Source of the DNA: Oscillospiraceae bacterium | Lineage (GTDB): Bacteria > Bacillota > Clostridia > Oscillospirales > CAG-272 | Direction: 5' to 3' | NCBI GenBank assembly: GCA_015064805.1 | Contig: SVRN01000009.1 | Span: 2,614-66,613, forward strand | DNA: 64,000 bases | The notes under the pieces: generated by a model | The model's database searches: none | Seen by the model: the letters and a program-made list of their open reading frames with translations, nothing else | What the model was told of the DNA's origin: nothing | Made by a program: the position numbers and the translations under genes | Shown here: piece after piece, positions 1 to 64,000 of the stretch | Layout: the number at the start of each line of letters is the position of its first letter | How positions within the stretch are numbered: the stretch's first letter is position 1

Positions 1-678
1 ACCCTTGACGTATTCCATCAGCTCGGGAACGGTACAATCGGGGTGATCCATGCGGAAAATGGTCGCGTCGACGACCTCGCCCAGGTTATGGGGCGGGATA
101 TTGGTCGCCATACCGACGGCGATACCGATGGCGCCGTTGACCAGCAGATTGGGAAAACGGGCGGGGAGGACTGTCGGCTCGTCCAGACGGTTATCAAAGT
201 TCTTGGTCATCTTGACCACGTTTTTGTCGATGTCACGAAGCAATTCGTCCGCAATCTTTGACATTCTTGCCTCGGTGTAACGGTAAGCGGCCGCGCCGTC
301 ACCGTCGACGGAACCGAAGTTACCCTGACCCTCTACCAGCGGATAGCGGTAGGAGAAATCCTGCGCCATACGAACCATGGTGCCGTAAACAGCGCTGTCA
401 CCGTGGGGGTGATAGCGACCGAGCACGTTACCGACGGTGGTTGCCGACTTACGGAAGGGCTTGGAGTGGGTCAGGCCGTCCTCGTACATGGCGTACATGA
501 TACGGCGCTGACCGGGCTTCATGCCGTCGCGGACGTCGGGCAGAGCGCGGGAGATGATGACCGACATGGAGTATTCGATGAAGGATTTTTTGACTTCCTT
601 CTCCATGGGGATGGGGATGATCTTCTGATCGGGGAATTCGATGCTTTCGTTTTCGTGTTTTTTATCAAAGGGTTTCAA
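1..678 (-). CDS. gyrA: DNA gyrase subunit A, N-terminal 226 codons (gene runs off the window start)
   Basis: Absent from the ORF track because it is truncated. My minus-strand translation reads (TTG)[63 protein letters not shown]...[12 protein letters not shown]...[11 protein letters not shown], a canonical GyrA N-terminus with the active-site Tyr region. AAAGGA lies about 10 nt upstream of the TTG at 678-676. Confidence 0.9.
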
Positions 679-734
679 TGGTCAAATGTCCTTTCTTCTT
701 TGATATTTATGGGGGATAGATTTATTTTTTAACG

Positions 735-1281
735 GATTGCGTAGCCGGACGCGCGTACAGCTTCGCGCCGCGCTGTGCCGGTTTTTTTATGCCACTTCTT
801 GGCGCGTCCCAAGAAGTGGCCAAGAAAGACGCCAAGACGTTCCCTCTTGGAACTCCCTTTCCGTGCCGCGCTACAAAGTGGAACAGGAGAAAGACATATA
901 ATTTTATTATACATCTCTCGTCATTTTGCCACCACGCGCGGCAGGAGGAGAAAATAAAATCGTTTTTGTTTGAAATTTTTTGATTATTGGGTGCGTTGCA
1001 GGGAGCAAAAAATTGTTGCTAACTTGCTTGCGTGTCACTTACGTGAGTGCGGCTTTTTTTAAGCCGCGCTCGCAAGCGCTGAACATAAAAGACTTCGCGC
1101 CACAATCAGAAAAACTTTAGTTTTTCGTGGCGCGTTGCGGGGTTCTAAGGGGTATTAGACCCCTTAGTCCTCTTTCTTGGTTCGTTCTTTCTCAAATGAG
1201 AAAGAATGAACATCAAACCCGCACAGCGCGGCGCGCAGCTGTACGCGCGTCTGTAGGAGAAACTGTATAAAATTTAGTTTT
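735..1281 (+). repeat. hairpin-mosaic element (HME) copy 1
   Basis: Inverted arms 747-781 and 1218-1251 match at 32 of 34 positions. Contains the C hairpin 791-820, the G block TTGCCACCACGCGCGGCAGG and the K hairpin CTAAGGGGTATTAGACCCCTTAG. Confidence 0.85.
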
Positions 1282-1774
1282 TCCTTCTAAAATACTTCAC
1301 CGCCGCAGGAATATACACGATCAGCGATCCGATCAGCCCTGCCAGCAGAACGGCAAACAGATGAACGAAGCTCTTTTCGCATATTGCCCGCCATGCGCCC
1401 AGCACCAGATACGCGGGAATGGTCATGATAACGTAGGTCAGCGGATGGTCGTGAAGCCGCTTGGCGGCAAGCGCTGCGTATACCGCGATGCCAAAGAAGA
1501 TAAGCGGCAAGAGTGATATACCAACGCCCGTCAGCGCGTCCAAAATCAAGCCGCCGACCATGCCGAGAATACCCCCGACGATGGGCCCGCGCTTCCAGCC
1601 GATCAGCAGTATCAAAGCCGCCGTCAACTCGACCGTCGCGCCAAAAACAGGGATATAGGACAAAAAGCTCGCTTGCAAAATAGCAAACAGCCAGACAAGC
1701 AAAACGAACAGCACCCAGCCAAGGGGCGTCGGCGGCTCGTGTGTCAGTCGATGATCTCGGATCTCATGATCCAT
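1274..1774 (-). CDS. mreD: rod shape-determining protein MreD-like membrane protein
   Basis: 166-aa polytopic hydrophobic ORF overlapping the mreC stop by 11 nt. The call rests on size, hydrophobicity and mreC linkage. Confidence 0.7.
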   Translation of the reverse strand: MDHEIRDHRLTHEPPTPLGWVLFVLLVWLFAILQASFLSYIPVFGATVELTAALILLIGWKRGPIVGGILGMVGGLILDALTGVGISLLPLIFFGIAVYAALAAKRLHDHPLTYVIMTIPAYLVLGAWRAICEKSFVHLFAVLLAGLIGSLIVYIPAAVKYFRRKN

Positions 1775-2696
1775 CGCCGCTCACCTCCCCGCTTGCCTGA
1801 TCGGAGTTTTTATCGTTTTGCTCGGTGTTGCCCGAGTCATCGTTTTCCGTTTCATTTTCATTTTTCTCGCCCGTGACGATCATCAGCGTCGCCGTCGAGG
1901 AGTAATCCGCGTACAGCCGTACGTACGCGTAGGGCGATCGATCGTACGAATCTACCCCAATCTCGACGATCTCACCGATGAGAAGACCGTGGGGATATTT
2001 TTCACCGTATCCGCTGGTCACGATCACGTCGCCGACCTGCAAGGCCGTTTGGTGATCCACGTTGGCGTCCAGATATTGCAGCTTGGCGTGCGTCTGACCC
2101 GCCTGAAGGCCGCACAGCGTACCGTTGATGCCCGAGCGAACGACCGTCGCGCCGATGAACAGCGTTTCTTCCTTGAGCGTCGTGACCTTGCAGGTCGAGG
2201 CGGAGACCTCACTGACCGTGCCGTACAGTCCTCCTGCGCTCAAGACGGGCATGCCAACGGCAATACCGTGGCGGCTTCCCTTGTTCAGCGTGACCGTCCG
2301 ACCCGATGGGTCGTTGTTGTAAATGATGCTCGCGTCAGTCAACGCAAGGGTGGGCTGCTTATCTTTCAGCTCGAGATATTCACGCAGCTGGTCGTTTTCT
2401 TGCTTCAGCTGTTCCAGCGCGGCGAGCTGTTCGCGCAGGGCGGCAAGCTCTTGATTGGCATCGTTGAGCTGTTGTTGTAATTTTTCATAATCGTCACCGC
2501 TTGCCAGCGCGTCGGAGGCGCTTTTTCCTGCCGCGCTGAACAATTTCGTCAGGGGGGAGGAGATGGTGGTGATGGTATTGCGGATGAAGTCCTTGGTGCT
2601 CGTGAGAGATAGGATGGTGGGGATGAGGCAAAGGAGCAGGGCAATGCAGGTGCAGAGGATCAATTGTTTTTTTAAGGATGGTTTTTTTCGACGCAT
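1764..2696 (-). CDS. mreC: rod shape-determining protein MreC
   Basis: N-terminal TM segment, a coiled coil (QQQLNDANQELAALREQLAALEQLKQENDQLREYLELK), then an MreC beta-domain (GMPVLSAGGLYGTVSEV...GDVIVTSGYGEKYPHGLLIGEIVEI). Start moved to ATG 2696 (MRRKKPSL) behind AAAGGAG. The longer ORF-track start lies in repeat DNA. Confidence 0.85.
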   Translation of the reverse strand: MRRKKPSLKKQLILCTCIALLLCLIPTILSLTSTKDFIRNTITTISSPLTKLFSAAGKSASDALASGDDYEKLQQQLNDANQELAALREQLAALEQLKQENDQLREYLELKDKQPTLALTDASIIYNNDPSGRTVTLNKGSRHGIAVGMPVLSAGGLYGTVSEVSASTCKVTTLKEETLFIGATVVRSGINGTLCGLQAGQTHAKLQYLDANVDHQTALQVGDVIVTSGYGEKYPHGLLIGEIVEIGVDSYDRSPYAYVRLYADYSSTATLMIVTGEKNENETENDDSGNTEQNDKNSDQASGEVSGDGS

Positions 2697-2730
2697 TGGA
2701 GCTCCTTTCTTTTTTATTTTGACGAGAATA

Positions 2731-3228
2731 AAATTTAAATTTATACAATAGTTTCTACGGACGATCATACTGCGAGCCTTCGGCTCGCGCTGATCTGTAC
2801 CGGTAATTGATGTTCATTCTTTGCCACGCGGCAAAGAACGAACCAAGAAAACGCGCCCGGACGTTCCCTCCGGGGCCTCCCTTTCCGTGCCGCTCTTCAA
2901 AGAGTAGCAGGAGAAAAACATAAAATATTCTAATGCATCTCCCGCCACGCAGATACCACGAGCGGCAGATATGGGGAGCAAGAAGTTTTGCGGGTTTCTT
3001 AAGGGCATTAGGCCCCGAATGAAATTTTGCGTTCTATGGGAAGAATTTTGCTTTGCAAAATTCTTCGAGGTGGGCAAACTGAACTTTAGAAGTATCGTTG
3101 TCACGAAAGCCCACCATATCTTCGCCTATTCTTTGCGGCAAGGCAAAGAATGGGCATCAAATGCGATACAGCGCGGCGCGAAGCTGTACGCGCGTCTGTA
3201 GGAGAAGACGTAGAAAATTTAGTTTTCC
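2731..3228 (+). repeat. HME copy 2 (short variant)
   Basis: Same end, C and D modules (CTACGG..., GTTCATTCTTTGCCACGCGGCAAAGAACGAAC, CCCGGACGTTCCCTCCGGG) and the same right end ...CTGTACGCGCGTCTGTAGGAG. Confidence 0.8.
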
Positions 3229-3532
3229 TTTTCTCTCCCCGCTTTGCCACCACGAGCGGCAGATATGGGGAGCAAAAAGTTGTAACAATTCTATTTTTGT
3301 GGAGCGTAATGGGTAGGGGGACGGAGTAAATCTGCGGAGCAGATTTATGCCGAGCGTAAGCGAGGAGAGGGCCCCATGAGCTCGCGGGAGCTATGGTTTG
3401 GAATAGCGTATTCCTTTCCCCTTACAAAGAAAGGAGTAGTCGCAAGGGCGAACATTTCTATTCCCTTTTTATTAAAGTTTTTGAGGGGTGCAGGGGAACT
3501 TTTTTCAAAAAGTTCCCTTGCGCGTCCTTTTT
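3229..3532. repeat. HME-related tail element T1, directly 3' of gyrB
   Basis: Shares four ordered blocks with 10040-10330: CCACCACGAGCGGCAG, AATTCTA..TTGTGGAGCG, AGTCGCAAGGGCGA.CATTTCTATT, and AAAGTTTTTGA plus the palindrome GGAACTTTTTTCAAAAAGTTCC. Confidence 0.7.
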
Positions 3533-6189
<2,657 letters not shown>

Positions 6190-6438
6190 TTATTCCTCAC
6201 ATCTTCCCAACAACGCCGTTGACGAAAGCTGGGAAAAGCAAATTTTGTTATTTTCATCTTCTTGATACAAAACAAACGCACGGGGCAATTCCTCGCATGC
6301 GGCACTCACCTCGCCGCGGGTCTCGGCCTTGGCCAGATACTGCCGCGTGGTGCGCGAGATGGTCGCGTTGTCAATATCAAAAATACCGATGATCTTCTTT
6401 TGTCGAATATTTTTATTGCTCCCTACGTGCAGATACAT
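6190..6438 (-). CDS. remB: DUF370 / RemB(YaaB)-like small protein
   Basis: 82 aa, IIGIFDIDNATISRTTRQYL motif, and the conserved position between recF and gyrB seen in Bacillota. Confidence 0.7.
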   Translation of the reverse strand: MYLHVGSNKNIRQKKIIGIFDIDNATISRTTRQYLAKAETRGEVSAACEELPRAFVLYQEDENNKICFSQLSSTALLGRCEE

Positions 6439-6458
6439 AATTTCTCCTTGAAAATCGA

Positions 6459-7586
6459 TTAAAGAGGGCTGAACGTCCCGTTTTGAACCCTGATCACGTT
6501 CGCCTCACCCAGTCGCTTCATCTCACTCGGCTCGCAGGTGGTCAGAATCACCTGCTTGTCGTGAATGCGGCTCGTCAGATAGTCCCGCCGACGCACGTCC
6601 AGCTCGCTGAGCACGTCGTCAAACAAATACACGGGATGCTCCGAGCAGCTCTCGCGGCAGATCTCGCCCTCGGACAGCTTCATAGCCAACGCAAGCGAGC
6701 GCTGTTGCCCCTGAGAGGCGAAAAGACGGGCACAGACGCCGTTGAGCGTGATATCGATGTCGTCACGGTGGATGCCCCACAACGTGTAACCTGCGCCAAT
6801 CTCGCGGGCGTGAGAGGTCGTTAACAGCTCAAGAAAGGCTTTTTCCGTTTTGGCGCTGTCAAGATAGTCCTCCTCGTTCGGCAGGTGCGCCGTGCCAACG
6901 TAGGTAAACCCGGGCACTTCGCCACCGCCCGTCATGTCGGAAAACACGACCGACGCGGACTCTCTCATTTTTTGAATATATTGCACGCGGTAGCGGGCGA
7001 TGATCGCCCCCTCGCGCGCCAGCTGCTCCGACCAGACGTCGATGGTGTCCTCCATGACGCGGCGGGCGCTTTCGTTCTCGGACGCCTCCTTGAGCAGTCG
7101 GTTGCGCTCCTTTAAAATTTTGTTGTAACGTGACAGCGCCGACATATAGACCGGCTTGAGCTGGGATATGGCGACGTCAAGAAAATTTCGCCGCAGCTCG
7201 GGCCCGCTTTTGATGATGGACAAATGCTCGGGACAAAACAGCACCACGCGCAGCCCGCCGATCAGCTCGGACATTTTGGCTACGGGCAGACCGTTCTGCT
7301 CCATCTTGCGCCGCCGGCCCGCCATCAACGTGGCAGTCAGCCTCATATCGCGGATGTGATCGCAATAGTCCAGCGCGATCGTCGCCTTGTCCTCTCCAAA
7401 ACGGATCAGATCCGCGTCGCGCGCCCCGCGAAAGCTCTTGCCAATGGCCATCAGCGAGATTGCCTCAAGCAGATTGGTCTTTCCCTGGGCGTTGTCGCCC
7501 AGCAAAAGATTGACACCCGGGCCAAAGTCTACCTCGGCCCGCTCTATATTGCGAAAATTCTCAACCTTTATTTTTTTGCATTGCAT
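6459..7586 (-). CDS. recF: DNA replication and repair protein RecF
   Basis: Walker A GDNAQGKTNLLEA, signature SQGQQRSLALAMKL, Walker B LFDDVLSELD. Lies in dnaN-recF-gyrB synteny. Confidence 0.95.
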   Translation of the reverse strand: MQCKKIKVENFRNIERAEVDFGPGVNLLLGDNAQGKTNLLEAISLMAIGKSFRGARDADLIRFGEDKATIALDYCDHIRDMRLTATLMAGRRRKMEQNGLPVAKMSELIGGLRVVLFCPEHLSIIKSGPELRRNFLDVAISQLKPVYMSALSRYNKILKERNRLLKEASENESARRVMEDTIDVWSEQLAREGAIIARYRVQYIQKMRESASVVFSDMTGGGEVPGFTYVGTAHLPNEEDYLDSAKTEKAFLELLTTSHAREIGAGYTLWGIHRDDIDITLNGVCARLFASQGQQRSLALAMKLSEGEICRESCSEHPVYLFDDVLSELDVRRRDYLTSRIHDKQVILTTCEPSEMKRLGEANVIRVQNGTFSPL

Positions 7587-7599
7587 AGATCCGCTACGA

Positions 7600-8751
7600 T
7601 CATTCCTTCATGCGGACGGGCAGAAGGAAGAACAGCTCGCTGTGATCGTCGGACTTTTCAACAGGCTCAATATTGATCGACGTCAGAGCCGAGGTCAGGC
7701 TGATCTTGACTCTGTCGGCCGTGCAGGAGCGGAGCGAGTCGATCAGATAGCGGTTATTGAAGGCAATGACCAGATCGTCACCCTCGTGCTCGATGGGTAA
7801 TTCGTCGTAGGTGCTGCCTGCGGTGCTGTTGGCAAAGATCTTGAGCAGATCGCCCTCAATCTGCAGCTTGACGTGCGAGCGGACGCTTCCTGCAATCTTT
7901 TCCTCGGTGATCAGCGCGGCACGATCCAGCGCGGACAGAAGCGCGTTTTTATCCACCTCAATACCGATGCGGTGAGAGGACAAAATGACGTGATCGTATT
8001 CAATGTAATCGCCATCGATCAGGCAAGAGAAGAAATTCAGATCTCCCAGTTTCATGAGAATATTCTTTCTGCTGACGAAAATTCTTGCATCCTCTTCCTC
8101 GCTGTCAAGCAGCATTCTCTGCAGCTCTCCGACCGTCTTGACGGGAACGATAAAGGAATAGTTCATGGGCACGCCGTCGTCACCCGCGTTGGTCATCTCG
8201 GTCGAAATGGCGCACTTTGCCAGACGGAAGCCGTCACAAGCGACCGTGAGCAGATTATCCTCAACGATCTTGAAGTAACAACCGTTGAGCACGGGACGCT
8301 GATCGTTGACGCCCATGGCGTGCGAGACCTTGGAAATCATCTTTTTGAGCACGGCCTGATTAACGACGAAGCCCTTGTTTCCAAGAATGCGGGGGATTTC
8401 GGGAAAATCGGAGCCGCGCAGAGCGTTCATTTTATGGGTAGACTTACCTGCCTCGAATGTAGCGGTCAGCTTATCGTCTACCGTCAGCGTGACCTCGTCG
8501 CCGTCCATGACCTTGACGGTCTGATTGAACTTTTGAGCGTTGATAACGTAGCTACCGCCCTCGATAACCTCGGGGTGAATGGTGATCTGGACGCCCATTT
8601 TCAGATCATAGGTAGTCAGGGTGCAAGTATCGGGCTCGACGGCCTCGATCAGGATGCCTTCGATGGCGGGGACGGTGGATTTGTTGGAGACGGCACACAT
8701 CAAGGGGGCGATGGCTTCGCTGATGCTTTGGCGGTTAAATACGATTTTCAT
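7600..8751 (-). CDS. dnaN: DNA polymerase III beta sliding clamp
   Basis: 383 aa with a three-domain clamp pattern, immediately downstream of dnaA/oriC. N-terminus MKIVFNRQSISEAIAPLMCAVSNKSTVPAIEGILIEA is typical. Confidence 0.95.
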   Translation of the reverse strand: MKIVFNRQSISEAIAPLMCAVSNKSTVPAIEGILIEAVEPDTCTLTTYDLKMGVQITIHPEVIEGGSYVINAQKFNQTVKVMDGDEVTLTVDDKLTATFEAGKSTHKMNALRGSDFPEIPRILGNKGFVVNQAVLKKMISKVSHAMGVNDQRPVLNGCYFKIVEDNLLTVACDGFRLAKCAISTEMTNAGDDGVPMNYSFIVPVKTVGELQRMLLDSEEEDARIFVSRKNILMKLGDLNFFSCLIDGDYIEYDHVILSSHRIGIEVDKNALLSALDRAALITEEKIAGSVRSHVKLQIEGDLLKIFANSTAGSTYDELPIEHEGDDLVIAFNNRYLIDSLRSCTADRVKISLTSALTSINIEPVEKSDDHSELFFLLPVRMKE

Positions 8752-8815
8752 TTTTTAAGTCCTCCGAAATTTTAAAATTTGGATGTATGTGGAATATTTT
8801 TTGATTACAAAGGGA

Positions 8816-9533
8816 TGGATGGAATTTTAAACTACTTCTTCTACGGACGATCATACTGCGAGCCTTCGGCTCGCGCTGATCTGTACCGGTTTTTAGATGT
8901 TCATTCTTTGCCACGCGGCAAAGAACGAACCAAGAAAACGCGCCCAGGCGTTCCCCCTGGGAACCCCCTTTCCGTGCCGCGCTACAAACAAGAACAAGAG
9001 AGATCACATATTATGTTTTAATGCCATTCTTCAAGTGTAGCCACCACGCGCGGCAGGCAGAGAGAGCAAGAACGTTTTGCTTTCTTGGTAGGGGCTGGCG
9101 CCTCGACAGCCCGTTTTGGTGACAGACGAAGAAACAAAATCGTTTTCGTTTGAACTTTAGTTAAAAATGGGGTGCGTCGCAGTTAGCAAAAACTTTTTGC
9201 TTTTATGCTTGCGTGCGTCTTTCGTGTTGGTGTTTTTCTTTAAAACACCAACGCAAAGGCTGAAGATGTTTGTTTTCGCGCCACTATCAGAAAAATCTGT
9301 GATTTTTCGTGGCGCGTTGCGGGTTTCCAAAGGGCATTAGGCCCTTTGGCGCGTTTCTTCCGCCACTTCTTGCCGCATAGCAAGAAGTGGCACAAAGCCG
9401 CACAGCGCGAAGCCATATTTCGCAAGCGAAATAGCAAGTTTTGCTCGCCCGCTAAACACGGGCGTCATGCAAGCATGAACACAAAACTAGCTGTACGCGC
9501 GTCAATAGGAGCAGTTTCAAAAATTTTCAATAC
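8816..9533 (+). repeat. HME copy 4 (between the dnaN start and oriC), with an 81-bp Y module inside its right arm
   Basis: Near-identical to copy 3 over most of its length. Carries extra sequence at 9410-9490. Confidence 0.85.
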
Positions 9534-9599
9534 AATTTTTTTCCTACCCTCACCCTCTTGAAAGAAAGAATTGAAAGAATGAATTTAGTAGTATTAATA

Positions 9600-10035
9600 G
9601 TAGGCCCTGTTGATTATGTGGAAAGTCAAATTTTCCTTATACTTCAACACTTTTTCTGCCATTGATCCCATATTTTCCCGTTGAAAACCATACTTGTTTT
9701 CTGTGGATTAAAATTGGAAAACCAAACGAGAAAAATCGACTTTAGAAAAAGCGGCTCGAAAAAGTGAATGTTTCGCTTGAAAATGAGAAGAAAAAGTGCC
9801 AACTGTGGATTATTTTGTCGCCTTGTGCTGTGGAAAAGTAAACCAAACATACGACACGCGACAGCGACATTTCAAGGTTATACGCACCGTGTGGGAAAAT
9901 GAACAGACAGGGCAAGAGTATTGCGGTGCAAGGAAAATATTTGAAATCGATTGTAACTGTAAAATTCGTTTTGTTGGGAAAATTGAAGTTTTGATAAGTC
10001 TGTGGAAAAGTGTGTGGAAACTGTGGAAAAAGTGG
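9600..10035. promoter_or_regulatory. oriC DnaA-box cluster (dnaA-dnaN intergenic)
   Basis: At least eight same-orientation boxes in AT-rich DNA: TGTGGATTA at 9702 and 9804; TGTGGAAA(A/C/G) at 9617, 9829, 10001, 10013 and 10022; TGTGGGAAA at 9890. The consensus is TGTGGATAA (reverse complement TTATCCACA). Confidence 0.75.
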
Positions 10036-10039
10036 GGGA

Positions 10040-10330
10040 AATTTGATTGTTAATAACTTCTCCTACGGTTTGGCGCGCCACCACGAGCGGCAGGCGTGGA
10101 AAAACTAAATTTGTTAAAGCAATTCTAATATTGTGGAGCGGATGGGGAGGGGGCCCCAGAAGCTTGCGGCAGCTATTCTGTCGAACAGAGCACGCTCTTC
10201 CTCTTACAGAGTCAGAAGAAGTCGCAAGGGCGAGCATTTCTATTTTTTCTTTGAAAGTTTTTGAAGGGTTGTAGGGAAACTTTTTTCAAAAAGTTTCCCT
10301 AACGCGCTCTCGCGCCCCTCGCGCCCTTCG
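10040..10330. repeat. HME-related tail element T2, directly 3' of dnaA
   Basis: See T1. It ends in TGTAGGGAAACTTTTTTCAAAAAGTTTCCCT, which is GTAG followed by a palindrome. Confidence 0.7.
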
Positions 10331-10337
10331 TTCCCTC

Positions 10338-11738
10338 TCACTGTCCCGTGATTTCCTTTTTCATTTCATCCAGCTCGAGCGAGAATATATTATCCGCCTG
10401 GATCTTACGCTCGACGGCGTCGATGGAGGACATAATGGTCGAGTGGTTGCGATTGAAGATTTTACCGATATTTGGGAAGGACATATCGGTGATCTCGCGG
10501 AGAAGATAGATGGAAACGTGGCGTGCCCAGGCAACCTCCTTGTTGCGGCGCTCGCCCACGATATCCTCGCGCTTGATGCCGTACTTTTTGAACACGGCGG
10601 CAAAGATCTTGTCCACCGTTACGTTAACGGGCTCGGCACCGCCTAAAAGCTCGGAAATGCAGGACTTGGCCAGATCCATATTCAGCTCCTTACCCGACAG
10701 GAAAATGAGCGCGCCCAGCTTTTTGATGGCACCCTCGATCTGACGGATGTTGGAGCGCAGGTTTTCAGCAAGAAACATCAGCACGTCGTCAGGCAGATGA
10801 ATGTTGACCTGCTCGGCCTTTTTCTTGATAATGGCAATACGCAGCTCAAGATCGGGCGGCTGAATATCGGCGATCAGACCCCACTCAAAGCGGGTGCGCA
10901 GACGATCCTCCAGCGTTTTGATGTCACGCGGCGGACGGTCGGAGGTCAGAATGATCTGCTTGTGCTCCTCAAAGAGCGAATTGAAGGTGTGGAAAAATTC
11001 CTCCTGCGTTGACTCCTTGCCCGCGATAAACTGAATATCGTCGATGAGAAGCACGTCGCATTTGCGGTATTTTTCACGGAAATGCTGGGGGGAATGACTG
11101 GTCAGCGATTCAACCAACTGATTGGTGAAATCGTCACCCTTAACGTAAATGATGTTGATGTTGGGATTGTTCTTTTTGAGCTCGTTGATGATCGCGTACA
11201 TCAGGTGCGTCTTGCCAAGACCGCTCTGTCCGTAAATAAACAGAGGGTTGTAATTCATAGCAGGACGATCGGCAACGGCTACGCAAGCGGCGTGAGCAAA
11301 TTTGTTGGACGCGCCGATGATGAAATTATCAAACGTATATTCAAACGTATATCCTGCCGTAGCGGGTGCGCCCTGCGCTTTGGGTGCGCTCTCGCTTATG
11401 TAATTGCTTTTTTCCTCGGACACGGGTACCGCCGGCTGCTCCAGCGTGTCAATAACGGATTGCACGTCAGCTCGCTTGCCGTTGAATACGATCTCAACGT
11501 CAATATCAAAGCCAAGGAGATCGCAAAAGCCCTTTTTGATGTCATTCAAATGGCGATTTTTGATGACGCCCAGCTTGAATTCGGAGTTGGTTGAAAGGGT
11601 GATGGTATTATTTTCAAAGGCAATGACGCTCAGCTCGCCAAACCAGAGATCGACCGTTTCGCGGCTGAGTCTGGAATGAAAGGAATCGCGTACCATTTTC
11701 CAAATATCGGAGATTTCGTCAAGATAGGAATTAGACAT
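10338..11738 (-). CDS. dnaA: chromosomal replication initiator DnaA
   Basis: AAA+ Walker A GQSGLGKTHLMYA, Walker B LLIDDIQF, and the C-terminal DNA-binding signature (RNKEVAWARHVSIYLLREITDMSFPNIGKIFNRNHSTIMSSI). Confidence 0.97.
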   Translation of the reverse strand: MSNSYLDEISDIWKMVRDSFHSRLSRETVDLWFGELSVIAFENNTITLSTNSEFKLGVIKNRHLNDIKKGFCDLLGFDIDVEIVFNGKRADVQSVIDTLEQPAVPVSEEKSNYISESAPKAQGAPATAGYTFEYTFDNFIIGASNKFAHAACVAVADRPAMNYNPLFIYGQSGLGKTHLMYAIINELKKNNPNINIIYVKGDDFTNQLVESLTSHSPQHFREKYRKCDVLLIDDIQFIAGKESTQEEFFHTFNSLFEEHKQIILTSDRPPRDIKTLEDRLRTRFEWGLIADIQPPDLELRIAIIKKKAEQVNIHLPDDVLMFLAENLRSNIRQIEGAIKKLGALIFLSGKELNMDLAKSCISELLGGAEPVNVTVDKIFAAVFKKYGIKREDIVGERRNKEVAWARHVSIYLLREITDMSFPNIGKIFNRNHSTIMSSIDAVERKIQADNIFSLELDEMKKEITGQ

Positions 11739-11962
11739 GAAATTTTGACCTCCTTATATCGTTTCAAGAGTGCTTTTTTAGAGAAAACGGCTCTCTTTGG
11801 CACTCGTTTTGGGCATAATTATAATAATATATAATATTATATCATATTATCGGCAAAATTACAAGAGAAAAGCCGCGATTTATATTAATTTTTTTAGGTT
11901 TTTTGTACGTCGTGCGACAGCGCGTAAAATATGATTTTTTAAGGTATCGGGCGCCAAAAAAC

Positions 11963-11990
11963 TTGACAAAATCAAAATTGGGTTTATAAT
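11963..11990 (+). promoter_or_regulatory. sigma-A-type promoter for copA
   Basis: TTGACA, 16-nt spacer, TATAAT. Confidence 0.6.
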
Positions 11991-12024
11991 TAAAGATACA
12001 ATCCTTAATTTTATTGGAGATCGT

Positions 12025-14703
12025 ATGAAAAAATATCGTTATGACGTCACGGGAATGAGCTGTGCCGCCTGCGTCGGACACGTGGAGCGTGCCGCAAATA
12101 AGGTGCTGTTGAAGTTGATTCCCAAAGAAAAGAACGAAAAAAAAGAGGAAAAAAGGTACGACGTTACCGTCAGCCTTCTGACCTCGTCCATGACCATAGA
12201 GATTGAAGATACTATCGTAGAAAAGATAGGAAAGGACCGCATTGACCGCGCCTTGACGGAGGAGATCACCCACGCGGGCTATCACGTCAAGGCCGTCGAG
12301 GAGGGCAAGATCATCGAGCAAAAGGATGCCCGCGAGGCGGCCAAGCAGGACAAGCGCTCGCTCCGCCGCTCCTGGCTGCGCTGGACGCTCTCGGCGCTTT
12401 TGATGCTCATTCTGATGCTGTTTTCCATGGGGCCGATGTTCGGTCTTGTGCTGATTGAGGACAGCGTGCTGAACGCCCTCGTTCAACTGCTTTTGACCTT
12501 GCCCGTGCTCTGGCTCAATCGCCGCTATTTTATCGGCGGCTGGCGGGCGCTCATTCATTTTTCCCCCAACATGGACTCGCTCATTGCCATCGGCTCGGGC
12601 GCGTCGGCGCTGTACGGCGTGTTCGTGTTTGTCTGCATGATCATCGCTCAAATCAAGGGCGACGCGGGTGAAGTTCACGAGCTTGCCCATAATCTGTATT
12701 TTGAGTCGGCGGCCATGATCGTCACCCTCGTTACGTTGGGTAAAAATTTGGAAAAGGGCGCGCGCATCCGTGCCTCTGCCGCCATTCAAAAGCTGGCGAC
12801 CATGCTGCCTGAAACAGCAATAATTGTCCATAACGGAAAAGAGACGGAAATCCCGCTTTCAGCCGTTCGCGTCGGTGATATCGTTCTTTGCCGCGAGGGA
12901 GAGATCATCCCTATCGACGGTGAGATCGTGTTCGGCAAGGCCAGCATCAACGAGTCTGCGCTGACGGGCGAGAGCATTCCCGTCGACAAAAAGGAAGGTA
13001 ACAAGGTGCACGCCGCCTGCACTCTCGTTCAGGGCAGCGTGCGCATCCGCGCCGAGCAGGTCGGCCAGGAAACGGCTCTTTCGCACGTATTGAAGCTGCT
13101 TGAGGACGCGGCCTCCAGCCGCGCACCCGTGGCAAGACTGGCGGATAAGATCAGCCGCTGGTTCGTTCCCGCCGTTCTTCTTATTTCGCTCGCCACCCTC
13201 ATTATATGGATCGTATTGACCAAAAACGTAGGTCAGGCCTTGCAATTTTCCATCAGCGTCCTGGTCATTTCCTGTCCTTGCGCGCTGGGACTTGCCACCC
13301 CAACCGCCATTTTGGTGGCGACGGGACGAGGCGCCGAGATGGGCATTCTATTCAAGAGTGCCGAGGCGCTGGAAAAGCTGCACGCGGTCAATCGCGTCTG
13401 CCTTGACAAGACGGGCACCATGACCGAGGGTCAGCCCGAGGTCGTAGACTGCTTTGTTTATCAAGAAAAAGCCAATCTTCCTGCCATCCCCGGTGTCGAT
13501 GATAAAGAAAAAGAGGATGATATGATAGGCCTTGCGGCCGCAGTCGAGCGCCATTCGACCCATCCGCTCTCGCTGGCCGTCTGCCGCTTTGCACAGAAAA
13601 AAAACGTCGAGGTTCCCGAATCGACCGACTATAGATCCTTCATCGGTGAGGGCGTGAGTGCCAAGGTGAATGGCAAAATTTGTCTTGTCGGTAAGATCAA
13701 TCTGTTACAGCGTTACGGTTTAAAAAACAATCAAACGGCTTGGTTTGACGCCATCGAAGCACACGCGGGCAACAATGGTCAGACCGTCGTTTGCGTGGTA
13801 TATCATAATGAAATTTTAGGTGCGATCGCCATTGCCGACAGCATTCGCCCCGACACGCCTGCGGCAATCAAGCGATTGAGTGAGATGCAGGTTGGTGCGA
13901 TGATGCTGACGGGGGATAACGAGGCCGTGGCGGCCAACGTGGCGGCCCAGACGGGCATCGAGGCGTACCGTGCAGGTCTTTTACCGCAGGACAAAGAAAA
14001 AGCCGTCAGTGAAGAAAAAGAGAAGTTCTGCGTGGCCATGGTGGGTGACGGCATCAACGACGCCCCTGCCCTCGCTCGTGCTGACGTGGGCATTGCCATT
14101 GGCGCGGGCACCGACGTGGCCATCGATTGTGCCGACGTGGTGCTGACCAAAAATTCGCTCCACAGCGTGGCGGACGCCATCGCGCTCAGCCGCCGTTCTA
14201 TGACCTGCATTCGCCAGAATCTGTTCTGGGCGTTGCTGTATAATTCCATTTGTATTCCCGTCGCGGCAGGCGCCTTCAGCGCGCTGGGGCTGACGCTCAA
14301 TCCCATGATTGCGGCAGGTGCGATGAGCCTTTCTTCGGTCTGCGTGGTGGCAAATTCGCTCCGTCTGCGCCGCATCTCTCTGGAAAACGCACCCAAGGTC
14401 AAAGAGAAAAAAGAAAAAAAACAAAAGAAACAAAAGGAACAACAAGAATTACCCGAACCGAAAACGGAAGAACAAAGAATAAAGGAGATTTTTGAAATGG
14501 AAAAGGAAATCGTATTGTCTGTCAAGGGCATGATGTGCCAGCATTGTGTCGCACACGTCAAACGTGCGCTTGAGGCCGTCGAGGGCGTCAGCGCGGTCGA
14601 GGTATCGCTCGAAAACGCCAGCGCCACGGTAAAAGCCGCCGAAACGGTAGAAAAGAGCACCCTGGTCGCCGCCGTCGTCGCGCAGGGATATGAGTGCGAA
14701 TAA
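12025..14703 (+). CDS. copA: copper-translocating P1B-type ATPase with N-terminal and C-terminal HMA domains
   Basis: GMSCAACVGHV (N-terminal HMA), CPC motif SCPCALGLATP, DKTGT, GDGINDAP. After the last TM comes a Lys-rich linker, then a second HMA (GMMCQHCVAHVKRALE) in the same frame. Confidence 0.93.
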   Translation: MKKYRYDVTGMSCAACVGHVERAANKVLLKLIPKEKNEKKEEKRYDVTVSLLTSSMTIEIEDTIVEKIGKDRIDRALTEEITHAGYHVKAVEEGKIIEQKDAREAAKQDKRSLRRSWLRWTLSALLMLILMLFSMGPMFGLVLIEDSVLNALVQLLLTLPVLWLNRRYFIGGWRALIHFSPNMDSLIAIGSGASALYGVFVFVCMIIAQIKGDAGEVHELAHNLYFESAAMIVTLVTLGKNLEKGARIRASAAIQKLATMLPETAIIVHNGKETEIPLSAVRVGDIVLCREGEIIPIDGEIVFGKASINESALTGESIPVDKKEGNKVHAACTLVQGSVRIRAEQVGQETALSHVLKLLEDAASSRAPVARLADKISRWFVPAVLLISLATLIIWIVLTKNVGQALQFSISVLVISCPCALGLATPTAILVATGRGAEMGILFKSAEALEKLHAVNRVCLDKTGTMTEGQPEVVDCFVYQEKANLPAIPGVDDKEKEDDMIGLAAAVERHSTHPLSLAVCRFAQKKNVEVPESTDYRSFIGEGVSAKVNGKICLVGKINLLQRYGLKNNQTAWFDAIEAHAGNNGQTVVCVVYHNEILGAIAIADSIRPDTPAAIKRLSEMQVGAMMLTGDNEAVAANVAAQTGIEAYRAGLLPQDKEKAVSEEKEKFCVAMVGDGINDAPALARADVGIAIGAGTDVAIDCADVVLTKNSLHSVADAIALSRRSMTCIRQNLFWALLYNSICIPVAAGAFSALGLTLNPMIAAGAMSLSSVCVVANSLRLRRISLENAPKVKEKKEKKQKKQKEQQELPEPKTEEQRIKEIFEMEKEIVLSVKGMMCQHCVAHVKRALEAVEGVSAVEVSLENASATVKAAETVEKSTLVAAVVAQGYECE

Positions 14704-14715
14704 TTAAATTGATCA

Positions 14716-14750
14716 ATCGGCAGAGGCATTGTTTCCTCTGCCGATTTGTG
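14716..14750 (+). terminator. hairpin after copA (also the 5' hairpin of the transposase unit)
   Basis: ATCGGCAGAGG, 8-nt loop, CCTCTGCCGAT, then TTTG. Confidence 0.6.
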
Positions 14751-14773
14751 GTATCATAATGTGGGTGATGAAA

Positions 14774-15364
14774 ATGGAAAAATTAAAAAATCGTAAGAAC
14801 ACTCGCTTGAAGGGGGCGGATTATAATAGAAATCAAGCAGTTTTCCTAACAATATGTACGAAAGAAAGACAATGTCTGCTTTCCAAAATTGTAGGGACCG
14901 GCGTCCCCGACGGTCCTCAAATCGAATTAACAGAATACGGACAAACCGCGGATAAATACATCCATCAATTGAATGATTTTTACGACGATCTATCGGTCGA
15001 GAGTTATGTAATCATGCCAAACCATATTCATATTATGCTGTGGATAAAAGACATGGAAAACGGACCGTCGAGGACGCCGGTCACAGACGGACCGTCGAGG
15101 ACGCCGGTCACAGACGGACCGTCGAGGACGCCGATCACAGACGGACCGTCGAGGACGCCGGTCCCTACAGTACAGAATTCTGTTCCGTCGAGGTTCGTAT
15201 CTACGTTCAAAAGATTTTGTAATAAAGAATATGGAAAAAATATTTGGCAATATCGCTCCAATGATCATATCATCCGCAACCGTCATGATTATGAGGAGCA
15301 TTTGCGATACATTTATGAAAACCCCATACGTTGGTACTATGATGAATTATATGTTGAAGAATAG
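14774..15364 (+). CDS. IS200/IS605-type HUH-Y1 transposase, RAYT-like, carrying in-frame REP-derived repeats
   Basis: HUH motif YVIMPNHIHIMLWI and C-terminal Tyr region HDYEEHLRYIYENPIRW. Between them lies GPSRTPVTD x4, encoded by a 27-bp tandem REP hairpin. The start is ambiguous (ATG 14768 or 14774). Confidence 0.8.
   Translation: MEKLKNRKNTRLKGADYNRNQAVFLTICTKERQCLLSKIVGTGVPDGPQIELTEYGQTADKYIHQLNDFYDDLSVESYVIMPNHIHIMLWIKDMENGPSRTPVTDGPSRTPVTDGPSRTPITDGPSRTPVPTVQNSVPSRFVSTFKRFCNKEYGKNIWQYRSNDHIIRNRHDYEEHLRYIYENPIRWYYDELYVEE
14890..14916 (+). repeat. REP-1 hairpin (TGTAGGGACCGGCGTCCCCGACGGTCC) inside the transposase ORF
   Basis: GTAG followed by the GGACCG...CGGTCC palindrome. Confidence 0.85.
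15062..15170 (-). repeat. four tandem 27-bp REP-1 units, in-frame inside the transposase ORF
   Basis: GGACCGTCGAGGACGCCGGTC plus ACAGAC occurs three times. A complete GGACCGTCGAGGACGCCGGTCCCTACA then follows. Confidence 0.9.
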
Positions 15365-15466
15365 GTACCTATCCGTTCCCCAATGTATATGAAAATTGAA
15401 AGATATTCAGTTTCAATAAACAACCCCGACAGACCTTGAAAATCTGTCGGGGCTATTTTTATTTTC

Positions 15467-15491
15467 GGCGAGAGAAGGTCCTCGCCCTACA
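15467..15491 (-). repeat. REP variant (GGCGAGAGAAGGTCCTCGCCCTACA) at the 3' edge of the transposase unit
   Basis: Palindrome GGCGAG...CTCGCC followed by CTAC. Confidence 0.7.
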
Positions 15492-15498
15492 TTTCATT

Positions 15499-17607
15499 TT
15501 ATTGATAAAACGCATCCATCACTGCCGTGACGACGCTTGCCGCCGAGTTGGGGTAGACCTCGTTTTCCAGCACGACGCAAACGGCGATCGAGCCCTTTTG
15601 ATTGCCCGACGTCTGCACCTCGGGGGTGCCAAAGGCCAGAAGAACGGCGTGAGCAGGCTCGGACGTACCCGAAGGGGCAGACGCGCCGATACAGCCAAAG
15701 CTGACGCCCTGCGGCTTGAGCTTGGCGTATTGCGCCGAGAGGATCGCGTCCTTTTGCGCCATTTGTCCCATAGCGCGGATCAACAGCTGCTTGTTTTCCT
15801 GTGAGATGGTGAAGAAGGACAGCAGCTCTTTGGGCGTTTTTTGTACGACGTCACCGCTGGTGAAATTGCGGATCTCGTAAAGAAGATGACCGCGATAGCG
15901 CGTGCCGCCGTTGACGATGGAGGCAAACGCGGAGCAAAGCTGGGCGGGGGTGCTCGTCAGATCCGACTCACCAATGGCCGCCTTGAAGAGCGGCAGCTGA
16001 CGGTTGGGATCAAAAGAGGATATACTTCCCTCCCCTTCTGCAATCTCAATGCCCGTCGCTTGTCCAAAGCCGAGCATCGTTTCGTATGTTTGAAGCTTTT
16101 CCTGCCCGATCTTAAGACCAAGCTGGCCGAAGAACACGTCACAGCCGTCGATCAGTGCGGTCGACACGCCGAGATATCCGTGCGAATCGTCCTGCATATA
16201 TAAAAGAGGACAAATGACGGTGTAGCCGTCGACGGTCAGGGCGTTCTGATCCTTCCAAAGAGAAGATGGGGTGACGATATTTTCATTGAGCCCCGCGAGC
16301 GCCGTGCGAAGCTGCATCAGCTTGCCCGGGTAATACACGCCCGACAGCGCGCGGTTGAACATGGGCAGATCCTTGTCGGCCGCCAGATCCTCGTAGTCCT
16401 CGGAGAAGCTCGATGCGTCAAAGGTCGGCGCGCTGGCAATGGCCAGATACGCCCCCGAGTCGGGGTCGGTGACGACGACAGCGCCCTTGCGGGAATTGCT
16501 CGTTTCCAGCTCCAATCGCTCGCGCAGGGCGTCCTCGGCGACAATTTGGAGGCGAATATCGATGGTCAGGCGAACGTCCTGCCCCGCGGCGGGCTGCTTG
16601 ATGATCTCGGAGGATACCGTCCGTCCGTTTTCATCCACGAGAATTTTCATCTGTCCGTCCGTGCCGTGCAAAATGTGCTCAAAGGCACTCTCACAGCCCG
16701 ACACGCCCACGATCGCGTCCATGGGGTAGCCGAGCGCGTTGTAATAATCCCAATCCTCGGCAAAGATCTTATTGACGCGGCCGAGAATGTGGGAGGCGTA
16801 GCCGGGATAATGATAGATACGCTCGGAGCGCACGACCACGCGCACGCCCGAGATTGCGTTTTCCTTGTTGGCGGAGATCACGGCCGCGCTGACGTTGCTT
16901 GCCAGAACGTACTCGGCGGCGTTACCGCCAAAATCACGCACGTCCATGTCGTAATACAGACGGATCAGCGTCGTGATCTGCTCGTCCGTATAGGCGGGGA
17001 TACCGTCGATGCGGGCGCCGAGGGAGTATTTGTTGACGTAATAAGAGACGAGCGCACCCGCCGACGCGTTCGTGGACAGCTCGTTGCGGATCAATACTTG
17101 ATTGAGCCGCTTGGAGATCTTGCTGTCCGTATCCATCGCCTCGTCCGAATAGCTCAGATCGGGATACGTGCCCGAAAGGGGAAACGAATCCTCGCACAGC
17201 TTACCGTTTTCGTCGGCAGAAAAGGGCTCGACGAGAGAAAGTAAGGTTTTATTGCGAACGGACACACCCATCTCCTTGAAAAAGGGCTGATAGTCCAGCG
17301 TCAGATCGTAGGAATAGCGGTTGGTGACCAGCGGAAGACCGTTGCGGTCGTAGATCTCGCCGCGCATGGCCTGAATGGTGACCGTCTGCTCGGTCAGTCC
17401 GTCGGGCAGATTGGTCTTGTCGCGGTAGACCATATAAGCGTTACCCGTCACCTGCAGCGTGATAAGAATGGACAGGTACACGATGCAAACGACGATAAAA
17501 ACAGAGGCGAGAATGGTCAATCGACGCGAAAAGAGAGCGTGCGGCGTCAGCTTTTTCCCGCTTTTTTTCTTCTTTTCTTCTTTTTTTGGAAGCGGTATTT
17601 GCGACAT
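15499..17607 (-). CDS. class B penicillin-binding protein homologue (PBP2/MrdA-like) with degenerate transpeptidase motifs
   Basis: N-terminal TM anchor, a pedestal region and a transpeptidase-like domain. The SxxK position reads YYPGKLMQL, the SxN/SxD position reads DGCDVFF, and the KTG/KSG position reads FGCIGAS. Confidence 0.8.
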   Translation of the reverse strand: MSQIPLPKKEEKKKKSGKKLTPHALFSRRLTILASVFIVVCIVYLSILITLQVTGNAYMVYRDKTNLPDGLTEQTVTIQAMRGEIYDRNGLPLVTNRYSYDLTLDYQPFFKEMGVSVRNKTLLSLVEPFSADENGKLCEDSFPLSGTYPDLSYSDEAMDTDSKISKRLNQVLIRNELSTNASAGALVSYYVNKYSLGARIDGIPAYTDEQITTLIRLYYDMDVRDFGGNAAEYVLASNVSAAVISANKENAISGVRVVVRSERIYHYPGYASHILGRVNKIFAEDWDYYNALGYPMDAIVGVSGCESAFEHILHGTDGQMKILVDENGRTVSSEIIKQPAAGQDVRLTIDIRLQIVAEDALRERLELETSNSRKGAVVVTDPDSGAYLAIASAPTFDASSFSEDYEDLAADKDLPMFNRALSGVYYPGKLMQLRTALAGLNENIVTPSSLWKDQNALTVDGYTVICPLLYMQDDSHGYLGVSTALIDGCDVFFGQLGLKIGQEKLQTYETMLGFGQATGIEIAEGEGSISSFDPNRQLPLFKAAIGESDLTSTPAQLCSAFASIVNGGTRYRGHLLYEIRNFTSGDVVQKTPKELLSFFTISQENKQLLIRAMGQMAQKDAILSAQYAKLKPQGVSFGCIGASAPSGTSEPAHAVLLAFGTPEVQTSGNQKGSIAVCVVLENEVYPNSAASVVTAVMDAFYQ

Positions 17608-17653
17608 GACGGCACTCTCTCCTTTCCGTAAGATTTTTAAATTTACTTTTTCA

Positions 17654-18934
17654 TCAGACTAAAATAGCGCTGAGCAGCGTATTGACGAACAGATAGCCGC
17701 AAACGACCAGCGCGGCAATAACGCCGGGATTGACGATCGCGGTGCGCAGAGCCAGGCGACCGGGTAGCTGGCCCTCGTTCTTTTTGAGCGCGAACTTGTG
17801 GCGGCGAATGATAAAGAACACAACGCCAAGCGCGGCCAGCGCGTACTGTGCAAAGACGAACAGCAAAACGCCCAGCGTGCCGCCCAGGTGATTCATAACG
17901 TGCTGCGTGATGGCATCGAGCTGTTCGACGTTTTCGGGATTGTTGATCAGATCATTGACCAGTATCATCAGCGCGTCGTAGTCCGCCCAGTTCATCAAAA
18001 TCGTGGGCAGGACGCCGCCGAAGAAGTTGACGGCCATGTGGATGAGAATACAATGATGGATCTTGCCCGTTCTTGCATACAAAAAGGACAACAGCATGCC
18101 GAGCAGCGCGGCGTAGAAGAACTGATAGAAATTGCCGTGGAAGGCACCGAACAACAGGCCGTTGACGAAGATGGCGGCAAATTCGCCGTGCGGGAGCATA
18201 CGGTCAAGCAGCAGCTTGCGGAAGATGAGCTCCTCAAAAATGGGAGCGAGCACGACGGTCAGAAGCGCCGAGAACCAAAGAGGCAGATCCATGGTATCGT
18301 TGAGCTGATTGTAAAAATCAACGCCCGTGACGGTGCTCAGAATATCCATGATGTTGTTGCCGACCATACTGCCTGCCATCATCAGGGCCTGCGCCATAAA
18401 GAACAGTAGCATGAAATGGCCGAATTTGAGCTTTTTCTTTTCAATCACGGCACGAGGACGGTTGAAAATGATCAAAAACAGCAAGGGCATGCAGATGACG
18501 TACAGCGGTAGCGTGCCAAGCATCGTGGAAATGATGCCGTTTTCGATCAGCTCGGGGGCAAAGAGCTCCATGAGTACGTAGAGGATCGAGCTGATGGCGA
18601 TCCAGGCGATGGTGATGATGGCGACGCCCCAGCCGAGGTGGCTGTAGGTGCTTCTCATGCGGCGGCGCTCGGGGCCAAAATCAAACGGCGAGGGGGCAGG
18701 TGCGGGCTCGGTCAAAGCTTCACCGTCGGTGGCGGGAGCTTCTTTCTCGGCTTCCGGCGTTACGTCGGTGACCTCGTCGTTGACGGAGGATTCGATAGGT
18801 TCGGTGATTTCAGTTTGGTTTTCAACAGCGTCATTCGTTATCTCAGGCTGTTCCGGCTTTTGAGGTTCTTCCGTTTGAGGAAGATTAAAGGAGTAAAAAT
18901 CAAAGTTGGGGTTGGAATTTTTGTTTTCGTTCAT
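17654..18934 (-). CDS. CPBP-family intramembrane glutamic endopeptidase with an acidic N-terminal extension
   Basis: Motifs EELIFRKLL, FGAFH and HMAVNFF are all present. About 100 aa of acidic, Pro-rich N-terminus precede the TM domain. Confidence 0.85.
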   Translation of the reverse strand: MNENKNSNPNFDFYSFNLPQTEEPQKPEQPEITNDAVENQTEITEPIESSVNDEVTDVTPEAEKEAPATDGEALTEPAPAPSPFDFGPERRRMRSTYSHLGWGVAIITIAWIAISSILYVLMELFAPELIENGIISTMLGTLPLYVICMPLLFLIIFNRPRAVIEKKKLKFGHFMLLFFMAQALMMAGSMVGNNIMDILSTVTGVDFYNQLNDTMDLPLWFSALLTVVLAPIFEELIFRKLLLDRMLPHGEFAAIFVNGLLFGAFHGNFYQFFYAALLGMLLSFLYARTGKIHHCILIHMAVNFFGGVLPTILMNWADYDALMILVNDLINNPENVEQLDAITQHVMNHLGGTLGVLLFVFAQYALAALGVVFFIIRRHKFALKKNEGQLPGRLALRTAIVNPGVIAALVVCGYLFVNTLLSAILV

Positions 18935-18980
18935 GGGAAGTCTCCTTTCGGTGGGGTAGGGGGTAGGGGGATGGGGACAA

Positions 18981-19588
18981 GTTTATCTGAATTTCATGCT
19001 ACTTCTCCTCTTGACGCGCACACAGCTTTGCGCGTGCGCTGTGCTGTTTTGATGTTCATTCTTTCTCATCCGAGAAAGAACGAACCAAGAAAGAGGACTT
19101 AAGGGCCTAATGCCCTTAAGAAACCCGCAAGACTTGCCGCTTTTGCTATCTTTTGGTGGTTACCAAAAGGCGTTGTGGCATTTGCAATTTTTGCGCAACG
19201 AAATCCAAAGATTCCGTTGCTACTGCAAGCAGGCTATCGTTTTCCGCTTTATTCCGTGCCGCGCTGCAAAGAGAAAGACGAGAAAAACATAAAAGTTTAT
19301 CCTGCGTCTCTCGCCGCTTTGCCACCACGCGCGGCAGGCGGAGGAAGAAAAAGTTTTTTTCTCGGTAGGGGCTGGCGCCTCGACAGCCCGTTTTGGTGGC
19401 AGGCGGAAAAAAGCAAAATCGTTTTTGCTTGAAATTTTGTTGAACCAGGGGGCGTCGCAGATAGTTAAAGCATTTGCTTTCGCTCGTTGCGTACGTCTTC
19501 CGTGTTTGCAAGTTTCTTTAACTTGCAAATGCAAAAGCTGAAGACGCTTGACTTCGCGAAAAAATGAGCAGAGCGAAGTGTCGCGCCA
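18981..19588 (+). repeat. HME copy 5 (right arm missing)
   Basis: The left arm, the E module with REP-3 (19196-19223), the G block, REP-2 (19365-19389) and the I and J modules are present. The K and C modules and the end are absent on the right. Confidence 0.8.
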
Positions 19589-19662
19589 AAAAGAAAATAA
19601 GCAGTAAAAAATCTTATCCTTATTTAACAATACGAATCTATGCTCCAAATGGCAACAAATTC

Positions 19663-20637
19663 TTATTTTTTTTCATTTACAGCTCTTTGCAGACCGTTGA
19701 TCACACAGTCCCCACACTCGGGTGCGGTGGTCACTCTCATGCCAATGTTATTGGCGATCACCTTGGCAAGACCGGGCAATTTTGCACTCTCACCGCACAA
19801 AACGGGACCCGTCGCGGCAATGTCCGCGCTCAATTCGGGCGGTGCCGCCTCAAGCGTCGCACGCATTAAGTGAATGATACGGGCGATCGGCTTGCGCAAC
19901 GCCTCCGCTACGTCTGCCGAGGATATTTCAGCCGTCGTCGCCAGACCGTTCTGTACGCTTCGTCCGCTGACCATCAGCGCGCCGCGGTCGATGGACGGGT
20001 GCGCCGTGCCGATGCGGCATTTGATGGCGTTTGCCGATTGCTCACCGATGATCAGACCGTAGGCCGAGCGCAAATGCGCAATGATGGCGTGGTCAAATTC
20101 GTCGCCTGCCGTGCGTCCCGTGCGGGCGCTGACGATGCCGTTGTAGCAAAGGACGGCCGCCTTGGTGGTGCCGCCGCCAATGTCAACGATCATGCTGCCG
20201 TGAGGGCTGGCGATGTTGAGTCCCGCGCCGTACGCGGCAGCAACCGCGTGGGGGATCAGACGAACCGAGCGTGCGCCTGCGTCGCGAATGACGTCCTCCA
20301 GCGCGCGGCGCTCCACCTCGGTAATGCCGTGGGGGATGGAAACGACGACGGTGGGGCGCTGTAAAAAGCCCAGTGCCTGCGCCTGCTTGAAAAAGGTATT
20401 GAGCATAACGACGGCCAGGTCGTAGTCGGCAACGACGCTGTTTTGAAGCGGTCGGCAGGCGCGCACGTCAGCGGGGGTGCGGCCAAGCATGGGCAGCGCG
20501 TCCTTACCGATGGCGATGGGCTCACCGCTGCGGGTGTTGACGGCGATCGCCGAGGGAAAGCGCTGGATGAGCACGTGCTCCTGACGGCTGATGCGGGTAT
20601 GCGTTGTGCCGAGGTCGACGGCCAGAGGGGATGACAT
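19663..20637 (-). CDS. mreB: MreB/Mbl-family actin-like protein (divergent)
   Basis: AVDLGTTHTRI, MLGRTPADVRACRPLQNSVVADYD and DIGGGTTKAAV motifs. Start moved to ATG 20637 (MSSPLAV) behind AAAGGAG. The longer ORF-track N-terminus lies in repeat DNA. Confidence 0.85.
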   Translation of the reverse strand: MSSPLAVDLGTTHTRISRQEHVLIQRFPSAIAVNTRSGEPIAIGKDALPMLGRTPADVRACRPLQNSVVADYDLAVVMLNTFFKQAQALGFLQRPTVVVSIPHGITEVERRALEDVIRDAGARSVRLIPHAVAAAYGAGLNIASPHGSMIVDIGGGTTKAAVLCYNGIVSARTGRTAGDEFDHAIIAHLRSAYGLIIGEQSANAIKCRIGTAHPSIDRGALMVSGRSVQNGLATTAEISSADVAEALRKPIARIIHLMRATLEAAPPELSADIAATGPVLCGESAKLPGLAKVIANNIGMRVTTAPECGDCVINGLQRAVNEKK

Positions 20638-20715
20638 AGAAGACTCCTTTCTTTTCGCGAGGCGAAAGTTTGGGATGATATATGGAAATGGGTAATTTGC
20701 AATGGTAAGGGGGGA

Positions 20716-21478
20716 GCTGAAATTGAAGCGACTGCTTCTACGGATGGGCGCGACACAACGCGTCGCGCTTTGCACTTTATGCTACTTCTTGGCCTTTCCC
20801 AAGAAGTAGCCAAGAAGGAAACTTAAGGGCCTAATGCCCTTAAGAAACCCGCAAGATTTGCCGCTTTCGCTATCTTTTGGTGGTTACCAAAAGGCGTTAT
20901 CGCGTTTGCAATCTTTGCGTCAGCGGATCAAAGATCCGCTTCCTATTGCAAGCAGGCTATTACTTCTTACTTCATTTTGTGCCGCGCTTCAAAGAGGACA
21001 GAGGAGAAAAACATATTTAATTCAATTCATCTCTCGCCGTTTTGCCACCACGCGCGGCAGGCGGAGGGAGCGAAATCATTTTTGTTAAAAAGTTAGTTGA
21101 ACCGGAGTGCGTCGCAGATAGCAAAAGTTTTTTCTGTTTTGCTTGCGTGCGACTTCCGTGAGCGTGGCTTTATTTAAGCCGCGCTCGCAAAATCTGAAGA
21201 TGCTCAACTCCGCGCAAACATGAGCGGAGTGACAACGCAGCGACGTTTGCGCGTTGCGGGTATCCAAAGGGCATTAGGCCCTTTGGCGCGCAATGTTTGC
21301 GCCCGCGCTTGCGCGATGTTCGCGTTTAGCGAACAAGCAAACTTGCGATTTCGGCTTGCCGAAATCTGGTTTCTTCCGCCACTTCTTGCCGCGTAGCAAG
21401 AAGTGGCATCAAATCCGCACAGCGCACGCGCAAAGCAGTGTGCGCGTCCGTAGAAGAAGATGCAGAAAAACTAAATTT
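20716..21478 (+). repeat. HME copy 6 (with E and X modules)
   Basis: Full arms are present and the X module lies at about 21286-21375. The right end abuts the maf stop. Confidence 0.85.
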
Positions 21479-22069
21479 TCACCAAATGGAAAGCCCAAAC
21501 TGCTCTCTCAGCGTCGTCTCCAGCCGATACACGGGCAACCCCACGACGTTGAAATAATCGCCGCGAATGCCGCTGATCCACAGCGACGCCGTGTCTTGAA
21601 TCCCATACGCCCCTGCCTTGTCCATCGGCTCGCCGCTGTCGACGTATTTTTCCATGATCTCCTCCGACAAGAGCGCAAACGTCACCTCGGTCACCTCGTG
21701 CGCCGTGACGATCTTGTCGCCGCGAAGCACGCAAATGCCGCTGATCACGCTGTGGGTGCGATCGGACAAAAGACGAAGCATTCTCAGCGCATCCGCCCTG
21801 TCTCTCGGCTTGCCTAAAATCTCACCGTCCGGGCTGACGACGACGGTGTCGGCCGCCAGAATGACCGTGTCCTCGGTCAATTTACCTGCCGCACGTAAGG
21901 CAGCTTGCACGGCCGTTGCCTTGCGGTGAGAAAGGATCTCAACCAGACGGGCACCGTCGCGCTCGTCGCTCGTTTCGTCCGCGTCAGCGCAAACAACGCA
22001 AAATTCCAGCCCCAGATGCGAGAGAATTTCTCTGCGGCGGGGCGAGGCGGATGCTAAAACAAACTCCAT
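21479..22069 (-). CDS. maf: Maf-like nucleoside triphosphate pyrophosphatase
   Basis: MEFVLASASPRRREIL... and GAYGIQD motifs, 196 aa. Confidence 0.9.
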   Translation of the reverse strand: MEFVLASASPRRREILSHLGLEFCVVCADADETSDERDGARLVEILSHRKATAVQAALRAAGKLTEDTVILAADTVVVSPDGEILGKPRDRADALRMLRLLSDRTHSVISGICVLRGDKIVTAHEVTEVTFALLSEEIMEKYVDSGEPMDKAGAYGIQDTASLWISGIRGDYFNVVGLPVYRLETTLREQFGLSIW

Positions 22070-22133
22070 GAAAACGTCCTTTCAAGGGCGGACCGCATAC
22101 GCGCCGTACGCGGCCCATCCATCATCAATCAAA

Positions 22134-24368
22134 TCAATTCTTGGCGGTGGAGTCGATCAGAATACCGTCCTCCAGGCGCTTGGCGTCGGCGAGCATCTTT
22201 TCAACGAAGGATGCGTCAACGAAAAATTCGCCCTCGCCGTTGATGGTCATATAGGATCTGCCCTCCGAATAGCGGTAGAAGCGGAAGACCATCTGTTTTT
22301 TGTTGTTTTGCGGGAAATAGGTGGGGTTGGTGATCTTGGCGTAGTCCTCGGAGTCGATTGAAATAATCAACTGACACTTGCTGTCGTCCAGCGCGCGGAG
22401 TGCGGCCATTTCCTCTTCACTCAGCGTGAAGTGATCACCCACCCGAGCGTCGCCGCCAATGGTCAGCGAGAGCAGCGTCTTATAGAACTGACGCAAATTG
22501 TAAACGGGGTTTTCCTCGGTGACCTTGCCCGTGGCGTAGGCCGTCTTGTAGACGACGTAGTCGGGCGTGACGCCGTTGATGGTGAACTGAATGTCCAGCG
22601 AGTTGACGTTCTCGCTCTGATCCGAGCGGGAGTTGTCAAATTCCAGATGCGAGGAATAGCTGGGAGAGATGATATCCATCGTCTTCAGATAGGCGAGGTT
22701 GTGCCAGATGACGGCGGGATTGATCCAATCCAGCGTGTCAAATTCGACGAAATACATGGAGATCTGTTTGACCTCGGCAACGACGTCGCACAGCTCGGAA
22801 TAGACGTAGTAGGTGCCGTTCTCGGTCTTTTCGCTGATCCAGAGCGTGTTGGTTACGAACGAGTCAAACTTGACGTCTCCGTTGGTGTCCAGCTGAAGAT
22901 CGTACGAAAGGATCTTGTAGGGCTTATCCAGACCGTAATCAGCCAGTACGCCCTCATCCTTGTGAACGCCCAGCTTGCAGATCTTTGAGATGGAGGGCTC
23001 GTACATGGCCTGCAAAATGGTGCTGAGCACGTCGCTGTGGAGGCGATAGCCGCCAAACTGATAACGATAGCCGCTGCCCGTCTGATAGGGCTCGGCCGAG
23101 TACATGGTGCTCGAGCGCATGGTCAGGTCGATATAGTCAAACGCAACGTCAACGTCAATGTTGAGGTGACTGCCGTCGATGCAGGTGCCCAACAGGAAGT
23201 TCTCGACGTTGAAGCAGGTGGTCATGGTGGCGGGATAGGTGATGCGTTTTGTGATCAGATTTTCAATGGGCTGGAACAACGCTTTTTCGTAGTTGTCGTT
23301 GTTCATCATATAAACCTTGTTATCACCCTTGAGCATACAGTAGTAACCGCCGTTGCCAACGACGGGATCGCCGATGATGACGGTGTGGGAAACGGTCACG
23401 ACTTTGCCGTCGGCATCCTTTTTCCAGCTGCCGTCGGCGTTCTTGAGCGCGCCCGTGATGGTATATTCAATGGGGGTGTATTCGTATTCGTTGCCTTCTT
23501 CGTCCGTTCTCGTCTCGCTGACCAGACCGTACTCTGCAAGACCCAGCTCGGCGACGCGGTCGGTCGGCAGCTTGTTGATGGTCAGAGGATAGCCCGCGGC
23601 CACGCACAGATAGGCGTACAGCTCGGGGTCGTAGGATACGAGATACTTGCCATCCTCGTAGCCTTCAATGACGATTTCCTTTTTCTCCGCCGTGATGTCC
23701 TTGGTGTAGATCTTGAAGTCGCCGTTGTGGTTATGAACCTCAAGGCTGACCACGTTGGCCTGTTTGATCTGAGCGAACATCAGAATTCTCTGCGCCGCGC
23801 CCGCGACCTCGATGCCCTCGGTGGCAACGACGGCAAAGACGGTGATCTTACCCGTCACGGGATCGAGCTTGAGCTGGGTGCCGATCTGAGTCAGATAATA
23901 GCCGTCCTCGTTGGTTTCCAGCTCGTAGCCGTCGGCGTCGAAAATGGAGTAGACGCCGTCGACCTTCTTGGCCTTGTACTCAGCGCCGTCGTAGTCGGTG
24001 AACGGAATGATGCTGACGATGTAATTGACCACGAAAAAGGCGACGATGAGCAGCGCGACGACGCCCAGCAGCGCGAACAGCACGTTCTTTTGCAGGCGGT
24101 AGGACGACTTTTTCTTTTTAGCGGCCGCGCCCTTCTTTTTGGAATAGCGGGCGTAGAGGACGATATCCTCGTCACTTGTGACGAGATCGCCTGCGCTGAC
24201 GCGCTGACCGAGCTTATCGTCCGAGGTATACCAGCCGTCGAACTGATAGCCCTGGCGGCGGGCGATGGGAAGCTCACCGTAGCGCTCGCCCGTGGTGGCT
24301 TCTTTGGACATGGTTTGACATTCACCGCGGCCTGCGCGGAAGATGACGTTGATAATGGTGGGTTGCAT
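22134..24368 (-). CDS. DUF4340-like large exported protein with an N-terminal Listeria-Bacteroides (Flg_new) repeat and a single TM
   Basis: N-terminus GELPIARRQGYQFDGWYTSDD...IVLYARY, then a Lys run, one TM segment and a long ectodomain. It sits downstream of GldG-like genes, as is typical for DUF4340. The domain names are from memory, not from a search. Confidence 0.6.
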   Translation of the reverse strand: MQPTIINVIFRAGRGECQTMSKEATTGERYGELPIARRQGYQFDGWYTSDDKLGQRVSAGDLVTSDEDIVLYARYSKKKGAAAKKKKSSYRLQKNVLFALLGVVALLIVAFFVVNYIVSIIPFTDYDGAEYKAKKVDGVYSIFDADGYELETNEDGYYLTQIGTQLKLDPVTGKITVFAVVATEGIEVAGAAQRILMFAQIKQANVVSLEVHNHNGDFKIYTKDITAEKKEIVIEGYEDGKYLVSYDPELYAYLCVAAGYPLTINKLPTDRVAELGLAEYGLVSETRTDEEGNEYEYTPIEYTITGALKNADGSWKKDADGKVVTVSHTVIIGDPVVGNGGYYCMLKGDNKVYMMNNDNYEKALFQPIENLITKRITYPATMTTCFNVENFLLGTCIDGSHLNIDVDVAFDYIDLTMRSSTMYSAEPYQTGSGYRYQFGGYRLHSDVLSTILQAMYEPSISKICKLGVHKDEGVLADYGLDKPYKILSYDLQLDTNGDVKFDSFVTNTLWISEKTENGTYYVYSELCDVVAEVKQISMYFVEFDTLDWINPAVIWHNLAYLKTMDIISPSYSSHLEFDNSRSDQSENVNSLDIQFTINGVTPDYVVYKTAYATGKVTEENPVYNLRQFYKTLLSLTIGGDARVGDHFTLSEEEMAALRALDDSKCQLIISIDSEDYAKITNPTYFPQNNKKQMVFRFYRYSEGRSYMTINGEGEFFVDASFVEKMLADAKRLEDGILIDSTAKN

Positions 24369-24420
24369 ATGTGGAAAAATTCCCTTTCTTTTTTGTGGAA
24401 AGATGAAATATGAAAATGCT

Positions 24421-25116
24421 GTTTGATAGATGGAAAATTGAACTGCTTGCGTTTACGGGCTCGCACAATGCGCTCGCTGTGTGGTGGTAATGCCTATTCT
24501 TTGCCTTGTCGCAAAGAATAGGCGAAGAAAAGACACTTAAGGGCTTAATGCCCTTAAGAAACCCGCAAGACCTGTTTCTTTCGCTATCTTTTGGTGGTTA
24601 CCAAAAGGCGTTGTGGCATCTGCGAGTTTTGCGCAACGAAATCCAAAGATTTCGTTGCTACTGCAAGCAGGCGATCGTTTTCTGCTTTATTCCGTGCCGC
24701 GCTACAAATTGCTTCACGAAAAAAACATAAAAGTTTATTCTGCATCTCTCGCCGCTTTGCCATCACGCGCGGCAGGCGAAGAGAGAAAAATCGTTTTTGT
24801 TGAAAAATCAATTGAACCGGGGTGCGTCGCAGATAGCAAAAAATTTTGCTTTTTTGCTTGCGTGCGACTTTCGTGTTTGCAAGTTTCTTTAACTTGCAAA
24901 CGCAAAAGCTGAAGATGCTCAACTCCGCGCAAATATGAGCGGAGTGACAACGCAGCGACGTTTGCGCGTTGCGGGAATCCAAGGGGTATTAGACCCCTTG
25001 GCGCGTTTTCTTGGTTCGTTCTTTGCCGCGTGGCAAAGAATGAACACCAAAAACCGGTACAGCGCACGCGCAAAGCAGTGTGCGCGTCAAAAGGAGCCGT
25101 TGTAAAAAAACTCAAT
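24421..25116 (+). repeat. HME copy 7 (with E module)
   Basis: Full arms are present. C hairpins lie at 24492-24523 and about 25013-25046. Confidence 0.85.
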
Positions 25117-25118
25117 TA

Positions 25119-26840
25119 TTACGAATGCTTTCTTCTCGTCATAACGAAAATTCCCGAGCCGAACAGCAATACCGCAGGCAATACCGCCAGCAGTACCGTG
25201 TACGACGTCTTCTGCGACCGGCTGATCCGTCCGTCCTCAACGTCCGTCTCAACGAAGGGCTTGAGATACTGCTCAATGATCGCCGCCATCGAATCCTTAC
25301 CCAGCGCGCGCAACGTGCCGGCCAGCATGTCGGCGTTGCCGTAAGAGTTGGATGCGAGCAGCTCGTCGCACAAGAATTCGGACGAAGCACAAGCAACGAC
25401 GTAAGAATCGTGCGATACCGTCGTGTAACCGTTGCGGTCACCTGCCGAGGTGATCGTTTCGGAGGCAATGGTCATCAGCATGTAAGGATATTCACCCGCC
25501 GTCAGCGCCGTGTCGCCAATATAGGCGGTCGCGCCCTCGCCGGCCGTGAATACGTCAAACGCCTGACGGTAAACGCCGCTGGAATAATAAGCACCGTACG
25601 AAAAAGCGGGAGTTCCCTCCTCGGTGTTTTCCTCGACGAAGGTGCGGTCGTAAACGGGAGAGATCTTAAAGGCGGTCGCGTTGCGGAAGACGACCTTGGG
25701 AGGATAAGCCATCGATTGCATATCCGAGGTGATGGACGAGCCGCCGCCGGCCGTTGCGTAGCTGCCGACCAGCGTCTTGCCGTCGGCGGTCAGCGAGGTG
25801 GAGGGGTCCTTGAGCAGCGCGTTCTGGGCATCCCCTGCCTCGTCGGTCTCGCGGATGATCGAAATGCCCCACTTCTCCAGATATTCTTCCAGCGTGGGCA
25901 GGTGAGGCGTGTCGGCGTTGAAGAACACCATCATGGAGTTTTCGTTGTCAAGGAACTTGTCCAGCTTTTCGATCTCGGATACGGTCGCGTTGCCGAGAAC
26001 GATGTCGTTATATCCCTTGAAATCCTTGGTGGGATCGACGCAGACGACCAGTCGGCAGTCCGCGGGAAGCTCCTGATTTTCAAGGTCGAAATTCTGAATG
26101 ACCTCGTATCCTGCATCCTCCAGCAGAGAGAGGAAGGTCTCGCTGTAGCCCGACTCACCGTGATTGGACAGAAGAACGCACTTGGGAGAGGCGGCCTTGG
26201 TGACCTCAAAGATGGTCGCAAGGAAGCGGCGCTCGCCGCTGTACGCCCAAAGCTCGCCCGTCGTGGTGTCCTCCATGTAGAAGGAATTGATACGCAGATG
26301 GCGATACTCGGAGCCGCTGGCAACGATCACGCTGGTGGGGTAGATGGTGGTGTAGGACGTGGTCTTGTATTTTTGTACCTGCGAGGGGTCGCGGCGGACG
26401 TTGATCGTCTTGACCTCGATGGTGTCGGGAAATTCCTTTTGCAGGCAGAGCGCCGTCATGTAAATGAGGCGGCGGGATCTGTTGGACATGAGATTGTCGG
26501 GGTCGTCGCAGAAGATCAGCTCGACCTTGACGTCCTCCTCGCCCTTGTTGCGGCGGGAGGCGTTGAGCTCGGCGATGGTGTTGTCGAGCAGCTCGACGGC
26601 GCCGGGCGTCAGGGTATACAGCTCGTAGTCCTCTTTGACCGTGATCTTGTTGCCGCTTGCGTCGTATTTGGTCTTGTTGCGCGAGTAGGTGGTCAGGTCG
26701 ATGAACCAGAGCCCGCTCGAGGCAAACACGGTAAACAGCACGTTGATCAGCACGACGCCGGCAAGGACGAGAGCCGTCAGGGCAACGGAACGCGTGGCGC
26801 GGCCGAACCGGCGCCCGCTTCCGGGAGTATTGAATTTCAT
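25119..26840 (-). CDS. GldG-like ABC-2 transporter auxiliary protein (paralogue 2)
   Basis: N- and C-terminal TM anchors flank a large ectodomain. It is paralogous to the upstream ORF, and its start overlaps that ORF's stop. Confidence 0.7.
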   Translation of the reverse strand: MKFNTPGSGRRFGRATRSVALTALVLAGVVLINVLFTVFASSGLWFIDLTTYSRNKTKYDASGNKITVKEDYELYTLTPGAVELLDNTIAELNASRRNKGEEDVKVELIFCDDPDNLMSNRSRRLIYMTALCLQKEFPDTIEVKTINVRRDPSQVQKYKTTSYTTIYPTSVIVASGSEYRHLRINSFYMEDTTTGELWAYSGERRFLATIFEVTKAASPKCVLLSNHGESGYSETFLSLLEDAGYEVIQNFDLENQELPADCRLVVCVDPTKDFKGYNDIVLGNATVSEIEKLDKFLDNENSMMVFFNADTPHLPTLEEYLEKWGISIIRETDEAGDAQNALLKDPSTSLTADGKTLVGSYATAGGGSSITSDMQSMAYPPKVVFRNATAFKISPVYDRTFVEENTEEGTPAFSYGAYYSSGVYRQAFDVFTAGEGATAYIGDTALTAGEYPYMLMTIASETITSAGDRNGYTTVSHDSYVVACASSEFLCDELLASNSYGNADMLAGTLRALGKDSMAAIIEQYLKPFVETDVEDGRISRSQKTSYTVLLAVLPAVLLFGSGIFVMTRRKHS

Positions 26841-28369
26841 CAGGAATATTTCCTCCTTACCAGAACAAAGGTAGCCACGGCCAGAATGAGAATGGCGGGC
26901 GTCAGCGTCAGTCCCAGCGTCCAGCGAAGCATCTGTGCGGTGGTGATACTGGAAATGGTATCGGTTGCAAAGGGCTTGTGGCGCAGACCGATGAGCACGT
27001 TGTCAAGGCCCATATCCTTCTCAACGGACAACAGCACGTCGTTGTTGCCGAAAACGGGGGACTTGAGATAGGCCTCGCGCGCAAAATCGATCGAGCTGCA
27101 GACCATCACGCGGCTGCCGCTCGAGGCGTCGGTGGTGACGGACATGAGCGCGAGCGGATCGTCGTAGCCCTCAAGCTCAGTGCCGCTCGACCAGGCCGTT
27201 GCGCGGGACGAAGCCACGAACACGTCCGAGCGGATGCGATCGCCGCTCTGATAGGTCACGCCGTCCTTGGCGGTATAGCCGTCGGCGGGAAGAAGCACGG
27301 TCGCGTCGCTGAATACTACGCGGGGGGTGTAATCACCTTCCTGCAGGATGGAGGTAATGGCGGCGCCGTTGCCCTCCGTGACGTATTCACCGTAAATGGT
27401 AAAGCCGTCGGCGGTCAGGGAGACGGAGGTATCCTTGACCATGGCGTTGAAGGGGTGACCCGTTTCCTTGTCGTAGGTGCGGCCGATGCGCACGCCCCAG
27501 TCGGCAAGCAACGCCTCAAAGGCGGGAAGCTCGGGCGAGGAGGCGGACAAAAAGACCATCATGTCGCCGCCTTTTTCCAAAAAAGCGGTGACCTTATCGA
27601 TCTCGTCGACCTCGGAAATGCCGTCGGACACGATAAAGTCGTTATTGGGGTTGTAGCAGACGAGCAGCTCGCACTCCTCGGGGATGTTCTCGTAGTACAG
27701 ATCCAGCATCTGGATGTTGTAGCCCGCGTCGCGCAGGGAGAGCAGAAGGCTGTTATCGTAATACAGCTCCTCGTGATTGGCGGTCAGCACGGCCAGCGGG
27801 CGGTCGCCTCCAATCATCGAGGCCAGCGTGGTGGCAAACATACGCTCACCGTCGTAGCCGATGGGTGCGGTGGTGCTTTCCGATCCGAACGTGAAGAATT
27901 CCTTCTGGCCGAACACGCGCTTCTGACCGTCCTCCATCAGAAGGACGACGTTGGTCGAGGCGGTAACGCCCAGCTCGACCGCGCGGCTCTTTTCGACCCA
28001 GCAGTCAAACCAGCTGACCGAGATGTTGTCGGGATAGGCCTGCTCCAGCTCGTGTGCGGTGGTGTAGATATAGTGGCCGACCGAGCCCTTTTCGTATTTG
28101 CGATAGTCCTCGCAGAAAATGATCTCGGCCTTGACGCTCTTGCCGTTTTCGCTCTCGGCCTCTTGGATGGCGTCGTCAAGCAGCTCGTAGCACAGATCCG
28201 ACACCGAGTACAGTCGCTCGGCCGTCATATCGACGTACCACGACTTGTAATTGGCAAGCGCGGAAAAAATGGCATTCAGCAGCACCAGCGCCGTGATCAG
28301 CGCGACCGTCAGATAGACGGTCATGCCGCCGTAACGCATGCGTCGGCTGCGAATCATTGGATGTTTCAT
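26840..28369 (-). CDS. GldG-like ABC-2 transporter auxiliary protein (paralogue 1)
   Basis: Same architecture as 25119-26840. Lies downstream of the ABC-2 permease. Confidence 0.7.
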   Translation of the reverse strand: MKHPMIRSRRMRYGGMTVYLTVALITALVLLNAIFSALANYKSWYVDMTAERLYSVSDLCYELLDDAIQEAESENGKSVKAEIIFCEDYRKYEKGSVGHYIYTTAHELEQAYPDNISVSWFDCWVEKSRAVELGVTASTNVVLLMEDGQKRVFGQKEFFTFGSESTTAPIGYDGERMFATTLASMIGGDRPLAVLTANHEELYYDNSLLLSLRDAGYNIQMLDLYYENIPEECELLVCYNPNNDFIVSDGISEVDEIDKVTAFLEKGGDMMVFLSASSPELPAFEALLADWGVRIGRTYDKETGHPFNAMVKDTSVSLTADGFTIYGEYVTEGNGAAITSILQEGDYTPRVVFSDATVLLPADGYTAKDGVTYQSGDRIRSDVFVASSRATAWSSGTELEGYDDPLALMSVTTDASSGSRVMVCSSIDFAREAYLKSPVFGNNDVLLSVEKDMGLDNVLIGLRHKPFATDTISSITTAQMLRWTLGLTLTPAILILAVATFVLVRRKYS

Positions 28370-28409
28370 AGTGTGGTGTTCCCTTTCTCTTTACTGAAAT
28401 TTCGTTCGA

Positions 28410-29180
28410 TCAGCCCCAACGTCTCTTTTCGTAGACGCGGATGGTGAGAAAGACGAACACGGCAGTCAGCGACACGTAATAAAGGAGTGCCGCAAAGTCA
28501 AAGATACCGTAGCTGAAGTTGGAGAAGCGGTTGAGCACGGACAGCCAGTTGATGACGGCGCGGATGGCGTAGGCGCCGATGATCTGATTGCCCTCGGAGT
28601 CGGTGATATTGTTGAGCATATTGAGCAGAACCATTGCGCACAGAACGCCGATGGTCACGACGGCAGCAGAGAGCTGATTTTCCGTCAGCGACGAAATAAA
28701 GGTGCCGATGGCGATAAAGGCGGCGCCCAACAGCAGAATGGCGACCATGCTGCCGACGATCTCGGCGGTCACGGGGCCGATGTGAGCGACCGAGGTGGGA
28801 TTACCTGCGCGCTCGGCGGCGGCGATGACGTAGATCGGAATGAAGTTGACGCAGGAGACGAGCATGGTGGACACGTACAGCGTCAGCGCGGCCAGATATT
28901 TACCCATGACCATGCCCGTGATGGTCACGGGAGCGGTCAGGAGCAGCTGCTCGGTTCTTCCCTTTCTCTCCTCGGCAAACAGACGCATGGTCAGAAGCGG
29001 GATGAGAATGATGAACGAGAAGATCATGGTGGTGAAATATTTCGAGGTGCTGTAGCTTTCGGATACCAGCGTGGTATAGCAAGCGAGCAGCGCCGAGAAC
29101 ACGAGGAAAATGCCCGTGTAGACGTATCCGATGGGATTGATGAAATAGGAGCGCATCTCCTTTTTATAGATGGCAAGCAT
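28410..29180 (-). CDS. ABC-2 family permease (GldF-like)
   Basis: 256-aa protein with six TM segments, lying between the ABC ATPase and the GldG-like genes. Confidence 0.8.
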   Translation of the reverse strand: MLAIYKKEMRSYFINPIGYVYTGIFLVFSALLACYTTLVSESYSTSKYFTTMIFSFIILIPLLTMRLFAEERKGRTEQLLLTAPVTITGMVMGKYLAALTLYVSTMLVSCVNFIPIYVIAAAERAGNPTSVAHIGPVTAEIVGSMVAILLLGAAFIAIGTFISSLTENQLSAAVVTIGVLCAMVLLNMLNNITDSEGNQIIGAYAIRAVINWLSVLNRFSNFSYGIFDFAALLYYVSLTAVFVFLTIRVYEKRRWG

Positions 29181-29184
29181 AATG

Positions 29185-29419
29185 TGCGGTTGTGACGGCC
29201 GCGCGGGGCGGTGTCTCTCCTTTCTTTTGTTGAAGTTGCGAAAATTTGTCAGCCGCTTTTTCTTTGGTCGCGCAGGCGCAAAGAAAAAGCTATTAAAAAG
29301 AAACGCCGAGGGAGTTTCGCCCTCTGCGGAGGGCGACGAGGGCTCCGCGCCCTCGACTGCGCCCCCTTTTGAAAAAGGGGGACGAAAACTTTAGCGTGTT
29401 TTATCTGCTTTCGGGAAAA
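29185..29419. repeat. short hairpin repeat, family 2 (inside the ABC-2 operon)
   Basis: About 150 nt are homologous to the reverse complement of 39070-39266, with compensatory stem changes. Confidence 0.75.
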
Positions 29420-30529
29420 TCAGTCCTCGTCGTCCTCGGTCTTGTCGGCGTTGCGTTCCAGCGCCTCCTGCTCGGCGGCACGGCGGCGCGCCTCGGCGTT
29501 GCGGTACAGGTCGCCTGCCACGTCGCTCTCAAGGTTGGAGCGCGTCTTGCGGGCGGAGGAGCGGCGCGCGTCGCGGCGATCCTTCTTGTCTGCACCCTCG
29601 GACTTGTCCACGACGGTGATGAAGATGTCCTCCAGGCTCATGCCCAGCGCCTCCATACCGATCATCGCCCAGCCTTTTTCGGCCAGCGTGAAGAACAGAT
29701 TCTTGCGGATGTCCATGCCGTATTCGCTCTCGATGGTGTAGGTGTAGGCGTCGCCGTCGCGCTCGGCCAGCACCTCGGCGTAGGCAATACCGGGCTTGCT
29801 CTTGAGCATAGCCAGGACCTCACGCTGAGGACCGCAGATCTTGACGTTGAAGCGGCGGTTATTTTCAACCGCGCGGCTGATGTTTTCGGTCTTTTCGTCG
29901 GCGACGATCTTACCCTTGTTGATGATGACGATACGGTCGCAAACCGCCTGCACCTCCTGCAGAATGTGGGTGGAGAGAATGACGGTGTGATCGCGGCCGA
30001 GGTTACGGATCAGGTTGCGGATCTCGATGATCTGCTTGGGGTCAAGACCGACCGTCGGCTCGTCGAAAATGATGACCTTGGGGTTGCCGATGAGCGCCTG
30101 CGCGATGCCGACTCTCTGGCGGTAGCCCTTGGACAGATTGCGAATGACGCGGTTGTAAACGTCCTTGATCTTAACGACCTCGCAAACCTCCGCCAGATGC
30201 TGCTCGCGGTCCAGCGTACAGCCCTTGAGCTCGTAGTTGAAGTTGAGATATTCCTTGACGGTCATGTCCAGGTACAGGGGGGGCTGCTCGGGCAGATAGC
30301 CGATGAGCTTTTTGGCGCCCAGCGGGTCGGCAAGGATGTCGATGCCCGCGATGGAGGCCTTGCCCGAGGTGGAGGACAAGTAACCCGTGAGAATGTTCAT
30401 GGTGGTGGATTTACCTGCGCCGTTGGGGCCGAGCAGGCCTACGATCTCACCGCTTTCTACGGAAAAGCTGATGTCGTCGACCGCGCAGAAGGAGCCGTAA
30501 TTTTTGACCAGATGTTCGATCTTTATCAT
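29420..30529 (-). CDS. ABC transporter ATP-binding protein (GldA-like) with a charged C-terminal tail
   Basis: Walker A GPNGAGKST, signature LSKGYRQR, Walker B IIFDEPTVGLD. Start set at ATG 30529 (MIKIEHL). About 70 aa of R/E/D-rich tail follow. Confidence 0.9.
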   Translation of the reverse strand: MIKIEHLVKNYGSFCAVDDISFSVESGEIVGLLGPNGAGKSTTMNILTGYLSSTSGKASIAGIDILADPLGAKKLIGYLPEQPPLYLDMTVKEYLNFNYELKGCTLDREQHLAEVCEVVKIKDVYNRVIRNLSKGYRQRVGIAQALIGNPKVIIFDEPTVGLDPKQIIEIRNLIRNLGRDHTVILSTHILQEVQAVCDRIVIINKGKIVADEKTENISRAVENNRRFNVKICGPQREVLAMLKSKPGIAYAEVLAERDGDAYTYTIESEYGMDIRKNLFFTLAEKGWAMIGMEALGMSLEDIFITVVDKSEGADKKDRRDARRSSARKTRSNLESDVAGDLYRNAEARRRAAEQEALERNADKTEDDED

Positions 30530-30759
30530 GGTTTTGCTGGTATCCTTTCTATGTTTTGCCAAAAGAGGCGTCAAACGGGGTGATTTTGCCCGTTTGCATA
30601 TCAATACAGAGTAAATTATATCATATTATTATGAACAAAGCATGAACTTCGCAAAATTTGTGGGCTTTTCGAGGCTGATTTTTCGGTGAAAACCGTGTGA
30701 AGGAGAAAAATGGAAAATGGGTGTAGACAAAAGGGGAAAAAAGGGGTATAATTGGGGTG

Positions 30760-31660
30760 GAAAGTTTTATAGAACTACTTCTTGGGTCTCACCCTGCGCT
30801 TGCAAAGACAGATTGAATTATTTGCAACCGTTTCTTTTGACGCGCGTACAGCTGGTTTTGTGTTCATGCTTGCATGACGCCCGTGTTTGGCGGGCGAGCA
30901 AAACTTGCTATTTCGCTTGCGAAATATGGCTTCGCGCCGCGCGGTTTTTTGTGTACTTTCTTTGTCTCTGAACAAAGAAAGTACGAAAGAAACGCGGGCA
31001 TCTAATTCAGTGCTTATGGGAAAGTTGAATTACCCGCTTCCGAAGAATTTTGCTTGCAAAATTCTTCCCATAGAAAATAAAATTTTTTCTGGGCCTAATG
31101 CCCTTAAGAAACCCGCAAGACTTTTCTCTTTCACTATCTTTTGGTGGTTACCAAAAGGCGTTGTGGCGTCAGCAATTTTTGCGCAACGAAATCCAAAGAT
31201 TTCGTTGCTACTGCAAGCAGGCGATCATTTTCTGCTTTATTCCATGCCGCGCTTCAAAGCAAATAGAGGAGAAAAACATATACGTTTTTCTGCATCTCTC
31301 GCCGTTTTGCCACCACGCGCGGCAGGCGGAGAGAGCGAAATCGTTTTTGTTGAAAAATCAGTTGAACCGGGGTGCGTCGCAGATAGCAAAAAATTTTGCT
31401 TTTTTGCTTGCGTGCGACTTTCGTGTTTGCAAGTTTCTTTAACTTGCAAACGCAAAAGCTGAAGAAGTTTGTCCCCGCGAAAAAATGAGTGAAGCGACAG
31501 CGGAACGACTTTTCGCGCTCGGGGGTTCTAAGGGGTATTAGACCCCTTGGTTCCCTTCTTGGCTACTTCTTGGGGAACGCCAAGAAGTAGCATAAAATGC
31601 TTTCAGCGAGCGCGTTGTGCGAGCTTGTAGAAAGATTTCTAACAAATCTGAAATCATAAA
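30760..31660 (+). repeat. HME copy 8 (longest; duplicated left end, Y module in reverse orientation, E module)
   Basis: The Y module lies at 30852-30932 in reverse complement and the E module at about 31107-31240. The right end lies 26 nt from the cca start. Confidence 0.8.
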
Positions 31661-31685
31661 ATATCAAAAAAGAAAGGAGCCCACC

Positions 31686-32987
31686 ATGTCCAAAATCACC
31701 ATCCCAAATCAAATCATCCGCGCCCTGTGGCTCCTTGAAAAAGAGGGCTTCCCTGCCTACATCGTCGGCGGCAGTCTGCGTGACGCCCTGCTGGGCAAAT
31801 CCCCCCACGACTGGGACGTCACTACCCCCGCCCTGCCCGATCGGATGCTGGAAATTTTCACCGCCGCGGGACATGCCACCATTCCCACCGGCCTTGCCCA
31901 CGGCACCGTCACGGTGCTGATCGACCACGCCCCCATCGAGTGCACCACCTACCGTGTCGACGGCGAATACACCGACGCCCGTCACCCCGACAGCGTCCGC
32001 TTCACCGACCGCATTGCCGACGATCTCGCCCGCCGCGACTTTACCGTCAACGCCATGGCTTGTCGCTTGCCCCATATAGCAAAATGGAACGAAAACGAGC
32101 TCGCCCTTTCGCAGGGCTTGACCGTGTCCGTGGACGAGCTGGAGATCGTGGATCTGTACGGCGGCCGCGAGGATCTGGCGCGCGGCGTCATCCGTTGCGT
32201 GGGCGATCCCGCCACCCGACTGACCGAGGACGCGCTTCGCATTTTGCGCGGCGTGCGCTTTTGCGTGCAGCTGGGCTTTTCGCCCGATCCCGCGACCGAG
32301 CAGGCGCTGTTTGATTGCCGCGCGGGGCTCTCGCACATTTCCGCCGAGCGCATCGCGACCGAGCTGACCCGCACGCTTGCCTGCCCCCTCCCTTGCGCCG
32401 ACGGCTTGCGCCTGATGAGCCGCACGGGGCTGTGGCAATACGTTTTACCCGAGATTGAAAACAATAATATATCTAAATATTTTGACAACGAAGAAAGCTT
32501 GTTTAACGCAGTTGATACGTTGCCAAATCGCCCCGAGCTACGCCTTGCGTTGCTCCTTTGCGGCACCGATGCCAAGGGGGCCAAAGCGGCCTGCGGGCGG
32601 CTGAAGCTGTCCAACAAAACGACCGATGCCGTGTCTGCTTACGTCGGGGCGATCGACCGTCCCTGCCCAAAAACTGACGCCAACGTGCGCCGTTATCTGG
32701 CGGCGCTTGGCGTTCATGCCGAGGGGGCGCTGTGCGTTGCGGCCGCCTGCCATGCAAAGGAAAAAGCAAATTACGAAACCGCGCTGGCGCGTGCTGACCT
32801 CATTCGCGCGAGGGGAGATTGCCTGGCGATCTGCGACCTTGCCGTGGACGGCAGCATGCTGATGAGCGAGCTGGGTCTGCGTGGGCGTGAGGTTGGAGAG
32901 ATGCTGGCGAGATTGCTTGACGTGGTGCTGGAGGATGAGACGAAAAATGAGAAGGAGATTCTCCTGCGGATTGCGGGGGAGACGTGA
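31686..32987 (+). CDS. cca: CCA-adding tRNA nucleotidyltransferase
   Basis: GGSLRDALLG and DWDV head-domain motifs. Start set at ATG 31686 behind AAAGGAG. The longer ORF-track start lies in repeat DNA. Confidence 0.85.
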   Translation: MSKITIPNQIIRALWLLEKEGFPAYIVGGSLRDALLGKSPHDWDVTTPALPDRMLEIFTAAGHATIPTGLAHGTVTVLIDHAPIECTTYRVDGEYTDARHPDSVRFTDRIADDLARRDFTVNAMACRLPHIAKWNENELALSQGLTVSVDELEIVDLYGGREDLARGVIRCVGDPATRLTEDALRILRGVRFCVQLGFSPDPATEQALFDCRAGLSHISAERIATELTRTLACPLPCADGLRLMSRTGLWQYVLPEIENNNISKYFDNEESLFNAVDTLPNRPELRLALLLCGTDAKGAKAACGRLKLSNKTTDAVSAYVGAIDRPCPKTDANVRRYLAALGVHAEGALCVAAACHAKEKANYETALARADLIRARGDCLAICDLAVDGSMLMSELGLRGREVGEMLARLLDVVLEDETKNEKEILLRIAGET

Positions 32988-32993
32988 GAGGCT

Positions 32994-33640
32994 GTTTGAA
33001 ATTTCAAGCAGCTTCTCTTTTTTGACGCTCACACTGTGCCTGCGGCACGCGCTCGCTGTTCCGGTTTTTTATGCCACTTCTTGGCGCGCCCCAAGAAGTG
33101 GCGGAAGAAGCGCGCCAAGGGGTCTAATACCCCTTGGTACCCCCGAGCGCGCAAACGACGCTACGTTTCACTCCGCTCATATTTGCGCGAAAAGATGCAT
33201 CTTCAGCTTTTGCGAGCGCGGCTTAAAGAAAGCCACGCTCACGAAAGTAACACGCAAGCGACATTGCAAAAGCTTTTGCCATCTGCGACGCACCCCAGAC
33301 TAACTAATCTTCAAACAAAAACGATTTCGCTCTCCCTGCCTGCCACGCGTGGTGGCTACACTTGAAGCACCGCACTAAAACATAATATGTAATCTCTCTT
33401 GTTCCTCTTTGTAGCGAGGCAATCGCAGGGAGGCCCCCAAGGGTTCGTCCGGGCGCGCAATGTTTGCGCCCGTGCGAAGCACGATGTTCGCGTTTAGCGA
33501 ACAAGCAAACTTGCGATTTTGGCTTGCCGAAATCTGTTTTCTTGGTTCATTCTTTGCCGCGCGGCAAAGAATGAACATAAAAAACGGTACAGCTCAGCGC
33601 GCACCGCAGGTGCGCAGTATGAGCGTCCGTAGAAAAAAAG
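32994..33640 (-). repeat. HME copy 9 (reverse orientation, with X module)
   Basis: The J, I, H and G blocks read as reverse complement. X lies at about 33452-33542. Confidence 0.85.
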
Positions 33641-33670
33641 GAGAATTTCCTTGCGAAATTCTCCTTTTTG
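33634..33670. terminator. bidirectional intrinsic terminator between HME copy 9 and atpC
   Basis: AAAAAGGAGAATTTC, loop CTTGC, GAAATTCTCCTTTTT. Confidence 0.7.
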
Positions 33671-33679
33671 CTTGCTGTT

Positions 33680-35388
<1,709 letters not shown>

Positions 35389-36192
35389 TTACGTGCCGCT
35401 TCCCGCGACGATCTCGGTGATCTCCTGGGTGATGGCACTCTGTCTTGCTCGGTTGTATTCAAGCTGTAATTTGTCGATCATTTCCTGCGCGTTTTTGCCT
35501 GCGCTGTCCATGGCGGTACGACGGGCGACGATCTCGCAGGCAAAGCTCTCCCTTGCTGCGCTGACCAGAATGCCCGCGACGTACTCGGGTACGGCGGCTT
35601 CAAGAATGGTCAGCTCGTCGGGCTCGTAGATCATGCCGCCGCCCACGCTCTCCTCGCTTTTTGTCAGCGGGAGAACCCAGCGCACGTCGGGCTGTTGAGA
35701 CAGCATCGAAAGATAGCGCGTGCCGAGAATGCCCACGCGGCTGTACTCGCCCTCGCGGAATTTGCGGCAAAGATCAAGGGATAACCCCAGCGCCTCGCGT
35801 GCGTCAAATCCTTCGGCGCGGCAGAGCTCACCGTGAAAACGGTCGCAGGCGCGCTTGCCGATGGGGATGATATCCACGTCCTCGTATTCACGCAACGCGC
35901 GGAAAACGTTGGCGTTGTAGCCGCCCGCCAAGCCGCGGTCGCCCGCGATAACGATAAGGCAGGTCCTGCCGCCCTCGGCTTGCTTCATATAGGGACTGTT
36001 CTGACATTCGGGGCTTTGCGTCAAGGGGGCGATGGCCTGCCAGACGGCGGCTTCGTACTGCCGTCCCTTGTTCATGCCCTCCAGGGCGCGGCGCATCTTG
36101 GAGGAGGCGACCAGCCCCATCGCCCGCGTCAGATGCAGCGTGGAATCCACGCTTTTGATGCGGTTGCGCAGCTTTTTGGTATCTGCTCCCAT
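35389..36192 (-). CDS. atpG: F1 ATP synthase gamma subunit
   Basis: Position between atpA and atpD. Conserved C-terminus YNRARQSAITQEITEIVAG. Confidence 0.9.
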   Translation of the reverse strand: MGADTKKLRNRIKSVDSTLHLTRAMGLVASSKMRRALEGMNKGRQYEAAVWQAIAPLTQSPECQNSPYMKQAEGGRTCLIVIAGDRGLAGGYNANVFRALREYEDVDIIPIGKRACDRFHGELCRAEGFDAREALGLSLDLCRKFREGEYSRVGILGTRYLSMLSQQPDVRWVLPLTKSEESVGGGMIYEPDELTILEAAVPEYVAGILVSAARESFACEIVARRTAMDSAGKNAQEMIDKLQLEYNRARQSAITQEITEIVAGSGT

Positions 36193-36195
36193 GGC

Positions 36196-37703
<1,508 letters not shown>

Positions 37704-37707
<4 letters not shown>

Positions 37708-38243
37708 CCCTTCATTACTTCTTTTACTTCGCGGAGCTTGGCGCGCAGCGAGCCGTCCATGATCATGCCCTCCATCTCAACGATGACGCCGCCCATGATG
37801 GACGGATCGACCTCGCAGGAAAGCAGAACGGTCGAGCCGCTCTTTTGCTCCAGCTTTTGCACGAGCGCCTGCTTTTCGTCCTCGTTCAGCGCGACGGCGC
37901 TGACGACGCGGGCGGTTACGACCGCCTGACGAACGTCCAAGAGTCGCTTGTACTCGTCCACGCATGACGAAAAAGCACGGATGCGGCCCTTTTCGCACAT
38001 CAATCCGAGCAGCGACACGACGATCTCGGGCAGCGTGCCCTCAAAGCCTTCGCAAAGCGCGGCCGTGCGCTCGGACAGCGGTATGCTCGGCGAGCAGACC
38101 AGCTCCATGTATTCGGGGTTTTGTTCAAACACGGTCTTGGCGCTCTCCAGCGCCGCCATGATCTCGCCCTCGCGGCCCTCCTCGCAAGCGATCTCAAAGA
38201 TGGCCTGGGCGTATTGCTTACTGATCTCCTTCATCGCTCTCAC
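37704..38243 (-). CDS. atpH: F1 ATP synthase delta (OSCP) subunit
   Basis: Size, operon position and the YAQAIFEIA start motif. Confidence 0.85.
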
Positions 38244-38733
38244 CTATCTTGTCGATGAACGAACCGATCAGGGCGCGGTGGTCGTTTTCGTTGACCTCAC
38301 GCTCCAGCATTTTCTCGGCGATGGTGGTCGAAACGTCCACGATCTCCCGCTTGATACCTTCCGTTGCCTTTTTGCGCTCCAGCTCGGCCTCGCGCTCCGC
38401 CTGCTGCTTGATGCTCTCCGCACGCTCAGAGGCGTCGGAAACGATCTGCTCGGCGCGGTACTTGGCCGTGTCGGTCGCCTGCTTGAGAATGCGCTCGGCC
38501 TCGGCGTCGGCACCCTGCATCTTCTGCTCCCAGGCGTCGCGGTTGGCGTCAGCTGCGTCCTGCGCCTCTTTGGCGGCGGCGTACTGATGATCCAGCTCGG
38601 CCTGACGAGCGGCCAGCATCTTTTTGATGGGGCCGAACAGAAAGCGTTTGACCACCCAGAAGATGATGACGAGGTTGGCAAGAGACACCAAAACGTGCCA
38701 GAGATTGACCGAAATAATGTCTAACGTTTGCAT
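38218..38733 (-). CDS. atpF: Fo ATP synthase b subunit
   Basis: One N-terminal TM segment followed by a long charged helix. Operon position fits. Confidence 0.85.
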   Translation of the reverse strand: MQTLDIISVNLWHVLVSLANLVIIFWVVKRFLFGPIKKMLAARQAELDHQYAAAKEAQDAADANRDAWEQKMQGADAEAERILKQATDTAKYRAEQIVSDASERAESIKQQAEREAELERKKATEGIKREIVDVSTTIAEKMLEREVNENDHRALIGSFIDKIGESDEGDQ

Positions 38734-38760
38734 AAATCCTTCTCCAATGCGGACGGTTGA

Positions 38761-39048
38761 TTACAGACCGATGGCGCTCTTGAGAACGTTGACCATGACG
38801 TTGGGGGCAACGAAAATGAGCAGAATGGCGATAACAAGCGAGTAAATACCCGTGGTCTCGGCGATGGCACAACCCATGATCATGGTAGAGGTGACGGCGC
38901 TTTTGCTCTCGGGCTGACGACCGATGGCTTCACACGCTTTGGAAACGGCGTTACCTTCACCAATGCCGGGGCCGACGGCGCCAATGCCCATACAAATGCC
39001 TGCACCCAGTGCACAGCAGCCCAGAATGATACCGATTGCGAGTTCCAT
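38761..39048 (-). CDS. atpE: Fo ATP synthase c subunit with a two-carboxylate (E...ETT..Y) ion-site signature
   Basis: Helical hairpin GPGIGEGNAV...GRQPE...IAETTGIYSLVIA. Confidence 0.92.
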   Translation of the reverse strand: MELAIGIILGCCALGAGICMGIGAVGPGIGEGNAVSKACEAIGRQPESKSAVTSTMIMGCAIAETTGIYSLVIAILLIFVAPNVMVNVLKSAIGL

Positions 39049-39069
39049 AATAATTTCCTCCTGAAAAAT

Positions 39070-39266
39070 GATTTATATATTTTTTGTTTTTTGTTTAAAA
39101 GTTTTGGTCAAGCTTTTTCAAAAGCTTGCGCAGTGGAGGGCGCGTAGCCCTCCTCGCGCTCCGCAGAGCGCGAAACACTCCTTGGCGTTTTCTTTTTGAT
39201 AACTTTTTCTTTTGCGCCTCTTGTGCCAAAAGAAAAAGTGGGTAAAAGCTTTTGCAAAGGCAACGA
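39070..39266. repeat. short hairpin repeat, family 2 (between atpB and atpE)
   Basis: See 29185-29419. Confidence 0.75.
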
Positions 39267-40187
39267 TCAGTCCTTTTGTGCGGCTTGCGCTTCTCTCTTT
39301 GCCTTCTTGGCCAGCTTTCGGCGCTTTCGCTCCTCGTACAGGTCCTGCGGGAAGCCGCCCGAGATGTTGAGCATGGTCAGCATGGCGAAAATGTACGCCT
39401 GCATACAGCTGCTGAACACGTCGAAATACAGCGACAGAATACCGGGCAGACCGATGCGCAGAAGCGGGAAATCACCCAGCACGCCGGGCAGCCAGCCCAG
39501 CACCATGTTGGACAGTCCTCCAAGCGCCGTGGCGATCAGCACGGCGATGACAGAGCCCGAGAGCACGTTGCCGTAGTGACGGAAGGCCATGGAAATGGGC
39601 GTTGCGATCTCGCCTAAAATGTTCAGCGGAAGCAGAACGAAAATGGGCTCGGTGAAGCTCTTCATATAATTGAGCAGACCGCCCTTGAGCTTGTAGTAGG
39701 TGATCAGAATGAAGACCAGAATCGCCCAGCCTGCGACGATATTGACGTCCGAGGTGGGGGCGAACAGCCCAAGCAGGGACAGAAGACTTGACAGCGCCGA
39801 CAGCGCGAGAATGCCCGCAATGAAGGGGGCAAAGCCCGAGAAAAACGGGCCCATGTTTTCGTGTACCATGCTCTCCAGCGTTTCAACTGCCCATTCGGCC
39901 AGCGCCTGGCGGCGGGTGGGAACGCCTGCACGAACGCCGTGCGTCATATAAAGGCAGATGCCCAAAATGCAGATGATAACCAAAAGCGAATTGACCTGCG
40001 CCTCGGTGACGGGGAAATCCTGAATGGGCATGGGAATGGTGAAATAGATCTGCGCGCCCGTGATGGAAATGCCCTCGGCGGGTGCGGAAAACAGCACCTT
40101 GATGACCAATCCCGCGACCAGCGGCAGGGTCATAAGGGCAATGAGCAGCGCGTCGACGATCTTGAAGCGTAATTCCTTATTCTTCAT
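39267..40187 (-). CDS. atpB: Fo ATP synthase a subunit with a K/R/E-rich C-terminal extension
   Basis: Polytopic protein with a conserved Arg region (MAFRHYGNVLSG). About 30 extra residues (YEERKRRKLAKKAKREAQAAQKD) follow the usual end. Confidence 0.9.
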   Translation of the reverse strand: MKNKELRFKIVDALLIALMTLPLVAGLVIKVLFSAPAEGISITGAQIYFTIPMPIQDFPVTEAQVNSLLVIICILGICLYMTHGVRAGVPTRRQALAEWAVETLESMVHENMGPFFSGFAPFIAGILALSALSSLLSLLGLFAPTSDVNIVAGWAILVFILITYYKLKGGLLNYMKSFTEPIFVLLPLNILGEIATPISMAFRHYGNVLSGSVIAVLIATALGGLSNMVLGWLPGVLGDFPLLRIGLPGILSLYFDVFSSCMQAYIFAMLTMLNISGGFPQDLYEERKRRKLAKKAKREAQAAQKD

Positions 40188-40590
40188 GCTCGGCCTCCTC
40201 CCTTCCCTTTTTTCTGTCCCAGAGCGGGCGGATGAGAATGGCGGCGCGGGGGAACAACAAAGGAATGAGCACTGCCCAGAGATTGAAGCAATTCGGCAGC
40301 AGCGCGCCGACCATTACGACCAGCCCAAGCGCCAAAAGGCGAAGTGAGCTGGACAGCTTCATGGTCTGCTTGGCTTCCTTTTCTTCTTTTTCCACCGCTC
40401 GGACCACGTCCATCGCCATCACGAAGAAGTTGGCAACGACGGCAACGCCCGTCAGCAGATTGCCCAGCAGCACGGTGTAATCCCACTTGCCGATGACGAG
40501 AAAAACGGACTGCAACAGGGCGCTGAAAATGAGCGTCCACAGCGCGATATATTTAGTTTCTTTGAGGACGACAGGGTCGATTTTCTTCAT
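40177..40590 (-). CDS. atpI: ATP synthase protein I (AtpI)-like small membrane protein
   Basis: 137-aa, four-TM ORF heading the atp operon. Confidence 0.65.
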   Translation of the reverse strand: MKKIDPVVLKETKYIALWTLIFSALLQSVFLVIGKWDYTVLLGNLLTGVAVVANFFVMAMDVVRAVEKEEKEAKQTMKLSSSLRLLALGLVVMVGALLPNCFNLWAVLIPLLFPRAAILIRPLWDRKKGREEAEHEE

Positions 40591-40742
40591 ACATACCTCG
40601 CAAGAACGGAAAAGTATCGATAGTTAAAACTTATTATAACACAAAATCGTGAACATTTCTACTGTTTGAGTCAAGAAAAAATAAATTTTTTTAGCGCGGC
40701 GTCAAATTTGGGGCCGAAAGAGGGCTCGGCGCAGGGAAAGCA

Positions 40743-40771
40743 TTGACATGAAAAGCAAAATGTGTTACAAT
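40743..40771 (+). promoter_or_regulatory. sigma-A-type promoter for ktrB-ktrA
   Basis: TTGACA, 17-nt spacer, TACAAT, with TGT as an extended -10. Confidence 0.65.
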
Positions 40772-40827
40772 ACATTCGTTAAACCGCGCTGTCGGACAGC
40801 CGACGGCGGATATTGAAAGGGACGGAT

Positions 40828-42189
40828 ATGAAACGAAAAAAACGATTTTCTCTTTCTACGACGCATATCATACTTCTGAGTTTTCTTTTGGCGATCGTGC
40901 TGGGCTCGCTTTTGCTGTGGCTGCCTATCAGCGCGGCCGACGGACAAAGCGTTCCTTACGTTGACGCGTTGTTCACCGCCACCACTGCGACCTGCGTGAC
41001 GGGCCTGGTCACGCTGCCCACCGTCACCACCTGGAGCGTATTCGGGCAGATCGTTCTGCTTTTGCTCATTCAGATCGGCGGTCTGGGCATCATTACCGTC
41101 ATGACGGGCGTTATGCTTGCTTTGCGCCGCGAGATGGGGCTTGGCGACCGCTTGCTCATTCAGGACGCCTTTAATCTCAATACGCTGGCAGGTCTTGGTG
41201 CCTTCATCAAGCGGGTCATCCTCGGCACGCTGATCGTCGAGCTTGCGGGAGCGCTGGCGTATATGACCGTGTTCGTGCCCGATTTCGGGGCGCGGGGGAT
41301 CTGGATCTCGGTGTTCAACTCGGTTTCCGCCTTTTGCAACGCGGGCATTGATATTTTCGCGCAGGACAGCCTATGCTCTTACGCCACGAATCCCGTCGTC
41401 AATCTCGTGACGAGCTTGCTGATCGTTCTCGGCGGTCTCGGCTATATCGTCTGGTGGGACGTCATCCGCGTCCTTCGTGACAAGGAAGCGCGCGGCCGCG
41501 GCCGCTTACGCCGCCTGACGCTGCACAGCAAGATTGCGCTGACCGCCACCGCCGCCTTTATTTTTGGCGGTGCGGTGCTGATTTTCCTGTTTGAATACGA
41601 CAATCCGCTGACTATTGGCAATATGTCACTGTTTGATAAGATTCAGGTGTCGCTGTTCCAGTCGATCACGACGCGAACGGCGGGCTTTGCCTCCGTTCCT
41701 CAACAGAACCTGACGAGCGGCGCGTCGGTCGTGTCGCTTCTTCTGATGTTCATCGGCGGCTCCCCCGTGGGTACCGCGGGCGGTGTCAAGACGGTGACGA
41801 TGGTCGTGCTGATCGCCTCGGCGATATCGACCGTCAAAAACAAAAACGAGGTCTCGCTGTTCCATCGCACGCTGCCCGAGACCGCCATCCGCAAGGCCGT
41901 CGCCGTGACGGGAACCTCGTTCGCCATCTTGCTGATCTCGACGCTGCTGCTCTCCTTCGTCACCCCCGCCGACACGCTGGACGTGCTGTATGAAACGGTC
42001 AGCGCGACCGCCACGGTGGGACTATCCCGCGATCTGACCTCCTCGCTGAACGTGTGGGGAAAGATCATCGTCCTTGTCACCATGTATCTCGGGCGCGTCG
42101 GCCCGATCTCGCTTGCCTTTGCCTTTAACGTCAAGCATCAAGTGCAAAATATTGTAAAAAATCCCGTTGAGGAAATCAGCGTCGGATGA
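40828..42189 (+). CDS. ktrB: TrkH/KtrB-family K+ transporter membrane subunit
   Basis: Repeated pore-loop pattern (TGLVT, NAGIDI, RTAGFAS, TVGLSR). Start set at ATG 40828. Confidence 0.9.
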   Translation: MKRKKRFSLSTTHIILLSFLLAIVLGSLLLWLPISAADGQSVPYVDALFTATTATCVTGLVTLPTVTTWSVFGQIVLLLLIQIGGLGIITVMTGVMLALRREMGLGDRLLIQDAFNLNTLAGLGAFIKRVILGTLIVELAGALAYMTVFVPDFGARGIWISVFNSVSAFCNAGIDIFAQDSLCSYATNPVVNLVTSLLIVLGGLGYIVWWDVIRVLRDKEARGRGRLRRLTLHSKIALTATAAFIFGGAVLIFLFEYDNPLTIGNMSLFDKIQVSLFQSITTRTAGFASVPQQNLTSGASVVSLLLMFIGGSPVGTAGGVKTVTMVVLIASAISTVKNKNEVSLFHRTLPETAIRKAVAVTGTSFAILLISTLLLSFVTPADTLDVLYETVSATATVGLSRDLTSSLNVWGKIIVLVTMYLGRVGPISLAFAFNVKHQVQNIVKNPVEEISVG

Positions 42190-42202
42190 GAAAGGATCTA
42201 TC

Positions 42203-42853
42203 ATGAGCATTCATAAGTCATACGCAGTTTTCGGATTGGGGCGCTACGGTACGGCCGTTGCCCGCGAGCTGGTCAAGAACGGCGCGGAGGTGCTGGCCGT
42301 TGATCTTGAGGAGTCGCTCGTCAACACCGCGGCGGCGGATATTCCCGTTTGCAAATGCGCCGACGTGACCGACGTCGAGGTCCTGCGCCAGCTGGACATT
42401 GCCAAATTCGACGTGGTCATCATCGCCATGGCGGGAAATCTGGAGGCCAGCGTGATGGCGACGGCGCTGTGCCGTGAGCTGGGCGTCAAGACCATCATTG
42501 CCAAGTGCGCCAACGAAATGCACCAGAAAATACTCAGCCGCGTCGGGGCGGATCAGGTGGTCATTCCCGAGAGCGAATCGGGCGCGCGCCTTGCCAAAAA
42601 CCTGCTTTCCTCGGGCTTCGTGGATATCATCGAGCTGACCAACAACGTCTGCATGGTCGAGCTGGACGTCCGTCCCGAGTGGGTGGGAAAGAATTTGCTT
42701 GAGCTGAATCTGCGCAAAAAATATTCCGTGAACGTCGTGGCGATCCGCCGCGGCAAGGGCGTCAGCACGGACATCGATCCGAACGAGCCGCTGAGCGAGG
42801 ACATGGAGCTGATCGTGATCGCCAATACGGCCAAACTGAGTAAGCTGAAGTGA
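42203..42853 (+). CDS. ktrA: TrkA/KtrA RCK-domain K+ uptake regulatory subunit
   Basis: AVFGLGRYG Rossmann motif and a C-terminal TrkA_C-like region. Start set at ATG 42203. Confidence 0.9.
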   Translation: MSIHKSYAVFGLGRYGTAVARELVKNGAEVLAVDLEESLVNTAAADIPVCKCADVTDVEVLRQLDIAKFDVVIIAMAGNLEASVMATALCRELGVKTIIAKCANEMHQKILSRVGADQVVIPESESGARLAKNLLSSGFVDIIELTNNVCMVELDVRPEWVGKNLLELNLRKKYSVNVVAIRRGKGVSTDIDPNEPLSEDMELIVIANTAKLSKLK

Positions 42854-42875
42854 GGAGCTTTTTTCCGTTTTTTTC

Positions 42876-42905
42876 TTGACAGCCCCAAGGCGGCTGTGAT
42901 ATAAT
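42876..42905 (+). promoter_or_regulatory. sigma-A-type promoter for the PRTase-like gene
   Basis: TTGACA, 18-nt spacer, TATAAT, with TGA as an extended -10. Confidence 0.6.
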
Positions 42906-42929
42906 AAAAAAAAAGGGGTTTTTACGACT

Positions 42930-43568
42930 ATGTCTACTGAAAACATCTACAAGATCCGTGCCAAGAACAGAGATCTCTTTTTGCGCGTGAGCGAGGGGCA
43001 TTTCGCCACCAGCCACAGCCATATCAACTATTACATCGACGTCTCTGCCCAAAAGGCAAGACTGTCCGAGGCAACCGCCGTGGCGCGTGACCTTGTTTCG
43101 TATTATAACAATACCATCGTCGATACCATCCTTTGCCTGGACGGTACCGAGGTCATAGGCACGTGCCTGGCCAACGAGCTGACCAAGGGCGATTTTATGA
43201 ACATGAACGCCCATCAGACCATCTACGTCGTCACGCCCGAGCATACCACGGGCAGCCAGCTCATCTTCCGTGACAATACCGCCCCCATGATCGCAGGCAA
43301 GCACGTGCTCATCCTTGCCGCGTCGGTCGCAACGGGCTATACCGTTCTCTCCGCGGCCGAGGCCATCAACTACTACGGCGGCATCGTGACGGGCATCGCC
43401 TCCATTTTTGCCACGCTGACCGAATGCGGCGGCCATAAGGTCCGCTCCGTCTTCAGCACGAGCGACCTCGACGGTTACGCCAGCCACCCCTCGCACGAGT
43501 GCCCGCTGTGCAAGAAGGGCGTTAAGATCGACGGTCTGGTCAACAGCTTCGGTTTTTCCAAACTTTGA
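42930..43568 (+). CDS. phosphoribosyltransferase-fold protein with a non-canonical PRPP loop
   Basis: VLILAASVATGYT occupies the place of the hhhhDD..TG.T PRPP motif, so the acidic pair is replaced by AA. The C-terminus carries HECPLCKKG. Function unknown. Confidence 0.5.
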   Translation: MSTENIYKIRAKNRDLFLRVSEGHFATSHSHINYYIDVSAQKARLSEATAVARDLVSYYNNTIVDTILCLDGTEVIGTCLANELTKGDFMNMNAHQTIYVVTPEHTTGSQLIFRDNTAPMIAGKHVLILAASVATGYTVLSAAEAINYYGGIVTGIASIFATLTECGGHKVRSVFSTSDLDGYASHPSHECPLCKKGVKIDGLVNSFGFSKL

Positions 43569-43574
43569 TATTCA

Positions 43575-43603
43575 GGGGACTTGTTTTCGCAAGTCCCTTT
43601 TTT
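43575..43603 (+). terminator. intrinsic terminator after the PRTase-like gene
   Basis: GGGACTTG, loop, CAAGTCCC, then TTTTTT. Confidence 0.7.
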
Positions 43604-43614
43604 CTATATTCCTA

Positions 43615-43643
43615 TTGACAAAAAACGACGGCGGGAGTATAAT
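43615..43643 (+). promoter_or_regulatory. sigma-A-type promoter for mscL
   Basis: TTGACA, 17-nt spacer, TATAAT. Confidence 0.65.
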
Positions 43644-43695
43644 GATTTTCGTAGGGTGTACAAGCCCAAACCCAAAAAACACAGGAGAAAATGCT

Positions 43696-44325
43696 ATGAA
43701 AAAGTTTTTTGCCGAGTTCAAAAAATTCATCACCCGCGGCAACGTCGTGGATATGGCCGTCGGTGTTATCGTCGGTAGCTCCTTCACTGCCATCGTCAAC
43801 GCGCTGAGCAACAATATTCTCAAGCCGCTGATCAACTACCTGCTGGCTCTCATCTTCGGTGCCAACTCGCTCAGCGAGGTCTACACCTTTTTGCAGAAGG
43901 GCTACAAGGACGTGCTGGACGAAGCAGGCAACGTGATCGGTCAGGAGCTGGATCTGGCGCAGTCCATTTACATTGACTGGGGCGCGTTCATCAATGCGAT
44001 CATAAACTTCTTCCTCATTGCGCTGGTGCTGTTCACCATCGTCAAGATCATCAACGGCGTCCGCAGCAACCAGAAGAACTGGGTTGACGGTCTGGACGAT
44101 TACATCCCCTCCCGCGAGGAAAGAAAAGAGATGAAGAAGCGCGGCATCAAGATGTCCGACAAGGTTGCCGTTGCGGCGTACTATGCCGAAAAGGCTGCTG
44201 AGATCGAGGCTGAAAAGGCCGCTGCCGAGGAGAAGGCAAGACAGGAAAGACTTGCCAACCCTACGACGGAGGATCTGCTCAAGGATATTTTGAAGATTTT
44301 GAAGAATTCGGATCTCGGATCGTAA
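43696..44325 (+). CDS. mscL: large-conductance mechanosensitive channel MscL with a long C-terminal extension
   Basis: FKKFITRGNVVDMAVGVIVGSSFTAIVNAL is a canonical MscL N-terminus. The 210-aa length reflects a loop insertion and a charged A/E/K tail. Confidence 0.9.
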   Translation: MKKFFAEFKKFITRGNVVDMAVGVIVGSSFTAIVNALSNNILKPLINYLLALIFGANSLSEVYTFLQKGYKDVLDEAGNVIGQELDLAQSIYIDWGAFINAIINFFLIALVLFTIVKIINGVRSNQKNWVDGLDDYIPSREERKEMKKRGIKMSDKVAVAAYYAEKAAEIEAEKAAAEEKARQERLANPTTEDLLKDILKILKNSDLGS

Positions 44326-44336
44326 GTGATTGATAG

Positions 44337-44374
44337 AAAAACAAGCTTCCGCTACGGTGGGGGCTTGTTTTTTG
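44337..44374 (+). terminator. intrinsic terminator after mscL
   Basis: AAAAACAAGC...GCTTGTTTTTT. Confidence 0.7.
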
Positions 44375-44384
44375 TTTGGCTGTG

Positions 44385-45205
44385 GTTTGAGCGACTTCTC
44401 CTTTTGACGTTCGCACTGTGCCTGCGGCACGCGCTCGCTGTGCGGCTTTGATGCCACTTCTTGGCGCGCCCCAAGAAGTGGCGGAAGAAGGACGCCAAAG
44501 GGCCTAATGCCCTTTGGAAACCCCGAGCGCGAAAAGTCGTTCCGCTGTCGCTCCACTCATTTTTTCGCAAAAGCAAGCATCTTCAGCTTTTGCGTTGGCG
44601 TTTTTATTGAAAACGCCAACACGGAAGTCGCACGCAAGCATAAAAGCAAAAAGTTTTTGCTATCTGCTACGCCCCCAGCTCAACAAAATTTCAAACAAAA
44701 ACGATTTTGCTTTCCCCGCCTGCCACCAAAACGGGCTGTCGAGGCGCCAGCCCCTACCGAGAAAGAAAAAACTTTTTCTTCCTCCGCCTGCCGCGCGTGG
44801 TGAAAAAGCGGCGAGAGATGTAGAAAAAACATATATGTTTTTCTCCTCTATTCGCTTTGAAGCGCGGCACGGAGTGAAGAGAGGAGAGATCGCCTGCTTG
44901 CAGTAGGAAGCGGATCTTTGATCCGCTGACGCAAAAATTGCAGACGCCACAACGCCTTTTGGTAACCACCAAAAGATAGTGAAAGCGAAAAGTCTTGCGG
45001 GTTTCTTAAGGGCATTAGGCCCTTAAGTCCTCTTTCTTGGTTCGTTCTTTCTCGGATGAGAAAGAATGAACATCTACGCTACACAGATCAGCACGCACCG
45101 CAGGCGCGCAGTATGATCGTCCGTAGAAAAAGTTGTAAAAAGTCTGGCAATTTCTTTTGCGCGCAGCAGTACGCGCGCGGGTAGGAGAAGTTGTTCAAAA
45201 TCCCC
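44385..45205 (-). repeat. HME copy 10 (reverse orientation, with E and REP-2 modules) plus an extra solo end
   Basis: REP-2 lies at 44733-44757 and REP-3 at 44903-44928. A second, isolated end unit lies at about 45147-45205. Confidence 0.85.
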
Positions 45206-45226
45206 CATATTTATATCTTTTTCATG

Positions 45227-45255
45227 TTGACTTTTTCTCGAAAATAGAGTACAAT
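45227..45255 (+). promoter_or_regulatory. sigma-A-type promoter for the OB-fold lipoprotein gene
   Basis: TTGACT, 17-nt spacer, TACAAT. Confidence 0.6.
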
Positions 45256-45288
45256 AGTCGTATCTTGTAAAAAAGAAAGAGGAATACT

Positions 45289-47373
45289 ATGAAGCTTACG
45301 AAAATTCTCTCCCTTCTGCTCGCGTTGCTCATGCTCGTCAGCATGATCGCCTGCACCCCCGAGACCCCTGACACCCCCGACGATGAAAAGCCCGACGTCG
45401 ATCAGCCCGGTGATGAAAAACCGGATGACGAAAAGCCCGAGGACAAATATGAAACCATCACCATCGCCCAGGCGCTTGAGCTATGCGGCGAGGTCGGTAA
45501 CATCACCACCGAGCGCTACTACATCCGCGCCAAGATCAAGACCATTGTCAACGCCGCCTACGGCCAGATGATCATCGAGGACGAAACGGGCGAGATCTCC
45601 GTTTACGGCACCTACAGCGCCGACGGCGAGATCAACTACAGCGCCATGGACGAAAAGCCCTACAAGGGTGACGAGGTCCTGCTTCATTGTATTCTCCAGA
45701 ACTATAACGGCACCAAGGAAGTCAAAAACGCCCGTCTGATCGAGTTCAAGAAGAACGACGCGGTCGTTGACCTCACTGCCTACACCACCGCCACCATCGC
45801 CGAGGCCAGAGCGGCCGCTGTCGGTGCCAAGGTCAAGGTCAGTGGCGTGGTTGCCGCCATCACCTACGCCAACGGCATGAAGCCCATCGGTTTCGTGCTG
45901 GTCGATAACACCCAGTCCATCTACGTCTACGGCGGTGACGCTACCCAGCAGGTCGCCGTTGGTAATAAGGTCGAGCTGGCCGCTTCCAAGACCTATTGGG
46001 TCCTGGGCGACGAGCAGGGCCTGGCCGATAAGTTCGGCTACAAGGGCTGTAACCAGCTCGAGGACGCGTATCTCGTTTCCAACGACAAGAAGACGGACAA
46101 CGTCTTTGATAAGAGCTGGATCCAGGAAAGCACCGTCAAGGACATGCTGGAAGCGCCCGTGACCGAGGACACCACCACCATCATCCGCAAGGTCAACGCC
46201 CTGGTAAGCAAGCGCCCCGGTAACGGCTTCACCAACTACTATTTCAACGATCTGGACGGTACGACGGGTACCTACACCTACACCCAGTGCAACGGCTCTG
46301 ATTTCTCTTGGCTGGACCAGTTCGATGGCAAGATCTGCACCGTCTATCTCATGATCCTCAACGCCAAGTCCACCCAGTCGGGCTGCGTCTATCGCTTCCT
46401 GCCCGTCGCTGTCGAGGACAACGGCTATACCTTTGATAAGAACGGCGCGGCTGAGTTTGCGGTCAAGTACCACGGCCTGACCCAGTTCCTGCCTACCTAT
46501 TCGGGCAATCCCGCGCTCGAGATGACCACGAGCGTTTCCTCCGAGCTGCTTGGCTTTGAAAACGCAACGCTGAGCTACAGCTCCGACAACGAATCTGTCG
46601 TCAAGTTCGTTCCCGTCGGCGACAAGCTGATCATGAACTGCCTGGGCGCAGGCAAGGCGACCGTCACCGTCAAGGGCGCGTACGGCGGCAAGGAATACAG
46701 CGAGACGTTTGAGATTTCCGTAGTGCTCAACGAGGACGTCGATTACGTCAACGTTGCAGGCGCCATCGCCGCCAACAAGGGCGACACCGTGACCGTCAAG
46801 GGCATCGTTGGTCCTTCTCTGGTCAACAAGACCGGCTTCTACCTTATCGATGAAACGGGCGTGATCGCCGTTCAGACGGATGCCGAGACCATGGCAACGC
46901 TGCAGATCGGTCACGAGGTGATCCTTGAGGCGGTCCGTCACATCAACACCAAGGGCGGCACCAACTACTATGGCCAGACCTGCCTGAACGACGCCAAGGT
47001 CGTTTCCAATGCCTACGGCAAGCACGAGTATTCCACTGCTACCTTTGTGTCGGACAAGACGCTCAAGCAGGTTTATGATCTGAATCCCATGACCGACTAT
47101 ACCACGACCGTTTTCGTGCTGAAGGCGACCGTCACGGTAGAGGAGGCACAGTATTACACCAACATTTACCTGACCGATGGCAACGGTACTCAGCTGCGTC
47201 TGTATTGCTCCAATGCCGGTCAGTACGGCTGGCTCAAGGCGTTTGCGGGACAGGAGGTCACGGTTGAGGTTGCGGCTTGTAACTGGAACGATAAAAACTA
47301 TTACACCGGTTGCGTGCTGGCCGTGATTACCAACGAGGGTAAGATCTGCAACGAGCTGAACTTCTCAAAATGA
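45289..47373 (+). CDS. surface lipoprotein with multiple OB-fold-like domains and one Ig-like (Big_2-like) domain
   Basis: Lipobox LVSMIAC and a DEKPD linker. The domain YYIRAKIKTIVNAAYGQMIIEDETGEISVYGTYSADG...GDEVLLHCILQNYNGTKEVKNARL is homologous to the repeats in 54572-58006. Confidence 0.85.
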   Translation: MKLTKILSLLLALLMLVSMIACTPETPDTPDDEKPDVDQPGDEKPDDEKPEDKYETITIAQALELCGEVGNITTERYYIRAKIKTIVNAAYGQMIIEDETGEISVYGTYSADGEINYSAMDEKPYKGDEVLLHCILQNYNGTKEVKNARLIEFKKNDAVVDLTAYTTATIAEARAAAVGAKVKVSGVVAAITYANGMKPIGFVLVDNTQSIYVYGGDATQQVAVGNKVELAASKTYWVLGDEQGLADKFGYKGCNQLEDAYLVSNDKKTDNVFDKSWIQESTVKDMLEAPVTEDTTTIIRKVNALVSKRPGNGFTNYYFNDLDGTTGTYTYTQCNGSDFSWLDQFDGKICTVYLMILNAKSTQSGCVYRFLPVAVEDNGYTFDKNGAAEFAVKYHGLTQFLPTYSGNPALEMTTSVSSELLGFENATLSYSSDNESVVKFVPVGDKLIMNCLGAGKATVTVKGAYGGKEYSETFEISVVLNEDVDYVNVAGAIAANKGDTVTVKGIVGPSLVNKTGFYLIDETGVIAVQTDAETMATLQIGHEVILEAVRHINTKGGTNYYGQTCLNDAKVVSNAYGKHEYSTATFVSDKTLKQVYDLNPMTDYTTTVFVLKATVTVEEAQYYTNIYLTDGNGTQLRLYCSNAGQYGWLKAFAGQEVTVEVAACNWNDKNYYTGCVLAVITNEGKICNELNFSK

Positions 47374-47390
47374 GATAACTGAATGATTTT

Positions 47391-47429
47391 ACAGCGGCAT
47401 CGCACGAGAATGCGGTGCCGCTGTTTTTT
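47391..47429 (+). terminator. intrinsic terminator after the OB-fold lipoprotein gene
   Basis: ACAGCGGCATCGCA...TGCGGTGCCGCTGT, then TTTTTT. Confidence 0.75.
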
Positions 47430-47652
47430 CGCAAACGCAAAAGCTGAAGATGCCCACCTTCGCGCAAATATGAGCGAAGTGAAACGTAGCGACGTTTGCG
47501 CGTTGCGGGAATCCAAAGGGCATTAGGCCCTTTGGCGCGTTTCTTCCGCCACTTCTTGCCGCGTAGCAAGAAGTGGCATAATAAGCTGAACAGCGAGCGC
47601 GTGCCGCAGGCACAGGGCAAGCGTCAAAAGAAGAAGTGGTGAGGAATTTCAC
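47430..47652 (+). repeat. HME copy 11 (right half only)
   Basis: Only the J module, the K hairpin, the C hairpin and the end are present. Confidence 0.8.
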
Positions 47653-47756
47653 CCCCTTCCTCCCCCCTTTTCCCCCGTGGTCATAAACGCCAAAAAACAC
47701 CCCCTTTTTTTGTCACTTTCGCCATGCTTTTTTGCCGAAAAATCTCGAAAATATCA

Positions 47757-47785
47757 TTGATTTTATCACGGAATTGTGGTACAAT
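47757..47785 (+). promoter_or_regulatory. sigma-A-type promoter for the RDD gene / ABC locus
   Basis: TTGATT, 17-nt spacer, TACAAT, with TGG as an extended -10. Confidence 0.55.
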
Positions 47786-47849
47786 ATCTATGCATGTATA
47801 TTAATATGTAATCTTTTGCACGGACCGTGCCTGAAAAGGGGAATTACCC

Positions 47850-48611
47850 ATGATGCTTGATCTGCAAAAAGCGAGCGTGCTCAAACGCGTCTCGGCTTTT
47901 CTTTTGGATATCATATTGCTGCTGATCCTGATTACGGGATTTGCCTTCGTTATGTCGGTCGTTACAGGCTACGACGGCTATAACGAGCGCCTGGAGGCCG
48001 TGGAGCAAACGTACGAGGAGAAATACGGCGTTTCCTTTGATATCTCGGAAGAAGAATACAACAAAATGACCGAGGATCAGCGCAAATACTTCGACGAAGC
48101 CTATGCGGAATTTGCCAAGGACGAAGACGCGCTTTACCTCTACAATATGCAGTTTAATCTGATCCTGATGATCTCCACCGTCAGCATCCTGCTCGCCTAC
48201 GTCGTGCTGGAGCTGATTTTGCCGCTCGTCTTCAAAAACGGCCAGACCGTCGGCAAAAAGATCTTCGGCATCGCCCTCGTGCACACCAACGGCGTCCGCC
48301 TTTCGACTCTGGCGCTGTTCGTCCGTACCGTCCTGGGCAAATTCACGCTTGAGACCATGATTCCCGTGTATATCTTCATCATGGCCTTGTTCGGAACGCT
48401 GGGTCTGACGGGCACCATCATGCTGCTGCTCATTCTCGTGCTGCAGATCGGCGTGATCCTCATTACCAAGACCAATTCCTGCATCCACGACCTGTTGGCG
48501 AACACCGTCGCGGTCGACCTCTCCTCCCAGATGATCTTCGACTCCGTTGACGATATGAACGAATACAAAAAGAAGATCCACGCCGAGCAGGTCAAAAACG
48601 CGGACTATTGA
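47850..48611 (+). CDS. RDD-family membrane protein
   Basis: KRVSAFLLDIILLLIL start and three to four TM segments. The family call is from memory. Confidence 0.6.
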   Translation: MMLDLQKASVLKRVSAFLLDIILLLILITGFAFVMSVVTGYDGYNERLEAVEQTYEEKYGVSFDISEEEYNKMTEDQRKYFDEAYAEFAKDEDALYLYNMQFNLILMISTVSILLAYVVLELILPLVFKNGQTVGKKIFGIALVHTNGVRLSTLALFVRTVLGKFTLETMIPVYIFIMALFGTLGLTGTIMLLLILVLQIGVILITKTNSCIHDLLANTVAVDLSSQMIFDSVDDMNEYKKKIHAEQVKNADY

Positions 48612-48677
48612 CCCGCACCCCACGTTGAGATTCAATAAATTAAAAATAAATTTTTCAATTCAAGAAAGGGTTTTTGT

Positions 48678-49769
48678 ATGAAGGTTGTTTTGCAAAATTT
48701 GACAAAGATCTTCCCCAGCCGCAACAAGAAATCGAATGAAGAGGTTGTTGCGGTCAACGACTTTACTTTTGAGATTCCCGACGGAAAGCTCATCGGCTTG
48801 CTCGGCCCCTCCGGCTGCGGTAAGAGTACGACGCTGTATATGATCAGCGGTCTGCAGAAGCCGACGGGCGGTAAGATCTTCTTTGGCGACGACGACGTGA
48901 CCGAGCTGTCGCCCGAGAACAGAGGCATTGGTCTTGTGTTCCAGAACTACGCGCTGTACCCCCACATGACGGTCATGCAGAACATCATGTTCCCGCTGCA
49001 GAACCTCAAGGGCGCCGACAAGATGGACAAGAGCACCATGATCGAGCGTGCTTATCAGGCAGCCAAGCTCGTTCAGATCGACGAGCTGATGGACCGTAAG
49101 CCCAGCGAGCTGTCGGGTGGTCAGCAGCAGAGAGTTGCGATCGCACGTGCGCTGGTCAAGATGCCTAAGGTACTGCTGCTCGACGAGCCGCTGTCCAACC
49201 TGGACGCAAGACTGCGTCTGCAGACGCGCGAGGAGATCCGCCGCATCCAGAAGGAAACGGGCATCACCACCATCTTCGTTACCCACGACCAGGAAGAGGC
49301 CATGTCCATTTCCGATATGATCGTCGTTATGAAGCTGGGCGTGCTGCAGCAGATCGGTAAGCCTCAGGAGGTTTACGACGATCCCGCAAACCTGTTCGTC
49401 GCCAAGTTCCTGGGTACGCCTCCCATCAACGTATTCAATGGTGAGGTCAAGGACGGTAAGCTGTATATCGGCGAAGAGGCCGTTTTGGACGTTGCGGGCG
49501 TTGAGGACCAGAAGGTCACCGTCGGCATCCGTCCCGAGGGCTTTGTCGTAGATGAAAACGGTCCTCTGACCTGCAACCTCAATAACGTTGAGATCATGGG
49601 CCGCGACGTCAGCGTCGTTTCGACCAACGAGTCCTCCCAGAACCCCGTCATCCGTTCTATCGTCGATTCGGATACCAAGATCGCCGCAGCAGAAACGGTA
49701 CGCTTCTCGCTCAAGCCGCACAAGGTATTCCTGTTCAACGTAGAAACGGAAGAACGCATCCGCTTTTGA
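48678..49769 (+). CDS. CUT1-type ABC importer ATP-binding subunit (MsmX/UgpC-like)
   Basis: GPSGCGKST, LSGGQQQRVAIARA, LLLDEPLSNLD, plus a C-terminal TOBE-like domain. Confidence 0.93.
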   Translation: MKVVLQNLTKIFPSRNKKSNEEVVAVNDFTFEIPDGKLIGLLGPSGCGKSTTLYMISGLQKPTGGKIFFGDDDVTELSPENRGIGLVFQNYALYPHMTVMQNIMFPLQNLKGADKMDKSTMIERAYQAAKLVQIDELMDRKPSELSGGQQQRVAIARALVKMPKVLLLDEPLSNLDARLRLQTREEIRRIQKETGITTIFVTHDQEEAMSISDMIVVMKLGVLQQIGKPQEVYDDPANLFVAKFLGTPPINVFNGEVKDGKLYIGEEAVLDVAGVEDQKVTVGIRPEGFVVDENGPLTCNLNNVEIMGRDVSVVSTNESSQNPVIRSIVDSDTKIAAAETVRFSLKPHKVFLFNVETEERIRF

Positions 49770-49780
49770 GGTGACGCGCT

Positions 49781-50722
49781 ATGGTAGAAAGTAAAAACTC
49801 ATGGAAAGCGTGGATCTACCTGTCGCCCGCCATCGTGCTGCTGCTCGTTTTCACCGCTTGGCCGATCGTTAACACGGTCCGCATGGCGTTCCTTGAAAAC
49901 TACAGCTCCATGGGCGCCGCAGGTGGTATTACCTATCAGTTTGGCATTGGCAACTTCGTGCAGGTCCTTCAATATGATAAGTTTATCACCTGCCTGGTCA
50001 ATACCATGTTGCTTTGCGTGCTGACGGTTCCGATCTCGACGCTGCTTGCGCTGATCATCGCCGTATGCCTCAACGCCATCAGACCCTTCCAGCGTCTGCT
50101 TCAGACCATTTTCTTCCTTCCCTACGTAACCAACTCCATCGCCATCGGTATGGTATTCGCCGCCATGTTCAACATGATCGGTAATAACTTCGGCGGCGAG
50201 AACGAGCTGATCATTACTGCGGGTATCGTTAACAGCGTCATCGAGTTCTTTGGCGGCGAGCCCATCAACTGGATCAACGCCGGCTCGAGCTATTTCCATA
50301 ATATGTTCGTTATGGTCGTTTACATCGTGTGGAACGCCCTGCCCTTCAAGATCCTCGTCCTTCTGGGCGGCTTGCAGAGCGTCAACAAGCAGTACTACGA
50401 GGCGGCAAAGGTGGACGGTACCTCCCGTCTGCGCACCTTCACCCGCATCACGGTGCCGCTGCTCTCTCCCATGATCGCTTACGTCGTGATCACCGGCTTC
50501 ATCGGTGGCTTTAAGGAATATTCCAGCATCGTTGGTATTTTCGGCGAAGATATGGGTCCCACCGGTGACCCTCGCCGTCTGAATACCATGGTTGGATTTA
50601 TCTACGACTCCCTGAGCAACCACCAGGGACGTGCGAGCGCTGCCGCACTGATTCTCTTTGGTATCATCTTTATCGTTACCATGATCAATCTGTACGTCAG
50701 CAAGAAAAAGACCCATTATTAA
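49781..50722 (+). CDS. ABC importer permease (MalF/UgpA-like)
   Basis: Six TM segments and the EAA loop YYEAAKVDGTSRLRTFTRITVPLL. Confidence 0.9.
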   Translation: MVESKNSWKAWIYLSPAIVLLLVFTAWPIVNTVRMAFLENYSSMGAAGGITYQFGIGNFVQVLQYDKFITCLVNTMLLCVLTVPISTLLALIIAVCLNAIRPFQRLLQTIFFLPYVTNSIAIGMVFAAMFNMIGNNFGGENELIITAGIVNSVIEFFGGEPINWINAGSSYFHNMFVMVVYIVWNALPFKILVLLGGLQSVNKQYYEAAKVDGTSRLRTFTRITVPLLSPMIAYVVITGFIGGFKEYSSIVGIFGEDMGPTGDPRRLNTMVGFIYDSLSNHQGRASAAALILFGIIFIVTMINLYVSKKKTHY

Positions 50723-50734
50723 GGAGGTGACGAT

Positions 50735-51640
50735 ATGACTGAACAAAAGACTGTAACCATGCAGGAAAGAGATATGCAAAAGGTCAACGTCCGTCAGCGC
50801 GTCGTTAAGATCGCGGTGCAGATCATGCTGTACACCTTCCTTGTCCTGATGGCTCTGATTATTCTGTTCCCCTTCTACTTTATGCTCGTCTCCTCCGTCA
50901 AGAGCCTGGCTGAGTATAAAGAGCCCATCGTGTCGTTCGCACAAACGCTTTGGCCGCGAAAGGTCATCCTTTACAACTACGTTGAGGCCTTCAAAACCGC
51001 CAACCTTGGCCGTCTGTTCCTCAACACCATGTACGTCGGTATCGTTTCCACGCTGCTCTCTCTCGTCATCACCGTGCTGACCGCCTTCGCGTTCGCACGT
51101 CTGGAGTTCAAGGGCAAGAACGCGCTGTTTGCCGCTCTGCTTGCGACCATGATGATCCCCGGTGAGCTGTTTACCATCACCAACTACGCGACGGTCAGCG
51201 CCTTGCATTGGAAAAATACCTATACGGTACTGATCGTTCCCTTCCTCGTCAGCGTCTTCTACATCTACCTGCTCCGCCAGAACTTCTTGCAGATCCCCAA
51301 CGAGCTGTATCTGGCCGCCAAGGTAGACGGTACGAGCGATCTGAAATATCTGTGGAAGGTCATGATCCCGCTGGCACTCCCCTCGCTCATCTCCATCACC
51401 ATTCTGAAAATGATGGGCGCGTGGAACTCCTACGTCTGGCCCCGACTGGTCGCTAACGACGAGGCATACCACCTGATCACCAACGGTCTGCGTAATGCCT
51501 TTACCGATGCGAAGGGTGAGGTCAATATCCCCGTTCAGATGGCCGCCGTTGCCATCGTATCCTTCCCGCTGTTCCTCGTCTTCATCTTCCTGCGTAAGTA
51601 TATTATGAAGGGCGTTTCGAGAAGCGGTATCAAGGGTTGA
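50735..51640 (+). CDS. ABC importer permease (MalG/UgpE-like)
   Basis: EAA loop LYLAAKVDGTSDLKYLWKVMIPLALP. Confidence 0.9.
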   Translation: MTEQKTVTMQERDMQKVNVRQRVVKIAVQIMLYTFLVLMALIILFPFYFMLVSSVKSLAEYKEPIVSFAQTLWPRKVILYNYVEAFKTANLGRLFLNTMYVGIVSTLLSLVITVLTAFAFARLEFKGKNALFAALLATMMIPGELFTITNYATVSALHWKNTYTVLIVPFLVSVFYIYLLRQNFLQIPNELYLAAKVDGTSDLKYLWKVMIPLALPSLISITILKMMGAWNSYVWPRLVANDEAYHLITNGLRNAFTDAKGEVNIPVQMAAVAIVSFPLFLVFIFLRKYIMKGVSRSGIKG

Positions 51641-51713
51641 TCGATAATAACAGTCCCCCCGACTGATTATTATACAAATATTTTTCAAACAAAAGAAAGA
51701 GAGGATTCTAATT

Positions 51714-53135
51714 GTGAAAACAAGAATCGTATCGCTGGTGTTGGCCATCGTTATGGTCATGGCTTCGCTGTTTACGTTTGCTGCGTGCAACCCCAACCAG
51801 CAGGCCGGTGACGTAACCGAGTTCAATTTCGACACCGAAACTCCGGTGACTATCACCTTCTACCACACCATGGGCGAGGCTCTGCGCACCGTCCTGGACA
51901 AGTACATCGTTGAATTCAACAAGCTGTACCCCAACATCACCGTTGAGCACAAGCAGGTCGGCGGCTACGACGACGTTCGCGAGCAGATCAAGACGGAGAT
52001 CACCGTCGGTGACCAGCCCAACATCGCTTACTGCTATCCCGACCACGTAGCGCTCTACAACGTTGCTCAGGCCGTTCAGACGTTGGACGATCTGATCGCT
52101 TCCACCGAGACCGTAACCCGCGCTGACGGCACCACCGAGCAGCTGGGCCTGACGCAGCAGCAGATCGACAACTTCATCGACGGCTACTACAACGAGGGTA
52201 AGCAGTTCGGTGACGGCAAGATGTACACGCTGCCTATGTCCAAGTCCACCGAGGTCCTCTACTACAACAAGACCTTCTTTGACGATCATCCCGACCTCAA
52301 GGTTCCCACCACCTGGGACGAGCTGGAGGAGACCTGCGCAAAGATCAAGGAGATCGACCCCAAGAGCATTCCTCTGGGCTACGACTCCGAGGCAAACTGG
52401 TTCATCACCATGTGCGAGCAGTACGGCTCTCCCTACACCAGCGCAACCGGTGAGCACTTCCTGTTCGATAACGAGGTCAACCGCGGCTTCGTCGCAGAGT
52501 TCCGTGAATGGTACAAGAAGGGCTACGTAACCACCCAGGAGATCTCCGGCGGTTACACCTCTGCTCTGTTCACCAAGGATCCCGCTGAGGAAGGTAACTG
52601 CTACATGTGCATCGGTTCCTCTGCAGGTGCAAACCACCAGATCCCCAAGAACGACGACGGTTCCTTCAAGTTCGAGGTTGGTATCACCTCCATTCCTCAG
52701 GTCAACGCTGAAGCTCCCAAGGTTATCTCTCAGGGTCCTTCGCTGTGCATCTTCAAGAAGGTTAACGCTCAGGAGGTTCTCGCTTCCTGGCTGTTCGTCA
52801 AGTTCCTGACCACCACCGTTGACTTCCAGGCTGAATTCGGTATGACCTCCGGCTACGTTCCCGTACTGGAAAACGTTACCGATAACGCTGTTTACGCAGA
52901 AGAGCTCAAGCACGCCAACGGTTACGAGGGCCTGGCTCTGCTGTCCACCAAGGTATGCCTTGAGCAGGTCGACGCTTACTACACCTCCCCCGCATTCAAC
53001 GGTTCTTCCACCGCTCGTGACGAGGTTGGTAAGCTGATGCAGGTATGTCTGACCACCTCCGAGAGCGACGTTGCCGCTGCCATCAAGGCTGCGTTCGAGG
53101 CCGCTGTCGCTGAGTGTGAGTATCAGGCAGACTAA
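51714..53135 (+). CDS. extracellular solute-binding lipoprotein (family 1)
   Basis: GTG start behind AGAGAGGA, lipobox FTFAAC, size typical of CUT1 binding proteins. Confidence 0.85.
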   Translation: MKTRIVSLVLAIVMVMASLFTFAACNPNQQAGDVTEFNFDTETPVTITFYHTMGEALRTVLDKYIVEFNKLYPNITVEHKQVGGYDDVREQIKTEITVGDQPNIAYCYPDHVALYNVAQAVQTLDDLIASTETVTRADGTTEQLGLTQQQIDNFIDGYYNEGKQFGDGKMYTLPMSKSTEVLYYNKTFFDDHPDLKVPTTWDELEETCAKIKEIDPKSIPLGYDSEANWFITMCEQYGSPYTSATGEHFLFDNEVNRGFVAEFREWYKKGYVTTQEISGGYTSALFTKDPAEEGNCYMCIGSSAGANHQIPKNDDGSFKFEVGITSIPQVNAEAPKVISQGPSLCIFKKVNAQEVLASWLFVKFLTTTVDFQAEFGMTSGYVPVLENVTDNAVYAEELKHANGYEGLALLSTKVCLEQVDAYYTSPAFNGSSTARDEVGKLMQVCLTTSESDVAAAIKAAFEAAVAECEYQAD

Positions 53136-53141
53136 TTTCTT

Positions 53142-54521
53142 ATGATGATGTTTACTCATTCCACCGGGCGGGGTATCCCCGCCCGCGCGGGAGTGAAGCT
53201 GATGGCTTTGCTCCTGGCGATGCTTATGACGCTGGCTTGCGTCGTATCCTGCGGCCCCGGTAGCGAGGATCCCGCGGATCAGCGCGAGCATATCGACTAC
53301 GTCGCTGACACCAAGCTGGATATGACCAGTGAAAGTCGCAAGATCGAGGCGACCGTCAAGTCGTACATCGACGGCGACACCACCCACTTTTACGTCAAGG
53401 AATCCGAAGAGTTCCCCGAGGGCGTCGTCAAGGCCAGATACCTTGCCATCGACACCCCCGAATCGACGGGTAAGCTTGAGGAGTGGGGAAAAACCGCAGC
53501 AGCGTTCACCAAAACGACGCTGAAAAATGCCGCTGCCATTATGCTGGAGTCGGATACCGACGTCTGGAATAAGGACAACAACGGCAGACACCTGCTCTGG
53601 ATCTGGTACAAGAGTACGGCAGACGCCGAGTGGCGTAACCTGAACATTGAAATTCTGCAGTCCGGCTACGCGATCGCGTCCAACTCGGGTCAGAACCGCT
53701 ACGGTAAGACCTGTCTTGCCGCGCTGGCGCAGGCAACGGCTGAAAAGCTGTACGTCCACTCGGGCGAAAAGGACCCCACCTTCCCCTACGGTGCCGCAAC
53801 CGAGATCACCATCAAGGAGCTGCGCACCAACCGCGAGGAGTACGAGGGTGTCAAGGTCGCCGTTGAGGGCATTATTTCGCAGGATACCAACGGCACGCTC
53901 TACGTCGAGCAATACGACGAAGAGGACGAGCGTTGGTACGGTATGCAGGTATTCTACGGCTACAATCTGGCAACCAGCGCCAAGAGATTCCTCAAGGCAG
54001 GCAACCGCGTTCGCATCGTCGGCACCTTCCAGTATGCCGAGGTCGTCAACGCTTACCAGATCGCAGGTCTGGAATACGACCAGATGAAGCCGGGCGATCC
54101 CGCCTATACCAGTCTGATCGAAAGCGAGCAGACCATCCCCTACACCGAGATCGTAAGTCTGTCCGACTTTATGACGGGCAAGACCGAGCTGACGGTGGGC
54201 GAAGAGAAGGTTTCCTTCGATAATAACGAGCTTGCACTTTATACCTCCGTTACCCTCAAGGGCCTGACCGTGGTTGATACCTGGACGACCCAGACGGGCG
54301 ACAACGCAGGCGCGATCTCGCTGACCTGCGAAAAGGACGGCGTGCGCATCACCATCCGCACCATCAAGCTGTACGAAAACGGTGAGCTGGTCAAGGCCGA
54401 ACGCTTTATGGGCAAGACGATCGACGTCGTTGGCGTCGTCGACTCCTTTACGCCCGAGGGCTCGACCGATGCGCAAAAGCAGATCAAGGTATTTACCCTG
54501 GCTGCCATTACGATTCACTGA
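53142..54521 (+). CDS. secreted/lipoprotein thermonuclease (SNase) fused to C-terminal OB-fold-like domains
   Basis: Lipobox CVVSCG. The SNase core is IDGDTTHFYV...KARYLAIDTPES...NGRHLLWIWY...EILQSGYA, with the R/D/T/E catalytic pattern retained. Confidence 0.88.
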   Translation: MMMFTHSTGRGIPARAGVKLMALLLAMLMTLACVVSCGPGSEDPADQREHIDYVADTKLDMTSESRKIEATVKSYIDGDTTHFYVKESEEFPEGVVKARYLAIDTPESTGKLEEWGKTAAAFTKTTLKNAAAIMLESDTDVWNKDNNGRHLLWIWYKSTADAEWRNLNIEILQSGYAIASNSGQNRYGKTCLAALAQATAEKLYVHSGEKDPTFPYGAATEITIKELRTNREEYEGVKVAVEGIISQDTNGTLYVEQYDEEDERWYGMQVFYGYNLATSAKRFLKAGNRVRIVGTFQYAEVVNAYQIAGLEYDQMKPGDPAYTSLIESEQTIPYTEIVSLSDFMTGKTELTVGEEKVSFDNNELALYTSVTLKGLTVVDTWTTQTGDNAGAISLTCEKDGVRITIRTIKLYENGELVKAERFMGKTIDVVGVVDSFTPEGSTDAQKQIKVFTLAAITIH

Positions 54522-54571
54522 TTTATTTTTTTAATTAATTAAATCAAAATCAACAAGGAGAAAGTAAAATC

Positions 54572-57500
54572 ATGAAAAAGTTTCTTGTAATCCTCATGGT
54601 TCTGGCGCTTTGCGTGCTGACTTTTGTCGCTTGCGAGCCCCAACAGCCTGTGGATCCTCAGCCTGAGGTTACGTATGACGCAAACGCTGCGGTAACGTAC
54701 GTTTTCAACCTCTACAAGGATAGCACCACCAAGCAGGAAGACTTCGAGGTGACTGCAACCGTTCAGGTCGGCGGCATTGCTTACGACATCGAATGGACCG
54801 CCAGCGAGGGCGCAACCGTCACCAAGAAGGACGATAAGACCTATACCGTTGACATTGACGAAAAGTCCGCTACGGGCTATGAGTTCACCCTGACGGCAAC
54901 CGCTAAGGCTGCTGACGGTACCACCGCCCAGAAGGCGATCAAGTTCAACGTTCCCAAGTACGAGGTTCTTTCCTTCGAGCAGTACATGGCTGCAAAGGAG
55001 GATGACACCGTTCTTATCGAAGGTATCGTCGTTGCCATCAACTCCAAGGCCGCAGGCAATACCAGAAACCATCTGTTCCTGGCAGACGCTAACGTCGTTG
55101 GCGGCTACTACTCCTACCAGATGGACGCTGACCCCGTTGCTGACCTTGGCATCGAGGTCGGTATGACCGTTTCCGTCTCCGGTCCCATTGCTCCTTACCA
55201 CGGCATGCAGGAGATCAAGGGCGGTACGGCTAAGATCGTTGACGCTACCAAGAAGGAGTACGCTCCCGTTGACATCACCGACAAGTTTGCTGCAGGCGAG
55301 TCCCTGAAGAACTACGTCGGTCTGCCCGTAACCATCAAGGGCGTTGAGATCGCCGGCCAGGAGCTGGGCGGCACCTCCGATTACCTTAAGTTCAAGCTGA
55401 ACGAGGAGATCTCTTACATCCGTACCTACGTTACCGACTTCCCCACCACGCTTAAGATCGTCGTGGGCGAGGACGGCACCACGAGCAGCCCCGATAAGAC
55501 CACCATCGACGAGGCTCACGCAGAAAAGTTCGGCTGGAAGGCTAACGTTACCGGTATTCTGGTTCTGTACAACAGCGCACCTTACCTCATTCCTATGGAC
55601 ACCGGCTGCTTCGAGTACCTGGAAAAGGTTGAGAAGACCCCCGAGCAGAAGATCGCTGACACCCTGGAGGGCCTGAAGCTCGACGCAAGCTTCACCTCCG
55701 ATGCAGTCGTTGAGCTGCTCGCAGCAGGCGCCGCTTATCCCGAGGTTACTCTGACCTGGACCTCCAACAGCGAGCACGCTGTCATCGCTGACGGCAAGCT
55801 GACCATCACCGTTCCCGATGCGGCTACCGAGGCTATCGTAACCGTTACCGCAACCTGCGACGGCAAGACCGCTACCAAGGAATTCAAGATCAAGCTCTCC
55901 AAGTCCGTAACTCCCGTTGCTGACATCATCGCTCTTGGCGCATCCAAGGAGCACAACACCTACACCGAGGAGAAGTACCTCGTTGCAGGTATCATTACCG
56001 AGGTTTACAACACCCAGTACGGTAACATGAAGATCACCGACGATCAGGGCAACGTCCTGACCATCTACGGTACCTACAGCGCAGACGGTGCAGACCGTTA
56101 CGACGCTATGGCAAACAAGCCCGTTGCTGGCGACTACGTCGTTATCTTCGGTATCGTTGGCCAGTACAACGGTACTCCTCAGGTGAAGAACGGTTGGATC
56201 ATGTCCTTCACCACTCCCACCTCCGTTAAGGATACCATCGATCTTGGCGCATCCAAGGAGCACAATACCTACACCGAGGAAAAGCACCTGGTAACCGGTG
56301 TCATCACCGAGGTTTACAACACCCAGTACGGTAACATGAAGATCACCGACGCTGAAGGCAACATCCTGACCATCTACGGTACCTACAGCGCAACCGGTGC
56401 TCTCAGATACGACGCTATGGAAAAGAAGCCCGTTGCAGGTGACACCGTTACCATCTACGGTATCGTTGGTCAGTACAACGGCACGCCTCAGATCAAGAAC
56501 GGTTGGATCGTTGCTAACGTTGCAGGCGCAGGCGAAACGCCCGATCCCGATCCCGAGCCCTCCGACGATCCCGCTCCCGATTCTACTCTGACCGTTGAGC
56601 AGGTCATCGCTCTTGGCGCATCCAAGGAGCACAACACCTACACCGAGGGCAAGTACTACGTCACCGGTGTGATCACCGAGATCTACAACACCCAGTACGG
56701 TAACATGAAGATTACCGACGATAAGGGCAACATCCTGACCATCTACGGCACCTTCGACGCAACCGGTGCAAACCGCTTCGACGCTATGGCTAACCAGCCT
56801 GCTGTTGGCGACACCGTTACCATCTACGGTATCGTTGGTCAGTACAACAATACCCCCCAGATCAAGAACGGTTGGATCACCGAACAGAAGCCTGCCGCTC
56901 CTGAGGCGCCCTCCTTCATCGAGGTTCCGATCGACAGCGATAAGTGGGATCAGTGCAAGCTGAAGCTGGACTTCCAGGGAATGCCCATGTCCCAGCACAG
57001 AAACTGGGCTGCAGGCAGCTCCCTCCATGTAGGCGCCTTCATGTATCGCTACGGTGAGATCACTGCCGTCGGCGAAGCGCCTGTCATTGATATTTCCGGT
57101 ATGAAGTATATCGAATTCGACGTTTACGTTTCCCATATCGACGTGATTGCTGAGGCTCTGTTCAGCTTTGAGCTGACCTCCAGTGGAGCCTCCGATAAGG
57201 AGGAGAACTGCAAGAAGTTCTATGGTAAGGACACCGGTTGGGTTGTTGGTTGGAACCACGTGAAGTGGAATCTGAGCGATTTCACCGAGCACGGTCCCGA
57301 CGGCAAGCCTATGGACGCTACCAAGTGGAACTTCATCCGTTGGTACAGCGATTCCACCATCACCGTTGGTGAAGAAAAGCTGAAGGTTGCGATTGCTAAC
57401 ATCAAGTTCACCAACGACGATTACGTTGAAGAGGAAAAGCCTGAGGAGCCCGAGACTCCCGAGACTCCCGAGACTCCCGCAACCGGCAACAAGGCTGACT

Positions 57501-58006
57501 TCAACACCTTCTACGACGGTGCGGCAAAGACCCAGTACGCAACCCATACGACGGCAGGCGGCTGGACGGTCAACAATGCGCAGGTCATCATTGGTACCAA
57601 CGACGCTGACGTAGCAAACACCCAGACCGGTGTGTTCTCCTTCATCGGCGGCGCAGGCACCTCTGCTGCCGTTATTAACGGTAAGACCAGTGCAGTCGGC
57701 AGCATCGTTTCCCCCACGCTGGCAAACGGTATTGCTTCTCTGAGCTTCCAGTACGGTCATCCTTACTCCGAGGCCAATGGTGTTAACATCACCATTACCA
57801 TCAAGAAGGGTGGCGAGGTTGTGGCAACCAAGGACCTTGTAATTGCAGCCGCTGAGGTTGCACAGAATACGGCATACAGCTACACCTGGACGCTGGATAC
57901 GGCTGTTGATGGCGAGTTCACCATTGAGATCGTTAACAACTGCCCTACTGCTTCTTCCAAGAACAAGGACAGACTTGCTATTTGGGATATCACCTGGAGC
58001 AAGTGA
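54572..58006 (+). CDS. 1144-aa surface lipoprotein with OB-fold-like domains, including three tandem repeats of about 100 aa
   Basis: Lipobox LTFVAC. Carries three copies of ALGASKEHNTYTEEKY.V.G.ITE.YNTQYGNMKITD..GN.LTIYGT.....RYDAM...P..GD.V.I.GIVGQYNGTPQ.KNGWI. Confidence 0.88.
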   Translation: MKKFLVILMVLALCVLTFVACEPQQPVDPQPEVTYDANAAVTYVFNLYKDSTTKQEDFEVTATVQVGGIAYDIEWTASEGATVTKKDDKTYTVDIDEKSATGYEFTLTATAKAADGTTAQKAIKFNVPKYEVLSFEQYMAAKEDDTVLIEGIVVAINSKAAGNTRNHLFLADANVVGGYYSYQMDADPVADLGIEVGMTVSVSGPIAPYHGMQEIKGGTAKIVDATKKEYAPVDITDKFAAGESLKNYVGLPVTIKGVEIAGQELGGTSDYLKFKLNEEISYIRTYVTDFPTTLKIVVGEDGTTSSPDKTTIDEAHAEKFGWKANVTGILVLYNSAPYLIPMDTGCFEYLEKVEKTPEQKIADTLEGLKLDASFTSDAVVELLAAGAAYPEVTLTWTSNSEHAVIADGKLTITVPDAATEAIVTVTATCDGKTATKEFKIKLSKSVTPVADIIALGASKEHNTYTEEKYLVAGIITEVYNTQYGNMKITDDQGNVLTIYGTYSADGADRYDAMANKPVAGDYVVIFGIVGQYNGTPQVKNGWIMSFTTPTSVKDTIDLGASKEHNTYTEEKHLVTGVITEVYNTQYGNMKITDAEGNILTIYGTYSATGALRYDAMEKKPVAGDTVTIYGIVGQYNGTPQIKNGWIVANVAGAGETPDPDPEPSDDPAPDSTLTVEQVIALGASKEHNTYTEGKYYVTGVITEIYNTQYGNMKITDDKGNILTIYGTFDATGANRFDAMANQPAVGDTVTIYGIVGQYNNTPQIKNGWITEQKPAAPEAPSFIEVPIDSDKWDQCKLKLDFQGMPMSQHRNWAAGSSLHVGAFMYRYGEITAVGEAPVIDISGMKYIEFDVYVSHIDVIAEALFSFELTSSGASDKEENCKKFYGKDTGWVVGWNHVKWNLSDFTEHGPDGKPMDATKWNFIRWYSDSTITVGEEKLKVAIANIKFTNDDYVEEEKPEEPETPETPETPATGNKADFNTFYDGAAKTQYATHTTAGGWTVNNAQVIIGTNDADVANTQTGVFSFIGGAGTSAAVINGKTSAVGSIVSPTLANGIASLSFQYGHPYSEANGVNITITIKKGGEVVATKDLVIAAAEVAQNTAYSYTWTLDTAVDGEFTIEIVNNCPTASSKNKDRLAIWDITWSK
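55905..56885 (+). repeat. three in-frame tandem coding repeats (about 309 and 369 nt apart) within the 1144-aa lipoprotein
   Basis: CTTGGCGCATCCAAGGAGCACAA recurs at 55934, 56243 and 56612. Confidence 0.9.
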
Positions 58007-58030
58007 GTAAAGACTTAGGTCAATAAAGAA

Positions 58031-58067
58031 AGGAACCGCATCTTCGGATGCGGTTCTCTTTTTTTGT
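58031..58067 (+). terminator. intrinsic terminator after the 1144-aa lipoprotein gene
   Basis: GAACCGCATC, loop TTCG, GATGCGGTTC, then TCTTTTTTT. Confidence 0.8.
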
Positions 58068-58076
58068 TTGGCGGGA

Positions 58077-58857
58077 GTTTTATCGACTTCTCCTCGGGAC
58101 GCGCGTACAGCTGACGCGCCGCGCTGTGCCAACTTGGATGCCACTTCTTGGTGCGCCCCAAGAAGTGGCGGAAGAAACCAGATTTCGGCAAGCCGAAATC
58201 GCAAGTTTGCTTGTTCGCGGTCGCGAACATCGCGCAAGCGCGGGCGCAAACATTGCGCGCCAAAGGGCCTAATGCCCTTTGGATTCCCGCAACGCGAAAA
58301 GTCGCGGCGCTTCGCTCTGCTCATTTTTTCGCGAAGGGTTGCATCTTCAGCTTTTGCGTTGGCGTTTTAAATAAAAACGCCGACACGGAAGGCGCACGCA
58401 AGCGAAACTGCAAAAGTTTTTGCCATCTGCGACGCACCCGAGTCAAACAAAATTTCAAGCAAAACGATTTTGTTTTCTGCGCCTGCCGCCAAAACGGGCT
58501 GTCGAGGCGCCAGCCCCTACCGAGAAAGAAAAAGCTTTTTCTTCCTCCGACTGCCGCGCGTGGTGGCAAGGCGGCGGGAGATGCAGCAGGGTAAAGATGT
58601 CTTTCTCCCCAGTCTACCTTGTAGCGCGGCACGGAAAGGGGGTGCCCAGGGGGGAACGCCTGGGCGCGTTTCTTGGTTACTTCTTGCCGCGTGGCAAGAA
58701 GTGACACGAAAAGCTGGCACACCGAGCGCGCGAAGCCATATTTCGCAAGCGAAATAGCAAGTTTTGTTCGCCCGCTAAACACGGGCGTCATGCAAGCATG
58801 AACACAAAACTAGCAGGGCGAGGCCGTAGAAGAAGTTGCTGAAAATTCAGCTAAACT
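58077..58857 (-). repeat. HME copy 12 (reverse orientation, with X, REP-2 and Y modules)
   Basis: X lies at about 58170-58262, REP-2 at 58496-58520 and Y at 58733-58813. Confidence 0.85.
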
Positions 58858-58879
58858 CCCCCCTCCCCGTCGCCCTCTA

Positions 58880-58908
58880 TTGACTTTTCCCCCGCCATGC
58901 TCTATAAT
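58880..58908 (+). promoter_or_regulatory. sigma-A-type promoter for the barnase-like RNase gene
   Basis: TTGACT, 17-nt spacer, TATAAT. Confidence 0.6.
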
Positions 58909-58947
58909 ATAAATAATGTAGAAAATCCCCGAAAAAGGAAGTTACCC

Positions 58948-60447
58948 ATGAACGCTCTGAAAAAACTCACCCTGCTGCTCCTGGTCCTCGCCACGCTGAC
59001 AAGCGCCCTGCTTGGCTGCCAGCGCCCCGACCAGCCCCAGCCCCCCGAAATCGATCTGCCCACCGCCATCGACATCATCGGCGCGGATCGCGTTTCGCTG
59101 ACCCTCGGAGACGAGCTTCAATTGAGAATCGACCAAAGCGAAGAGATATTGTCCATGATCAAGTGGACAGCCACGAGCGACTGCGTCAGCGTCAGCGACA
59201 GCGGCCTCGTCACCACCAACCGCGTCGGCACCGTGCTCGTCACCGCCACACTGGGCGAGCTGAGCGACAAGGTGCTCATCACCGTCGTTGACACCACCAA
59301 CCGCCCCGAGTCCGTCACCCTTACCGCAGAAAAAACCACGCTGATGATCGGCGAGTCGACCGACCTGATCGTGTCCGTCGCCCCTGCAGGCGCGGCATCG
59401 GGCGCCATTTTCAGCGTCACGAGCGGCTCTGATGTGATCACGGTTCAGGACGGCAGAGTCGTCGCCCAAAAGGAGGGCACTGCCACCGTCGTTGCGACCG
59501 TCGCAGGTGTTGCGAGCGAGGAGCTGACCATCACCGTCGCTCCTGCCGTCGACCCCTACGAGGGCATGAGCGCGGACGAGTTTTACGCCAATTACACCGT
59601 CGCGGACAGCTATCTGGACGCCTACTACCGCACCCAGCACGGCTTTATGTCGGGATCGCTGACCGTTCCCGATCAAGCACCCGTGCTCTCCGAGTATCAG
59701 CCCATGCGCGACGGTATGCTCATCCGCAACCGCGCGACGCGCTACGAGGACGACGGCAACACCTACGTCGTGGTGAATGCTTATGGGCAGGAGGTCATGG
59801 AGATCTACCGCGGTGCGGCCTACATCACGCTGGAGGAGGTTGCCGCTTACGTCTTCGCCTTCGGCGACGTGCCCGCCAACTATTCCGCTACCAAAAAGAC
59901 CAAACCGACCCAGAGCGTCTGGGGCATTTACCTGCGCGTCAATCACACCCAGTTCACGGGTGATACCTCGCGCTACCCCTACGAGCCCGAGCTGCCCAAC
60001 ATCAGCGGCTGTGGCGGAGATTTCGTTTATTACGAGATCGACATCGGTACGACGGGCAACGACTGCGATCCCGCCTATCGCCCTGCCCTTTACAACAACG
60101 GCGTGTCCATCATCCGCGGCGCCTCCCGCATCGTCTACGCCCGCTTTGATAAGAACAACAACCACATCACCGAGCCCGACGAAAAGTTCGTCTTCTACAC
60201 CTACAACCACTACAACGATTTTCAGGAATATCTGAACTATTTTGGCGGCTGGGGCGAGATGTTCGGTAATATCACGGGCGGCGGTGTGATCTCGGATAAG
60301 CAAAACTGCAATCCCACGCCCTACGTGCCCGTCTGGCGGGGAGATCTGTCCGAGGCTACGCTTCAATCTCCCACGCGCGAGCAAAACGACTACGTCGAGA
60401 TCGTCTGGTGCCTGCCCGTCGAATGGACGGAGCGCAAGCACGCGTAA
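58948..60447 (+). CDS. lipoprotein with Ig-like (Big_2-like) domains and a C-terminal barnase/RNase Sa-family ribonuclease domain
   Basis: Lipobox ALLGCQ. The C-terminus aligns by eye with barnase: VAAYVFAFGDVPANY / VADYLQTYHKLPDNY, FVYYEIDI / TWREADI (catalytic Glu), RGASRIVYA / RNSDRILYS (Arg), YTYNHYNDF / KTTDHYQTF (catalytic His). Confidence 0.85.
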   Translation: MNALKKLTLLLLVLATLTSALLGCQRPDQPQPPEIDLPTAIDIIGADRVSLTLGDELQLRIDQSEEILSMIKWTATSDCVSVSDSGLVTTNRVGTVLVTATLGELSDKVLITVVDTTNRPESVTLTAEKTTLMIGESTDLIVSVAPAGAASGAIFSVTSGSDVITVQDGRVVAQKEGTATVVATVAGVASEELTITVAPAVDPYEGMSADEFYANYTVADSYLDAYYRTQHGFMSGSLTVPDQAPVLSEYQPMRDGMLIRNRATRYEDDGNTYVVVNAYGQEVMEIYRGAAYITLEEVAAYVFAFGDVPANYSATKKTKPTQSVWGIYLRVNHTQFTGDTSRYPYEPELPNISGCGGDFVYYEIDIGTTGNDCDPAYRPALYNNGVSIIRGASRIVYARFDKNNNHITEPDEKFVFYTYNHYNDFQEYLNYFGGWGEMFGNITGGGVISDKQNCNPTPYVPVWRGDLSEATLQSPTREQNDYVEIVWCLPVEWTERKHA

Positions 60448-60506
60448 CAGAATAGAAAAAACGCCAAGACAAGGGCTCCTTCTCATAAGGAAGTTTGATT
60501 TCTCCT

Positions 60507-60533
60507 TGTAGGGACCGGCGTCCTCGACGGTCC
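60507..60533 (+). repeat. REP-1 hairpin, left boundary of the cargo cassette
   Basis: TGTAGGGACCGGCGTCCTCGACGGTCC. Confidence 0.9.
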
Positions 60534-60605
60534 ATCACAATAATTGTATTGCAGAAAACAAAGATTAACCCCGACAGATTTTTTAATCTGTCGGGGTCAA
60601 ATTTA

Positions 60606-60944
60606 TTAGCCAATATCAAAAAAGCAAGGAACTAAATGATGCGGCTTATACTTATCAATAGTTTCTACAATATGGGCTCGGATTTCTTCTAAAGAACAAT
60701 GTTTCATATTTCTGTCATATATCATTGTTTCAGCCCACATATATTCGGGATTTTCTTTATCACCGTATCCTCCACCACCTAATGAATCCTTTTGCTTGTC
60801 TATCAAGACGTATTCAAACCAGAGGATCTCGTTTACAAAACCTCCACACTCAAAAAGCAATTCTACAAACTCGCTCCAGTTTCTAAATATCAAATCCGAA
60901 CAAACTTTATTTTCTTCTATGTATTTTTTTATTTTGCCGTCCAT
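60606..60944 (-). CDS. hypothetical 112-aa cytoplasmic protein (cargo of a REP-bounded cassette; candidate RNase inhibitor)
   Basis: ATG 60944 sits 7 nt behind GAGGTG. The ORF is visibly AT-rich in a GC-rich window. No family was recognised with confidence. Confidence 0.6.
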   Translation of the reverse strand: MDGKIKKYIEENKVCSDLIFRNWSEFVELLFECGGFVNEILWFEYVLIDKQKDSLGGGGYGDKENPEYMWAETMIYDRNMKHCSLEEIRAHIVETIDKYKPHHLVPCFFDIG

Positions 60945-61257
60945 AATAACACCTCGTTTATTATCGTTAATCGCCAGTTTCGCATCTGTATTACAAATAC
61001 TTCGGGCAAAGCCCATGCCGCTACGGTTGCGCGTCCTAAGGCTCCCTCCGGGAGGGAGCTGGCGCCGCAGGCGACTGAGGGAGAATGCGTTACACGAAGG
61101 TTTTCACAAATCGAAAGTCACGCAGGTTCCTTCCGTCACGCTACGCGTGCCACCGCATCCGCTTGCGGATGGCATCTCGGAGGGAGGCTTTTCGTTAGTC
61201 TCATTATAACACAGATCGGCAGAGAAAACAAGTTCTCTGCCGAAAATTATGTGTCGC

Positions 61258-61284
61258 GGACCGTCGAGGACGCCGGTCCCTACA
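61258..61284 (-). repeat. REP-1 hairpin, right boundary of the cargo cassette (inverted)
   Basis: GGACCGTCGAGGACGCCGGTCCCTACA, the exact reverse complement of 60507-60533. Confidence 0.9.
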
Positions 61285-61332
61285 ATTTGTAAACATCCTT
61301 ATGAGAACGAGCCTAACCGTCCCGCGTTTTCT

Positions 61333-61836
61333 TCATTTTCCCGTCATTCTTTTGAGCACGTCCATAAACTGCTCGCTCGCTTGCAGGCGAAGGACGATCC
61401 TCTCGCCGTTTTCTTCAAACAGAAGATAGACCACGCGCGAGGCGAAAATGTCGGGGCAATAGGAATGGATGCGGTCGGCGTGATAGGCGCGGCGAACGGC
61501 CTTTTCCTCTTTGGCGGCGCACACGTCGTACTTGCAAAGGTCGCTGAGCAAAAGTCGGCAGATGGTCGTTTGCTTCTGGCCGCGTTGCTCGATTACGGCC
61601 AGCTCGTCACGCTCGTCCTTGTCCGATTTTTGGATCGTGTAGGTGTATTTGACCAGCGTGCTGCCAAGCAGCACGACGGTGACCATCATCAGCACGATGC
61701 CGATCGTCTGGAGCACCGCGCTAAAGTCGAAAAAGCGCGCGCAGGTAAAGACGGCAATGCCGCATAGACCAAATAACAGCGCCAGAATTGCGGCGGCGTG
61801 ATTTTTTCTCGTGGGCGTTTCGGAAAAATAGATCAT
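61333..61836 (-). CDS. hypothetical two-TM membrane protein
   Basis: 167 aa, two N-terminal TM helices and a soluble C-domain. Lies downstream of rarA. Confidence 0.6.
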   Translation of the reverse strand: MIYFSETPTRKNHAAAILALLFGLCGIAVFTCARFFDFSAVLQTIGIVLMMVTVVLLGSTLVKYTYTIQKSDKDERDELAVIEQRGQKQTTICRLLLSDLCKYDVCAAKEEKAVRRAYHADRIHSYCPDIFASRVVYLLFEENGERIVLRLQASEQFMDVLKRMTGK

Positions 61837-61860
61837 GATACTTCCTTTCGATGATCGGAA

Positions 61861-63090
61861 TTACTTCTTTTTGGCCCGCTCGTGCACTGCATCCCAGTAG
61901 GCCGCGGCCGCGCTCTCCTGCTTGTTGGGGGCGGGCTTGTAATACTGCTTGCCTCGCAGATCGTCGGGCAGATATTGCTGGGGAACGTAATGGTCGGGAT
62001 AGTCGTGCGGGTAGCGGTAGCCCTTAAAGAGGGGCGATTGCAGATGCGCGGGAACATTGACGCCCTTGCCGTCGTTGATGTCCTGCATGGCGGCGTCCAG
62101 TGCCAGGTACGCGCTGTTGGATTTGGGCGAGGTCGCCAGCATCAGCGCGGCGTTGATCAGCGGAATACGTCCCTCGGGCAGACCCAGCTCGACGGCCGAT
62201 TCACAGCAGGCGCGGGTGATCATGGCCGCTTGCGGATAGGCAAGGCCGATGTCCTCCGAGGCGATGACCTGCAGGCGGCGGCAAAGAGCCAACAGCTCGC
62301 CTGCGGCGACCAGCTTGCCGACGTAAAAGGCGGTCGCATCGGGATCGGAGCCGCGAATGGACTTTTGCAGGCAGGAGAGCAGATCGTAGTGGGTGTCGTC
62401 GTTGAAATTGCCCACCGAGGTGGCAAAGGAGGTCATATCCTCCTCGGAAAGCTCGTCGTCGGCGGCAAAGAAGGTATTTTCAAGCAGGCCGATGGCGCGG
62501 CGGACATCACCGCCCGTGGCGCGGCCGATCTTCTCGAGCAGCTCGTCCGAGGCGGTCTTGGCCGTTCCCGACTCGCCGTTGAGATAGTCCAGCGCGCGGC
62601 GCAAAGCAGGCAAAATCGCCTTGGGCGACACGGGCTTGAACTCAAACAGGCTCGCGCGGGACAAAATGGCGTTGTAAACGTAGAAATGGGGGTTTTCGGT
62701 GGTGGACGAGATCAGCGTAACGCGACCGTCCTCCATATATTCGAGCAGGGATTGCTGTTGCTTGCGGTTGAAATACTGGATCTCGTCCAGATAGAGCAGC
62801 ACGCCGCCCGCGCCGAAGACGTTGTCCGTTTCGGCCAGTACGGCCTTGACGTCGGCAAGGGAGGCCGAGGTTGCGTTCAGGCGGCGGAACAGCATACCCG
62901 ACTGCGCGGCGATGATCTCGGCGGCGGTGGTTTTGCCGATGCCGGGAGGGCCGTAGAATATCATATTGGTGATGCGTCCGCCCTCGACCATGCGGCGGAT
63001 GACACCGCGCGGGCCGAAGAGATGTTCTTGTCCGACGATATCGTCGAAGGTCTTGGGACGCAAAAGGTCAGCGAGCTGAGCGTTTCGCAT
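61861..63090 (-). CDS. rarA: replication-associated recombination protein A (MgsA/RarA AAA+ ATPase)
   Basis: GPPGIGKTT, LLYLDEIQYFNRKQQQSLL and the C-terminal MgsA domain (YLALDAAMQD...NVPAHL). Confidence 0.93.
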   Translation of the reverse strand: MRNAQLADLLRPKTFDDIVGQEHLFGPRGVIRRMVEGGRITNMIFYGPPGIGKTTAAEIIAAQSGMLFRRLNATSASLADVKAVLAETDNVFGAGGVLLYLDEIQYFNRKQQQSLLEYMEDGRVTLISSTTENPHFYVYNAILSRASLFEFKPVSPKAILPALRRALDYLNGESGTAKTASDELLEKIGRATGGDVRRAIGLLENTFFAADDELSEEDMTSFATSVGNFNDDTHYDLLSCLQKSIRGSDPDATAFYVGKLVAAGELLALCRRLQVIASEDIGLAYPQAAMITRACCESAVELGLPEGRIPLINAALMLATSPKSNSAYLALDAAMQDINDGKGVNVPAHLQSPLFKGYRYPHDYPDHYVPQQYLPDDLRGKQYYKPAPNKQESAAAAYWDAVHERAKKK

Positions 63091-63174
63091 GGTGGACTCC
63101 TTATTGATGTGAATATACTATATTTTACCATAGGTTTTTGGGAAATGCAAGGGGGTTTGCGGGGGATGCGGAGA

Positions 63175-63747
63175 GTTTAGCTGGATTTTCAACAACTTCG
63201 CCTACGGGCGCACACTGCTGCGCGCGTGCGCTGTACCGGCTTTGATGCTACTTCTTGGCGTTTCCCAAGAAGTAGCCAAGAAGGAAACCCGGCCGTTCCC
63301 TCCGGGGCCTCCCTCCATCCCTCCGGCCTTTCATGGCCGTCGGGGCTGTTTGTCTCAGCAAGCTTCCTCCATCTTGGGCGCATAAGCGCACGCCCAAGAT
63401 GGGTTCGCATGGCAAAAGCTTTTGCTTTTCCGTCCTGTTTGAACTTTCGTCTATCACAGGGAGAGAGGCAAAAACTAATGTCTTTTGCTAAAGCGGAGTC
63501 CGAGCGACTCCCGTGAGTGCGACTTTGTTTAAGTCGCGCTCGCAAAAGCTGAAGATGCTCGCTTTTGCGTCGTGCTGCGCGCTTGCGCGCCCGCAAAGAC
63601 GCACTGCGGGAATCCAAAGGGCATTAGGCCCTTTGGCGCGTTTTTTCGTCCTTTTTGTCGCGTGACAAAAAGGACAACACACATACACCGCCGCGCGTTG
63701 TGCGGCGGCAAACAAGAGAAGAAGATGTAGCAATTTTAATTTTTATC
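63175..63747 (+). repeat. HME copy 13 (divergent centre)
   Basis: Both arms and the I, J and K modules are present. The centre is replaced by unrelated hairpins, for example CATCTTGGGCG...CGCCCAAGATG. Confidence 0.75.
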
Positions 63748-63848
63748 ATTCAAGCCCACAAATTTTGCAAAAAACCATGACAAAACGCAAATTATCTGCT
63801 ATAATATAGGCAGTAAATCCCACCTTCTAAAAAGAAAGGATATTTGAT

Positions 63849-64000
63849 ATGAAAAAAGTCGTTACGTTTGGTGAGCTGATGCTCCGCCTGGCCCCCGAGG
63901 GCTATAACCGTTTCGTTCAGTCCGAGAGCTTTGGCGCCACCTTTGGCGGCGGCGAGGCCAACGTGGCCGTTTCCCTTGCCAACTACGGCCTGGACGCCGC
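63849..64000 (+). CDS. kdgK: PfkB-family sugar kinase, 2-dehydro-3-deoxygluconokinase-like (5' end only)
   Basis: MKKVVTFGELMLRLAPEGYNRFVQSESFGATFGGGEANVAVSLANYG is a typical KdgK N-terminus. The gene runs off the window end. Confidence 0.75.
   Translation, partial: MKKVVTFGELMLRLAPEGYNRFVQSESFGATFGGGEANVAVSLANYGLDA

Follow-up and report, generated by a model that had tools for sequence, protein, structure and literature searches.

Here, we find that 13 intergenic gaps of the window, a 64,000-nucleotide stretch of DNA from an uncultured ruminant-gut member of the Clostridia, carry collinear copies of one mosaic repeat. The copies are 0.4–0.9 kb long, gene-less and hairpin-rich. Together they take up 8582 bp, or 13.4% of all window sequence and 65% of the portion that is non-coding. 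They probably represent a lineage-specific family of non-autonomous foldback elements, which combines MITE-like architecture (MITE as defined in PMC3049150) with BIME/BOX-like modularity. The family is old and vertically inherited at fixed intergenic sites, and its copies change mainly through homologous recombination among themselves.

The original prediction held that the same blocks recur in the same order in these gaps and fill about 9 kb, one seventh of the window, and both claims are borne out. Three short blocks that it quoted lie in the gaps named, order preserved, and occur 10, 8 and 11 times (≤3 mismatches), versus 0 expected in shuffles. Self-BLAST of the window gives 9.4 kb of self-similar sequence, essentially the same 13 intervals. 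An nhmmer profile model built on the 13 window copies re-finds all 13 with E values of 1e-64 to 1e-177; the coordinates given below are refined, and strand denotes consensus orientation. Copies lie in both orientations, ten (+) and three (−), and are strictly intergenic, as had been proposed; none interrupts a called gene. Several do abut stop codons with their tips (e.g., those of remB and a GldG-like gene). A search for a conserved ORF in the copies gave none, and no transposase-bearing copy was found. The copies are transposase-free as predicted, but the window itself holds a gene for a REP-associated tyrosine transposase (RAYT), outside the mosaics, which the first reading overlooked. Also overlooked were the long terminal inverted repeats (TIRs) of what was otherwise correctly seen as a modular, hairpin-built, collinear family. 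Past the right end of the window, a further 9.1 kb contains two more full copies. The density is indeed unusual, as demonstrated for ~73 kb of this species only, and is roughly 10 times the usual REP/BIME figure.

A complete copy consists of two arms, which are TIRs of ~120–180 nt containing nested hairpins, around a conserved core of ~300 nt. From the tip inwards, each arm comprises a G-run, the small palindrome GCTGAATTTTCAGC, CTTCTAC, a GC-rich outer hairpin that leads into a T-run, and then a 12–13 bp hairpin (CCACTTCTTGG..CCAAGAAGTGG); longer arm forms have an additional GGGCATTAGGCCC hairpin. The outer hairpins are flanked by CTAC/GTAG. In the core, further hairpins are joined by the strongly conserved linkers TTGCCACCACGCGCGGCAGG, GGGGTGCGTCGCAGATAGCAAAA and CGCAAAAGCTGAAGATGC. 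Predicted folding is strong on both strands (z = −5.9 and −7.4), and the model finds each copy a second time on the complementary strand, consistent with alignment of the inverted arms. An HMM of the TIR by itself gives 315 matches, with inward-facing pairs spaced 300–800 bp and none more than 1 kb apart in ~680 kb of sequence. Across 54 pairs, there is no enrichment of target-site duplications at any offset, and no long repeats of ≥95% identity are seen among mosaic loci. Sites that look "empty" in fact hold what deletion has left of a copy; the exact termini are therefore placed by conservation only.

Typically, the element is situated between the stop codon or terminator of the upstream gene and the promoter or RBS of the downstream gene. 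The copy at 716..1283 (+) is full (475 bits, model 16–618) and lies between gyrA (start codon 678, minus strand) and the mreD-like/mreC genes, with arms at 722–827 and 1173–1278. The copy at 2725..3281 (+) is a short form, in which the left arm is fused to the right arm and the core is absent (model 12–274 and 471–618), plus an extra 50-nt fragment at 3232–3281 (model 222–271); such coreless forms are seen again in other genomes. In the gyrB/remB gap, the full copy 5544..6189 (+) contains the optional REP module Y at 5782–5850, and its tip AGCTAAAC ends at 6189, directly before the remB stop codon (6190–6192). The copy at 8810..9532 (+), full and with modules Y and X, lies between dnaN and a DnaA-box cluster (oriC); the orthologous site of RGIG5545 retains only a ~60 nt remnant. 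Downstream of mreB and upstream of an Rce1-like gene, the copy 18969..19587 (+) lacks the right arm (model 3–462), and its RGIG5545 ortholog is reduced to tip-like remnants of ~55–64 nt. The mreB/maf gap has a full copy with the long left arm form at 20709..21478 (+), for which orthologs were found in JAZLDE (L022) and RGIG5545 (L012). Another full copy, 24434..25118 (+), ends right against the stop codon (25119) of the GldG-like ABC_transp_aux gene. The full copy 30760..31660 (+) has extra inserted modules and a solo tip fragment (30760–30795), and has a consensus promoter (30724–30752) on one side and the RBS and start codon (ATG, 31687) of a plus-strand gene on the other. On the minus strand are 32995..33640, in a convergent gap adjoining the atp operon; 44376..45202, full, with module Y and a terminal TIR fragment at 45159–45202; and 58066..58868, full, with modules X and Y, which fits exactly between a native intrinsic terminator (58033–58066) and a TTGACT-17-TATAAT promoter (58881–58909). 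The copy at 47399..47652 (+) is a right half only (model 360–613), its JAZLDE ortholog being full length. The most diverged of the 13, 63162..63744 (+), is full and lies between mgsA and the pfkB promoter.

A hairpin pattern search retrieved at least 87 stretches in six ruminant-gut Clostridia/Oscillospiraceae/Eubacteriales MAGs, all of them mosaic copies; six or more ruminant-gut Clostridia/Oscillospiraceae MAG species thus carry the family. At comparable orthologous gaps in JAZLDE, RGIG5545 and SIG664, species with ~80–90% identity to this one, the gaps are occupied or contain remnants. Orthologous copies are 81–87% identical, versus 69–84% at the third codon positions of flanking genes. Paralogous copies are ~80% identical, with exact patches of 60–104 nt. 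These comparisons establish the age and vertical inheritance of the family. On the other side, a search for insertion polymorphism found none, neither in comparisons of species with ~90% identity nor across six metagenome strains; this weighs against transposition of the family, as does the failure to find a parent element or a target-site duplication.

Recombination follows three routes: hairpin "alleles" are exchanged, cores are inverted between their arms, and sequence is lost by deletion. Orthologous copies differ by whole modules, and hairpin modules are exchanged whole for alternative perfect-palindrome alleles. Comparison of orthologs yields 34 compensatory pair changes versus 48 other changed pairs; in the core, 19 of 31 pairs show compensatory types, as discrete alleles. 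Breakpoints of recombination fall at the conserved linkers. In a strain whose flanks are 99.9% identical, other module alleles take the place of the right ~200 nt of copy 63162..63744, and the breakpoint lies at GCAAAAGCTGAAGATG. An inverted core between unmoved arms is seen at two of ~7 orthologous loci compared with JAZLDE, a species at 90% identity (core 5645–6070 of copy 5544..6189, and core 24514–25051 of copy 24434..25118, ortholog L057). Deletion reduces copies to half copies and to stubs of 50–60 nt.

We found no match to the family in Rfam or in plasmid and phage records, and specific full-text literature searches turned up no paper containing the terms used. The family is apparently undescribed, but its anatomy falls within known kinds (MITE/BIME-like "junk" DNA). 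Like the MITEs Correia (Neisseria) and RUP (S. pneumoniae), the mosaic is non-coding and intergenic and has TIRs and strong secondary structure; it shares with them an over-representation at gene 3′ ends and may, as they do, occasionally act as a terminator or promoter. It differs in being 3–6 times larger and not AT-rich (GC 50%), in having TIRs of 120–180 rather than ~26 nt, and in that no target-site duplication, parent IS or insertion polymorphism was found for it. BOX of S. pneumoniae and the BOX-type elements of S. suis likewise have ordered composite modules, two mutually pairing end modules, internal modules that are optional or variable in number, and no known mobilizing enzyme (PMC3049150); the mosaic has many more modules, alternative alleles per module and an invertible core. 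The likeness is one of modular organization, and no sequence relationship is expected, because the hosts belong to different clades. Foldback-type elements and invertible segments with long inverted repeats share the long inverted arms around a unique core, which inverts through recombination between the arms, although foldback transposons are eukaryotic.

The BIME and REP-REPIN-RAYT systems of Enterobacteria and Pseudomonas raise an alternative, namely a giant REPIN or BIME: the mosaic hairpins would be substrates of RAYT, which would spread and maintain the element through single-strand cleavage and joining. These systems, too, are extragenic mosaics of palindromic units with a foldback (inverted doublet) organization, lack target-site duplications and evolve by gene conversion; bioRxiv 10.1101/2022.05.22.493013 describes REPIN-RAYT systems as vertically inherited and long-lived. 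When single-stranded, the whole mosaic would also fold back on itself in the manner of a REPIN, and canonical REPIN doublets and arrays are present in related genomes. The window has its own RAYT unit (14710..15491, plus strand), with hairpins upstream and downstream of the ORF (14774–15364) and a terminal GTAG-REP at 15467–15490 (minus strand). The ORF matches NCBIfam NF047646 (E 2.9e-12) and TnpA-REP (PDB 4ER8, E 3.8e-6), with the HUH and catalytic-Tyr (YIxxNP) motifs aligned. Inside its reading frame are an inverted pair of GTAG-tagged REPs (14891–14916, plus strand; 15143–15168, minus strand) and three 27-nt tandem partial REP copies (15062–15136). Two solo REPs identical to the internal REP lie at 60508–60533 (plus strand) and 61258–61283 (minus strand). 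Module Y consists of optional GTAG-tagged REPs of this same class, embedded in 5 of 13 mosaics at a single fixed internal docking site, and was found in this species only; RAYT is a candidate enzyme for this REP module. However, RAYT is poorly tied to the mosaic itself. The RAYT unit has hairpins of a different class; module Y excepted, the mosaic hairpins are absent in or beside it, and 37 of 53 GTAG-REPs lie far from mosaics. Most mosaic hairpins lack a GTAG or CGTC tag in canonical position, and the CTAC...GTAG that borders the outer hairpins has the opposite polarity to the GTAG...CTAC of REPINs. The mosaic, at 400–870 bp with ~10 different hairpins, is also far from REPs of 25–40 nt or REPINs of ~100 nt. 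Finally, RAYT looks like a recent horizontal acquisition: the unit has 42.7% GC versus 54.4% for the window, it is absent at the orthologous site of RGIG5545, and an 86–90% identical gene occurs in an organism of 45–46% GC with no mosaic within 17 kb. A giant REPIN is therefore an unlikely explanation.

We consider it quite unlikely that the mosaic is a host-functional cis element, such as a bidirectional terminator or insulator, an mRNA stabilizing or processing signal, a nucleoid-protein site, or a structured RNA expressed from the core. The linker blocks are nearly invariant in 55 copies from six species, which exceeds the prediction of simple decay and might stem from a role in the host instead of selfish or recombinational maintenance. 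Hairpin structure is kept with many compensatory types, both arms have inward-facing hairpin-plus-T-run signals, orthologous sites keep their copies although bacterial genomes usually tend towards deletion, tips abut stop codons where another terminator is absent, and for some genes the element lies directly 5′ of the RBS. Yet orthologs accumulate changes about as fast as third codon positions do, stems (16.4% substitution) evolve not much more slowly than non-stems (19.0%), and templated repair or gene conversion can perfect palindromes without selection. Truncations, inversions and stubs occur in sister species with no visible compensation. All ten tandem-gap copies in the window share one orientation relative to genes, but in other genomes the split is 7 versus 7; G-T versus A-C asymmetry shows no clear transcribed strand, Rfam gives no match, and the copies have no internal promoter that is conserved.

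The core inversions could suggest programmed switches, the arms being recombination sites and core flipping altering expression of flanking genes. This is very improbable, since six same-species metagenome contigs show a single orientation at all four elements covered, and the core has no conserved promoter. The repeats of bacterial invertons are short and served by a dedicated invertase. Arms of 120–180 nt suffice for ordinary homologous recombination, and no invertase was recognized among the scanned window proteins (part of the window's genes). An assembly or chimera artefact, a worry of the original prediction for which one head-to-head hybrid contig (L100, with two right halves and a duplicated PTS gene) may be a misjoin at the repeat, is effectively refuted: six independent metagenome contigs from JGI and ENA assemblies reproduce window 338–21738 or parts of it, elements included, at 99.99–100% identity, the copies are only ~80% identical to each other, and other species carry orthologs.

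For a family of non-autonomous foldback elements, multiplication would have occurred in the ancestor of a ruminant-gut Clostridia clade, with the enzyme supplied in trans. A single-strand HUH/Y1-type mechanism, as for REPINs, would fit the hairpin-dominated ends and missing target-site duplications no worse than a DDE transposase would. Vertical inheritance and reshuffling by recombination between copies have followed. Copies may also provide portable homology for moving gene cassettes. Terminator-like matches are located in the arms, where the hairpin-plus-T-run signals face inwards; given this arrangement, each copy is a probable transcription stop in both directions. The consensus promoter closest to a gene is in some gaps found upstream of the element (e.g., 30724–30752), which would place the whole element in a 5′ leader.

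The sequence blocks reported by the original prediction to recur in the same order in 13 intergenic gaps do belong to a real repeat family. Each of the quoted blocks occurs 8-11 times at ≤3 mismatches, versus zero in shuffled sequence, and the blocks are collinear throughout. Self-BLAST of the window flags 9.4 kb of self-similar sequence, comprising these 13 gaps and some minor unrelated repeats. All window copies are recovered by a profile HMM derived from the 13-copy alignment (A1). The predicted amount, about 9 kb or one seventh of the window, is close to our figure of 8582 bp, equal to 13.4% of the window; coding density is 79.5%, and the copies take up 65% of the non-coding DNA. Copies of this mosaic are small (400-870 bp), non-coding and numerous, with 13 in 64 kb and about 240 profile matches in 680 kb; two further full copies lie in the 9.1 kb past the right end of the window, in an independent ENA contig. 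Six metagenome contigs carry window 338-21738, or parts of it, at 99.99-100% identity, which excludes the assembly artefact that the original prediction had named as a possible refutation. A coding role can also be rejected, as the longest ORFs in the copies vary in frame and length and none is conserved. Interspersed non-coding repeats usually make up about 1 percent of bacterial genomes, which as a rule are compact. Here, a single gene-less family fills two thirds of the intergenic DNA of the window, or about 13% of its sequence, and it keeps the same sites across species 10-20% apart while trading parts. If this density holds genome-wide, this uncultured rumen lineage would offer a natural setting in which to study the tolerance and use of large palindromic repeats by bacteria, would show such repeats driving operon shuffling and metagenome assembly failure, and would help test whether HUH-type hairpin mobilisation can build elements far beyond REPIN size.

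Each full copy consists of two inverted arms and a core. The arms are terminal inverted repeats that match each other inversely over about 105-180 nt and, because the ends are such long inverted repeats, every copy matches the model on the opposite strand too. An arm-only HMM yields 315 matches, arranged in inward-facing pairs 300-800 bp apart and never >1 kb apart. Going inward from the tip, one meets a variable G-run, a short palindrome with covariation (GCTGAATTTTCAGC) and the segment ACTTCTTCTAC. Next come the outer hairpin, rich in GC and trailed by T3-6, and a hairpin of 12-13 bp that exists as several alleles (CCACTTCTTGG.. or GTTCATTCTTTGCC..). After these come the segment CCAAGAAA and, in long forms, a GGGCATTAGGCCC hairpin. 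The core is made of additional hairpins joined by strongly conserved linkers. Two modules are optional: module X, an 85-nt hairpin set inserted in the loop of the outer arm hairpin, and module Y, a GTAG-tagged REP (GTAGGGGCTGGCGCCTCGACAGCCC) found at the same internal site each time in 5 of the 13 window mosaics. There is also a short form, in which model positions 17-274 are joined straight to 470-617. Both strands fold far more stably than shuffled sequence (z = -5.9 and -7.4).

The family appears to be so far undescribed. Rfam at gathering threshold gave no match in the whole window, and E-value mode applied to 20600-25300, which holds two elements, returned only weak matches (≤24.8 bits versus gathering thresholds of 37-108 bits). 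BLAST searches of PLSDB plasmids and GenBank phage records gave no match to the mosaic, and targeted full-text literature searches turned up no matching paper. The novelty claimed in the original prediction therefore stands as regards catalogued Rfam, plasmid and phage sequences, but not as regards kind: the mosaics are best filed as non-autonomous palindromic interspersed elements, with MITE-like architecture, BIME/BOX-like modularity and REPIN-like persistence. They stand out by their size, by very long arms built of hairpins, by modules that swap alleles, by a core that can invert and by a density that is extreme locally.

In architecture, the mosaics resemble MITEs, likewise small, non-coding, multi-copy elements with terminal inverted repeats. 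MITEs, however, are flanked by target-site duplications, whereas 54 arm pairs of the mosaic (old copies, with tips placed to about ±2 nt) show no enrichment of 2-8 nt direct repeats at any offset outside the tips. Nor did the loci compared contain a parent IS or transposase with the same ends, an autonomous partner or a multi-copy long repeat; no transposase lies between the arms of any copy or locus compared, and no TIR pair is >1 kb apart. The presence/absence polymorphism of MITEs is also missing, as the orthologous gaps compared are either occupied or hold deletion remnants. The REP/BIME repeats associated with RAYTs (REP-associated tyrosine transposases) are 20-40 nt imperfect palindromes with a GTAG (or CGTC) tag on one end. 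This description applies to module Y but not to the main mosaic hairpins, which lack a 5′ GTAG; the outer arm hairpin has CTAC 5′ and GTAG 3′, the opposite polarity to the REP tag. An inverton would be expected to show two orientations within a population and a nearby invertase; six strains or contigs show only one orientation of the mosaic, and no recombinase was found among the window proteins scanned. No Rfam RNA family, the large structured RNAs (OLE, GOLLD, ROOL, HEARO and others) included, gave a match at or near gathering score.

As the original prediction noted, no mosaic contains a transposase. The window does, however, encode a RAYT at 14774-15364. The protein matches NCBIfam NF047646 with an E-value of 2.9e-12 and 46.7 bits, under the 80-bit cut-off as expected from its insertions, and aligns with E. 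coli TnpA-REP (PDB 4ER8; E 3.8e-6) at the HUH (NHIHIM) and YIYENP motifs. For one homolog, the source gives the name "REP element-mobilizing transposase RayT". The REP of this RAYT, GTAGGGACCGGCGTCCTCGACGGTCC, occurs within the reading frame as an inverted pair and tandem partial copies, and as solo copies at 60508 and 61283. Module Y is a covarying variant of the same REP, found only in this species; in related genomes, other REP variants occur, along with REPIN doublets and arrays. Several features point to recent gain of the RAYT by horizontal transfer, judging from sequence comparison: the unit (14710-15491) has 42.7% GC versus 54.4% for the window, about 36 nt stand in its place at the orthologous site of RGIG5545 (a related ruminant-gut MAG), and its DNA is 86-90% identical to a RAYT gene of a 45-46% GC organism (L095/L096 9996-10486). 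RAYTs have been described as vertically inherited single-copy genes, so that recent horizontal transfer would be unusual. RAYT and mosaic do not co-occur consistently in the loci compared, given the RGIG5545 site and the 17 kb around the gene of the 45-46% GC organism, in which there is no mosaic. The RAYT's own REPs match module Y and the solo REPs, and not the arm or core hairpins. With its low GC, its absence from the orthologous RGIG5545 site and the lack of mosaics around its relative, the RAYT is only weakly linked to the mosaic; we regard RAYT and REPs as a second layer of repeats that colonised the mosaics, and the RAYT as only a candidate for their driver.

GTAG-REPs lying within the RAYT reading frame flank its HUH-coding segment and encode the conserved peptides IVGTGVPDGP and GPSRTPV(P)T. 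There are 2889 homologs at E≤1e-5; the best 120 of these 2889 are 166-239 aa long, and homologs differ mainly in the tandem number of IVGTGVPDGP (1-4) and GPSRTPV(P)T (about 1-9). A RAYT of another related MAG, SIG664 (L064 7054-7566), is 37% identical and carries a different REP pair at the equivalent positions. To our knowledge, REPs embedded in a RAYT coding sequence have not been described.

The mosaic family itself is old, vertically transmitted and not the product of a recent burst. This follows from the nearly constant occupancy of orthologous gaps in other species, the divergence of the copies, and the lack of insertion differences between the window and the related MAG JAZLDE or among six strains. 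Orthologous copies are 81-87% identical, versus 69-84% at third codon positions of adjacent genes, and paralogs within the window share about 73-90% identity and contain exact stretches of 60-104 nt. Two gaps in RGIG5545 (dnaN-oriC and upstream of the Rce1-like gene) seem empty, but each keeps about 55-64 nt with tip-like sequence, implying deletion rather than a virgin site. As internal-deletion remnants, they were rejected as a means of fixing the element termini or target-site duplications. Other forms of decay include half copies, arm-less copies and stubs.

One way in which copies change is the exchange of modules. Orthologous copies differ by entire hairpin modules, drawn from a few discrete perfect-palindrome alleles common to loci and species. 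A core alignment of 55 copies has compensatory types at 19 of its 31 predicted pairs, with hardly any pair broken; between orthologs, 34 stem pairs have changed on both sides yet remain paired, versus 48 other changed pairs. Stems are not clearly slower to evolve (16.4% substitution versus 19.0% for non-stems) and whole modules are replaced, a pattern that does not fit site-by-site purifying selection and is that expected of whole-module gene conversion or templated palindrome repair. Cores also invert. In the gyrB-remB gap and the 24434 gap, the interior (5645-6070 and 24514-25051, respectively) is inverted relative to JAZLDE, while flanks and arm tips are collinear. Asymmetry of G-T versus A-C stem mismatches gave no clear signal as to a transcribed strand; a single conserved T-G pair, where the central hairpin has its base, accounts for the only excess.

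The window (54% GC) covers the origin region, with gyrA, mreD/C, gyrB, remB, recF, dnaN, a DnaA-box cluster and dnaA, then copA, PBP2, mreB, maf, the atp operon and more; a search found no tRNA or tmRNA genes in it. The DnaA-box-like cluster between dnaA and dnaN (about 9533-10035; TTTTCCACA, TTTCCACA, TAATCCACA) is conserved in four species and is presumably oriC. A mosaic copy lies directly between this cluster and the dnaN RBS, and a deleted arm remnant adjoins the cluster at about 10035-10100. GC skew (8000-32000 versus 42000-62000) is positive over stretches of minus-strand genes and negative over those of plus-strand genes, which means that the coding strand has more C than G. At this scale, dnaA shows no origin-type switch in skew; skew was rejected as an origin locator or replication-strand test, as it tracks only gene strand and is uninformative at window scale.

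Beyond this genome, we scanned one genome per species with the hairpin CYWARGGGYATTAGRCCCYTWRG. At least 87 stretches matched, each inside a copy of the mosaic. Among the matches listed, all fall in six MAGs that are labelled Oscillospiraceae, Clostridia or Eubacteriales and come from the guts of sheep, buffalo and other ruminants, apart from one additional match in a 1-kb contig binned elsewhere. Nucleotide identity of flanking genes to the window is about 87-93% for JAZLDE and parts of RGIG5545, and about 78-84% for SIG664 and other parts of RGIG5545. The family explains the intergenic fragmentation of this clade's MAGs and offers a clade-specific marker. The only IMG/VR match is a full copy (L094 21-723) at one end of a contig of 10.1 kb that also has genes for a portal protein and a terminase large subunit; this copy may lie inside the phage or at a prophage-host junction.

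The position of the elements relative to genes varies. Within 58007-58948, a stop codon is followed by a native intrinsic terminator, then by the element, a TTGACT-17-TATAAT promoter, an RBS and an ATG. In other gaps, the element tip abuts a stop codon without another terminator (remB, 6190) or lies just 25-45 nt from the RBS of the next gene, and in the gap of the 30760 copy a single consensus promoter (30724-30752) is present, upstream of the element. Inward-facing terminator-like signals, each a hairpin plus T-run, are present in both arms. With genes called by codon usage, the copies in 10 of 10 tandem gaps of the window face one way relative to transcription, against a split of 7 versus 7 in other genomes; this split and the documented core flips led us to drop an orientation rule as a general property.

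One strain provides a present-day case of mosaic change. L101 encodes an identical MgsA protein, and its DNA matches at 99.9% up to and across the left arm and core of the 63162 copy, whereas the right ~200 nt has different alleles at every module. The switch point is the invariant linker GCAAAAGCTGAAGATG. Comparison of L101 1-3470 with window 63500-63930 further reveals a 3.1-kb four-gene cassette between the tip of this element and the pfkB promoter, comprising a GntR regulator, an ABC ATPase and two more ORFs without Pfam matches, and bounded by a repeated AATTTTTTC(A/C)AAAA motif. Elsewhere in the window, mreB (19663-20637) lies 17 kb from mreC and the mreD-like gene (1274-2696), which sit between gyrB and gyrA, and mosaic copies stand on both sides of the mreB unit and of the mreCD unit. 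This bracketing suggests relocation through recombination between copies. It is conceivable, though we think it improbable, that the mosaics are host-retained architecture and not junk, acting genome-wide as bidirectional insulators/terminators whose long arms and invariant linkers would double as standardised recombination junctions, allowing the lineage to invert cores and to shift single genes or small operons from one intergenic "socket" to another. The bracketed mreB and mreCD units and the GntR/ABC cassette at an element tip would fit such a role, and the system would then be a homologous-recombination analogue of the integron, spread over the chromosome. Separately, one JGI contig (L100 1-1760) has two right halves of the element head to head, after a second copy of the PTS EIIC/EIIB gene, representing either a real rearrangement between inverted copies or misassembly at the repeat.

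Finally, other repeated sequences are present in the window. A second family of about 160 nt, with hairpin GGGAACTTTTTTCAAAAAGTTCCC, occurs at 3364-3524 and 10146-10306, just 3′ of the gyrB and dnaA stop codons, and has full or partial BLAST matches in about 20 other loci, often beside GTAG-REPs. A third repeat, of about 140 nt, forms an inverted pair 10 kb apart (29253-29392 and 39098-39241) in gaps downstream of two minus-strand operons, with two more matches in other genomes. Promoters and 5′ leaders beside elements (58869-58948, 18935-18968 and other flanks) share a C-rich coding-strand pattern (TTGACTTTTCCCCC...TATAAT; CCCCATCCCCCTCC ahead of the RBS). Several species have this pattern, perhaps another semi-repeated module. 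Internal DNA repeats at 55914-56509 and 56592-56879, within a 1144-aa gene (54572-58006) with a weak ExeM/NucH-like match, presumably encode repeated protein domains.

Follow-up and report, generated by a model that had tools for sequence, protein, structure and literature searches.

RAYT enzymes with their REPs are the classic example of a transposase that has been domesticated and of the non-autonomous repeats that go with it, and the transposases of the IS200/IS605 group recognise hairpins on single-stranded DNA. The locus described here touches on two questions in this field, namely how an enzyme and its repeats stay matched over the long term and what the actual role of the RAYT enzyme is. 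In E. coli the REPtron, with the enzyme TnpAREP (RayT/YafM; PDB 4ER8), has REPs flanking the gene (PMC3333891, PMC3479197, PMC8266576). The E. coli REPs are GTAG-tagged imperfect hairpins with a mismatched stem, occurring as singletons, inverted doublets and arrays, and the bulge in the REP is reported to be required by TnpAREP (PMC3333891, PMC3479197, PMC8266576). REP doublets that form hairpins are known in Pseudomonas as REPINs (PMC3116915, PMC3337134). REPs and Rickettsia palindromic elements have also been found in frame in protein genes, mostly in permissive regions and at times as dimers or clusters; there they are sporadic and lie in varied genes, often of DNA repair, whereas the REPs below occupy two fixed loops of one family, and the searched text of that survey holds no mention of REPs in a transposase gene, of family-wide fixed positions or of inverted-pair co-variation (PMC3733652). 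Likewise, the REP/RAYT literature searched, of which the coverage was incomplete, was not found to mention any REP within a RAYT gene.

The window, which is the whole stretch of 64 kb that was analysed, carries at 14774..15364 on the plus strand a RAYT-like HUH-Y1 nuclease gene of 196 aa whose frame is open throughout, the likely start codon being the ATG at 14774 with GGTGAT just 5′ of it and the TTG at 14729 not being favoured. Both the HUH motif (NHIHIML) and the C-terminal Tyr region (RYIYENP) that an earlier note on this DNA had pointed out are present, with H84-I85-H86 encoded at 15023..15031 (plus strand), between the two REP arms, and the putative catalytic Tyr, Y179 in RYIYENP, at 15308..15310 (plus strand), where a profile alignment places it against the first Y of DYIYINP in 4ER8. 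These residues were invariant in alignments of 32 close and of 47 distant sequences. The top NCBIfam match of the protein was REP_Tyr_transpos at 46.7 bits (cut-off 80), and NF047646 was the best model for all six proteins tested (the window protein and four diverse relatives among them) at 46.7-78.7 bits, every one below the equivalog cut-off of 80 bits, with IS200 scoring 21.5 or less. In the profile check that the earlier note had proposed, the RAYT model was the best fit, at scores under its cut-off, and no Pfam family, including Y1_Tnp (PF01797), matched the window protein or the minimal homologues at E values up to 10. A profile search of the PDB returned 4ER8 as its sole match (E 3.6e-8), this was also the best Foldseek match (E 4e-7, TM 0.58) with the top 30 being Y1 transposases without exception, and the structure model of a minimal homologue (pLDDT 87.6) has the characteristic HUH-Y1 alpha/beta fold. 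By these comparisons and models the ORF encodes an intact HUH-Y1 protein nearest to RAYT/TnpAREP, sharing the fold of TnpAREP at some 22% identity, under the NCBI RAYT cut-off, and as such a predicted enzyme, with hosts among the gut Clostridia rather than the Proteobacteria.

The variability at codon positions 1, 2 and 3 in the homologue alignment (0.51, 0.30 and 0.88) follows a purifying-selection pattern, and together with the intact ORF and the invariant catalytic residues it speaks against the decaying pseudogene that the earlier note had held out as a possibility. In keeping with that note, tblastn detected only this one Y1-like gene in the window. Searched against plasmids, tblastn gave just three distant matches (29-30% identity), in Spirosoma, Leptolinea and Fulvitalea, which are of no help in counting REPs. 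Strains with an identical RAYT protein have a CopA/PBP context in common, and relatives at 73-81% identity are located in different genomic contexts.

Two REPs lie in frame within this gene. Arm 1, in forward orientation at 14890..14916 on the plus strand (TGTAGGGACCGGCGTCCCCGACGGTCC), consists of TGTAG and GGACCG-N10-CGGTCC and encodes V40-P48, the VGTGVPDGP of the earlier note, its codons corresponding in the structure model to the beta-hairpin turn before helix alpha-B. Arm 2, in reverse orientation with the hairpin followed by CTACA (15143..15169, read on the plus strand), encodes G124-T132 (GPSRTPVPT), which in the model is the loop joining the HUH strand to helix alpha-C. Counted from arm 1, the inverted pair spans 145 nt to the first of the tandem units described below and 226 nt to the CTACA-bearing unit, such that the inverted REP arrangement about 145 nt apart in an open frame that had been reported is upheld. 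The stem of the REP carries a G.A mismatch, because of which a scan of the window for perfect-stem GTAG hairpins missed it and a relaxed scan caught it; in this the REP resembles that of E. coli, being likewise a GTAG-tagged imperfect hairpin. Allowing up to 3 mismatches, the 22-nt REP core is found at 7 places in the window, where 100 shuffles gave an expectation of 0.00. Arm 2 is identical to both extragenic REP copies of the window, a forward copy at 60507..60533 and a reverse copy with hairpin and CTACA at 61258..61284 (both given on the plus strand), which together bracket a 778-bp cassette. The palindromes translated within the gene are genuine copies of a repeat, the GTAG-tagged REP, that is found outside genes as well.

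Arm 2 is the last unit of a tandem array, for which Tandem Repeats Finder gave 3.9 copies of 27 nt at 15060-15163 (97% matches). The four 27-bp units earlier placed at 15062-15170 with CCTACA at the end of the last were located there, their hairpins at 15062-83, 15089-110, 15116-37 and 15143-64, with CTACA after the last only (to 15169). Their reported translation as GPSRTPVTD x4 holds for three units, the fourth reading GPSRTPVPT. The three extra 27-nt units (15062..15142, plus strand; GGACCGTCGAGGACGCCGGTCACAGAC), the third with one substitution (CCGATC), are REP derivatives without the CTAC foot that encode (GPSRTPVTD)x3. Comparison with orthologues bore out the idea of forms lacking an insertion in that these three units are missing from the minimal homologues, but one REP per site is kept in all, and since the fourth unit is common to every homologue the insertion amounts to 27 residues and not 36. 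At the same locus in a strain about 99.5% identical (L225) there are 2 units against 4 here, two units being precisely absent, and copy number differs within protein clusters of 90% identity. The three additional units go back to a recent tandem expansion of a REP derivative lacking CTAC, and the expansion varies between strains. The reading frame is kept because every unit length seen, from 24 to 48 nt, is divisible by three, and in the structure model the repeats fall in a surface loop that is disordered.

The earlier note saw in this gene a single case of colonisation by its own REP, with an enzyme possibly compromised by it. The recent and strain-variable nature of the three extra units speaks for such a one-off event, but at both sites one REP was invariant in 32/32 close homologues (166-239 aa), the minimal 169-aa form already contains both, and most of the distant homologues have them as well, such that a recent in-frame colonisation of one gene is scarcely credible. 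Across wider relatives a pair of matching GTAG hairpins of 18-33 nt, one at 95-180 nt on the upstream side of the MP[ND]HxH motif (MPNHIH here) and the other at 30-140 nt on its downstream side, was present at the same two loops in 31/38 relatives at 34% identity or above and in 5/38 at 27-33% identity. As a control, the same inverted-repeat score was attained by 5/740 flanking windows compared with 34/76 genes. The alignments indicate that the RAYT-with-REP trait is conserved and co-varying across a family of gut Clostridia rather than a one-off, and that the REP pair is ancestral to the RAYT-like clade.

Between lineages the stems vary yet agree within each gene (in L125, for example, GGACAG/CTGTCC in both arms), the encoded peptides being completely different while DNA pairing is kept. 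This argues against selection on the peptides VGTGVxDGP and GPSRTPVPT with REP likeness as a secondary outcome, to which the repeated occurrence of Pro at the first site and of Arg at the second, both at the hairpin-loop position, lends some colour by hinting at selection at the protein level. Taken together, peptide selection, the decaying pseudogene considered above and an autonomous IS200-type element (see below) are very improbable explanations. Among relatives with the pair the orientation is always GTAG-outward and the frame at site 1 always V-G, while the CTAC foot is read in different frames between lineages (..PT as against ..PL), which points to replacement events. Some family members have no pair at all (L114, P0155, P0178 and P0259), and the pair is therefore dispensable for the fold. 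Duplications and insertions of other sequence concentrate at both sites (P0033, P0103, P0118, P0120 and L022), and one gene (L049) breaks off exactly at the REP.

Among six homologues at 58-85% identity, 0/16 third codon positions varied in the arms as against 128/146 elsewhere (Fisher p = 4e-13), and it is in the arms only that synonymous sites are frozen, a second observation at odds with peptide selection. Predicted folding of the window gene joins arm 1 to the CTACA-bearing arm 2 in a duplex of about 30 bp (z-score -7.9), with a z-score of -10.3 for the minimal gene in L004. These strong folds and the co-variation of the arms across the family would suit a selected long-range duplex in mRNA or single-stranded DNA, acting either as an autoregulatory stem through RNase III or blocked translation, or as an invertible on/off segment that includes the HUH codons. 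The pattern of mismatches speaks against it. In L128, L129, L147 and L153 paired changes retain the stem of each arm and break arm-to-arm pairing, mismatch between arms is 3.7% in stems, 11% in loops and 13% in flanks, and only 17/69 arm-to-arm mismatches would be G.U in sense RNA. Moreover, the GTAG tag on each arm and the identity to free-standing REPs are superfluous in a duplex model, and no inverted-state copy of the intragenic segment was seen among the RAYT loci examined. The long-range duplex was set aside as the selected feature and is an unlikely explanation, although less so than those already discussed, and each arm is instead maintained, at the level of its nucleotides, as a hairpin of its own.

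Exact matches to the REP were found in species genomes in at least 120 stretches, from MAGs of Oscillospiraceae, Acutalibacteraceae, Faecousia and Eubacteriales. Among the matches listed, 156/170 REP copies are outside RAYT genes and 73% are outside long open frames, though such frames span 85% of bases. As in E. coli, the REPs are found singly, as inverted doublets and in arrays, and in the extragenic doublets the two REPs start 48 to 151 nt apart. The spacers of these doublets were considered as remnants of HUH-coding sequence and proved to be unrelated AT-rich sequences. Lineage-specific REPs were also found outside the gene in L161, L178 and L155, and the arms seem to follow whichever REP family the rest of the genome carries, whereas for most of the distant relatives no extragenic copy of their own REP was detected in the flanks (up to 10 kb per side, often much less). 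The earlier proposal of this enzyme as the candidate for the repeats saturating the window was not supported, those repeats being multi-hairpin mosaics without the REP hairpin of the gene, and the REP of the gene is not the saturating repeat because only two other copies exist in the 64 kb. Rfam, run on the whole window, returned nothing at the gathering score.

An alternative is passive recurrent colonisation, in which REPs insert into or overwrite two permissive loops where they are tolerated and an active REP population homogenises the arms; a preference of the enzyme for sites close to its own gene or to REPs already present is one way in which such insertion could come about. The CTAC foot in its lineage-dependent frame, the hot-spot behaviour of both sites, the gene ending exactly at a REP and the members without a pair are all consistent with this, as are the REPs known in other genes (PMC3733652). 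Recurrent insertion accounts less readily for the fact that 31/38 relatives, at identities as low as 34%, use the same pair of loops, for arms that persist with no extragenic copy in the fetched flanks, for the strong depletion of REPs from open frames otherwise and for the invariable outward GTAG and V-G frame, and passive colonisation is on balance a doubtful explanation, if the most serious of the alternatives.

The reading that we prefer, with a probability of roughly 0.6, is that the two arms and the protein are an embedded enzyme-substrate pair of a Clostridia-wide RAYT-like clade, kept at the nucleotide level, with a presumed function in which the DNA substrate of the enzyme is built into its own coding sequence. 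Arm 1 and the inverted arm 2 form a REP/iREP pair like that of a BIME or REPIN, the ‘spacer’ of which encodes the HUH motif. If the enzyme behaves like TnpAREP of E. coli, it would bind GTAG and hairpin in single-stranded DNA, the likely substrates being the sense strand of arm 1 and the template strand of arm 2. With the REP sites written into codons, a ‘master’ pair could be shielded from deletion, and enzyme and substrate could stay co-inherited and co-evolving. In addition, the two GC-rich hairpins may limit expression of the RAYT gene, and probably do so. Counted against the embedded pair are protein scores of 47-79 bits under the 80-bit RAYT cut-off with no Pfam Y1_Tnp match, the absence, in most of the distant relatives, of an extragenic copy of their REP within the flanks of up to 10 kb per side, the shifting CTAC frame and the members without a pair, while the frozen synonymous sites could stem from overwriting by REPs (concerted evolution) and not from selection in cis.

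Compared with the REPtron, in which REPs flank the gene, the REP/iREP pair here is in frame inside the ORF at two fixed loops. The likeness to REPINs lies in two inverted REPs able to fold into one long hairpin, with a presumed dependence on RAYT, and in the extragenic REP doublets that clade genomes also contain. In contrast to REPINs and BIMEs, the 145-226-nt spacer of the intragenic pair is conserved coding sequence with the catalytic HUH strand, and the pair is single-copy and not a replicating intergenic population. A repeat pair within the codons of the enzyme, frozen at synonymous sites and altered only as matched arms, would offer a built-in sequence read-out of enzyme-repeat co-evolution, and carries REP/RAYT biology into gut Clostridia that are abundant and for the most part uncultured.

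The hairpins that the earlier note saw flanking the gene are all present, though not in an IS200-like layout. Hairpin hpA (CGGCAGAGG-cattgttt-CCTCTGCCG, 14718..14743, plus strand) forms the 5′ boundary of the segment that is conserved together with the gene and is kept upstream of homologues in unrelated genomic contexts (L004, L022, L050, L061 and L006); the window has two copies only, the other at 61217-61242. Alignment of the 5′ regions points to a putative promoter-like module at 14729..14757 (plus strand), with TTGTTT in the hpA loop, 17 nt and TGgTATCAT (TGnTATAAT in homologues), which a consensus promoter scan left out because its -35 agrees at 3/6 positions only. The 5′ hairpin module also precedes unrelated small non-transposase genes. 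On the 3′ side, hpB with its T-run (15424..15452, plus strand) is terminator-like and of the same hairpin family that closes cargo cassettes; in L022, L061 and L125 it is not kept beyond the stop codon of the RAYT gene. Beyond it a GTAG-tagged hairpin of different sequence (TGTAGGGCGAGGACCTTCTCTCGCC on the minus strand, 15467..15491, with CTACA) occupies what is the right-end REP position in cassettes; in the window the gene is flanked by no REP on its 5′ side and by nothing but this hairpin on its 3′ side, while REP arrays flank the gene in L022 and a 3′ REP doublet follows it in L114. Hairpins do flank the gene, as in an IS200-type element, and the catalytic fold is common to both, but no conserved left- and right-end hairpins travel with the gene, homology among RAYT relatives stops at the stop codon, RAYT profiles fit better and the window has one gene copy, on which grounds IS200-type end hairpins were rejected.

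REPs identical to those of the gene also bracket cassettes that have the putative promoter module and a swappable cargo. In the window's own cassette the cargo has no Pfam match, and among ten cassette cargo proteins Pfam gave a single clear match, SF0329 (PF25753). A tentative extension, which we think doubtful as it stands, is that the clade RAYT keeps a ‘master’ REP pair in frame, making enzyme and substrate one heritable unit, and that REPs and the hairpin-promoter module, GTAG-tagged leader and terminator hairpin delimit cargo cassettes exchanged between strains in an integron-like manner, driven by an HUH nuclease and not by an integrase-type tyrosine recombinase. If true, this would be a new route for gene-cassette exchange.

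The REPs also account for a practical nuisance, in that several contigs (L019, L020 and L029 among them) end at or near REPs, and those of L006 and L100 end within RAYT genes.

The RAYT gene of the window (14774-15364, 196 aa) lies in a reading frame open from 14729, the likely start being the ATG at 14774, which is in line with the homologue starts and stands behind a GGTGAT ribosome-binding site. The ORF, the forward REP (arm 1, at site 1; 14890-14916) and the tandem array of four 27-nt units (15062-15169) are all where the earlier note had placed them, with Tandem Repeats Finder reporting the array as 27 nt x 3.9 (15060-15163, 97% matches). The 22-nt hairpin core GGACCG-N10-CGGTCC has seven copies in the window against 0.00 expected, one forward (14895-14916) with TGTAG just before it, four reverse (15062-15164) and two extragenic. 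The 17-mer GGACGCCGGTCCCTACA has four window copies, at 14890 (minus), 15153, 60507 (minus) and 61268, and since these include just one tandem-unit position, only the last unit (arm 2, at site 2; 15143-15169) keeps the CTACA foot. The hairpin is imperfect, its first 6 bp being followed by a G.A mismatch, 2 further bp and a tetraloop; the E. coli REP is also described as bulged, the bulge being needed by TnpAREP (PMC3479197). In REP tandem arrays, both in the window gene and in the intergenic arrays beside the RAYT gene of locus L022, the GTAG/CTAC foot is confined to the outermost unit, the internal units (15062-15142 in the window) missing three of its bases. GTAG-tagged hairpins of other sequence lie at 10271-10299 (TGTAGGGAAACTTTTTTCAAAAAGTTTCCC) and, just 3′ of the RAYT terminator, at 15467-15491 on the minus strand (TGTAGGGCGAGGACCTTCTCTCGCC).

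A protein search returned 2,895 relatives of the window protein. An alignment of 32 of them (61-100% identity, 166-239 aa) has no variation in the columns V-G-x-G-x-x-D-G of site 1 and G-x-S-x-T-P-x-P-T of site 2. The proposal of a one-off colonisation of the window gene is not borne out, both sites being invariant in all 32. A minimal homologue of 169 aa has exactly one REP copy per site, and homologues differ in length because tandem expansions have arisen independently at one site or the other, with differing spacers and periods, the site-2 repeats being GPSRTP followed by VTD, DVN, EI, DD or VPTVKDLC and the site-1 periods 9, 14 or 16 residues, always multiples of three nucleotides at both sites. 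The 36-residue insertion of the earlier note is thus real as to its extra repeat units but 27 residues in size, since the minimal form already has one copy per site.

Searching library-wide with the minimal protein yielded 13,518 relatives (E up to 1e-3), and across 47 representatives (35-56% identity) the lineages have wholly different peptides at site 1 and at site 2 (VGDGVLDVP/GTSRTPSPT, VGAIHESP/RAIRESPL and VGAGHPAGP/GPAGCPAPT, for example). This divergence arises because the DNA holds hairpins that are lineage-specific in their stems, yet alike in both arms within each gene. In the DNA of 76 metagenomic relatives the best intragenic inverted repeat was a GTAG-tagged hairpin of 18-33 nt, with arms 95-180 nt upstream and 30-140 nt downstream of the MP[ND]HxH motif (MPNHIH in the window). 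A canonical REP pair was present in 31/38 relatives at ≥34% identity and in 5/38 at 27-33%, and an inverted-repeat score of ≥18 was reached by 34/76 genes compared with 5/740 flanking control windows. In L125 the identical compensated stem change, GGACAG/CTGTCC, is found in both arms.

The arms are conserved as nucleotides, with none of 16 third codon positions variable in the arms against 128/146 elsewhere (Fisher p = 4e-13; six homologues, 58-85% protein identity). In single-strand folding, arm 1 and the CTACA-bearing arm 2 form a long-range duplex (z = -7.9 and -10.3), raising the possibility that this duplex is the conserved object. Despite this strong fold the duplex was rejected, as in L128, L129, L147 and L153 paired changes leave the stem of each arm intact while breaking arm-to-arm complementarity, and in sense RNA only 17/69 arm-to-arm mismatches would form G.U. 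Across 33 genes the rate of such mismatches is only 3.7% in the local stems, against 11% in hairpin loops and 13% in flanks, which together with the paired changes identifies the local REP hairpin as the object conserved.

The protein was claimed as the only Y1 transposase of the window, and tblastn found no second Y1-like gene in the 64 kb. While no Pfam family matched the window protein or the minimal homologues, the NCBIfam RAYT model NF047646 was the top match for the window protein and five relatives, scoring 46.7-78.7 bits, under the 80-bit cut-off and far over the IS200 model. A profile of the 32 homologues gave a single PDB match, E. coli TnpAREP (4ER8, E 3.6e-8), in an alignment that takes in the HUH strand, helix alpha-C and the Tyr helix. 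Disorder in the repeat, residues 95-132, leaves the window protein with a mediocre structure model (pLDDT 61); the minimal homologue gave a good model (pLDDT 87.6, pTM 0.82), with all 30 of its top structural matches being Y1 transposases. For both models 4ER8 was the best match, placing the protein in the HUH-Y1 family by profile and by structure. Neither the HUH nor the Tyr of YIxxNP varies in the close or the distant alignments, and variability by codon position (0.51/0.30/0.88; six homologues, outside the REP arms) is the signature of purifying selection on the protein. Taken together, these matches, catalytic residues and codon pattern show the gene to encode an intact HUH-Y1 nuclease that belongs to a RAYT-like clade. 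A decaying pseudogene was rejected given the open ORF, the invariant HUH and Tyr and the purifying codon pattern.

TnpAREP of E. coli and others is reported to bind single-stranded DNA at GTAG plus hairpin, with cleavage at CT to either side (PMC3333891, PMC3479197, PMC8266576). Helices alpha-B and alpha-C form its hairpin-binding surface, and in the alignment to 4ER8 the site-1 and site-2 loops directly precede these two helices. The window gene, which encodes a RAYT-clade enzyme, has two in-frame arms identical to the REP of its genome, each hairpin is conserved at the nucleotide level and the arms co-vary across the clade. By analogy with TnpAREP enzymes, the enzyme would act on arm 1 in the sense strand and on arm 2 in the template strand, so that the pair would form a BIME-like REP/iREP set with a linker that encodes the HUH. 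The embedded pair is probably (at roughly 0.6) a protected cis substrate or master copy, with enzyme and REP co-inherited and co-evolving and with probable side effects on expression. Passive recurrent colonisation of the gene with homogenisation of the arms remains a serious, though less likely, rival. REPs inside genes are already known (PMC3733652), as are REPs flanking RAYT genes; in the accessible portions of the core REP/RAYT literature, RAYT genes with internal REPs, a conserved, co-varying intragenic pair and REP-bounded cargo cassettes all go unmentioned.

The number of tandem units in the disordered loop varies between strains, with proteins of 99% identity differing by whole units (P0271 with four and P0276 with two; P0003 with three and P0282 with two) and P0291 having a duplication at site 1. 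L225, the same CopA-RAYT-PBP locus with five substitutions over about 960 nt, lacks exactly 54 nt, or two units. Arrays of the CTAC-less 27-nt unit also lie upstream and downstream of the RAYT gene in L022, indicating that tandem expansion is a property of the REP and not of the protein.

An exact-match scan (one genome per species) found the REP in at least 120 stretches, the hosts among the matches listed being Oscillospiraceae, Acutalibacteraceae, Faecousia, Ruminococcus or Eubacteriales MAGs and no others. Among those matches RAYT genes hold only 14/170 copies (≤2 mismatches), and 124/170 lie outside stop-free frames of ≥150 codons, which make up 85% of bases. Copies occur as singletons, GTAG-outward doublets (spacers unrelated, REP starts 48 to 151 nt apart), inward doublets and direct arrays, and lineage-specific REPs likewise recur outside the gene (L161, with three copies, L178 and L155). 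For several matches the contig end is no more than about 100 nt away (L019, L020 and L029, for example), and in L006 and L100 the contig breaks off within a RAYT gene; the REP appears to fragment MAG assemblies, leaving truncated RAYT proteins in databases. A second REP type in the same species (GTAGGGGCGATCATTGATCGCCC ... GGCGACCAATGGTCGCCCCTAC; L205 1106-1178, also L210 and L214) has the same left/right arm difference as the intragenic pair of L133. As a lead from sequence, REP doublets and intragenic pairs may be related as units. In L049 (1790-1965, minus) the RAYT gene is truncated directly after site 1, with unrelated sequence beyond, the remnant ending in a REP with both GTAG and CTAC (GTAGGGACCGGCGTCCCCGACGGTCCCTAC) such that the breakpoint lies at the intragenic REP.

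The two extragenic REPs, the only ones in 64 kb, bound a 778-bp cassette (60507-61284, read on the minus strand) that runs REP, 15 nt, a second hpA copy (the hairpin 5′ of the RAYT gene) with TGTGTTATAAT, other repeat modules, a leader (GGCTTTGCCC..TTTGTAATACAgATGCGAAA), an AT-rich 112-aa ORF with no Pfam match (60606-60944, minus), a second copy of the terminator-like hairpin hpB (15424-15452) and REP. The putative promoter module of hpA and TGTGTTATAAT is common to the cassette and the region just before the RAYT gene. Cassettes built alike but with unrelated cargo ORFs of 92-167 aa occur with both REPs in L005, L021 and L074, and as the leader-cargo-hpB-REP part alone in L031 and L112, which begin inside the cassette. 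In L001, L004 and L162 leader-cargo-hpB comes directly behind a RAYT stop codon. The conserved leader (60975-61013, minus; also L001 10512, L004 10638, L162 400 and 11 other loci) stands in front of every variable cargo ORF and has no Rfam match; it has a small GGGC-TTT-GCCC hairpin, preceded by xTAGGGGTAT in most copies, and a second hairpin (GCnTTTGTAATACAAAnGC) whose stem changes are compensated. The motif just upstream of the leader contains the RAYT stop codon TAG in L001 and L004. Cargo is replaced at one chromosomal site, as seen on comparing window 60447-61333 with L205 1054-1965, L209 4504-4800 and, for the stretch beyond the flank gene, L210 and L214. Contigs with a 100%-identical flank protein (window 61333-61836) have at least three different cargo genes (167 aa in L205, a HAD-like start in L209) between conserved promoter/leader and terminator/REP modules, the left end in L205 being taken by another REP type; many contigs break off within the cassette. 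The pattern suggests that expression cassettes bounded by REPs are exchangeable and have control modules in common with the RAYT gene.

The RAYT REP, taken earlier for the repeat that saturates the window, is not that repeat: the saturating repeats are long mosaics of other hairpins, unrelated to it, and no link to the RAYT enzyme was found. These chains of different hairpins (ACTTCTTGG..CCAAGAAGT, CCAAAGGGC..GCCCTTTGG and GCCACCACGCGCGGCAGG, for example) fill about 13 loci (783-1280, 2807-3283, 5617-6180, 8896-9527, 19032-19576, 20776-21472, 24470-25112, 31020-31603, 33068-33320, 44448-45203, 47431-47588, 58135-58716 and 63242-63686).

The CopA/PBP context is common to ten contigs with an identical RAYT protein, and relatives at 73-81% identity lie between other genes. 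Homology among relatives starts at hpA (14718-14743), continues through a TGnTATAAT element and ends at the stop codon, the terminator-like 3′ hairpin and T-run of the window gene not being conserved with it; the IS200-like organisation with left and right ends is thus not supported. Upstream lies a P-type ATPase gene (12025-14703; E1-E2_ATPase, Hydrolase and HMA on the record of the same 892-aa product), in which an A-rich stretch encoding a Lys/Glu-rich linker (14400-14450) is followed by a C-terminal CxxC metal-binding segment.

Follow-up and report, generated by a model that had tools for sequence, protein, structure and literature searches.

The locus described here raises the question of why a CUT1-type ABC transporter is encoded together with surface nucleases and large OB-fold lipoproteins, and what such a set of genes supplies to the cell. 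It lies within a stretch of 64,000 nt (contig SVRN01000009.1, positions 2,614-66,613 of the forward strand; Oscillospiraceae bacterium, GCA_015064805.1, CAG-272), hereafter called the window. The OB-fold, SNase, RNase, binding-protein, neighbourhood and synteny evidence and a precedent in mycoplasmas suggest that the cassette is an extracellular nucleic-acid scavenging system feeding the cell with nucleic-acid fragments, and we regard this as the probable reading. Binding, cutting and import of extracellular nucleic acid would thereby be joined in one conserved cassette of gut Clostridia. The initial annotation of this DNA had proposed the same succession of capture, cleavage and import; it was consistent with all tests run, while nucleic-acid binding, nuclease activity, the transported ligand and the part played by the RDD protein are inferred. 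The nine plus-strand genes it had listed are all real, and their open reading frames are present in the window at the coordinates it had given:

45289-47373, plus strand: 694-aa lipoprotein with one OB repeat (aa 56-154) and unassigned beta-rich modules, a lineage-specific accessory gene
47850-48611, plus strand: RDD-family membrane protein, first operon gene (PF06271, 2.2e-13)
48678-49769, plus strand: ABC ATPase (MalK/UgpC/MsmX type), regulatory domain at the C-terminus (ABC_tran 1e-36, OB_MalK, TOBE_2)
49781-50722, plus strand: permease 1, MalF/UgpA-like (BPD_transp_1, 7e-19)
50735-51640, plus strand: permease 2, MalG/UgpE-like (BPD_transp_1, 9e-17; UgpE 1.6e-31)
51714-53135, plus strand: family-1 solute-binding lipoprotein (SBP_bac_8/1, 5e-36)
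53142-54521 (probable start 53202), plus strand: SNase lipoprotein (SNase PF00565, 2.6e-10)
54572-58006, plus strand: 1144-aa lipoprotein (OB PF01336, 35.5 bits vs cut-off 27)
58948-60447, plus strand: RNase lipoprotein, two Big_2 Ig domains followed by a barnase-type RNase domain at the C-terminus (PF00545 and motifs)

These genes had been described as a single locus; however, promoter and terminator sites divide them into three transcription units:

45227-47424, plus strand: transcription unit 1, the gene of the 694-aa protein between a promoter and a terminator of its own
45227-45255, plus strand: promoter-like site of the 694-aa lipoprotein gene (TTGACT-17-TACAAT, 10/12)
47391-47424, plus strand: intrinsic terminator 3' of the 694-aa gene (14-bp stem, then T run)
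47757-58057, plus strand: transcription unit 2, the seven-gene operon
47757-47785, plus strand: promoter-like site of the operon (TTGATT-17-TACAAT, extended TG)
58032-58057, plus strand: intrinsic terminator at the operon end (11-bp stem, then T run)
58880-60597, plus strand: transcription unit 3, the RNase, set apart by a terminator and a repeat element of ~780 bp
58880-58908, plus strand: promoter-like site of the RNase gene (TTGACT-17-TATAAT, 11/12, near-consensus)
60568-60597, plus strand: terminator hairpin 3' of the RNase gene (13-bp stem)

The seven central genes (47850-58006, plus strand) form one operon with intergenic gaps of 6-73 nt, one promoter and one terminator. The RDD gene comes first, followed by those for the MalK/UgpC-like ATPase, both permeases, the family-1 binding protein, the SNase lipoprotein and, last, the 1144-aa OB-repeat lipoprotein. 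No riboswitch or regulator tying the operon to nucleotide status was found. The lipoboxes assigned earlier were recovered, with a lipobox cysteine in five products that is kept in relatives (C22 of the 694-aa protein, C25 of the binding protein, C37 of the SNase lipoprotein, C21 of the 1144-aa protein and C24 of the RNase in its short form).

Among 80 loci from related species, 78 have the genes for RDD protein, ATPase, both permeases, binding protein, SNase and big lipoprotein in this colinear arrangement, and because this order recurs, it is beyond chance. The cassette is conserved in uncultured gut Clostridia and was confirmed by a pattern scan in at least 541 species. In 78 of the 80 species, the binding-protein and SNase genes lie 6-66 nt apart and are never split, and the RDD gene was found in all 63 loci with enough upstream DNA. 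Of the conservation that had been anticipated for the whole set, seven of the nine genes bore it out, but the other two did not. The RNase gene lies directly 3' of the big lipoprotein gene in 16 other loci (17 in all, ~30% of loci) and is an accessory member of the cassette, and a homologue of the 694-aa protein was found upstream of the cassette in one relative only, the closest one (L001).

From the N- to the C-terminus, the 1144-aa lipoprotein comprises an Ig-like domain, two OB-like barrels, an Ig domain of the aBig_2 type, three OB repeats in tandem, a segment outside the model and a CBM-like beta-sandwich. Its AF2 model reached a pLDDT of ~90 over residues 33-776, the repeats have OB topology, and the best fold match of the whole model was the p204 HIN-dsDNA complex. 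The N-terminal part, kept in 69-72 loci, weakly matches the ExeM/NucH model (4.7e-7), and one homologue of the protein carries an Endonuclease_NS domain. The proposal that the repeats are of the nucleic-acid type is thus backed by an above-cut-off PF01336 match and by topology; however, residues 970-1144 match CBM6/CBM61, and some modules are therefore of another type. For the 694-aa protein, which had been called 'multi-OB', the OB assignment was retained for residues 56-154 only, where each of the OB repeats in the 1144-aa protein aligns at 36-41% identity (E 2e-17). This protein matches PF01336 weakly (18.3 bits), and a profile search with the remainder gave no match. In the first step of the proposed mechanism, the 1144-aa lipoprotein, and in this lineage also the 694-aa one, would keep DNA or RNA bound to the cell surface.

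The SNase lipoprotein, whose start is probably the ATG at 53202 with GGAG 8 nt upstream, combines an SNase domain with an OB-topology barrel (aa 235-310) and a second beta domain (aa 345-459). Its AF2 model (pLDDT 90) superimposes on S. aureus nuclease with TM scores of 0.84-0.87, DGDT, R99, E107 and R149 show no variation among 56 sequences, and the equivalents of Arg35/Glu43/Arg87 of the S. aureus enzyme are invariant. With regard to the RNase lipoprotein, all 17 members of the family match PF00545, the best at 1.4e-4 and under the cut-off, while none of the 17 sequences departs from the motifs PANY, K, YYEIDIG, RGAxRIVY and YNHYNDF or from the Glu/Arg/Arg/His motifs of barnase. Its earlier assignment as a barnase-type lipoprotein stood, but its start at 58897 did not: the promoter at 58880-58908 overlaps that position, whereas the ATG at 58948 has a ribosome-binding site, yields a proper signal peptide and is most likely the true start. 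Both surface nucleases of the initial annotation have intact catalytic residues and are predicted to be active. SNase and barnase families both leave 3'-phosphate ends, and the limit products of SNase are 3'-mononucleotides and dinucleotides. The SNase lipoprotein with its own OB barrel would cut the captured polymer and, in some species, the RNase lipoprotein would cut as well.

Barnase-type RNases are often toxins, and no barstar gene was found in this genome, as would fit surface nucleases used chiefly as a barrier or a weapon that destroys incoming foreign DNA, the nucleic acid of phages or the RNA of competitors, with the transporter only recycling the debris. We consider this very improbable, since the core of SNase and transporter is fixed and the RNase an optional addition (17 loci), all enzymes are lipid-anchored to the producer rather than released, and genes for immunity or secretion are absent.

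The closest solved relatives of the binding protein are the PDB 7C0F-7C1B series (8e-19, compared to 2e-9 for UgpB, with sugar binders also behind; ~25% identity over ~345 aligned residues), labelled 'sugar-binding protein' in the structure database output, which we take to be the Thermus CUT1 dinucleotide-binding protein. According to the citing paper, the Thermus thermophilus CUT1 protein binds the dinucleotide uridylyl-3'-5'-phosphoguanosine (Chandravanshi et al., FEBS J 2021, cited in PMC12718374); no surface nuclease partner of its gene is reported, whereas the cassette has the SNase. Within the UgpB clade, which comprises glycerol-3-phosphate (G3P), GPC and dinucleotide binders, phosphate is held by two Tyr and two Ser (PMC12718374). 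Y85, S178, S303 and Y381 align with this tetrad, with positions assigned by motif and spacing and not from structure, and 80-81 of 81 orthologues retain them; the binding protein therefore appears to keep it. The Ser of NKS, the Ser of (T/S)SAG and the GGY and GYVP tyrosines are common to it and the Thermus protein, and several pocket residues mutated in the study of the latter are changed (Asp110 in place of Asn, His308 in place of Tyr). The N-terminal 180 aa match the mycoplasma 'P68 family surface lipoprotein' model (1.8e-10). A clear sugar specificity had been named as evidence against the import of nuclease products; relatives and tetrad point to phosphate esters instead. By sequence, the protein resembles binders of phosphate esters more closely than binders of sugars and is a candidate binder of phosphate-ester nuclease products.

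For each of the four transporter parts, the top NCBIfam match is a Ugp component, namely UgpC (358 bits for the ATPase), UgpA, UgpE or UgpB, with every score under the equivalog cut-off. Together with the tetrad, which G3P and GPC binders share, and the CBM-like C-terminus of the 1144-aa protein, this would suit an ordinary Ugp-like importer of glycerol-3-phosphate, glycerophosphodiesters or a sugar, merely co-operonic with nuclease and OB lipoproteins that do a separate surface job, for example reshaping the extracellular DNA of biofilms or ridding digesta of DNA. We find this unlikely, as the binding-protein and SNase genes stay adjacent, no GlpQ-type phosphodiesterase was found in the cassette, the binding protein scores higher against the 7C0F series than against UgpB, and the neighbouring genes encode nucleotide rather than glycerol enzymes. 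The E. coli and marine UgpBAEC systems share transporter family, architecture and the phosphate-binding residues with the cassette (PMC12718374), but their similarity is lower, their genomic partners are different, and a single Trp (W229) occupies the aligned site of the UgpB two-Trp glycerol clamp. Under the scavenging reading, the binding lipoprotein would take up small phosphate esters from cleavage, and the two permeases and the MalK-like ATPase would carry them inward.

Genes for SurE (5'/3'-nucleotidase), two NrnA-like nano-RNases (DHH/DHHA1), an HD phosphohydrolase and thymidine kinase adjoin the cassette in ~42 of ~60 loci with enough DNA, the SurE/NrnA genes on the opposite strand. 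This adjacency, which could be inherited synteny, is missing from the window and its three closest relatives; the SurE-NrnA-NrnA-HD set is also present in this genome, on another contig, and its products are cytoplasmic, without signal peptides. These enzymes and thymidine kinase would process the imported esters to usable nucleosides and nucleotides. Alternatively, the imported species might be a dephosphorylated product, i.e., a nucleoside or a deoxyribose or ribose derivative. CUT1 systems carry mostly uncharged sugars, deoxyribose derivatives had been raised in the initial annotation, and thymidine kinase adjoins the cassette in 9 loci. However, this would need an unlinked surface phosphatase, as in none of the 80 loci does the cassette include a phosphatase or 5'-nucleotidase that carries a signal peptide, and the conserved tetrad and the phosphorylated substrates of SurE and NrnA also render it distinctly unlikely. 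The genome moreover encodes a Bmp-type (nucleoside-type) ABC importer, and a second route for nucleic-acid products therefore exists.

Surface-attached, sugar-non-specific nucleases with OB-fold (tRNA_anti-codon type) DNA-binding modules are known from Bacillus subtilis (YhcR) and Shewanella (ExeM/NucH), and YhcR, in which OB and SNase domains are combined, generates products with 3'-phosphates. Their modules are joined in one polypeptide, whereas the cassette distributes putative binding and cutting over several lipoproteins and has a dedicated importer. YhcR also frees nucleosides outside the cell by a 5'-nucleotidase domain, while the cassette is without a surface phosphatase.

The initial annotation had regarded the coupling of nucleases to a CUT1 importer as not described. 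This does not hold, as Mycoplasma SNase-ABC operons have been described (PMC3585158, PMC9740415), and a CUT1 dinucleotide binder is on record for Thermus (cited in PMC12718374). The operons include M. agalactiae MAG_5030 P80/MAG_5040 SNase/MAG_5050-5070, M. hyopneumoniae Mhp379, M. pneumoniae Mpn133, M. hominis MHO_0730 and M. bovis MBOV_RS02825; they are co-transcribed, and their nuclease products are hypothesised to be passed to the transporter (PMC3585158, PMC9740415), so that their substrate is a hypothesis, as for the cassette. Like the cassette, they are polycistronic and bring together an SNase lipoprotein at the surface, a lipoprotein that binds solute and an ABC transporter of the sugar type, made up of one ATPase and two permeases. 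However, their binding-protein and nuclease genes come first and those of the cassette last, and an RDD protein, a large OB-repeat lipoprotein and a barnase-type RNase are not reported for them. With these operons as precedent, the cassette is a new and richer form of nuclease-ABC coupling, carried by free-living gut Clostridia. Mycoplasmas are without nucleotide synthesis, whereas this genome encodes purM and pyrB; with its own purine and pyrimidine synthesis, the system would therefore serve nutrition or salvage and not an obligate supply.

Candidatus Izemoplasma and marine DNA degraders grow on DNA and, like the cassette, co-localise extracellular nucleases including a thermonuclease with phosphohydrolases and transporters (PMC8397711, PMC8289736). 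Their nucleases are coupled to phosphatases and a phosphate (Pst) transporter, and the polymer is therefore fully degraded outside the cell. These loci are without a CUT1 importer, an RDD protein and an OB-repeat lipoprotein, whereas the cassette has all three.

All nine plus-strand open reading frames of the initial annotation exist, and most of them were confirmed by Pfam and NCBIfam. Five of the products carry a signal peptide with a lipobox cysteine, which is kept in relatives. Based on promoter and terminator scans and on intergenic distances, the locus is predicted to be divided into three transcription units.

Predicted transcription units of the locus
45227-47424, plus strand: unit 1, the gene of the 694-aa lipoprotein alone
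47757-58057, plus strand: unit 2, seven genes from the RDD gene to the gene of the 1144-aa lipoprotein, with one promoter and one terminator
58880-60597, plus strand: unit 3, the gene of the barnase-type RNase lipoprotein

Inside the seven-gene operon, the gaps amount to 66, 11, 12, 73, 6, and 50 nt in gene order, and the SNase lipoprotein, the binding lipoprotein, and the sugar-type ABC transporter are thereby predicted to share one transcription unit. The interval between the operon and the RNase gene holds the operon terminator and a repeat element of approximately 780 bp (HME). In L001, the closest relative, no more than about 200 nt separate the RNase gene from the large lipoprotein gene, and the element was therefore inserted here. 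A near-consensus promoter overlaps the ATG at 58897 of the RNase gene, and translation therefore most likely starts at the ATG at 58948, which has a ribosome-binding site and yields MNALKKLTLLLLVLATLTSALLGC. For the SNase gene, the probable start is 53202, where a GGAG lies 8 nt upstream. GC-rich intergenic repeats of the HME type were found at 44385-45205, 47430-47652, and 58077-58857, that is, on both sides of the 694-aa gene and in the gap between operon and RNase gene, each time between a terminator and the next promoter. They share the hairpin CCAAAGGGCATTAGGCCCTTTGG at 44495-44517, 47513-47535, and 58262-58284, with a variant at 45005-27. An Rfam scan of 43-62 kb gave nothing above noise for a riboswitch that would name a ligand.

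The conservation of this arrangement was followed by tblastn and ORF clustering in 80 loci of relatives with flanks of up to 10 kb, in which the binding protein is 62-87% identical. Wherever the contig reaches, the genes for RDD protein, ATPase, both permeases, binding protein, SNase, and large lipoprotein are colinear on one strand. The SNase gene is present in 78 of the 80 loci, the RDD gene in all 63 that extend far enough upstream, and the large lipoprotein gene in 69-72, its product ranging from 231 to about 1700 aa, with N-terminal modules alone being common. The RNase gene directly follows the large lipoprotein gene in 16 other loci, and a homologue of the 694-aa protein lies upstream of the cassette in L001 only. 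Since the core is kept and these two genes are sporadic, the conserved unit comprises seven genes and not the whole set that had initially been grouped together; the RNase often accompanies this unit as an accessory, and the 694-aa protein was added locally.

The RDD gene is the invariable first gene of the operon, and clustering of all flanking ORFs revealed no conserved gene upstream of it. Its product belongs to the RDD family (PF06271, 51.1 bits vs. a cut-off of 24.1); in the window (47850-48611), an acidic, helical-looking insert of about 60 residues lies between its first two membrane segments. The transporter subunits are of the CUT1 type. Both permeases match PF00528 (BPD_transp_1, MalF/MalG-type; 7e-19 and 9e-17), while the ATPase matches ABC_tran (1e-36), OB_MalK (5e-6), and TOBE_2 (2e-3) and scores 358 bits with UgpC and 296 bits with MalK of NCBIfam, as a MalK/UgpC/MsmX-type subunit. 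The binding protein is a family-1 protein of CUT1 (TC 3.A.1.1), with matches to SBP_bac_8 (5.5e-36) and SBP_bac_1 (8e-25). Everywhere, the cassette is currently annotated as ‘multiple sugar transport system’ and ‘hypothetical proteins’, so that metabolic models wrongly count it among the sugar systems.

With regard to the substrate, the solved structures closest to the binding protein belong to the PDB series 7c0f-7c1b (E 8e-19), which we take to be a dinucleotide-binding protein of Thermus thermophilus, ahead of the glycerol-phosphate binder UgpB (2e-9) and oligosaccharide binders. Point mutants of this series target the serine of the NKS motif and the Thr next to the serine of SAG, and both motifs are thereby identified as ligand-contact sites. 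A CUT1 protein binding uridylyl-3'-5'-phosphoguanosine has been published, as cited in PMC12718374. According to the same paper, the phosphate is coordinated by two Tyr and two Ser (Tyr64/342 and Ser143/266 in UgpB), and these residues are strictly retained among UgpB, the GPC binder, and the dinucleotide binder, but not in glucose binders (PMC12718374). In our binding protein, Y85, S178, S303, and Y381 align with the motifs GGY, NKS, (T/S)SAG, and GYVP of the 7c0f protein with matching spacing, and they are kept in 80-81 of the 81 orthologues, so that the protein is predicted to carry the phosphate tetrad of this clade. Other pocket positions differ from the 7c0f protein (Asp110 for Asn, His308 for Tyr).

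As for UgpB proper, a binder of G3P/G1P, our binding protein scores 55.6 bits with the NCBIfam UgpB model, far below its cut-off of 411. The glycerol moiety in UgpB is held by a clamp of two Trp residues (Trp188/191). In the alignment of our protein and its orthologues with the 7c0f protein, the corresponding region holds one conserved Trp (W229, followed by F230) and no two-Trp clamp. Overall, the evidence points to a phosphate ester as the ligand, without fixing the exact compound. In L014, L017, L022, L037, L048, L054, L061, and L080, two or three tandem binding-protein ORFs precede the SNase gene, as judged by ORF clustering only; if they are true duplicates, this hints at a diversified ligand specificity. 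A second partial transporter set lies upstream in L035 and L079.

The SNase lipoprotein matches PF00565 with 41 bits (cut-off 21), and its AF2 model, built from 56 sequences, reaches a pLDDT of 90. Residues ~60-205 superpose on the S. aureus nuclease with a Foldseek TM (target) of 0.84-0.87 at 28-32% identity. The latter enzyme uses the catalytic residues Arg35, Glu43, and Arg87 and the Ca2+ ligands Asp21, Asp40, and Thr41. Among the 56 sequences, the DGDT motif (with D79), R99, T105, E107, and R149 are invariant, and R99, E107, and R149 are the equivalents of Arg35, Glu43, and Arg87. At the position of Asp40 (residue 104), the window has Asp, but most of the 56 relatives in the alignment have Asn (INTPE). 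Fold and residues bear out the assignment to the SNase family. C-terminal OB-fold-like domains had also been assigned to this protein. In the AF2 model, residues 235-310 follow the b1-b2-b3-helix-b4-b5 order of an OB barrel and residues 345-459 form a second beta domain. Neither domain obtained a Foldseek fold match of its own, as matches of whole multi-domain models were dominated by one domain, and hhalign found no significant match between the OB-repeat profile and the SNase C-terminus. Judged only from its topology, the module at 235-310 may be OB-like.

For the RNase lipoprotein (516 aa), the PF00545 score of about 17.5 bits is below the gathering threshold of 24, and all 17 family members match PF00545 below the cut-off as well (best E 1.4e-4). 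The elements PANY, a Lys, YYEIDIG, RGAxRIVY, and YNHYNDF are invariant across the 17 sequences and presumably contain the counterparts of the substrate-binding Lys27 and the catalytic Glu73, Arg83, Arg87, and His102 of barnase. The protein thus appears to keep the catalytic residues of the barnase / RNase N1-T1 type. A search of PDB sequences with the family profile returned Ig domains only and not barnase, and no barstar inhibitor (PF01337) was found in the 91%-complete genome of the window. The barnase-type assignment of the initial annotation is therefore backed by motifs and PF00545 matches, but not by a score above the Pfam cut-off. Both SNase and barnase-type enzymes leave 3'-phosphates, and thus small 3'-phospho mono- or dinucleotides would be natural ligand candidates of the binding protein.

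The 1144-aa lipoprotein matches the OB family PF01336 with 35.5 bits (cut-off 27), and its AF2 model is confident over residues 33-776. The domain order is an Ig-like domain, two OB-like barrels, an aBig_2 Ig domain, three tandem OB repeats, the region 777-968, and a C-terminal beta-sandwich. The three repeats are 72-78% identical to each other and were modeled as five-stranded b1-b2-b3-(helix)-b4-b5 barrels with a pLDDT of ~90. For the whole model, Foldseek ranked the p204 HIN-dsDNA complex first, with lysyl-tRNA synthetases among the further matches. The models thus suggest OB folds of the nucleic-acid-binding type, with binding itself as a prediction. Residues 777-968 (56900-57475, ~190 residues) could not be modeled (pLDDT about 25-45). 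The sandwich at residues 970-1144 (57479-58003) resembles CBM6/CBM61/MAM with a TM of 0.5-0.65, and a carbohydrate- or cell-wall-binding role of this end is possible. In the 694-aa protein, also initially described as a multi-OB-fold protein, the OB assignment held for residues 56-154 only, which are 36-41% identical to each of the 1144-aa OB repeats, at a sub-threshold PF01336 score of 18.3 bits. Outside this region, hhalign found no significant match to the OB-repeat profile; this result and that for the SNase C-terminus are attributed to profiles that are too shallow. Homologues of the 1144-aa protein are all labeled ‘hypothetical’, and one of them (P0232) has an Endonuclease_NS domain (PF01223/PF13930). 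Three others (P0157, P0163, and P0166) carry SBP_bac_8, by either fusion or gene-call run-through, and P0210 carries dockerin and cohesin.

Downstream of the cassette, a conserved convergent block encodes SurE, two DHH/DHHA1 (NrnA-like) proteins, and an HD/HD_assoc phosphohydrolase, followed further on by thymidine kinase. Of the roughly 60 loci with sufficient flanking sequence, about 42 have this SurE/NrnA block, and its enzymes are cytoplasmic and act on 3'/5'-nucleotides and very short oligonucleotides. The window's genome and the three relatives closest to it have lost this adjacency. In the former, the same SurE-NrnA-NrnA-HD set lies on another contig (C59), directly after a Bmp-type ABC importer, and a second cassette copy beside SurE/NrnA was therefore rejected. 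The row on C59 (9821-19726, minus strand; L085) consists of a Bmp/PnrA-type binding protein, a double-ATPase, and two BPD_transp_2 permeases together with an HD phosphohydrolase, two NrnA-like DHH/DHHA1 proteins, and SurE. A nucleoside-type ABC importer is here combined with the very salvage genes found beside the SNase cassette of other species. Nucleotide auxotrophy as a reason for the cassette was likewise rejected, as purM and pyrB are present in this genome, with a weak purF-like gene beside purM; the cassette would thus serve scavenging and not obligate supply. The sole purF-like gene (contig C76, 52993-53964) scores 145 bits vs. a cut-off of 350; a good purM follows 0.8 kb downstream of it, and pyrB is 4 kb away. 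Its product is a divergent amidophosphoribosyltransferase or a related enzyme.

The initial interpretation as a surface nuclease-coupled import of a nuclease product, the substrate of which is a prediction, is largely supported. Going further, we tentatively propose, at somewhat below even chances, that the cassette is a dedicated importer of 3'-phosphorylated di-/oligonucleotides made at the surface, with the RDD protein as a new accessory subunit and the modular OB lipoproteins as a polymer-capture device. If true, no earlier oligonucleotide ABC uptake system would have been defined, and the cassette would do for nucleic acids in a Gram-positive setting what polysaccharide-utilization loci do for polysaccharides. 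The gut is rich in DNA and RNA from diet, host, and microbes, and to our knowledge the use of these by commensal Firmicutes is almost unknown. Confirmation would add (oligo)nucleotides to the CUT1 substrate range, and the binding protein, strongly conserved at 62-87% identity across 80 species, offers a clean target for ligand screening.

The closest described system is the mycoplasma SNase-ABC operon, in which one transcript covers the genes of a sugar-type ABC transporter, a binding lipoprotein, and an SNase lipoprotein, and for which the uptake of nucleic-acid precursors has been proposed (PMC3585158, PMC9740415). In view of this precedent, the claim that such a coupling is not a described system was overstated, even though we found no paper on this cassette in Clostridia. 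The Clostridia cassette goes beyond the mycoplasma operon with its RDD protein, modular OB lipoproteins, optional barnase-type RNase, and SurE/NrnA link, and its hosts can make nucleotides. If confirmed, it would provide the long-standing mycoplasma hypothesis with a testable, non-pathogenic counterpart. A partial match of the binding protein (aa 8-186) to the model of the mycoplasma P68 lipoprotein (1.8e-10) was the only hit to a mycoplasma component. The mycoplasma nucleoside-binding lipoprotein P48 (PMC12892991) belongs to a different, Bmp-type transporter. OB-SNase surface nucleases such as YhcR, and likewise ExeM/NucH and the DNA-degradation loci of Izemoplasma, come without a dedicated CUT1 importer.

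Relatives of the binding protein number in the thousands, all from uncultured gut Clostridia, with labels that go no further than ‘extracellular solute-binding protein’ or ‘multiple sugar transport system’; when a single genome of each GTDB species was scanned for a pattern, at least 541 were confirmed. Within the window's own family, 3 of the 11 genomes sampled encode the SNase-OB protein. It was found in none of 190 genomes from elsewhere in the order and in one further genome (two with the window's own) of 399 sampled evenly across the class, and its family comprises 448 clusters at E <= 1e-30 among 1.84 billion representatives. The distribution of the cassette is patchy. One locus labeled as a spirochaete of the Sphaerochaetaceae (L077, CAVKJG010000019.1) holds the whole cassette with a binding protein of 68% identity, directly followed on the same strand by two NrnA genes, which reflects either horizontal transfer or a binning or labeling error.

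Follow-up and report, generated by a model that had tools for sequence, protein, structure and literature searches.

The RAYT is, to our knowledge, the textbook example of a domesticated transposase, and we know of no substrates for it besides the tiny REP/REPIN repeats. A REPIN consists of two inverted REPs with a short spacer, which together form one hairpin. In IS200/IS605 elements terminal inverted repeats are lacking and the hairpins at the ends have direct orientation; insertion takes place 3′ of a specific tetra- or pentanucleotide. Mobile insertion cassettes (MICs) are mobilised in trans by DDE transposases (IS231, Tn3) with ordinary direct target duplications. The known RAYTs are domesticated single genes which disperse REP/REPIN sequences of 20–100 nt without cargo (PMC5581495, PMC3116915), and their loci classically have inverted hairpin repeats on the flanks (PMC5581495). 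As in the RAYT unit described below, the transposase gene of IS200 has a terminator-like hairpin directly 5′ of it (cited in PMC13548323).

Here we analyzed a unit at positions 60471–61316 of the window, i.e. the whole stretch of 64,000 nucleotides. It probably belongs to a family of small transposons of gut Oscillospirales which carry a RAYT-type transposase along with one exchangeable passenger, and is a non-autonomous member from which the RAYT has been deleted. The literature searches gave no account of cargo cassettes linked to a RAYT or of insertion targeted to terminator loops, and the proposed family of gut-Clostridia transposons pairing a RAYT with an exchangeable passenger is previously undescribed.

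As in RAYT/REPIN systems (E. coli TnpA-REP, PDB 4ER8), a RAYT-type Y1/HUH transposase is present in the full-length relatives and in the window (single copy in this genome), inverted pairs of REP hairpins with a GTAG/CTAC tag surround the unit and inverted hairpin-containing repeats are on the flanks. Unlike in those systems, the RAYT lies within a repeat-bounded unit with a passenger gene and its sites differ between species, gene-bearing RAYT-less derivatives of 0.7–0.9 kb are dispersed with the terminator loop as target, and the cognate REP-1 sequence is found in frame inside the RAYT ORF. With IS200/IS605 elements and PATEs the family shares a Y1/HUH transposase of the same superfamily and transposase-less derivatives that keep the end structures; it differs from them in its inverted-repeat ends, in having a structural target (a hairpin loop) with no conserved flank motif and in giving no Pfam Y1_Tnp match. 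Like MICs (MIC231 of Bacillus cereus) and cargo MITEs/TIMEs, the cassette is bounded by terminal inverted repeats, has no transposase, carries a gene not related to transposition, is found in several copies at different sites and has putatively autonomous relatives with matching ends. Unlike in MICs, no enzyme other than a Y1 RAYT is associated with it, insertion is into terminator loops and the cargo is exchangeable in a standardised expression frame.

The units also work like integron cassettes, with one short compositionally foreign ORF per unit, conserved structured flanks and a diverse accessory repertoire (GNAT, HAD, DinB-like), but no integrase was noticed in the called gene lists of the copy-bearing loci, and the units are dispersed and not arrayed at one attI site. 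They resemble the PeSL “mobile regulatory cassettes” of T4-type phages in the promoter plus stem-loop module and in ORF exchange within a constant frame, and phage morons in having their own promoter and terminator; unlike both, they are chromosomal and dispersed in terminators, not in phage, and tblastn of the cargo against phage and plasmid records gave no match.

Anatomy of the cassette and of the RAYT unit

The true unit has a length of 846 bp and lies in the loop of a transcription-terminator hairpin, an intrinsic terminator which is split by it. Its bounds are imperfect inverted repeats with the core TTCTCATAAGGA. The features of the cassette and its junctions are as follows.

60456–60470: split host terminator, first half (plus-strand sequence AAAAAACGCCAAGAC), directly 3′ of the stop codon (60445–60447) of the 516-aa gene and complementary to 61317–61332
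60471–60506, minus strand: right terminal inverted-repeat arm, ..AACTTCCTTATGAGAAGGAGCCCTT in coding orientation, inverted repeat with 61285–61316
60507–60546, minus strand: REP-1 unit in the right arm, with REP hairpin and CTAC at 60507–60533 and tail CAATTATTGTGAT at 60534–60546
60551–60568, minus strand: post-terminator box TTAATCTTTGTTTTCTGC, present 3′ of H2 in cassettes with all cargo types
60569–60596, minus strand: H2 intrinsic terminator hairpin CCCCGACAGA-N8-TCTGTCGGGG, common to the RAYT unit, fold of −26.1 kcal/mol
60606–60944, minus strand: cargo ORF of 112 aa, 34.2% GC, small alpha/beta protein
60950–60955, minus strand: putative ribosome-binding site GAGGTG, read from the sequence and conserved in the aligned copies
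60956–61026, minus strand: conserved spacer or “leader” ..GGCATGGGCTTTGCCCGAAGTATTTGTAATACAGATGCGAAACTGGCGATTAACGATAATAAAC, which is the RAYT–cargo intergenic region in full-length elements and is conserved across cargo types
61027–61201, minus strand: GC-rich (61%) nested repeat at the position of the missing RAYT ORF
61203–61243, minus strand: putative promoter module H1, common to the RAYT unit, with hairpin TCGGCAGAG-N10-CTCTGCCGA (61216–61243), TTGTTT in the loop and extended −10 TGTGTTATAAT (61203–61213)
61244–61284, plus strand: REP-1 unit in the left arm, with tail at 61244–61257 and REP hairpin and CTAC at 61258–61284
61285–61316, minus strand: left terminal inverted-repeat arm, TTAGGCTCGTTCTCATAAGGATGTTTACAAAT in coding orientation
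61317–61332: split host terminator, second half (coding-strand sequence AGAAAACGCGGGACGG), which abuts the stop codon (61333–61335) of the 167-aa gene

The original prediction had described a cassette at 60507–61284, bounded by a perfect inverted pair of REP-1 copies around a minus-strand ORF. The pair was found as described: its 27-nt arms (60507–60533 and 61258–61284) are exact reverse complements, REP-1 (GGACCGTCGAGGACGCCGGTCCCTAC) occurs with 0 mismatches at 60508–60533 on the minus and 61258–61283 on the plus strand where none is expected (100 shuffles), and the enclosed ORF has GAGGTG upstream. The bounds had to be moved, however, by about 35 bp on each side to 60471 and 61316. The within-window alignment gives an inverted repeat that extends past the REPs, with about 73 nt at 81% identity (60474–60545 versus 61245–61313); the right-arm core 60480–60492 forms a small hairpin (CTTC / GAAG), and in many loci the copies keep the right arm at that end. 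The REP-1 units are missing from otherwise identical copies (L001, L002, L005, L008–L010, L012 and L014), and other hosts have different REP families at the same positions in the arms. The REP-1 copies are optional secondary inserts in the arms and the ends of the element lie elsewhere; they are also no REPIN, being 724 bp apart with a gene between them in a unit of which REP-less copies exist.

The likeness of both cassette ends to the RAYT unit, first seen by eye, was borne out by alignment within the window. On the 5′ side 61243–61203 matches 14717–14757 over 41 nt at 83% (E = 7e-6), which covers the H1 hairpin and the extended −10 (TGnTATAAT or TGnTATCAT); on the 3′ side 60597–60551 matches 15423–15469 over 48 nt at 81% (E = 9e-5), which covers the H2 stem, for which the within-window motif search gave 4 matches against 0.07 expected. 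A CTAC-tagged palindrome does follow both loci, GGCGAGAGAAGGTCCTCGCCCTAC at 15467–15490 and REP-1 at the cassette. The claim of shared hairpin ends was right as to the regions held in common, but H1 and H2 look like expression modules, the one a promoter hairpin and the other an intrinsic terminator, and gave no sign of recognition by a transposase. H1 folds at −18.6 kcal/mol. At other loci compensatory stem variants are found for H2 (CCCCAACAGA/TCTGTTGGGG, CCCCGAGAGA/TCTCTCGGGG and CGCCGACAGA/TCTGTCGGCG) and for H1 (CGTCAGAG/CTCTGACG and CAGAGG/CCTCTG). H1, H2 and a small hairpin of the spacer were all flagged as terminator-like, H2 on both strands.

The whole window gave no Rfam match at gathering thresholds and the cassette at E ≤ 1 gave two sub-threshold chance matches only; the GC-rich leader (61027–61201) is therefore not a known riboswitch or RNA. 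It is a nested repeat, of two sequence types, which is missing from L004a and L039 and of which a 116-nt piece occurs separately at L007 8509–8625. A further candidate, GTAGGG at the start of the spacer as a REP tag, was discarded as it is better read as retained RAYT stop-codon context, GAATAGGGG. The spacer also has a candidate internal promoter, TTGTAA-N18-GATAAA.

The RAYT unit of the window has the following parts.

14716–14745 and 14749–14757, plus strand: H1 hairpin and extended −10 TGGTATCAT, shared with the cassette
14774–15364, plus strand: gene of the RAYT-type Y1/HUH transposase, 196 aa, single copy in the genome
15424–15452, plus strand: H2 terminator of the RAYT unit, followed by the different CTAC-tagged palindrome given above

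The encoded protein has the HUH motif and the C-terminal region of the catalytic Tyr (NIWQxR..H.IRN..DY..H..YIYxNP). In a phmmer search of the PDB it matched 4ER8 TnpA-REP (E = 3.8e-6), with vimpnHiHim aligned to vvlpeHmHci and the C-terminal block aligned too. The NCBIfam family NF047646 (REP_Tyr_transpos) matched with E = 2.9e-12, and its 46.7 bits, below the curated cut-off of 80 bits, are split in two stretches because REP-derived inserts interrupt the gene; the Pfam search gave no match at E < 0.1, Y1_Tnp included. These inserts are in-frame REP-1 copies at 14891–14916 and 15061–15168, so that REP-1 is inside the ORF and not beside it, and the unit has neither inverted-repeat arms nor spacer. 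The exact RAYT protein occurs in one context only (copA-RAYT-pbp, 17 contigs), in which it resembles a domesticated gene, and its homologues are at other chromosomal sites in other species. Without the REP segments the RAYT ORF has 34.4% GC versus 34.2% for the cargo ORF, which was counted as a sign of shared origin.

Copies of the unit in split terminators

In the assembly collection 372 blocks index the 112-aa protein in its exact form, and the 10 loci fetched have at least 7 unrelated neighbourhoods, with conserved DNA (86–97% identity) corresponding to window 61248–60551. In all, 28 loci were found in about 27 species-representative MAGs, the protein being at least 98% identical in 8 of these MAGs, and 16 ORF copies are within ≤5/339 nt of the window ORF. 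Multi-copy behaviour is indicated by the many contigs that are interrupted within the cargo ORF and by one MAG with two ORF-bearing contigs (L018 and L033). Nearly all of the sequences compared come from metagenomes, as assemblies or MAGs, where repeats give rise to chimeras and mis-binning. Past the shared core, ..TTAGGnnnGTTCTCATAAGGA.. follows at one end of all copies and ..TCCTTATGAGAAGnAGCCYTT at the opposite end.

The search for further units which had been proposed was productive: in gut Oscillospirales assemblies at least 20 different terminators (A-tract/stem flanks) are split by the unit with a near-identical ORF. In L001, L005, L012, L014, L016, L039 and the window, the 10–16 nt outside the arms are mutually complementary (A-tract plus stem and stem plus T-tract) with folds of −13 to −27 kcal/mol, the joined flanks giving −15.7 kcal/mol in the window and −21.5 kcal/mol in the orthologous L039. 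Split-terminator flanks were seen by eye also in L004a, L004b, L006, L060, L064 and L069. The left flanks have no common motif beyond being terminator stems. The flanks of L002 and L009 are non-complementary, and these two loci may be recombinants or assembly chimeras. In most copies TT is found at both junctions on the same (coding) strand, which could be a 2-bp target duplication or part of the element.

An orthologous empty site was also looked for, and the outcome is divided. In all close relatives examined the site is occupied, in L039 by another cargo; in more distant relatives the orthologues of the 167-aa flanking gene (71% and 55% aa identity) are followed by an intact terminator and no element, with different stems. 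L060 has one filled and one unfilled paralogous terminator. The compared assemblies yielded neither a transposition event nor an excision product, and no site at which the same terminator is precisely empty.

These data bear on another alternative, an ordinary horizontally acquired chromosomal gene which is flanked by chance by REP insertions and whose promoter and terminator resemble those of the RAYT gene. The REP-1 copies being secondary inserts and the site being filled in all close relatives examined would agree with it, but it is scarcely credible and already contradicted by the copies at many sites, the inverted-repeat ends with their split-terminator flanks, the alternative cargos in the same frame and the RAYT-bearing full-length relatives such as L064.

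Full-length relatives and exchange of cargo

In other genomes the frame is complete. In L064 (1446–3076), inside a split terminator with the flanks AAAAAAGAATGC (left) and GGCATTCTTTTTTT (right), an inverted repeat and H1 are followed by the RAYT, the spacer, a HAD hydrolase, H2 and the second inverted repeat. In L065 a REP doublet lies between the left repeat and H1; the RAYT and spacer come next, and then a cargo of 176 aa and H2. L064 is of a variant repeat type common to the L006, L060 and L069 cassettes, and L065 has the main type, on its left end only. The window H1 (61253–61202) aligns at 90% with L064 sequence directly 5′ of the RAYT start and the window spacer (61023–60961) at 83% directly after the L064 RAYT stop (L064 2080–2145), and L004a keeps before its spacer a GAATAG like that at the end of RAYT genes, where it forms the final codons and the stop. 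Since complete frames of this kind exist in other genomes, the window cassette is to be read as a RAYT-deleted derivative, and the window RAYT is a cargo-less, repeat-less derivative of the full frame.

The suggestion of a transposase-less, IS200/IS605-like derivative is thus upheld in one part, the RAYT of L064 and L065 lying between the same H1 and spacer and the frame being found at many sites with other cargos. The IS200/IS605 identity was given up: there is no transposase inside 60471–61316, and the true ends are imperfect terminal inverted repeats with the TTCTCATAAGGA core, on both sides, in a split terminator.

The same ends could point to a mobile insertion cassette or MITE-like element moved by a DDE transposase which recognises the TTCTCATAAGGA repeats, the RAYT being one more passenger in the frame. 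The element has true terminal inverted repeats, of a kind which IS200/IS605-type Y1 enzymes are established not to use, the TT at both junctions on one strand is compatible with a 2-bp target duplication and the window RAYT is fixed in one context. We nevertheless hold this explanation to be unlikely, as L064 and L065 have no coding capacity besides the RAYT and one cargo, no DDE transposase turned up beside the roughly 40 copies examined, the RAYT is found at different chromosomal sites in different species and inverted hairpin repeats classically flank RAYT loci (PMC5581495).

The cargo differs between copies, and the frame (H1 hairpin promoter, conserved spacer with RBS and terminator H2) is constant across cargos. 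L039, the orthologous site of a close relative with flanks 96% and 92% identical, has the same frame with a different 167-aa ORF. Other cargos are GNAT, HAD, Trypsin_2 (trypsin-like protease) and DUF2695 proteins, a DinB-like protein (weak DinB_2 match, L004b), transmembrane and zinc-ribbon proteins and further unassigned ORFs. The pattern scan of metagenomes for the frame gave 5 loci only, and the catalogue of cargos is therefore a small sample.

Such replacement could also be taken to mean that there is no transposition at all, and that the promoter-hairpin/terminator frames are mobile regulatory cassettes, like PeSL of T4-type phages, whose spread and ORF shuffling take place by homologous recombination and horizontal transfer only. 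Different cargos at the same chromosomal site in close relatives with the frame kept, the mixed flank combinations in L002 and L009, the tandem cassettes in L059 and conserved frames long enough to recombine all speak for recombination. As the whole explanation it is quite improbable, for recombination of frames cannot put a near-identical unit into at least 20 unrelated terminator loops whose stems have no common sequence; frame recombination probably explains the exchange of cargo, not the dispersal.

In the preferred reading, that of a RAYT-linked transposon family, a complete element consists of the left inverted repeat, H1 (with a −35 in the hairpin loop and an extended −10), the RAYT gene, a conserved spacer (about 70 nt) that includes the RBS, a single AT-rich cargo ORF, H2 and the right inverted repeat, and sits in the apical loop of a Rho-independent, usually bidirectional, terminator of the host. 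The window copy would have lost the RAYT ORF, with the 175-bp GC-rich nested repeat in its former place, so that the H1 promoter would drive the spacer and the 112-aa cargo gene, and the cognate REP-1 units of the host RAYT (about 40 nt) would have been inserted symmetrically within both arms. The cassette may have been moved in trans by the single-copy RAYT of the genome (14774–15364), which would act on single-stranded hairpin DNA and insert into single-stranded terminator loops. Different copies may swap their cargo through homologous recombination of their conserved 5′ frames (about 130 nt, H1 with the spacer) and 3′ frames (about 50 nt, H2 with TTAATCTTTGTTTTCTGC), and the cargo genes may be niche-adaptive passengers.

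A wider reading is offered tentatively, as a possibility on which we would not insist: the RAYTs of this clade, usually held to be domesticated, may be active transposases of small autonomous transposons that enter terminator-hairpin loops, and may form with the RAYT-less derivatives a dispersed integron-like system, in which one standard frame shuttles accessory genes among gut Oscillospirales. If true, a RAYT lineage travelling in a bounded, gene-bearing element would link the RAYT/REPIN world to classical transposons and would be a tractable system for asking what RAYTs cut and join. Insertion in terminator loops would be a safe-harbour strategy, and a structure-targeted DNA insertion tool may be possible if the mechanism is understood. 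With its exchangeable cargo, the standard frame would mark a so far unrecognised path by which accessory genes pass between uncultured Clostridia of the gut.

The 112-aa cargo protein

The low GC content claimed for the cargo ORF is clear, with 34.2% against 54.4% for the window and 55–60% for the flanking genes. The AlphaFold2 model of the 112-aa protein has a pLDDT of 97, the family has invariant residues, and the ORF differences are mostly synonymous (14 synonymous against 2 non-synonymous codons in L017); it is on these grounds a real protein, and the codon comparison shows purifying selection on the ORF. It would be a small cytoplasmic alpha/beta protein and a candidate niche-adaptive passenger. 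The frame would flag a set of confidently folded unassigned proteins, this family among them, as selected cargo.

The HMM and structure searches which had been proposed for it did not yield an assignment: there was no family match in Pfam, NCBIfam, PADLOC or PHROGs, and Foldseek of the model against PDB and BFVD gave a best E of 0.46, with nothing at E < 0.1. A Foldseek resemblance of the fold to the little finger of Y-family polymerases was weak and not significant. The fused relatives found by the profile search had no informative domains except one WG-repeat fusion. A barnase/barstar-type pairing with the neighbouring 516-aa protein (weak PF00545 match) was considered and rejected because the cassette occurs elsewhere without this neighbour. 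The direct repeats AATTTGACGAGG and AATTTGTCGAAC flanking cargos were considered as recombination sites; the 5′ one overlaps the RBS, and the 3′ motif is real in several cargos.

Anatomy of the cassette and its ends

The cassette (60471-61316, minus strand) was originally predicted to be bounded by the hairpin repeat REP-1. The perfect inverted REP-1 pair, for which the chance expectation is none, and the minus-strand cargo ORF inside it were both confirmed. The parts of the unit are as follows.

60507-60533 and 61258-61284, inverted pair of REP-1, GGACCGTCGAGGACGCCGGTCCCTAC
60606-60944, minus strand, 112-aa cargo ORF with the RBS GAGGTG
61243-61216, H1 hairpin TCGGCAGAGAACTTGTTTTCTCTGCCGA, preceding the ORF on the coding strand
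61213-61203, perfect extended -10 TGTGTTATAAT
60596-60569, H2, strong terminator hairpin CCCCGACAGA..TCTGTCGGGG with T-rich tail, 3' of the ORF
61316-61285 and 60506-60471, arms (terminal inverted repeats)

The loop of H1, a promoter-like module, carries the -35-like hexamer TTGTTT, with the extended -10 lying 17 bp downstream of it, and H2 was scored as terminator-like on both strands by a terminator scan. Compensatory changes across loci maintain both hairpins. As predicted, H1 and H2 modules also surround the gene at 14774-15364 (+), which encodes a REP-type Y1/HUH tyrosine transposase (RAYT) and is the only Y1-type gene within the window (41 nt at 83% and 48 nt at 81%), and the cargo ORF is low in GC (34.2% vs 54.4% for the window).

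The REP-1 copies did not prove to be the ends of the element. REP is absent from the copies in comparison loci L001, L002, L005, L008-L010, L012 and L014, and locus alignment extends these outward into imperfect terminal inverted repeats, the left arm reading ..TTAGGAGTGTTCTCATAAGGATGTTTACAAATTT followed directly by CGGCAGAG (H1) and the right arm ..TTTTCTGCGAATCAAGTTGAATTGAACTTCCTTATGAGAAGAAGCCCTT. The window cassette has the same arms, and its inverted repeat reaches about 73 nt because each of them is interrupted by an inserted REP-1 unit (about 40 nt). In other hosts (L003, L007, L039, L061, L065, L069) these two positions are taken by different REP families. Together with the REP-less copies, this argues that the REPs are recurrent secondary inserts at hot spots and not element ends.

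Dispersal and insertion sites

The exact 112-aa protein was indexed in 372 blocks of public assemblies, and the ten loci fetched for it represent at least seven unrelated gene neighbourhoods, the DNA common to them being window 61248-60551, from H1 through H2. Sixteen ORF copies in differing contexts have at most 5 of 339 nt changed relative to the window, and more distant copies differ mainly at synonymous positions, which we read as pointing to recent interspecies spread and purifying selection. The comparisons point to a mobile cassette; here and in what follows they draw almost entirely on short-read metagenome assemblies and MAGs.

The flanks directly outside both arms are mutually complementary, one bearing an A-tract and the other a T-tract, and when joined via a short loop they fold at -13 to -27 kcal/mol. 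At least 20 different flanking stems were found across the copies, for example the following split stems.

L001, AAAAAAGCACTTGCGT..ACGCAAGTGCTTTTTT
L005, AAAAAAGACCGCC..GGCGGTCTTTTTT
L039, AAAAAACGCCGAGAC..GTCTTGGCGATTTTT
Window, AGAAAACGCGGGACGG..GTCTTGGCGTTTTTT

In the window the element separates two convergent genes, whose stop codons both adjoin the split stems. In L060 paralogous terminators can be compared, one filled (AAGCACCCAA, element, TTGGGTGCTT) and one unfilled (AAGCACCCGATTGGGTGCTT). In more distant relatives a plain terminator without the element comes after the orthologue of the 167-aa flanking gene (AAAAAGGACGCCGATCGGCGTCCTTTT in L069 and L070, AAAAAAGGGCTGTCTCCCGCAGGAGACAGCCCTTTT in L072). 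L002 and L009 have mismatched flanks, possibly through recombination between copies or chimeric assembly. The flanks identify the loop of an intrinsic terminator as the target of the element.

RAYT-bearing elements and exchangeable cargo

The central idea of the original prediction, a transposase-less derivative of a RAYT-carrying element, is upheld by two full-length RAYT-bearing forms and by alignments of H1 and the spacer. L064 is complete, with AAAAAAGAATGC, inverted repeat, H1, RAYT, stop, spacer, HAD hydrolase, 3' motif, H2, inverted repeat and GGCATTCTTTTTTT; L065 has left repeat, REP doublet, H1, RAYT, spacer, 176-aa cargo and H2. From this order the spacer, leader-like in appearance, is the RAYT-cargo intergenic region. 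Against L064, the window H1 aligns at 90% immediately 5' of the RAYT start and the window spacer at 83% immediately 3' of the RAYT stop, the RAYT position being taken in the window by a 175-bp GC-rich nested repeat. Traces of RAYT genes also occur: L004a retains GAATAG, a match to their final codons and stop, before the spacer, and in L031 (2380-2500) a 3' remnant (REP-1-like hairpin, then ..EEHVKYIYENPIRRYYDEVY) directly precedes a homologue of the 112-aa gene with 60% identity. The GC contents are nearly equal (RAYT without its REP segments 34.4%, cargo 34.2%). These lines of evidence indicate that the cassette is a RAYT-deleted derivative, and the window RAYT unit (H1-RAYT-H2, without arms or spacer) appears to be the complementary cargo-less one.

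The nested repeat (61027-61201, 61% GC, CCTCCCTCC..GGAGGGAGC-type hairpins) sits exactly at the position of the missing RAYT. It occurs in two sequence types, in L003, L006, L024 and L069, upstream of homologues in L027 and L029, and as an independent copy at L007 8509-8625; an Rfam search with it gave no match.

The frame (H1, spacer with RBS, H2) is constant while its cargo changes. The conserved 5' part is H1 and then the spacer GGGTATGGGCTTTGCCC..CCTTTGTAATACAAAGGCGAAACTGGCGATAAA..GATAAATAAGAATTTGACGAGG, ending at the RBS, and the conserved 3' part begins at H2. At the orthologous site of L039, a close relative (flank identity 96% and 92%), arms, H1, spacer, right-hand REP-1 and an H2 variant are kept around a different ORF of 167 aa; the 175-bp insert is absent there and at the orthologous site in L043, L044 and L047. 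The L004 contig has a 220-aa weak DinB_2 protein in the same frame and a separate 112-aa copy. Further cargos, in what is a small sample, are a GNAT acetyltransferase, a trypsin-like protease, DUF2695, two transmembrane proteins, a HAD hydrolase, a 176-aa membrane protein and a zinc-ribbon protein. Cargo may be exchanged by homologous recombination between frames.

Cassettes stand in tandem in L059 (1507 nt), where an AT-rich ORF end is followed by REP, H1, spacer, a 173-aa transmembrane cargo, H2 and REP-like hairpins, with the H1 of another cassette directly after. A conserved 3'-UTR motif, (ATTCC)AATTTGTCGAAC, lies just past the stop of several unrelated cargos (L061, L004b, L060, L064) and of distant 112-aa homologues (L032, L034, L035), the window copy being without it. 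It is similar to AATTTGACGAGG preceding start codons and may serve in recombination or regulation.

The 112-aa protein belongs to a family of unnamed proteins of about 113 aa from Clostridia/Oscillospirales gut MAGs (143 representatives by profile search) with the conserved segment SLGGGGYxDxxNPxYMWAET. Its AlphaFold2 model (pLDDT 97) has the topology a1-a2-b1-a3-b2-b3-a4-b4, and structural and family searches gave no significant match. We regard it as a selected passenger.

Mobilisation, the RAYT gene and neighbouring features

The comparisons directly support the element anatomy, dispersal into terminator loops, the full-length RAYT form, deletion derivatives and cargo replacement in the frame. 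The RAYTs of known systems work on single-stranded DNA that forms hairpins. The RAYT would be the mobilising enzyme, since it is the sole candidate encoded in complete elements, since such action is known and since hairpin loops make single-stranded targets available. In the main rival reading, an unseen DDE transposase may instead use the inverted repeats, TT then being a 2-bp duplication.

On its RAYT backbone the cassette functions like a mobile insertion cassette, moron or integron cassette, and it fits the descriptive definition of the first. Its terminal inverted repeats and the absence of a target motif set it apart from IS200/IS605, to which it had been likened, and its 724-bp, gene-containing spacer sets it apart from REPINs. 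RAYTs have been described as single-copy, cargo-less and linked only to REP/REPINs (PMC5581495, PMC3116915, PMC3337134), and neither RAYT-linked cargo cassettes nor terminator-loop targeting turned up in our literature searches.

The 196-aa RAYT protein matches NCBIfam REP_Tyr_transpos at 2.9e-12, under the curated cut-off. Its match to E. coli TnpA-REP, whose structure is solved (4ER8), reaches 3.8e-6 and aligns both the HUH motif and the NIWQ..YIYxNP block. A Pfam search gave no match, probably because REP-1 sequence interrupts the ORF in frame. Within the 64 kb, REP-1 is confined to the cassette arms and these ORF copies.

14891-14916, in-frame REP-1 copy encoding VGTGVPDGP
15061-15168, four tandem 27-nt REP-1 copies encoding GPSRTPVTD repeats
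15467-15490, second CTAC-tagged palindrome GGCGAGAGAAGGTCCTCGCCCTAC, 3' of the RAYT terminator and unlike REP-1

The family of homologues is large, with 2864 proteins at E < 1e-10, and its members occupy differing chromosomal sites in different MAGs. The sole context in which the exact protein was found is copA-RAYT-pbp (17 contigs). In-frame REP-1 copies number one in L065, two in L064 and four in the window, the first REP in the L066 gene is duplicated, and family proteins range from 166 to 239 aa.

A neighbouring 516-aa predicted secreted protein with Big_2 domains (58897-60447, +) is convergent with the cassette, and its C-terminus has a weak ribonuclease match (PF00545, barnase/T1-type, E = 0.006); no link between this protein and the cassette was found. 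A 1144-aa predicted surface protein (54572-58006, +) contains three internal repeats of 287 nt at 83-85% identity.

55914-56200, plus strand, 287-nt repeat
56223-56509, plus strand, 287-nt repeat
56592-56878, plus strand, 287-nt repeat

Long mosaic repeats, strings of different hairpins (families D1-D20, 221 inverted pairs), occupy at least 12 intergenic regions, such as 783-1275, 5617-6180, 8896-9527, 19032-19576, 20776-21472, 24470-25112, 31020-31603, 33066-33457, 44436-45203, 47431-47588, 58015-58814 and 63242-63686. They are not related to REP-1 or the cassette arms. In L004 and L062 the left half of H1 is replaced by hairpin strings resembling them.
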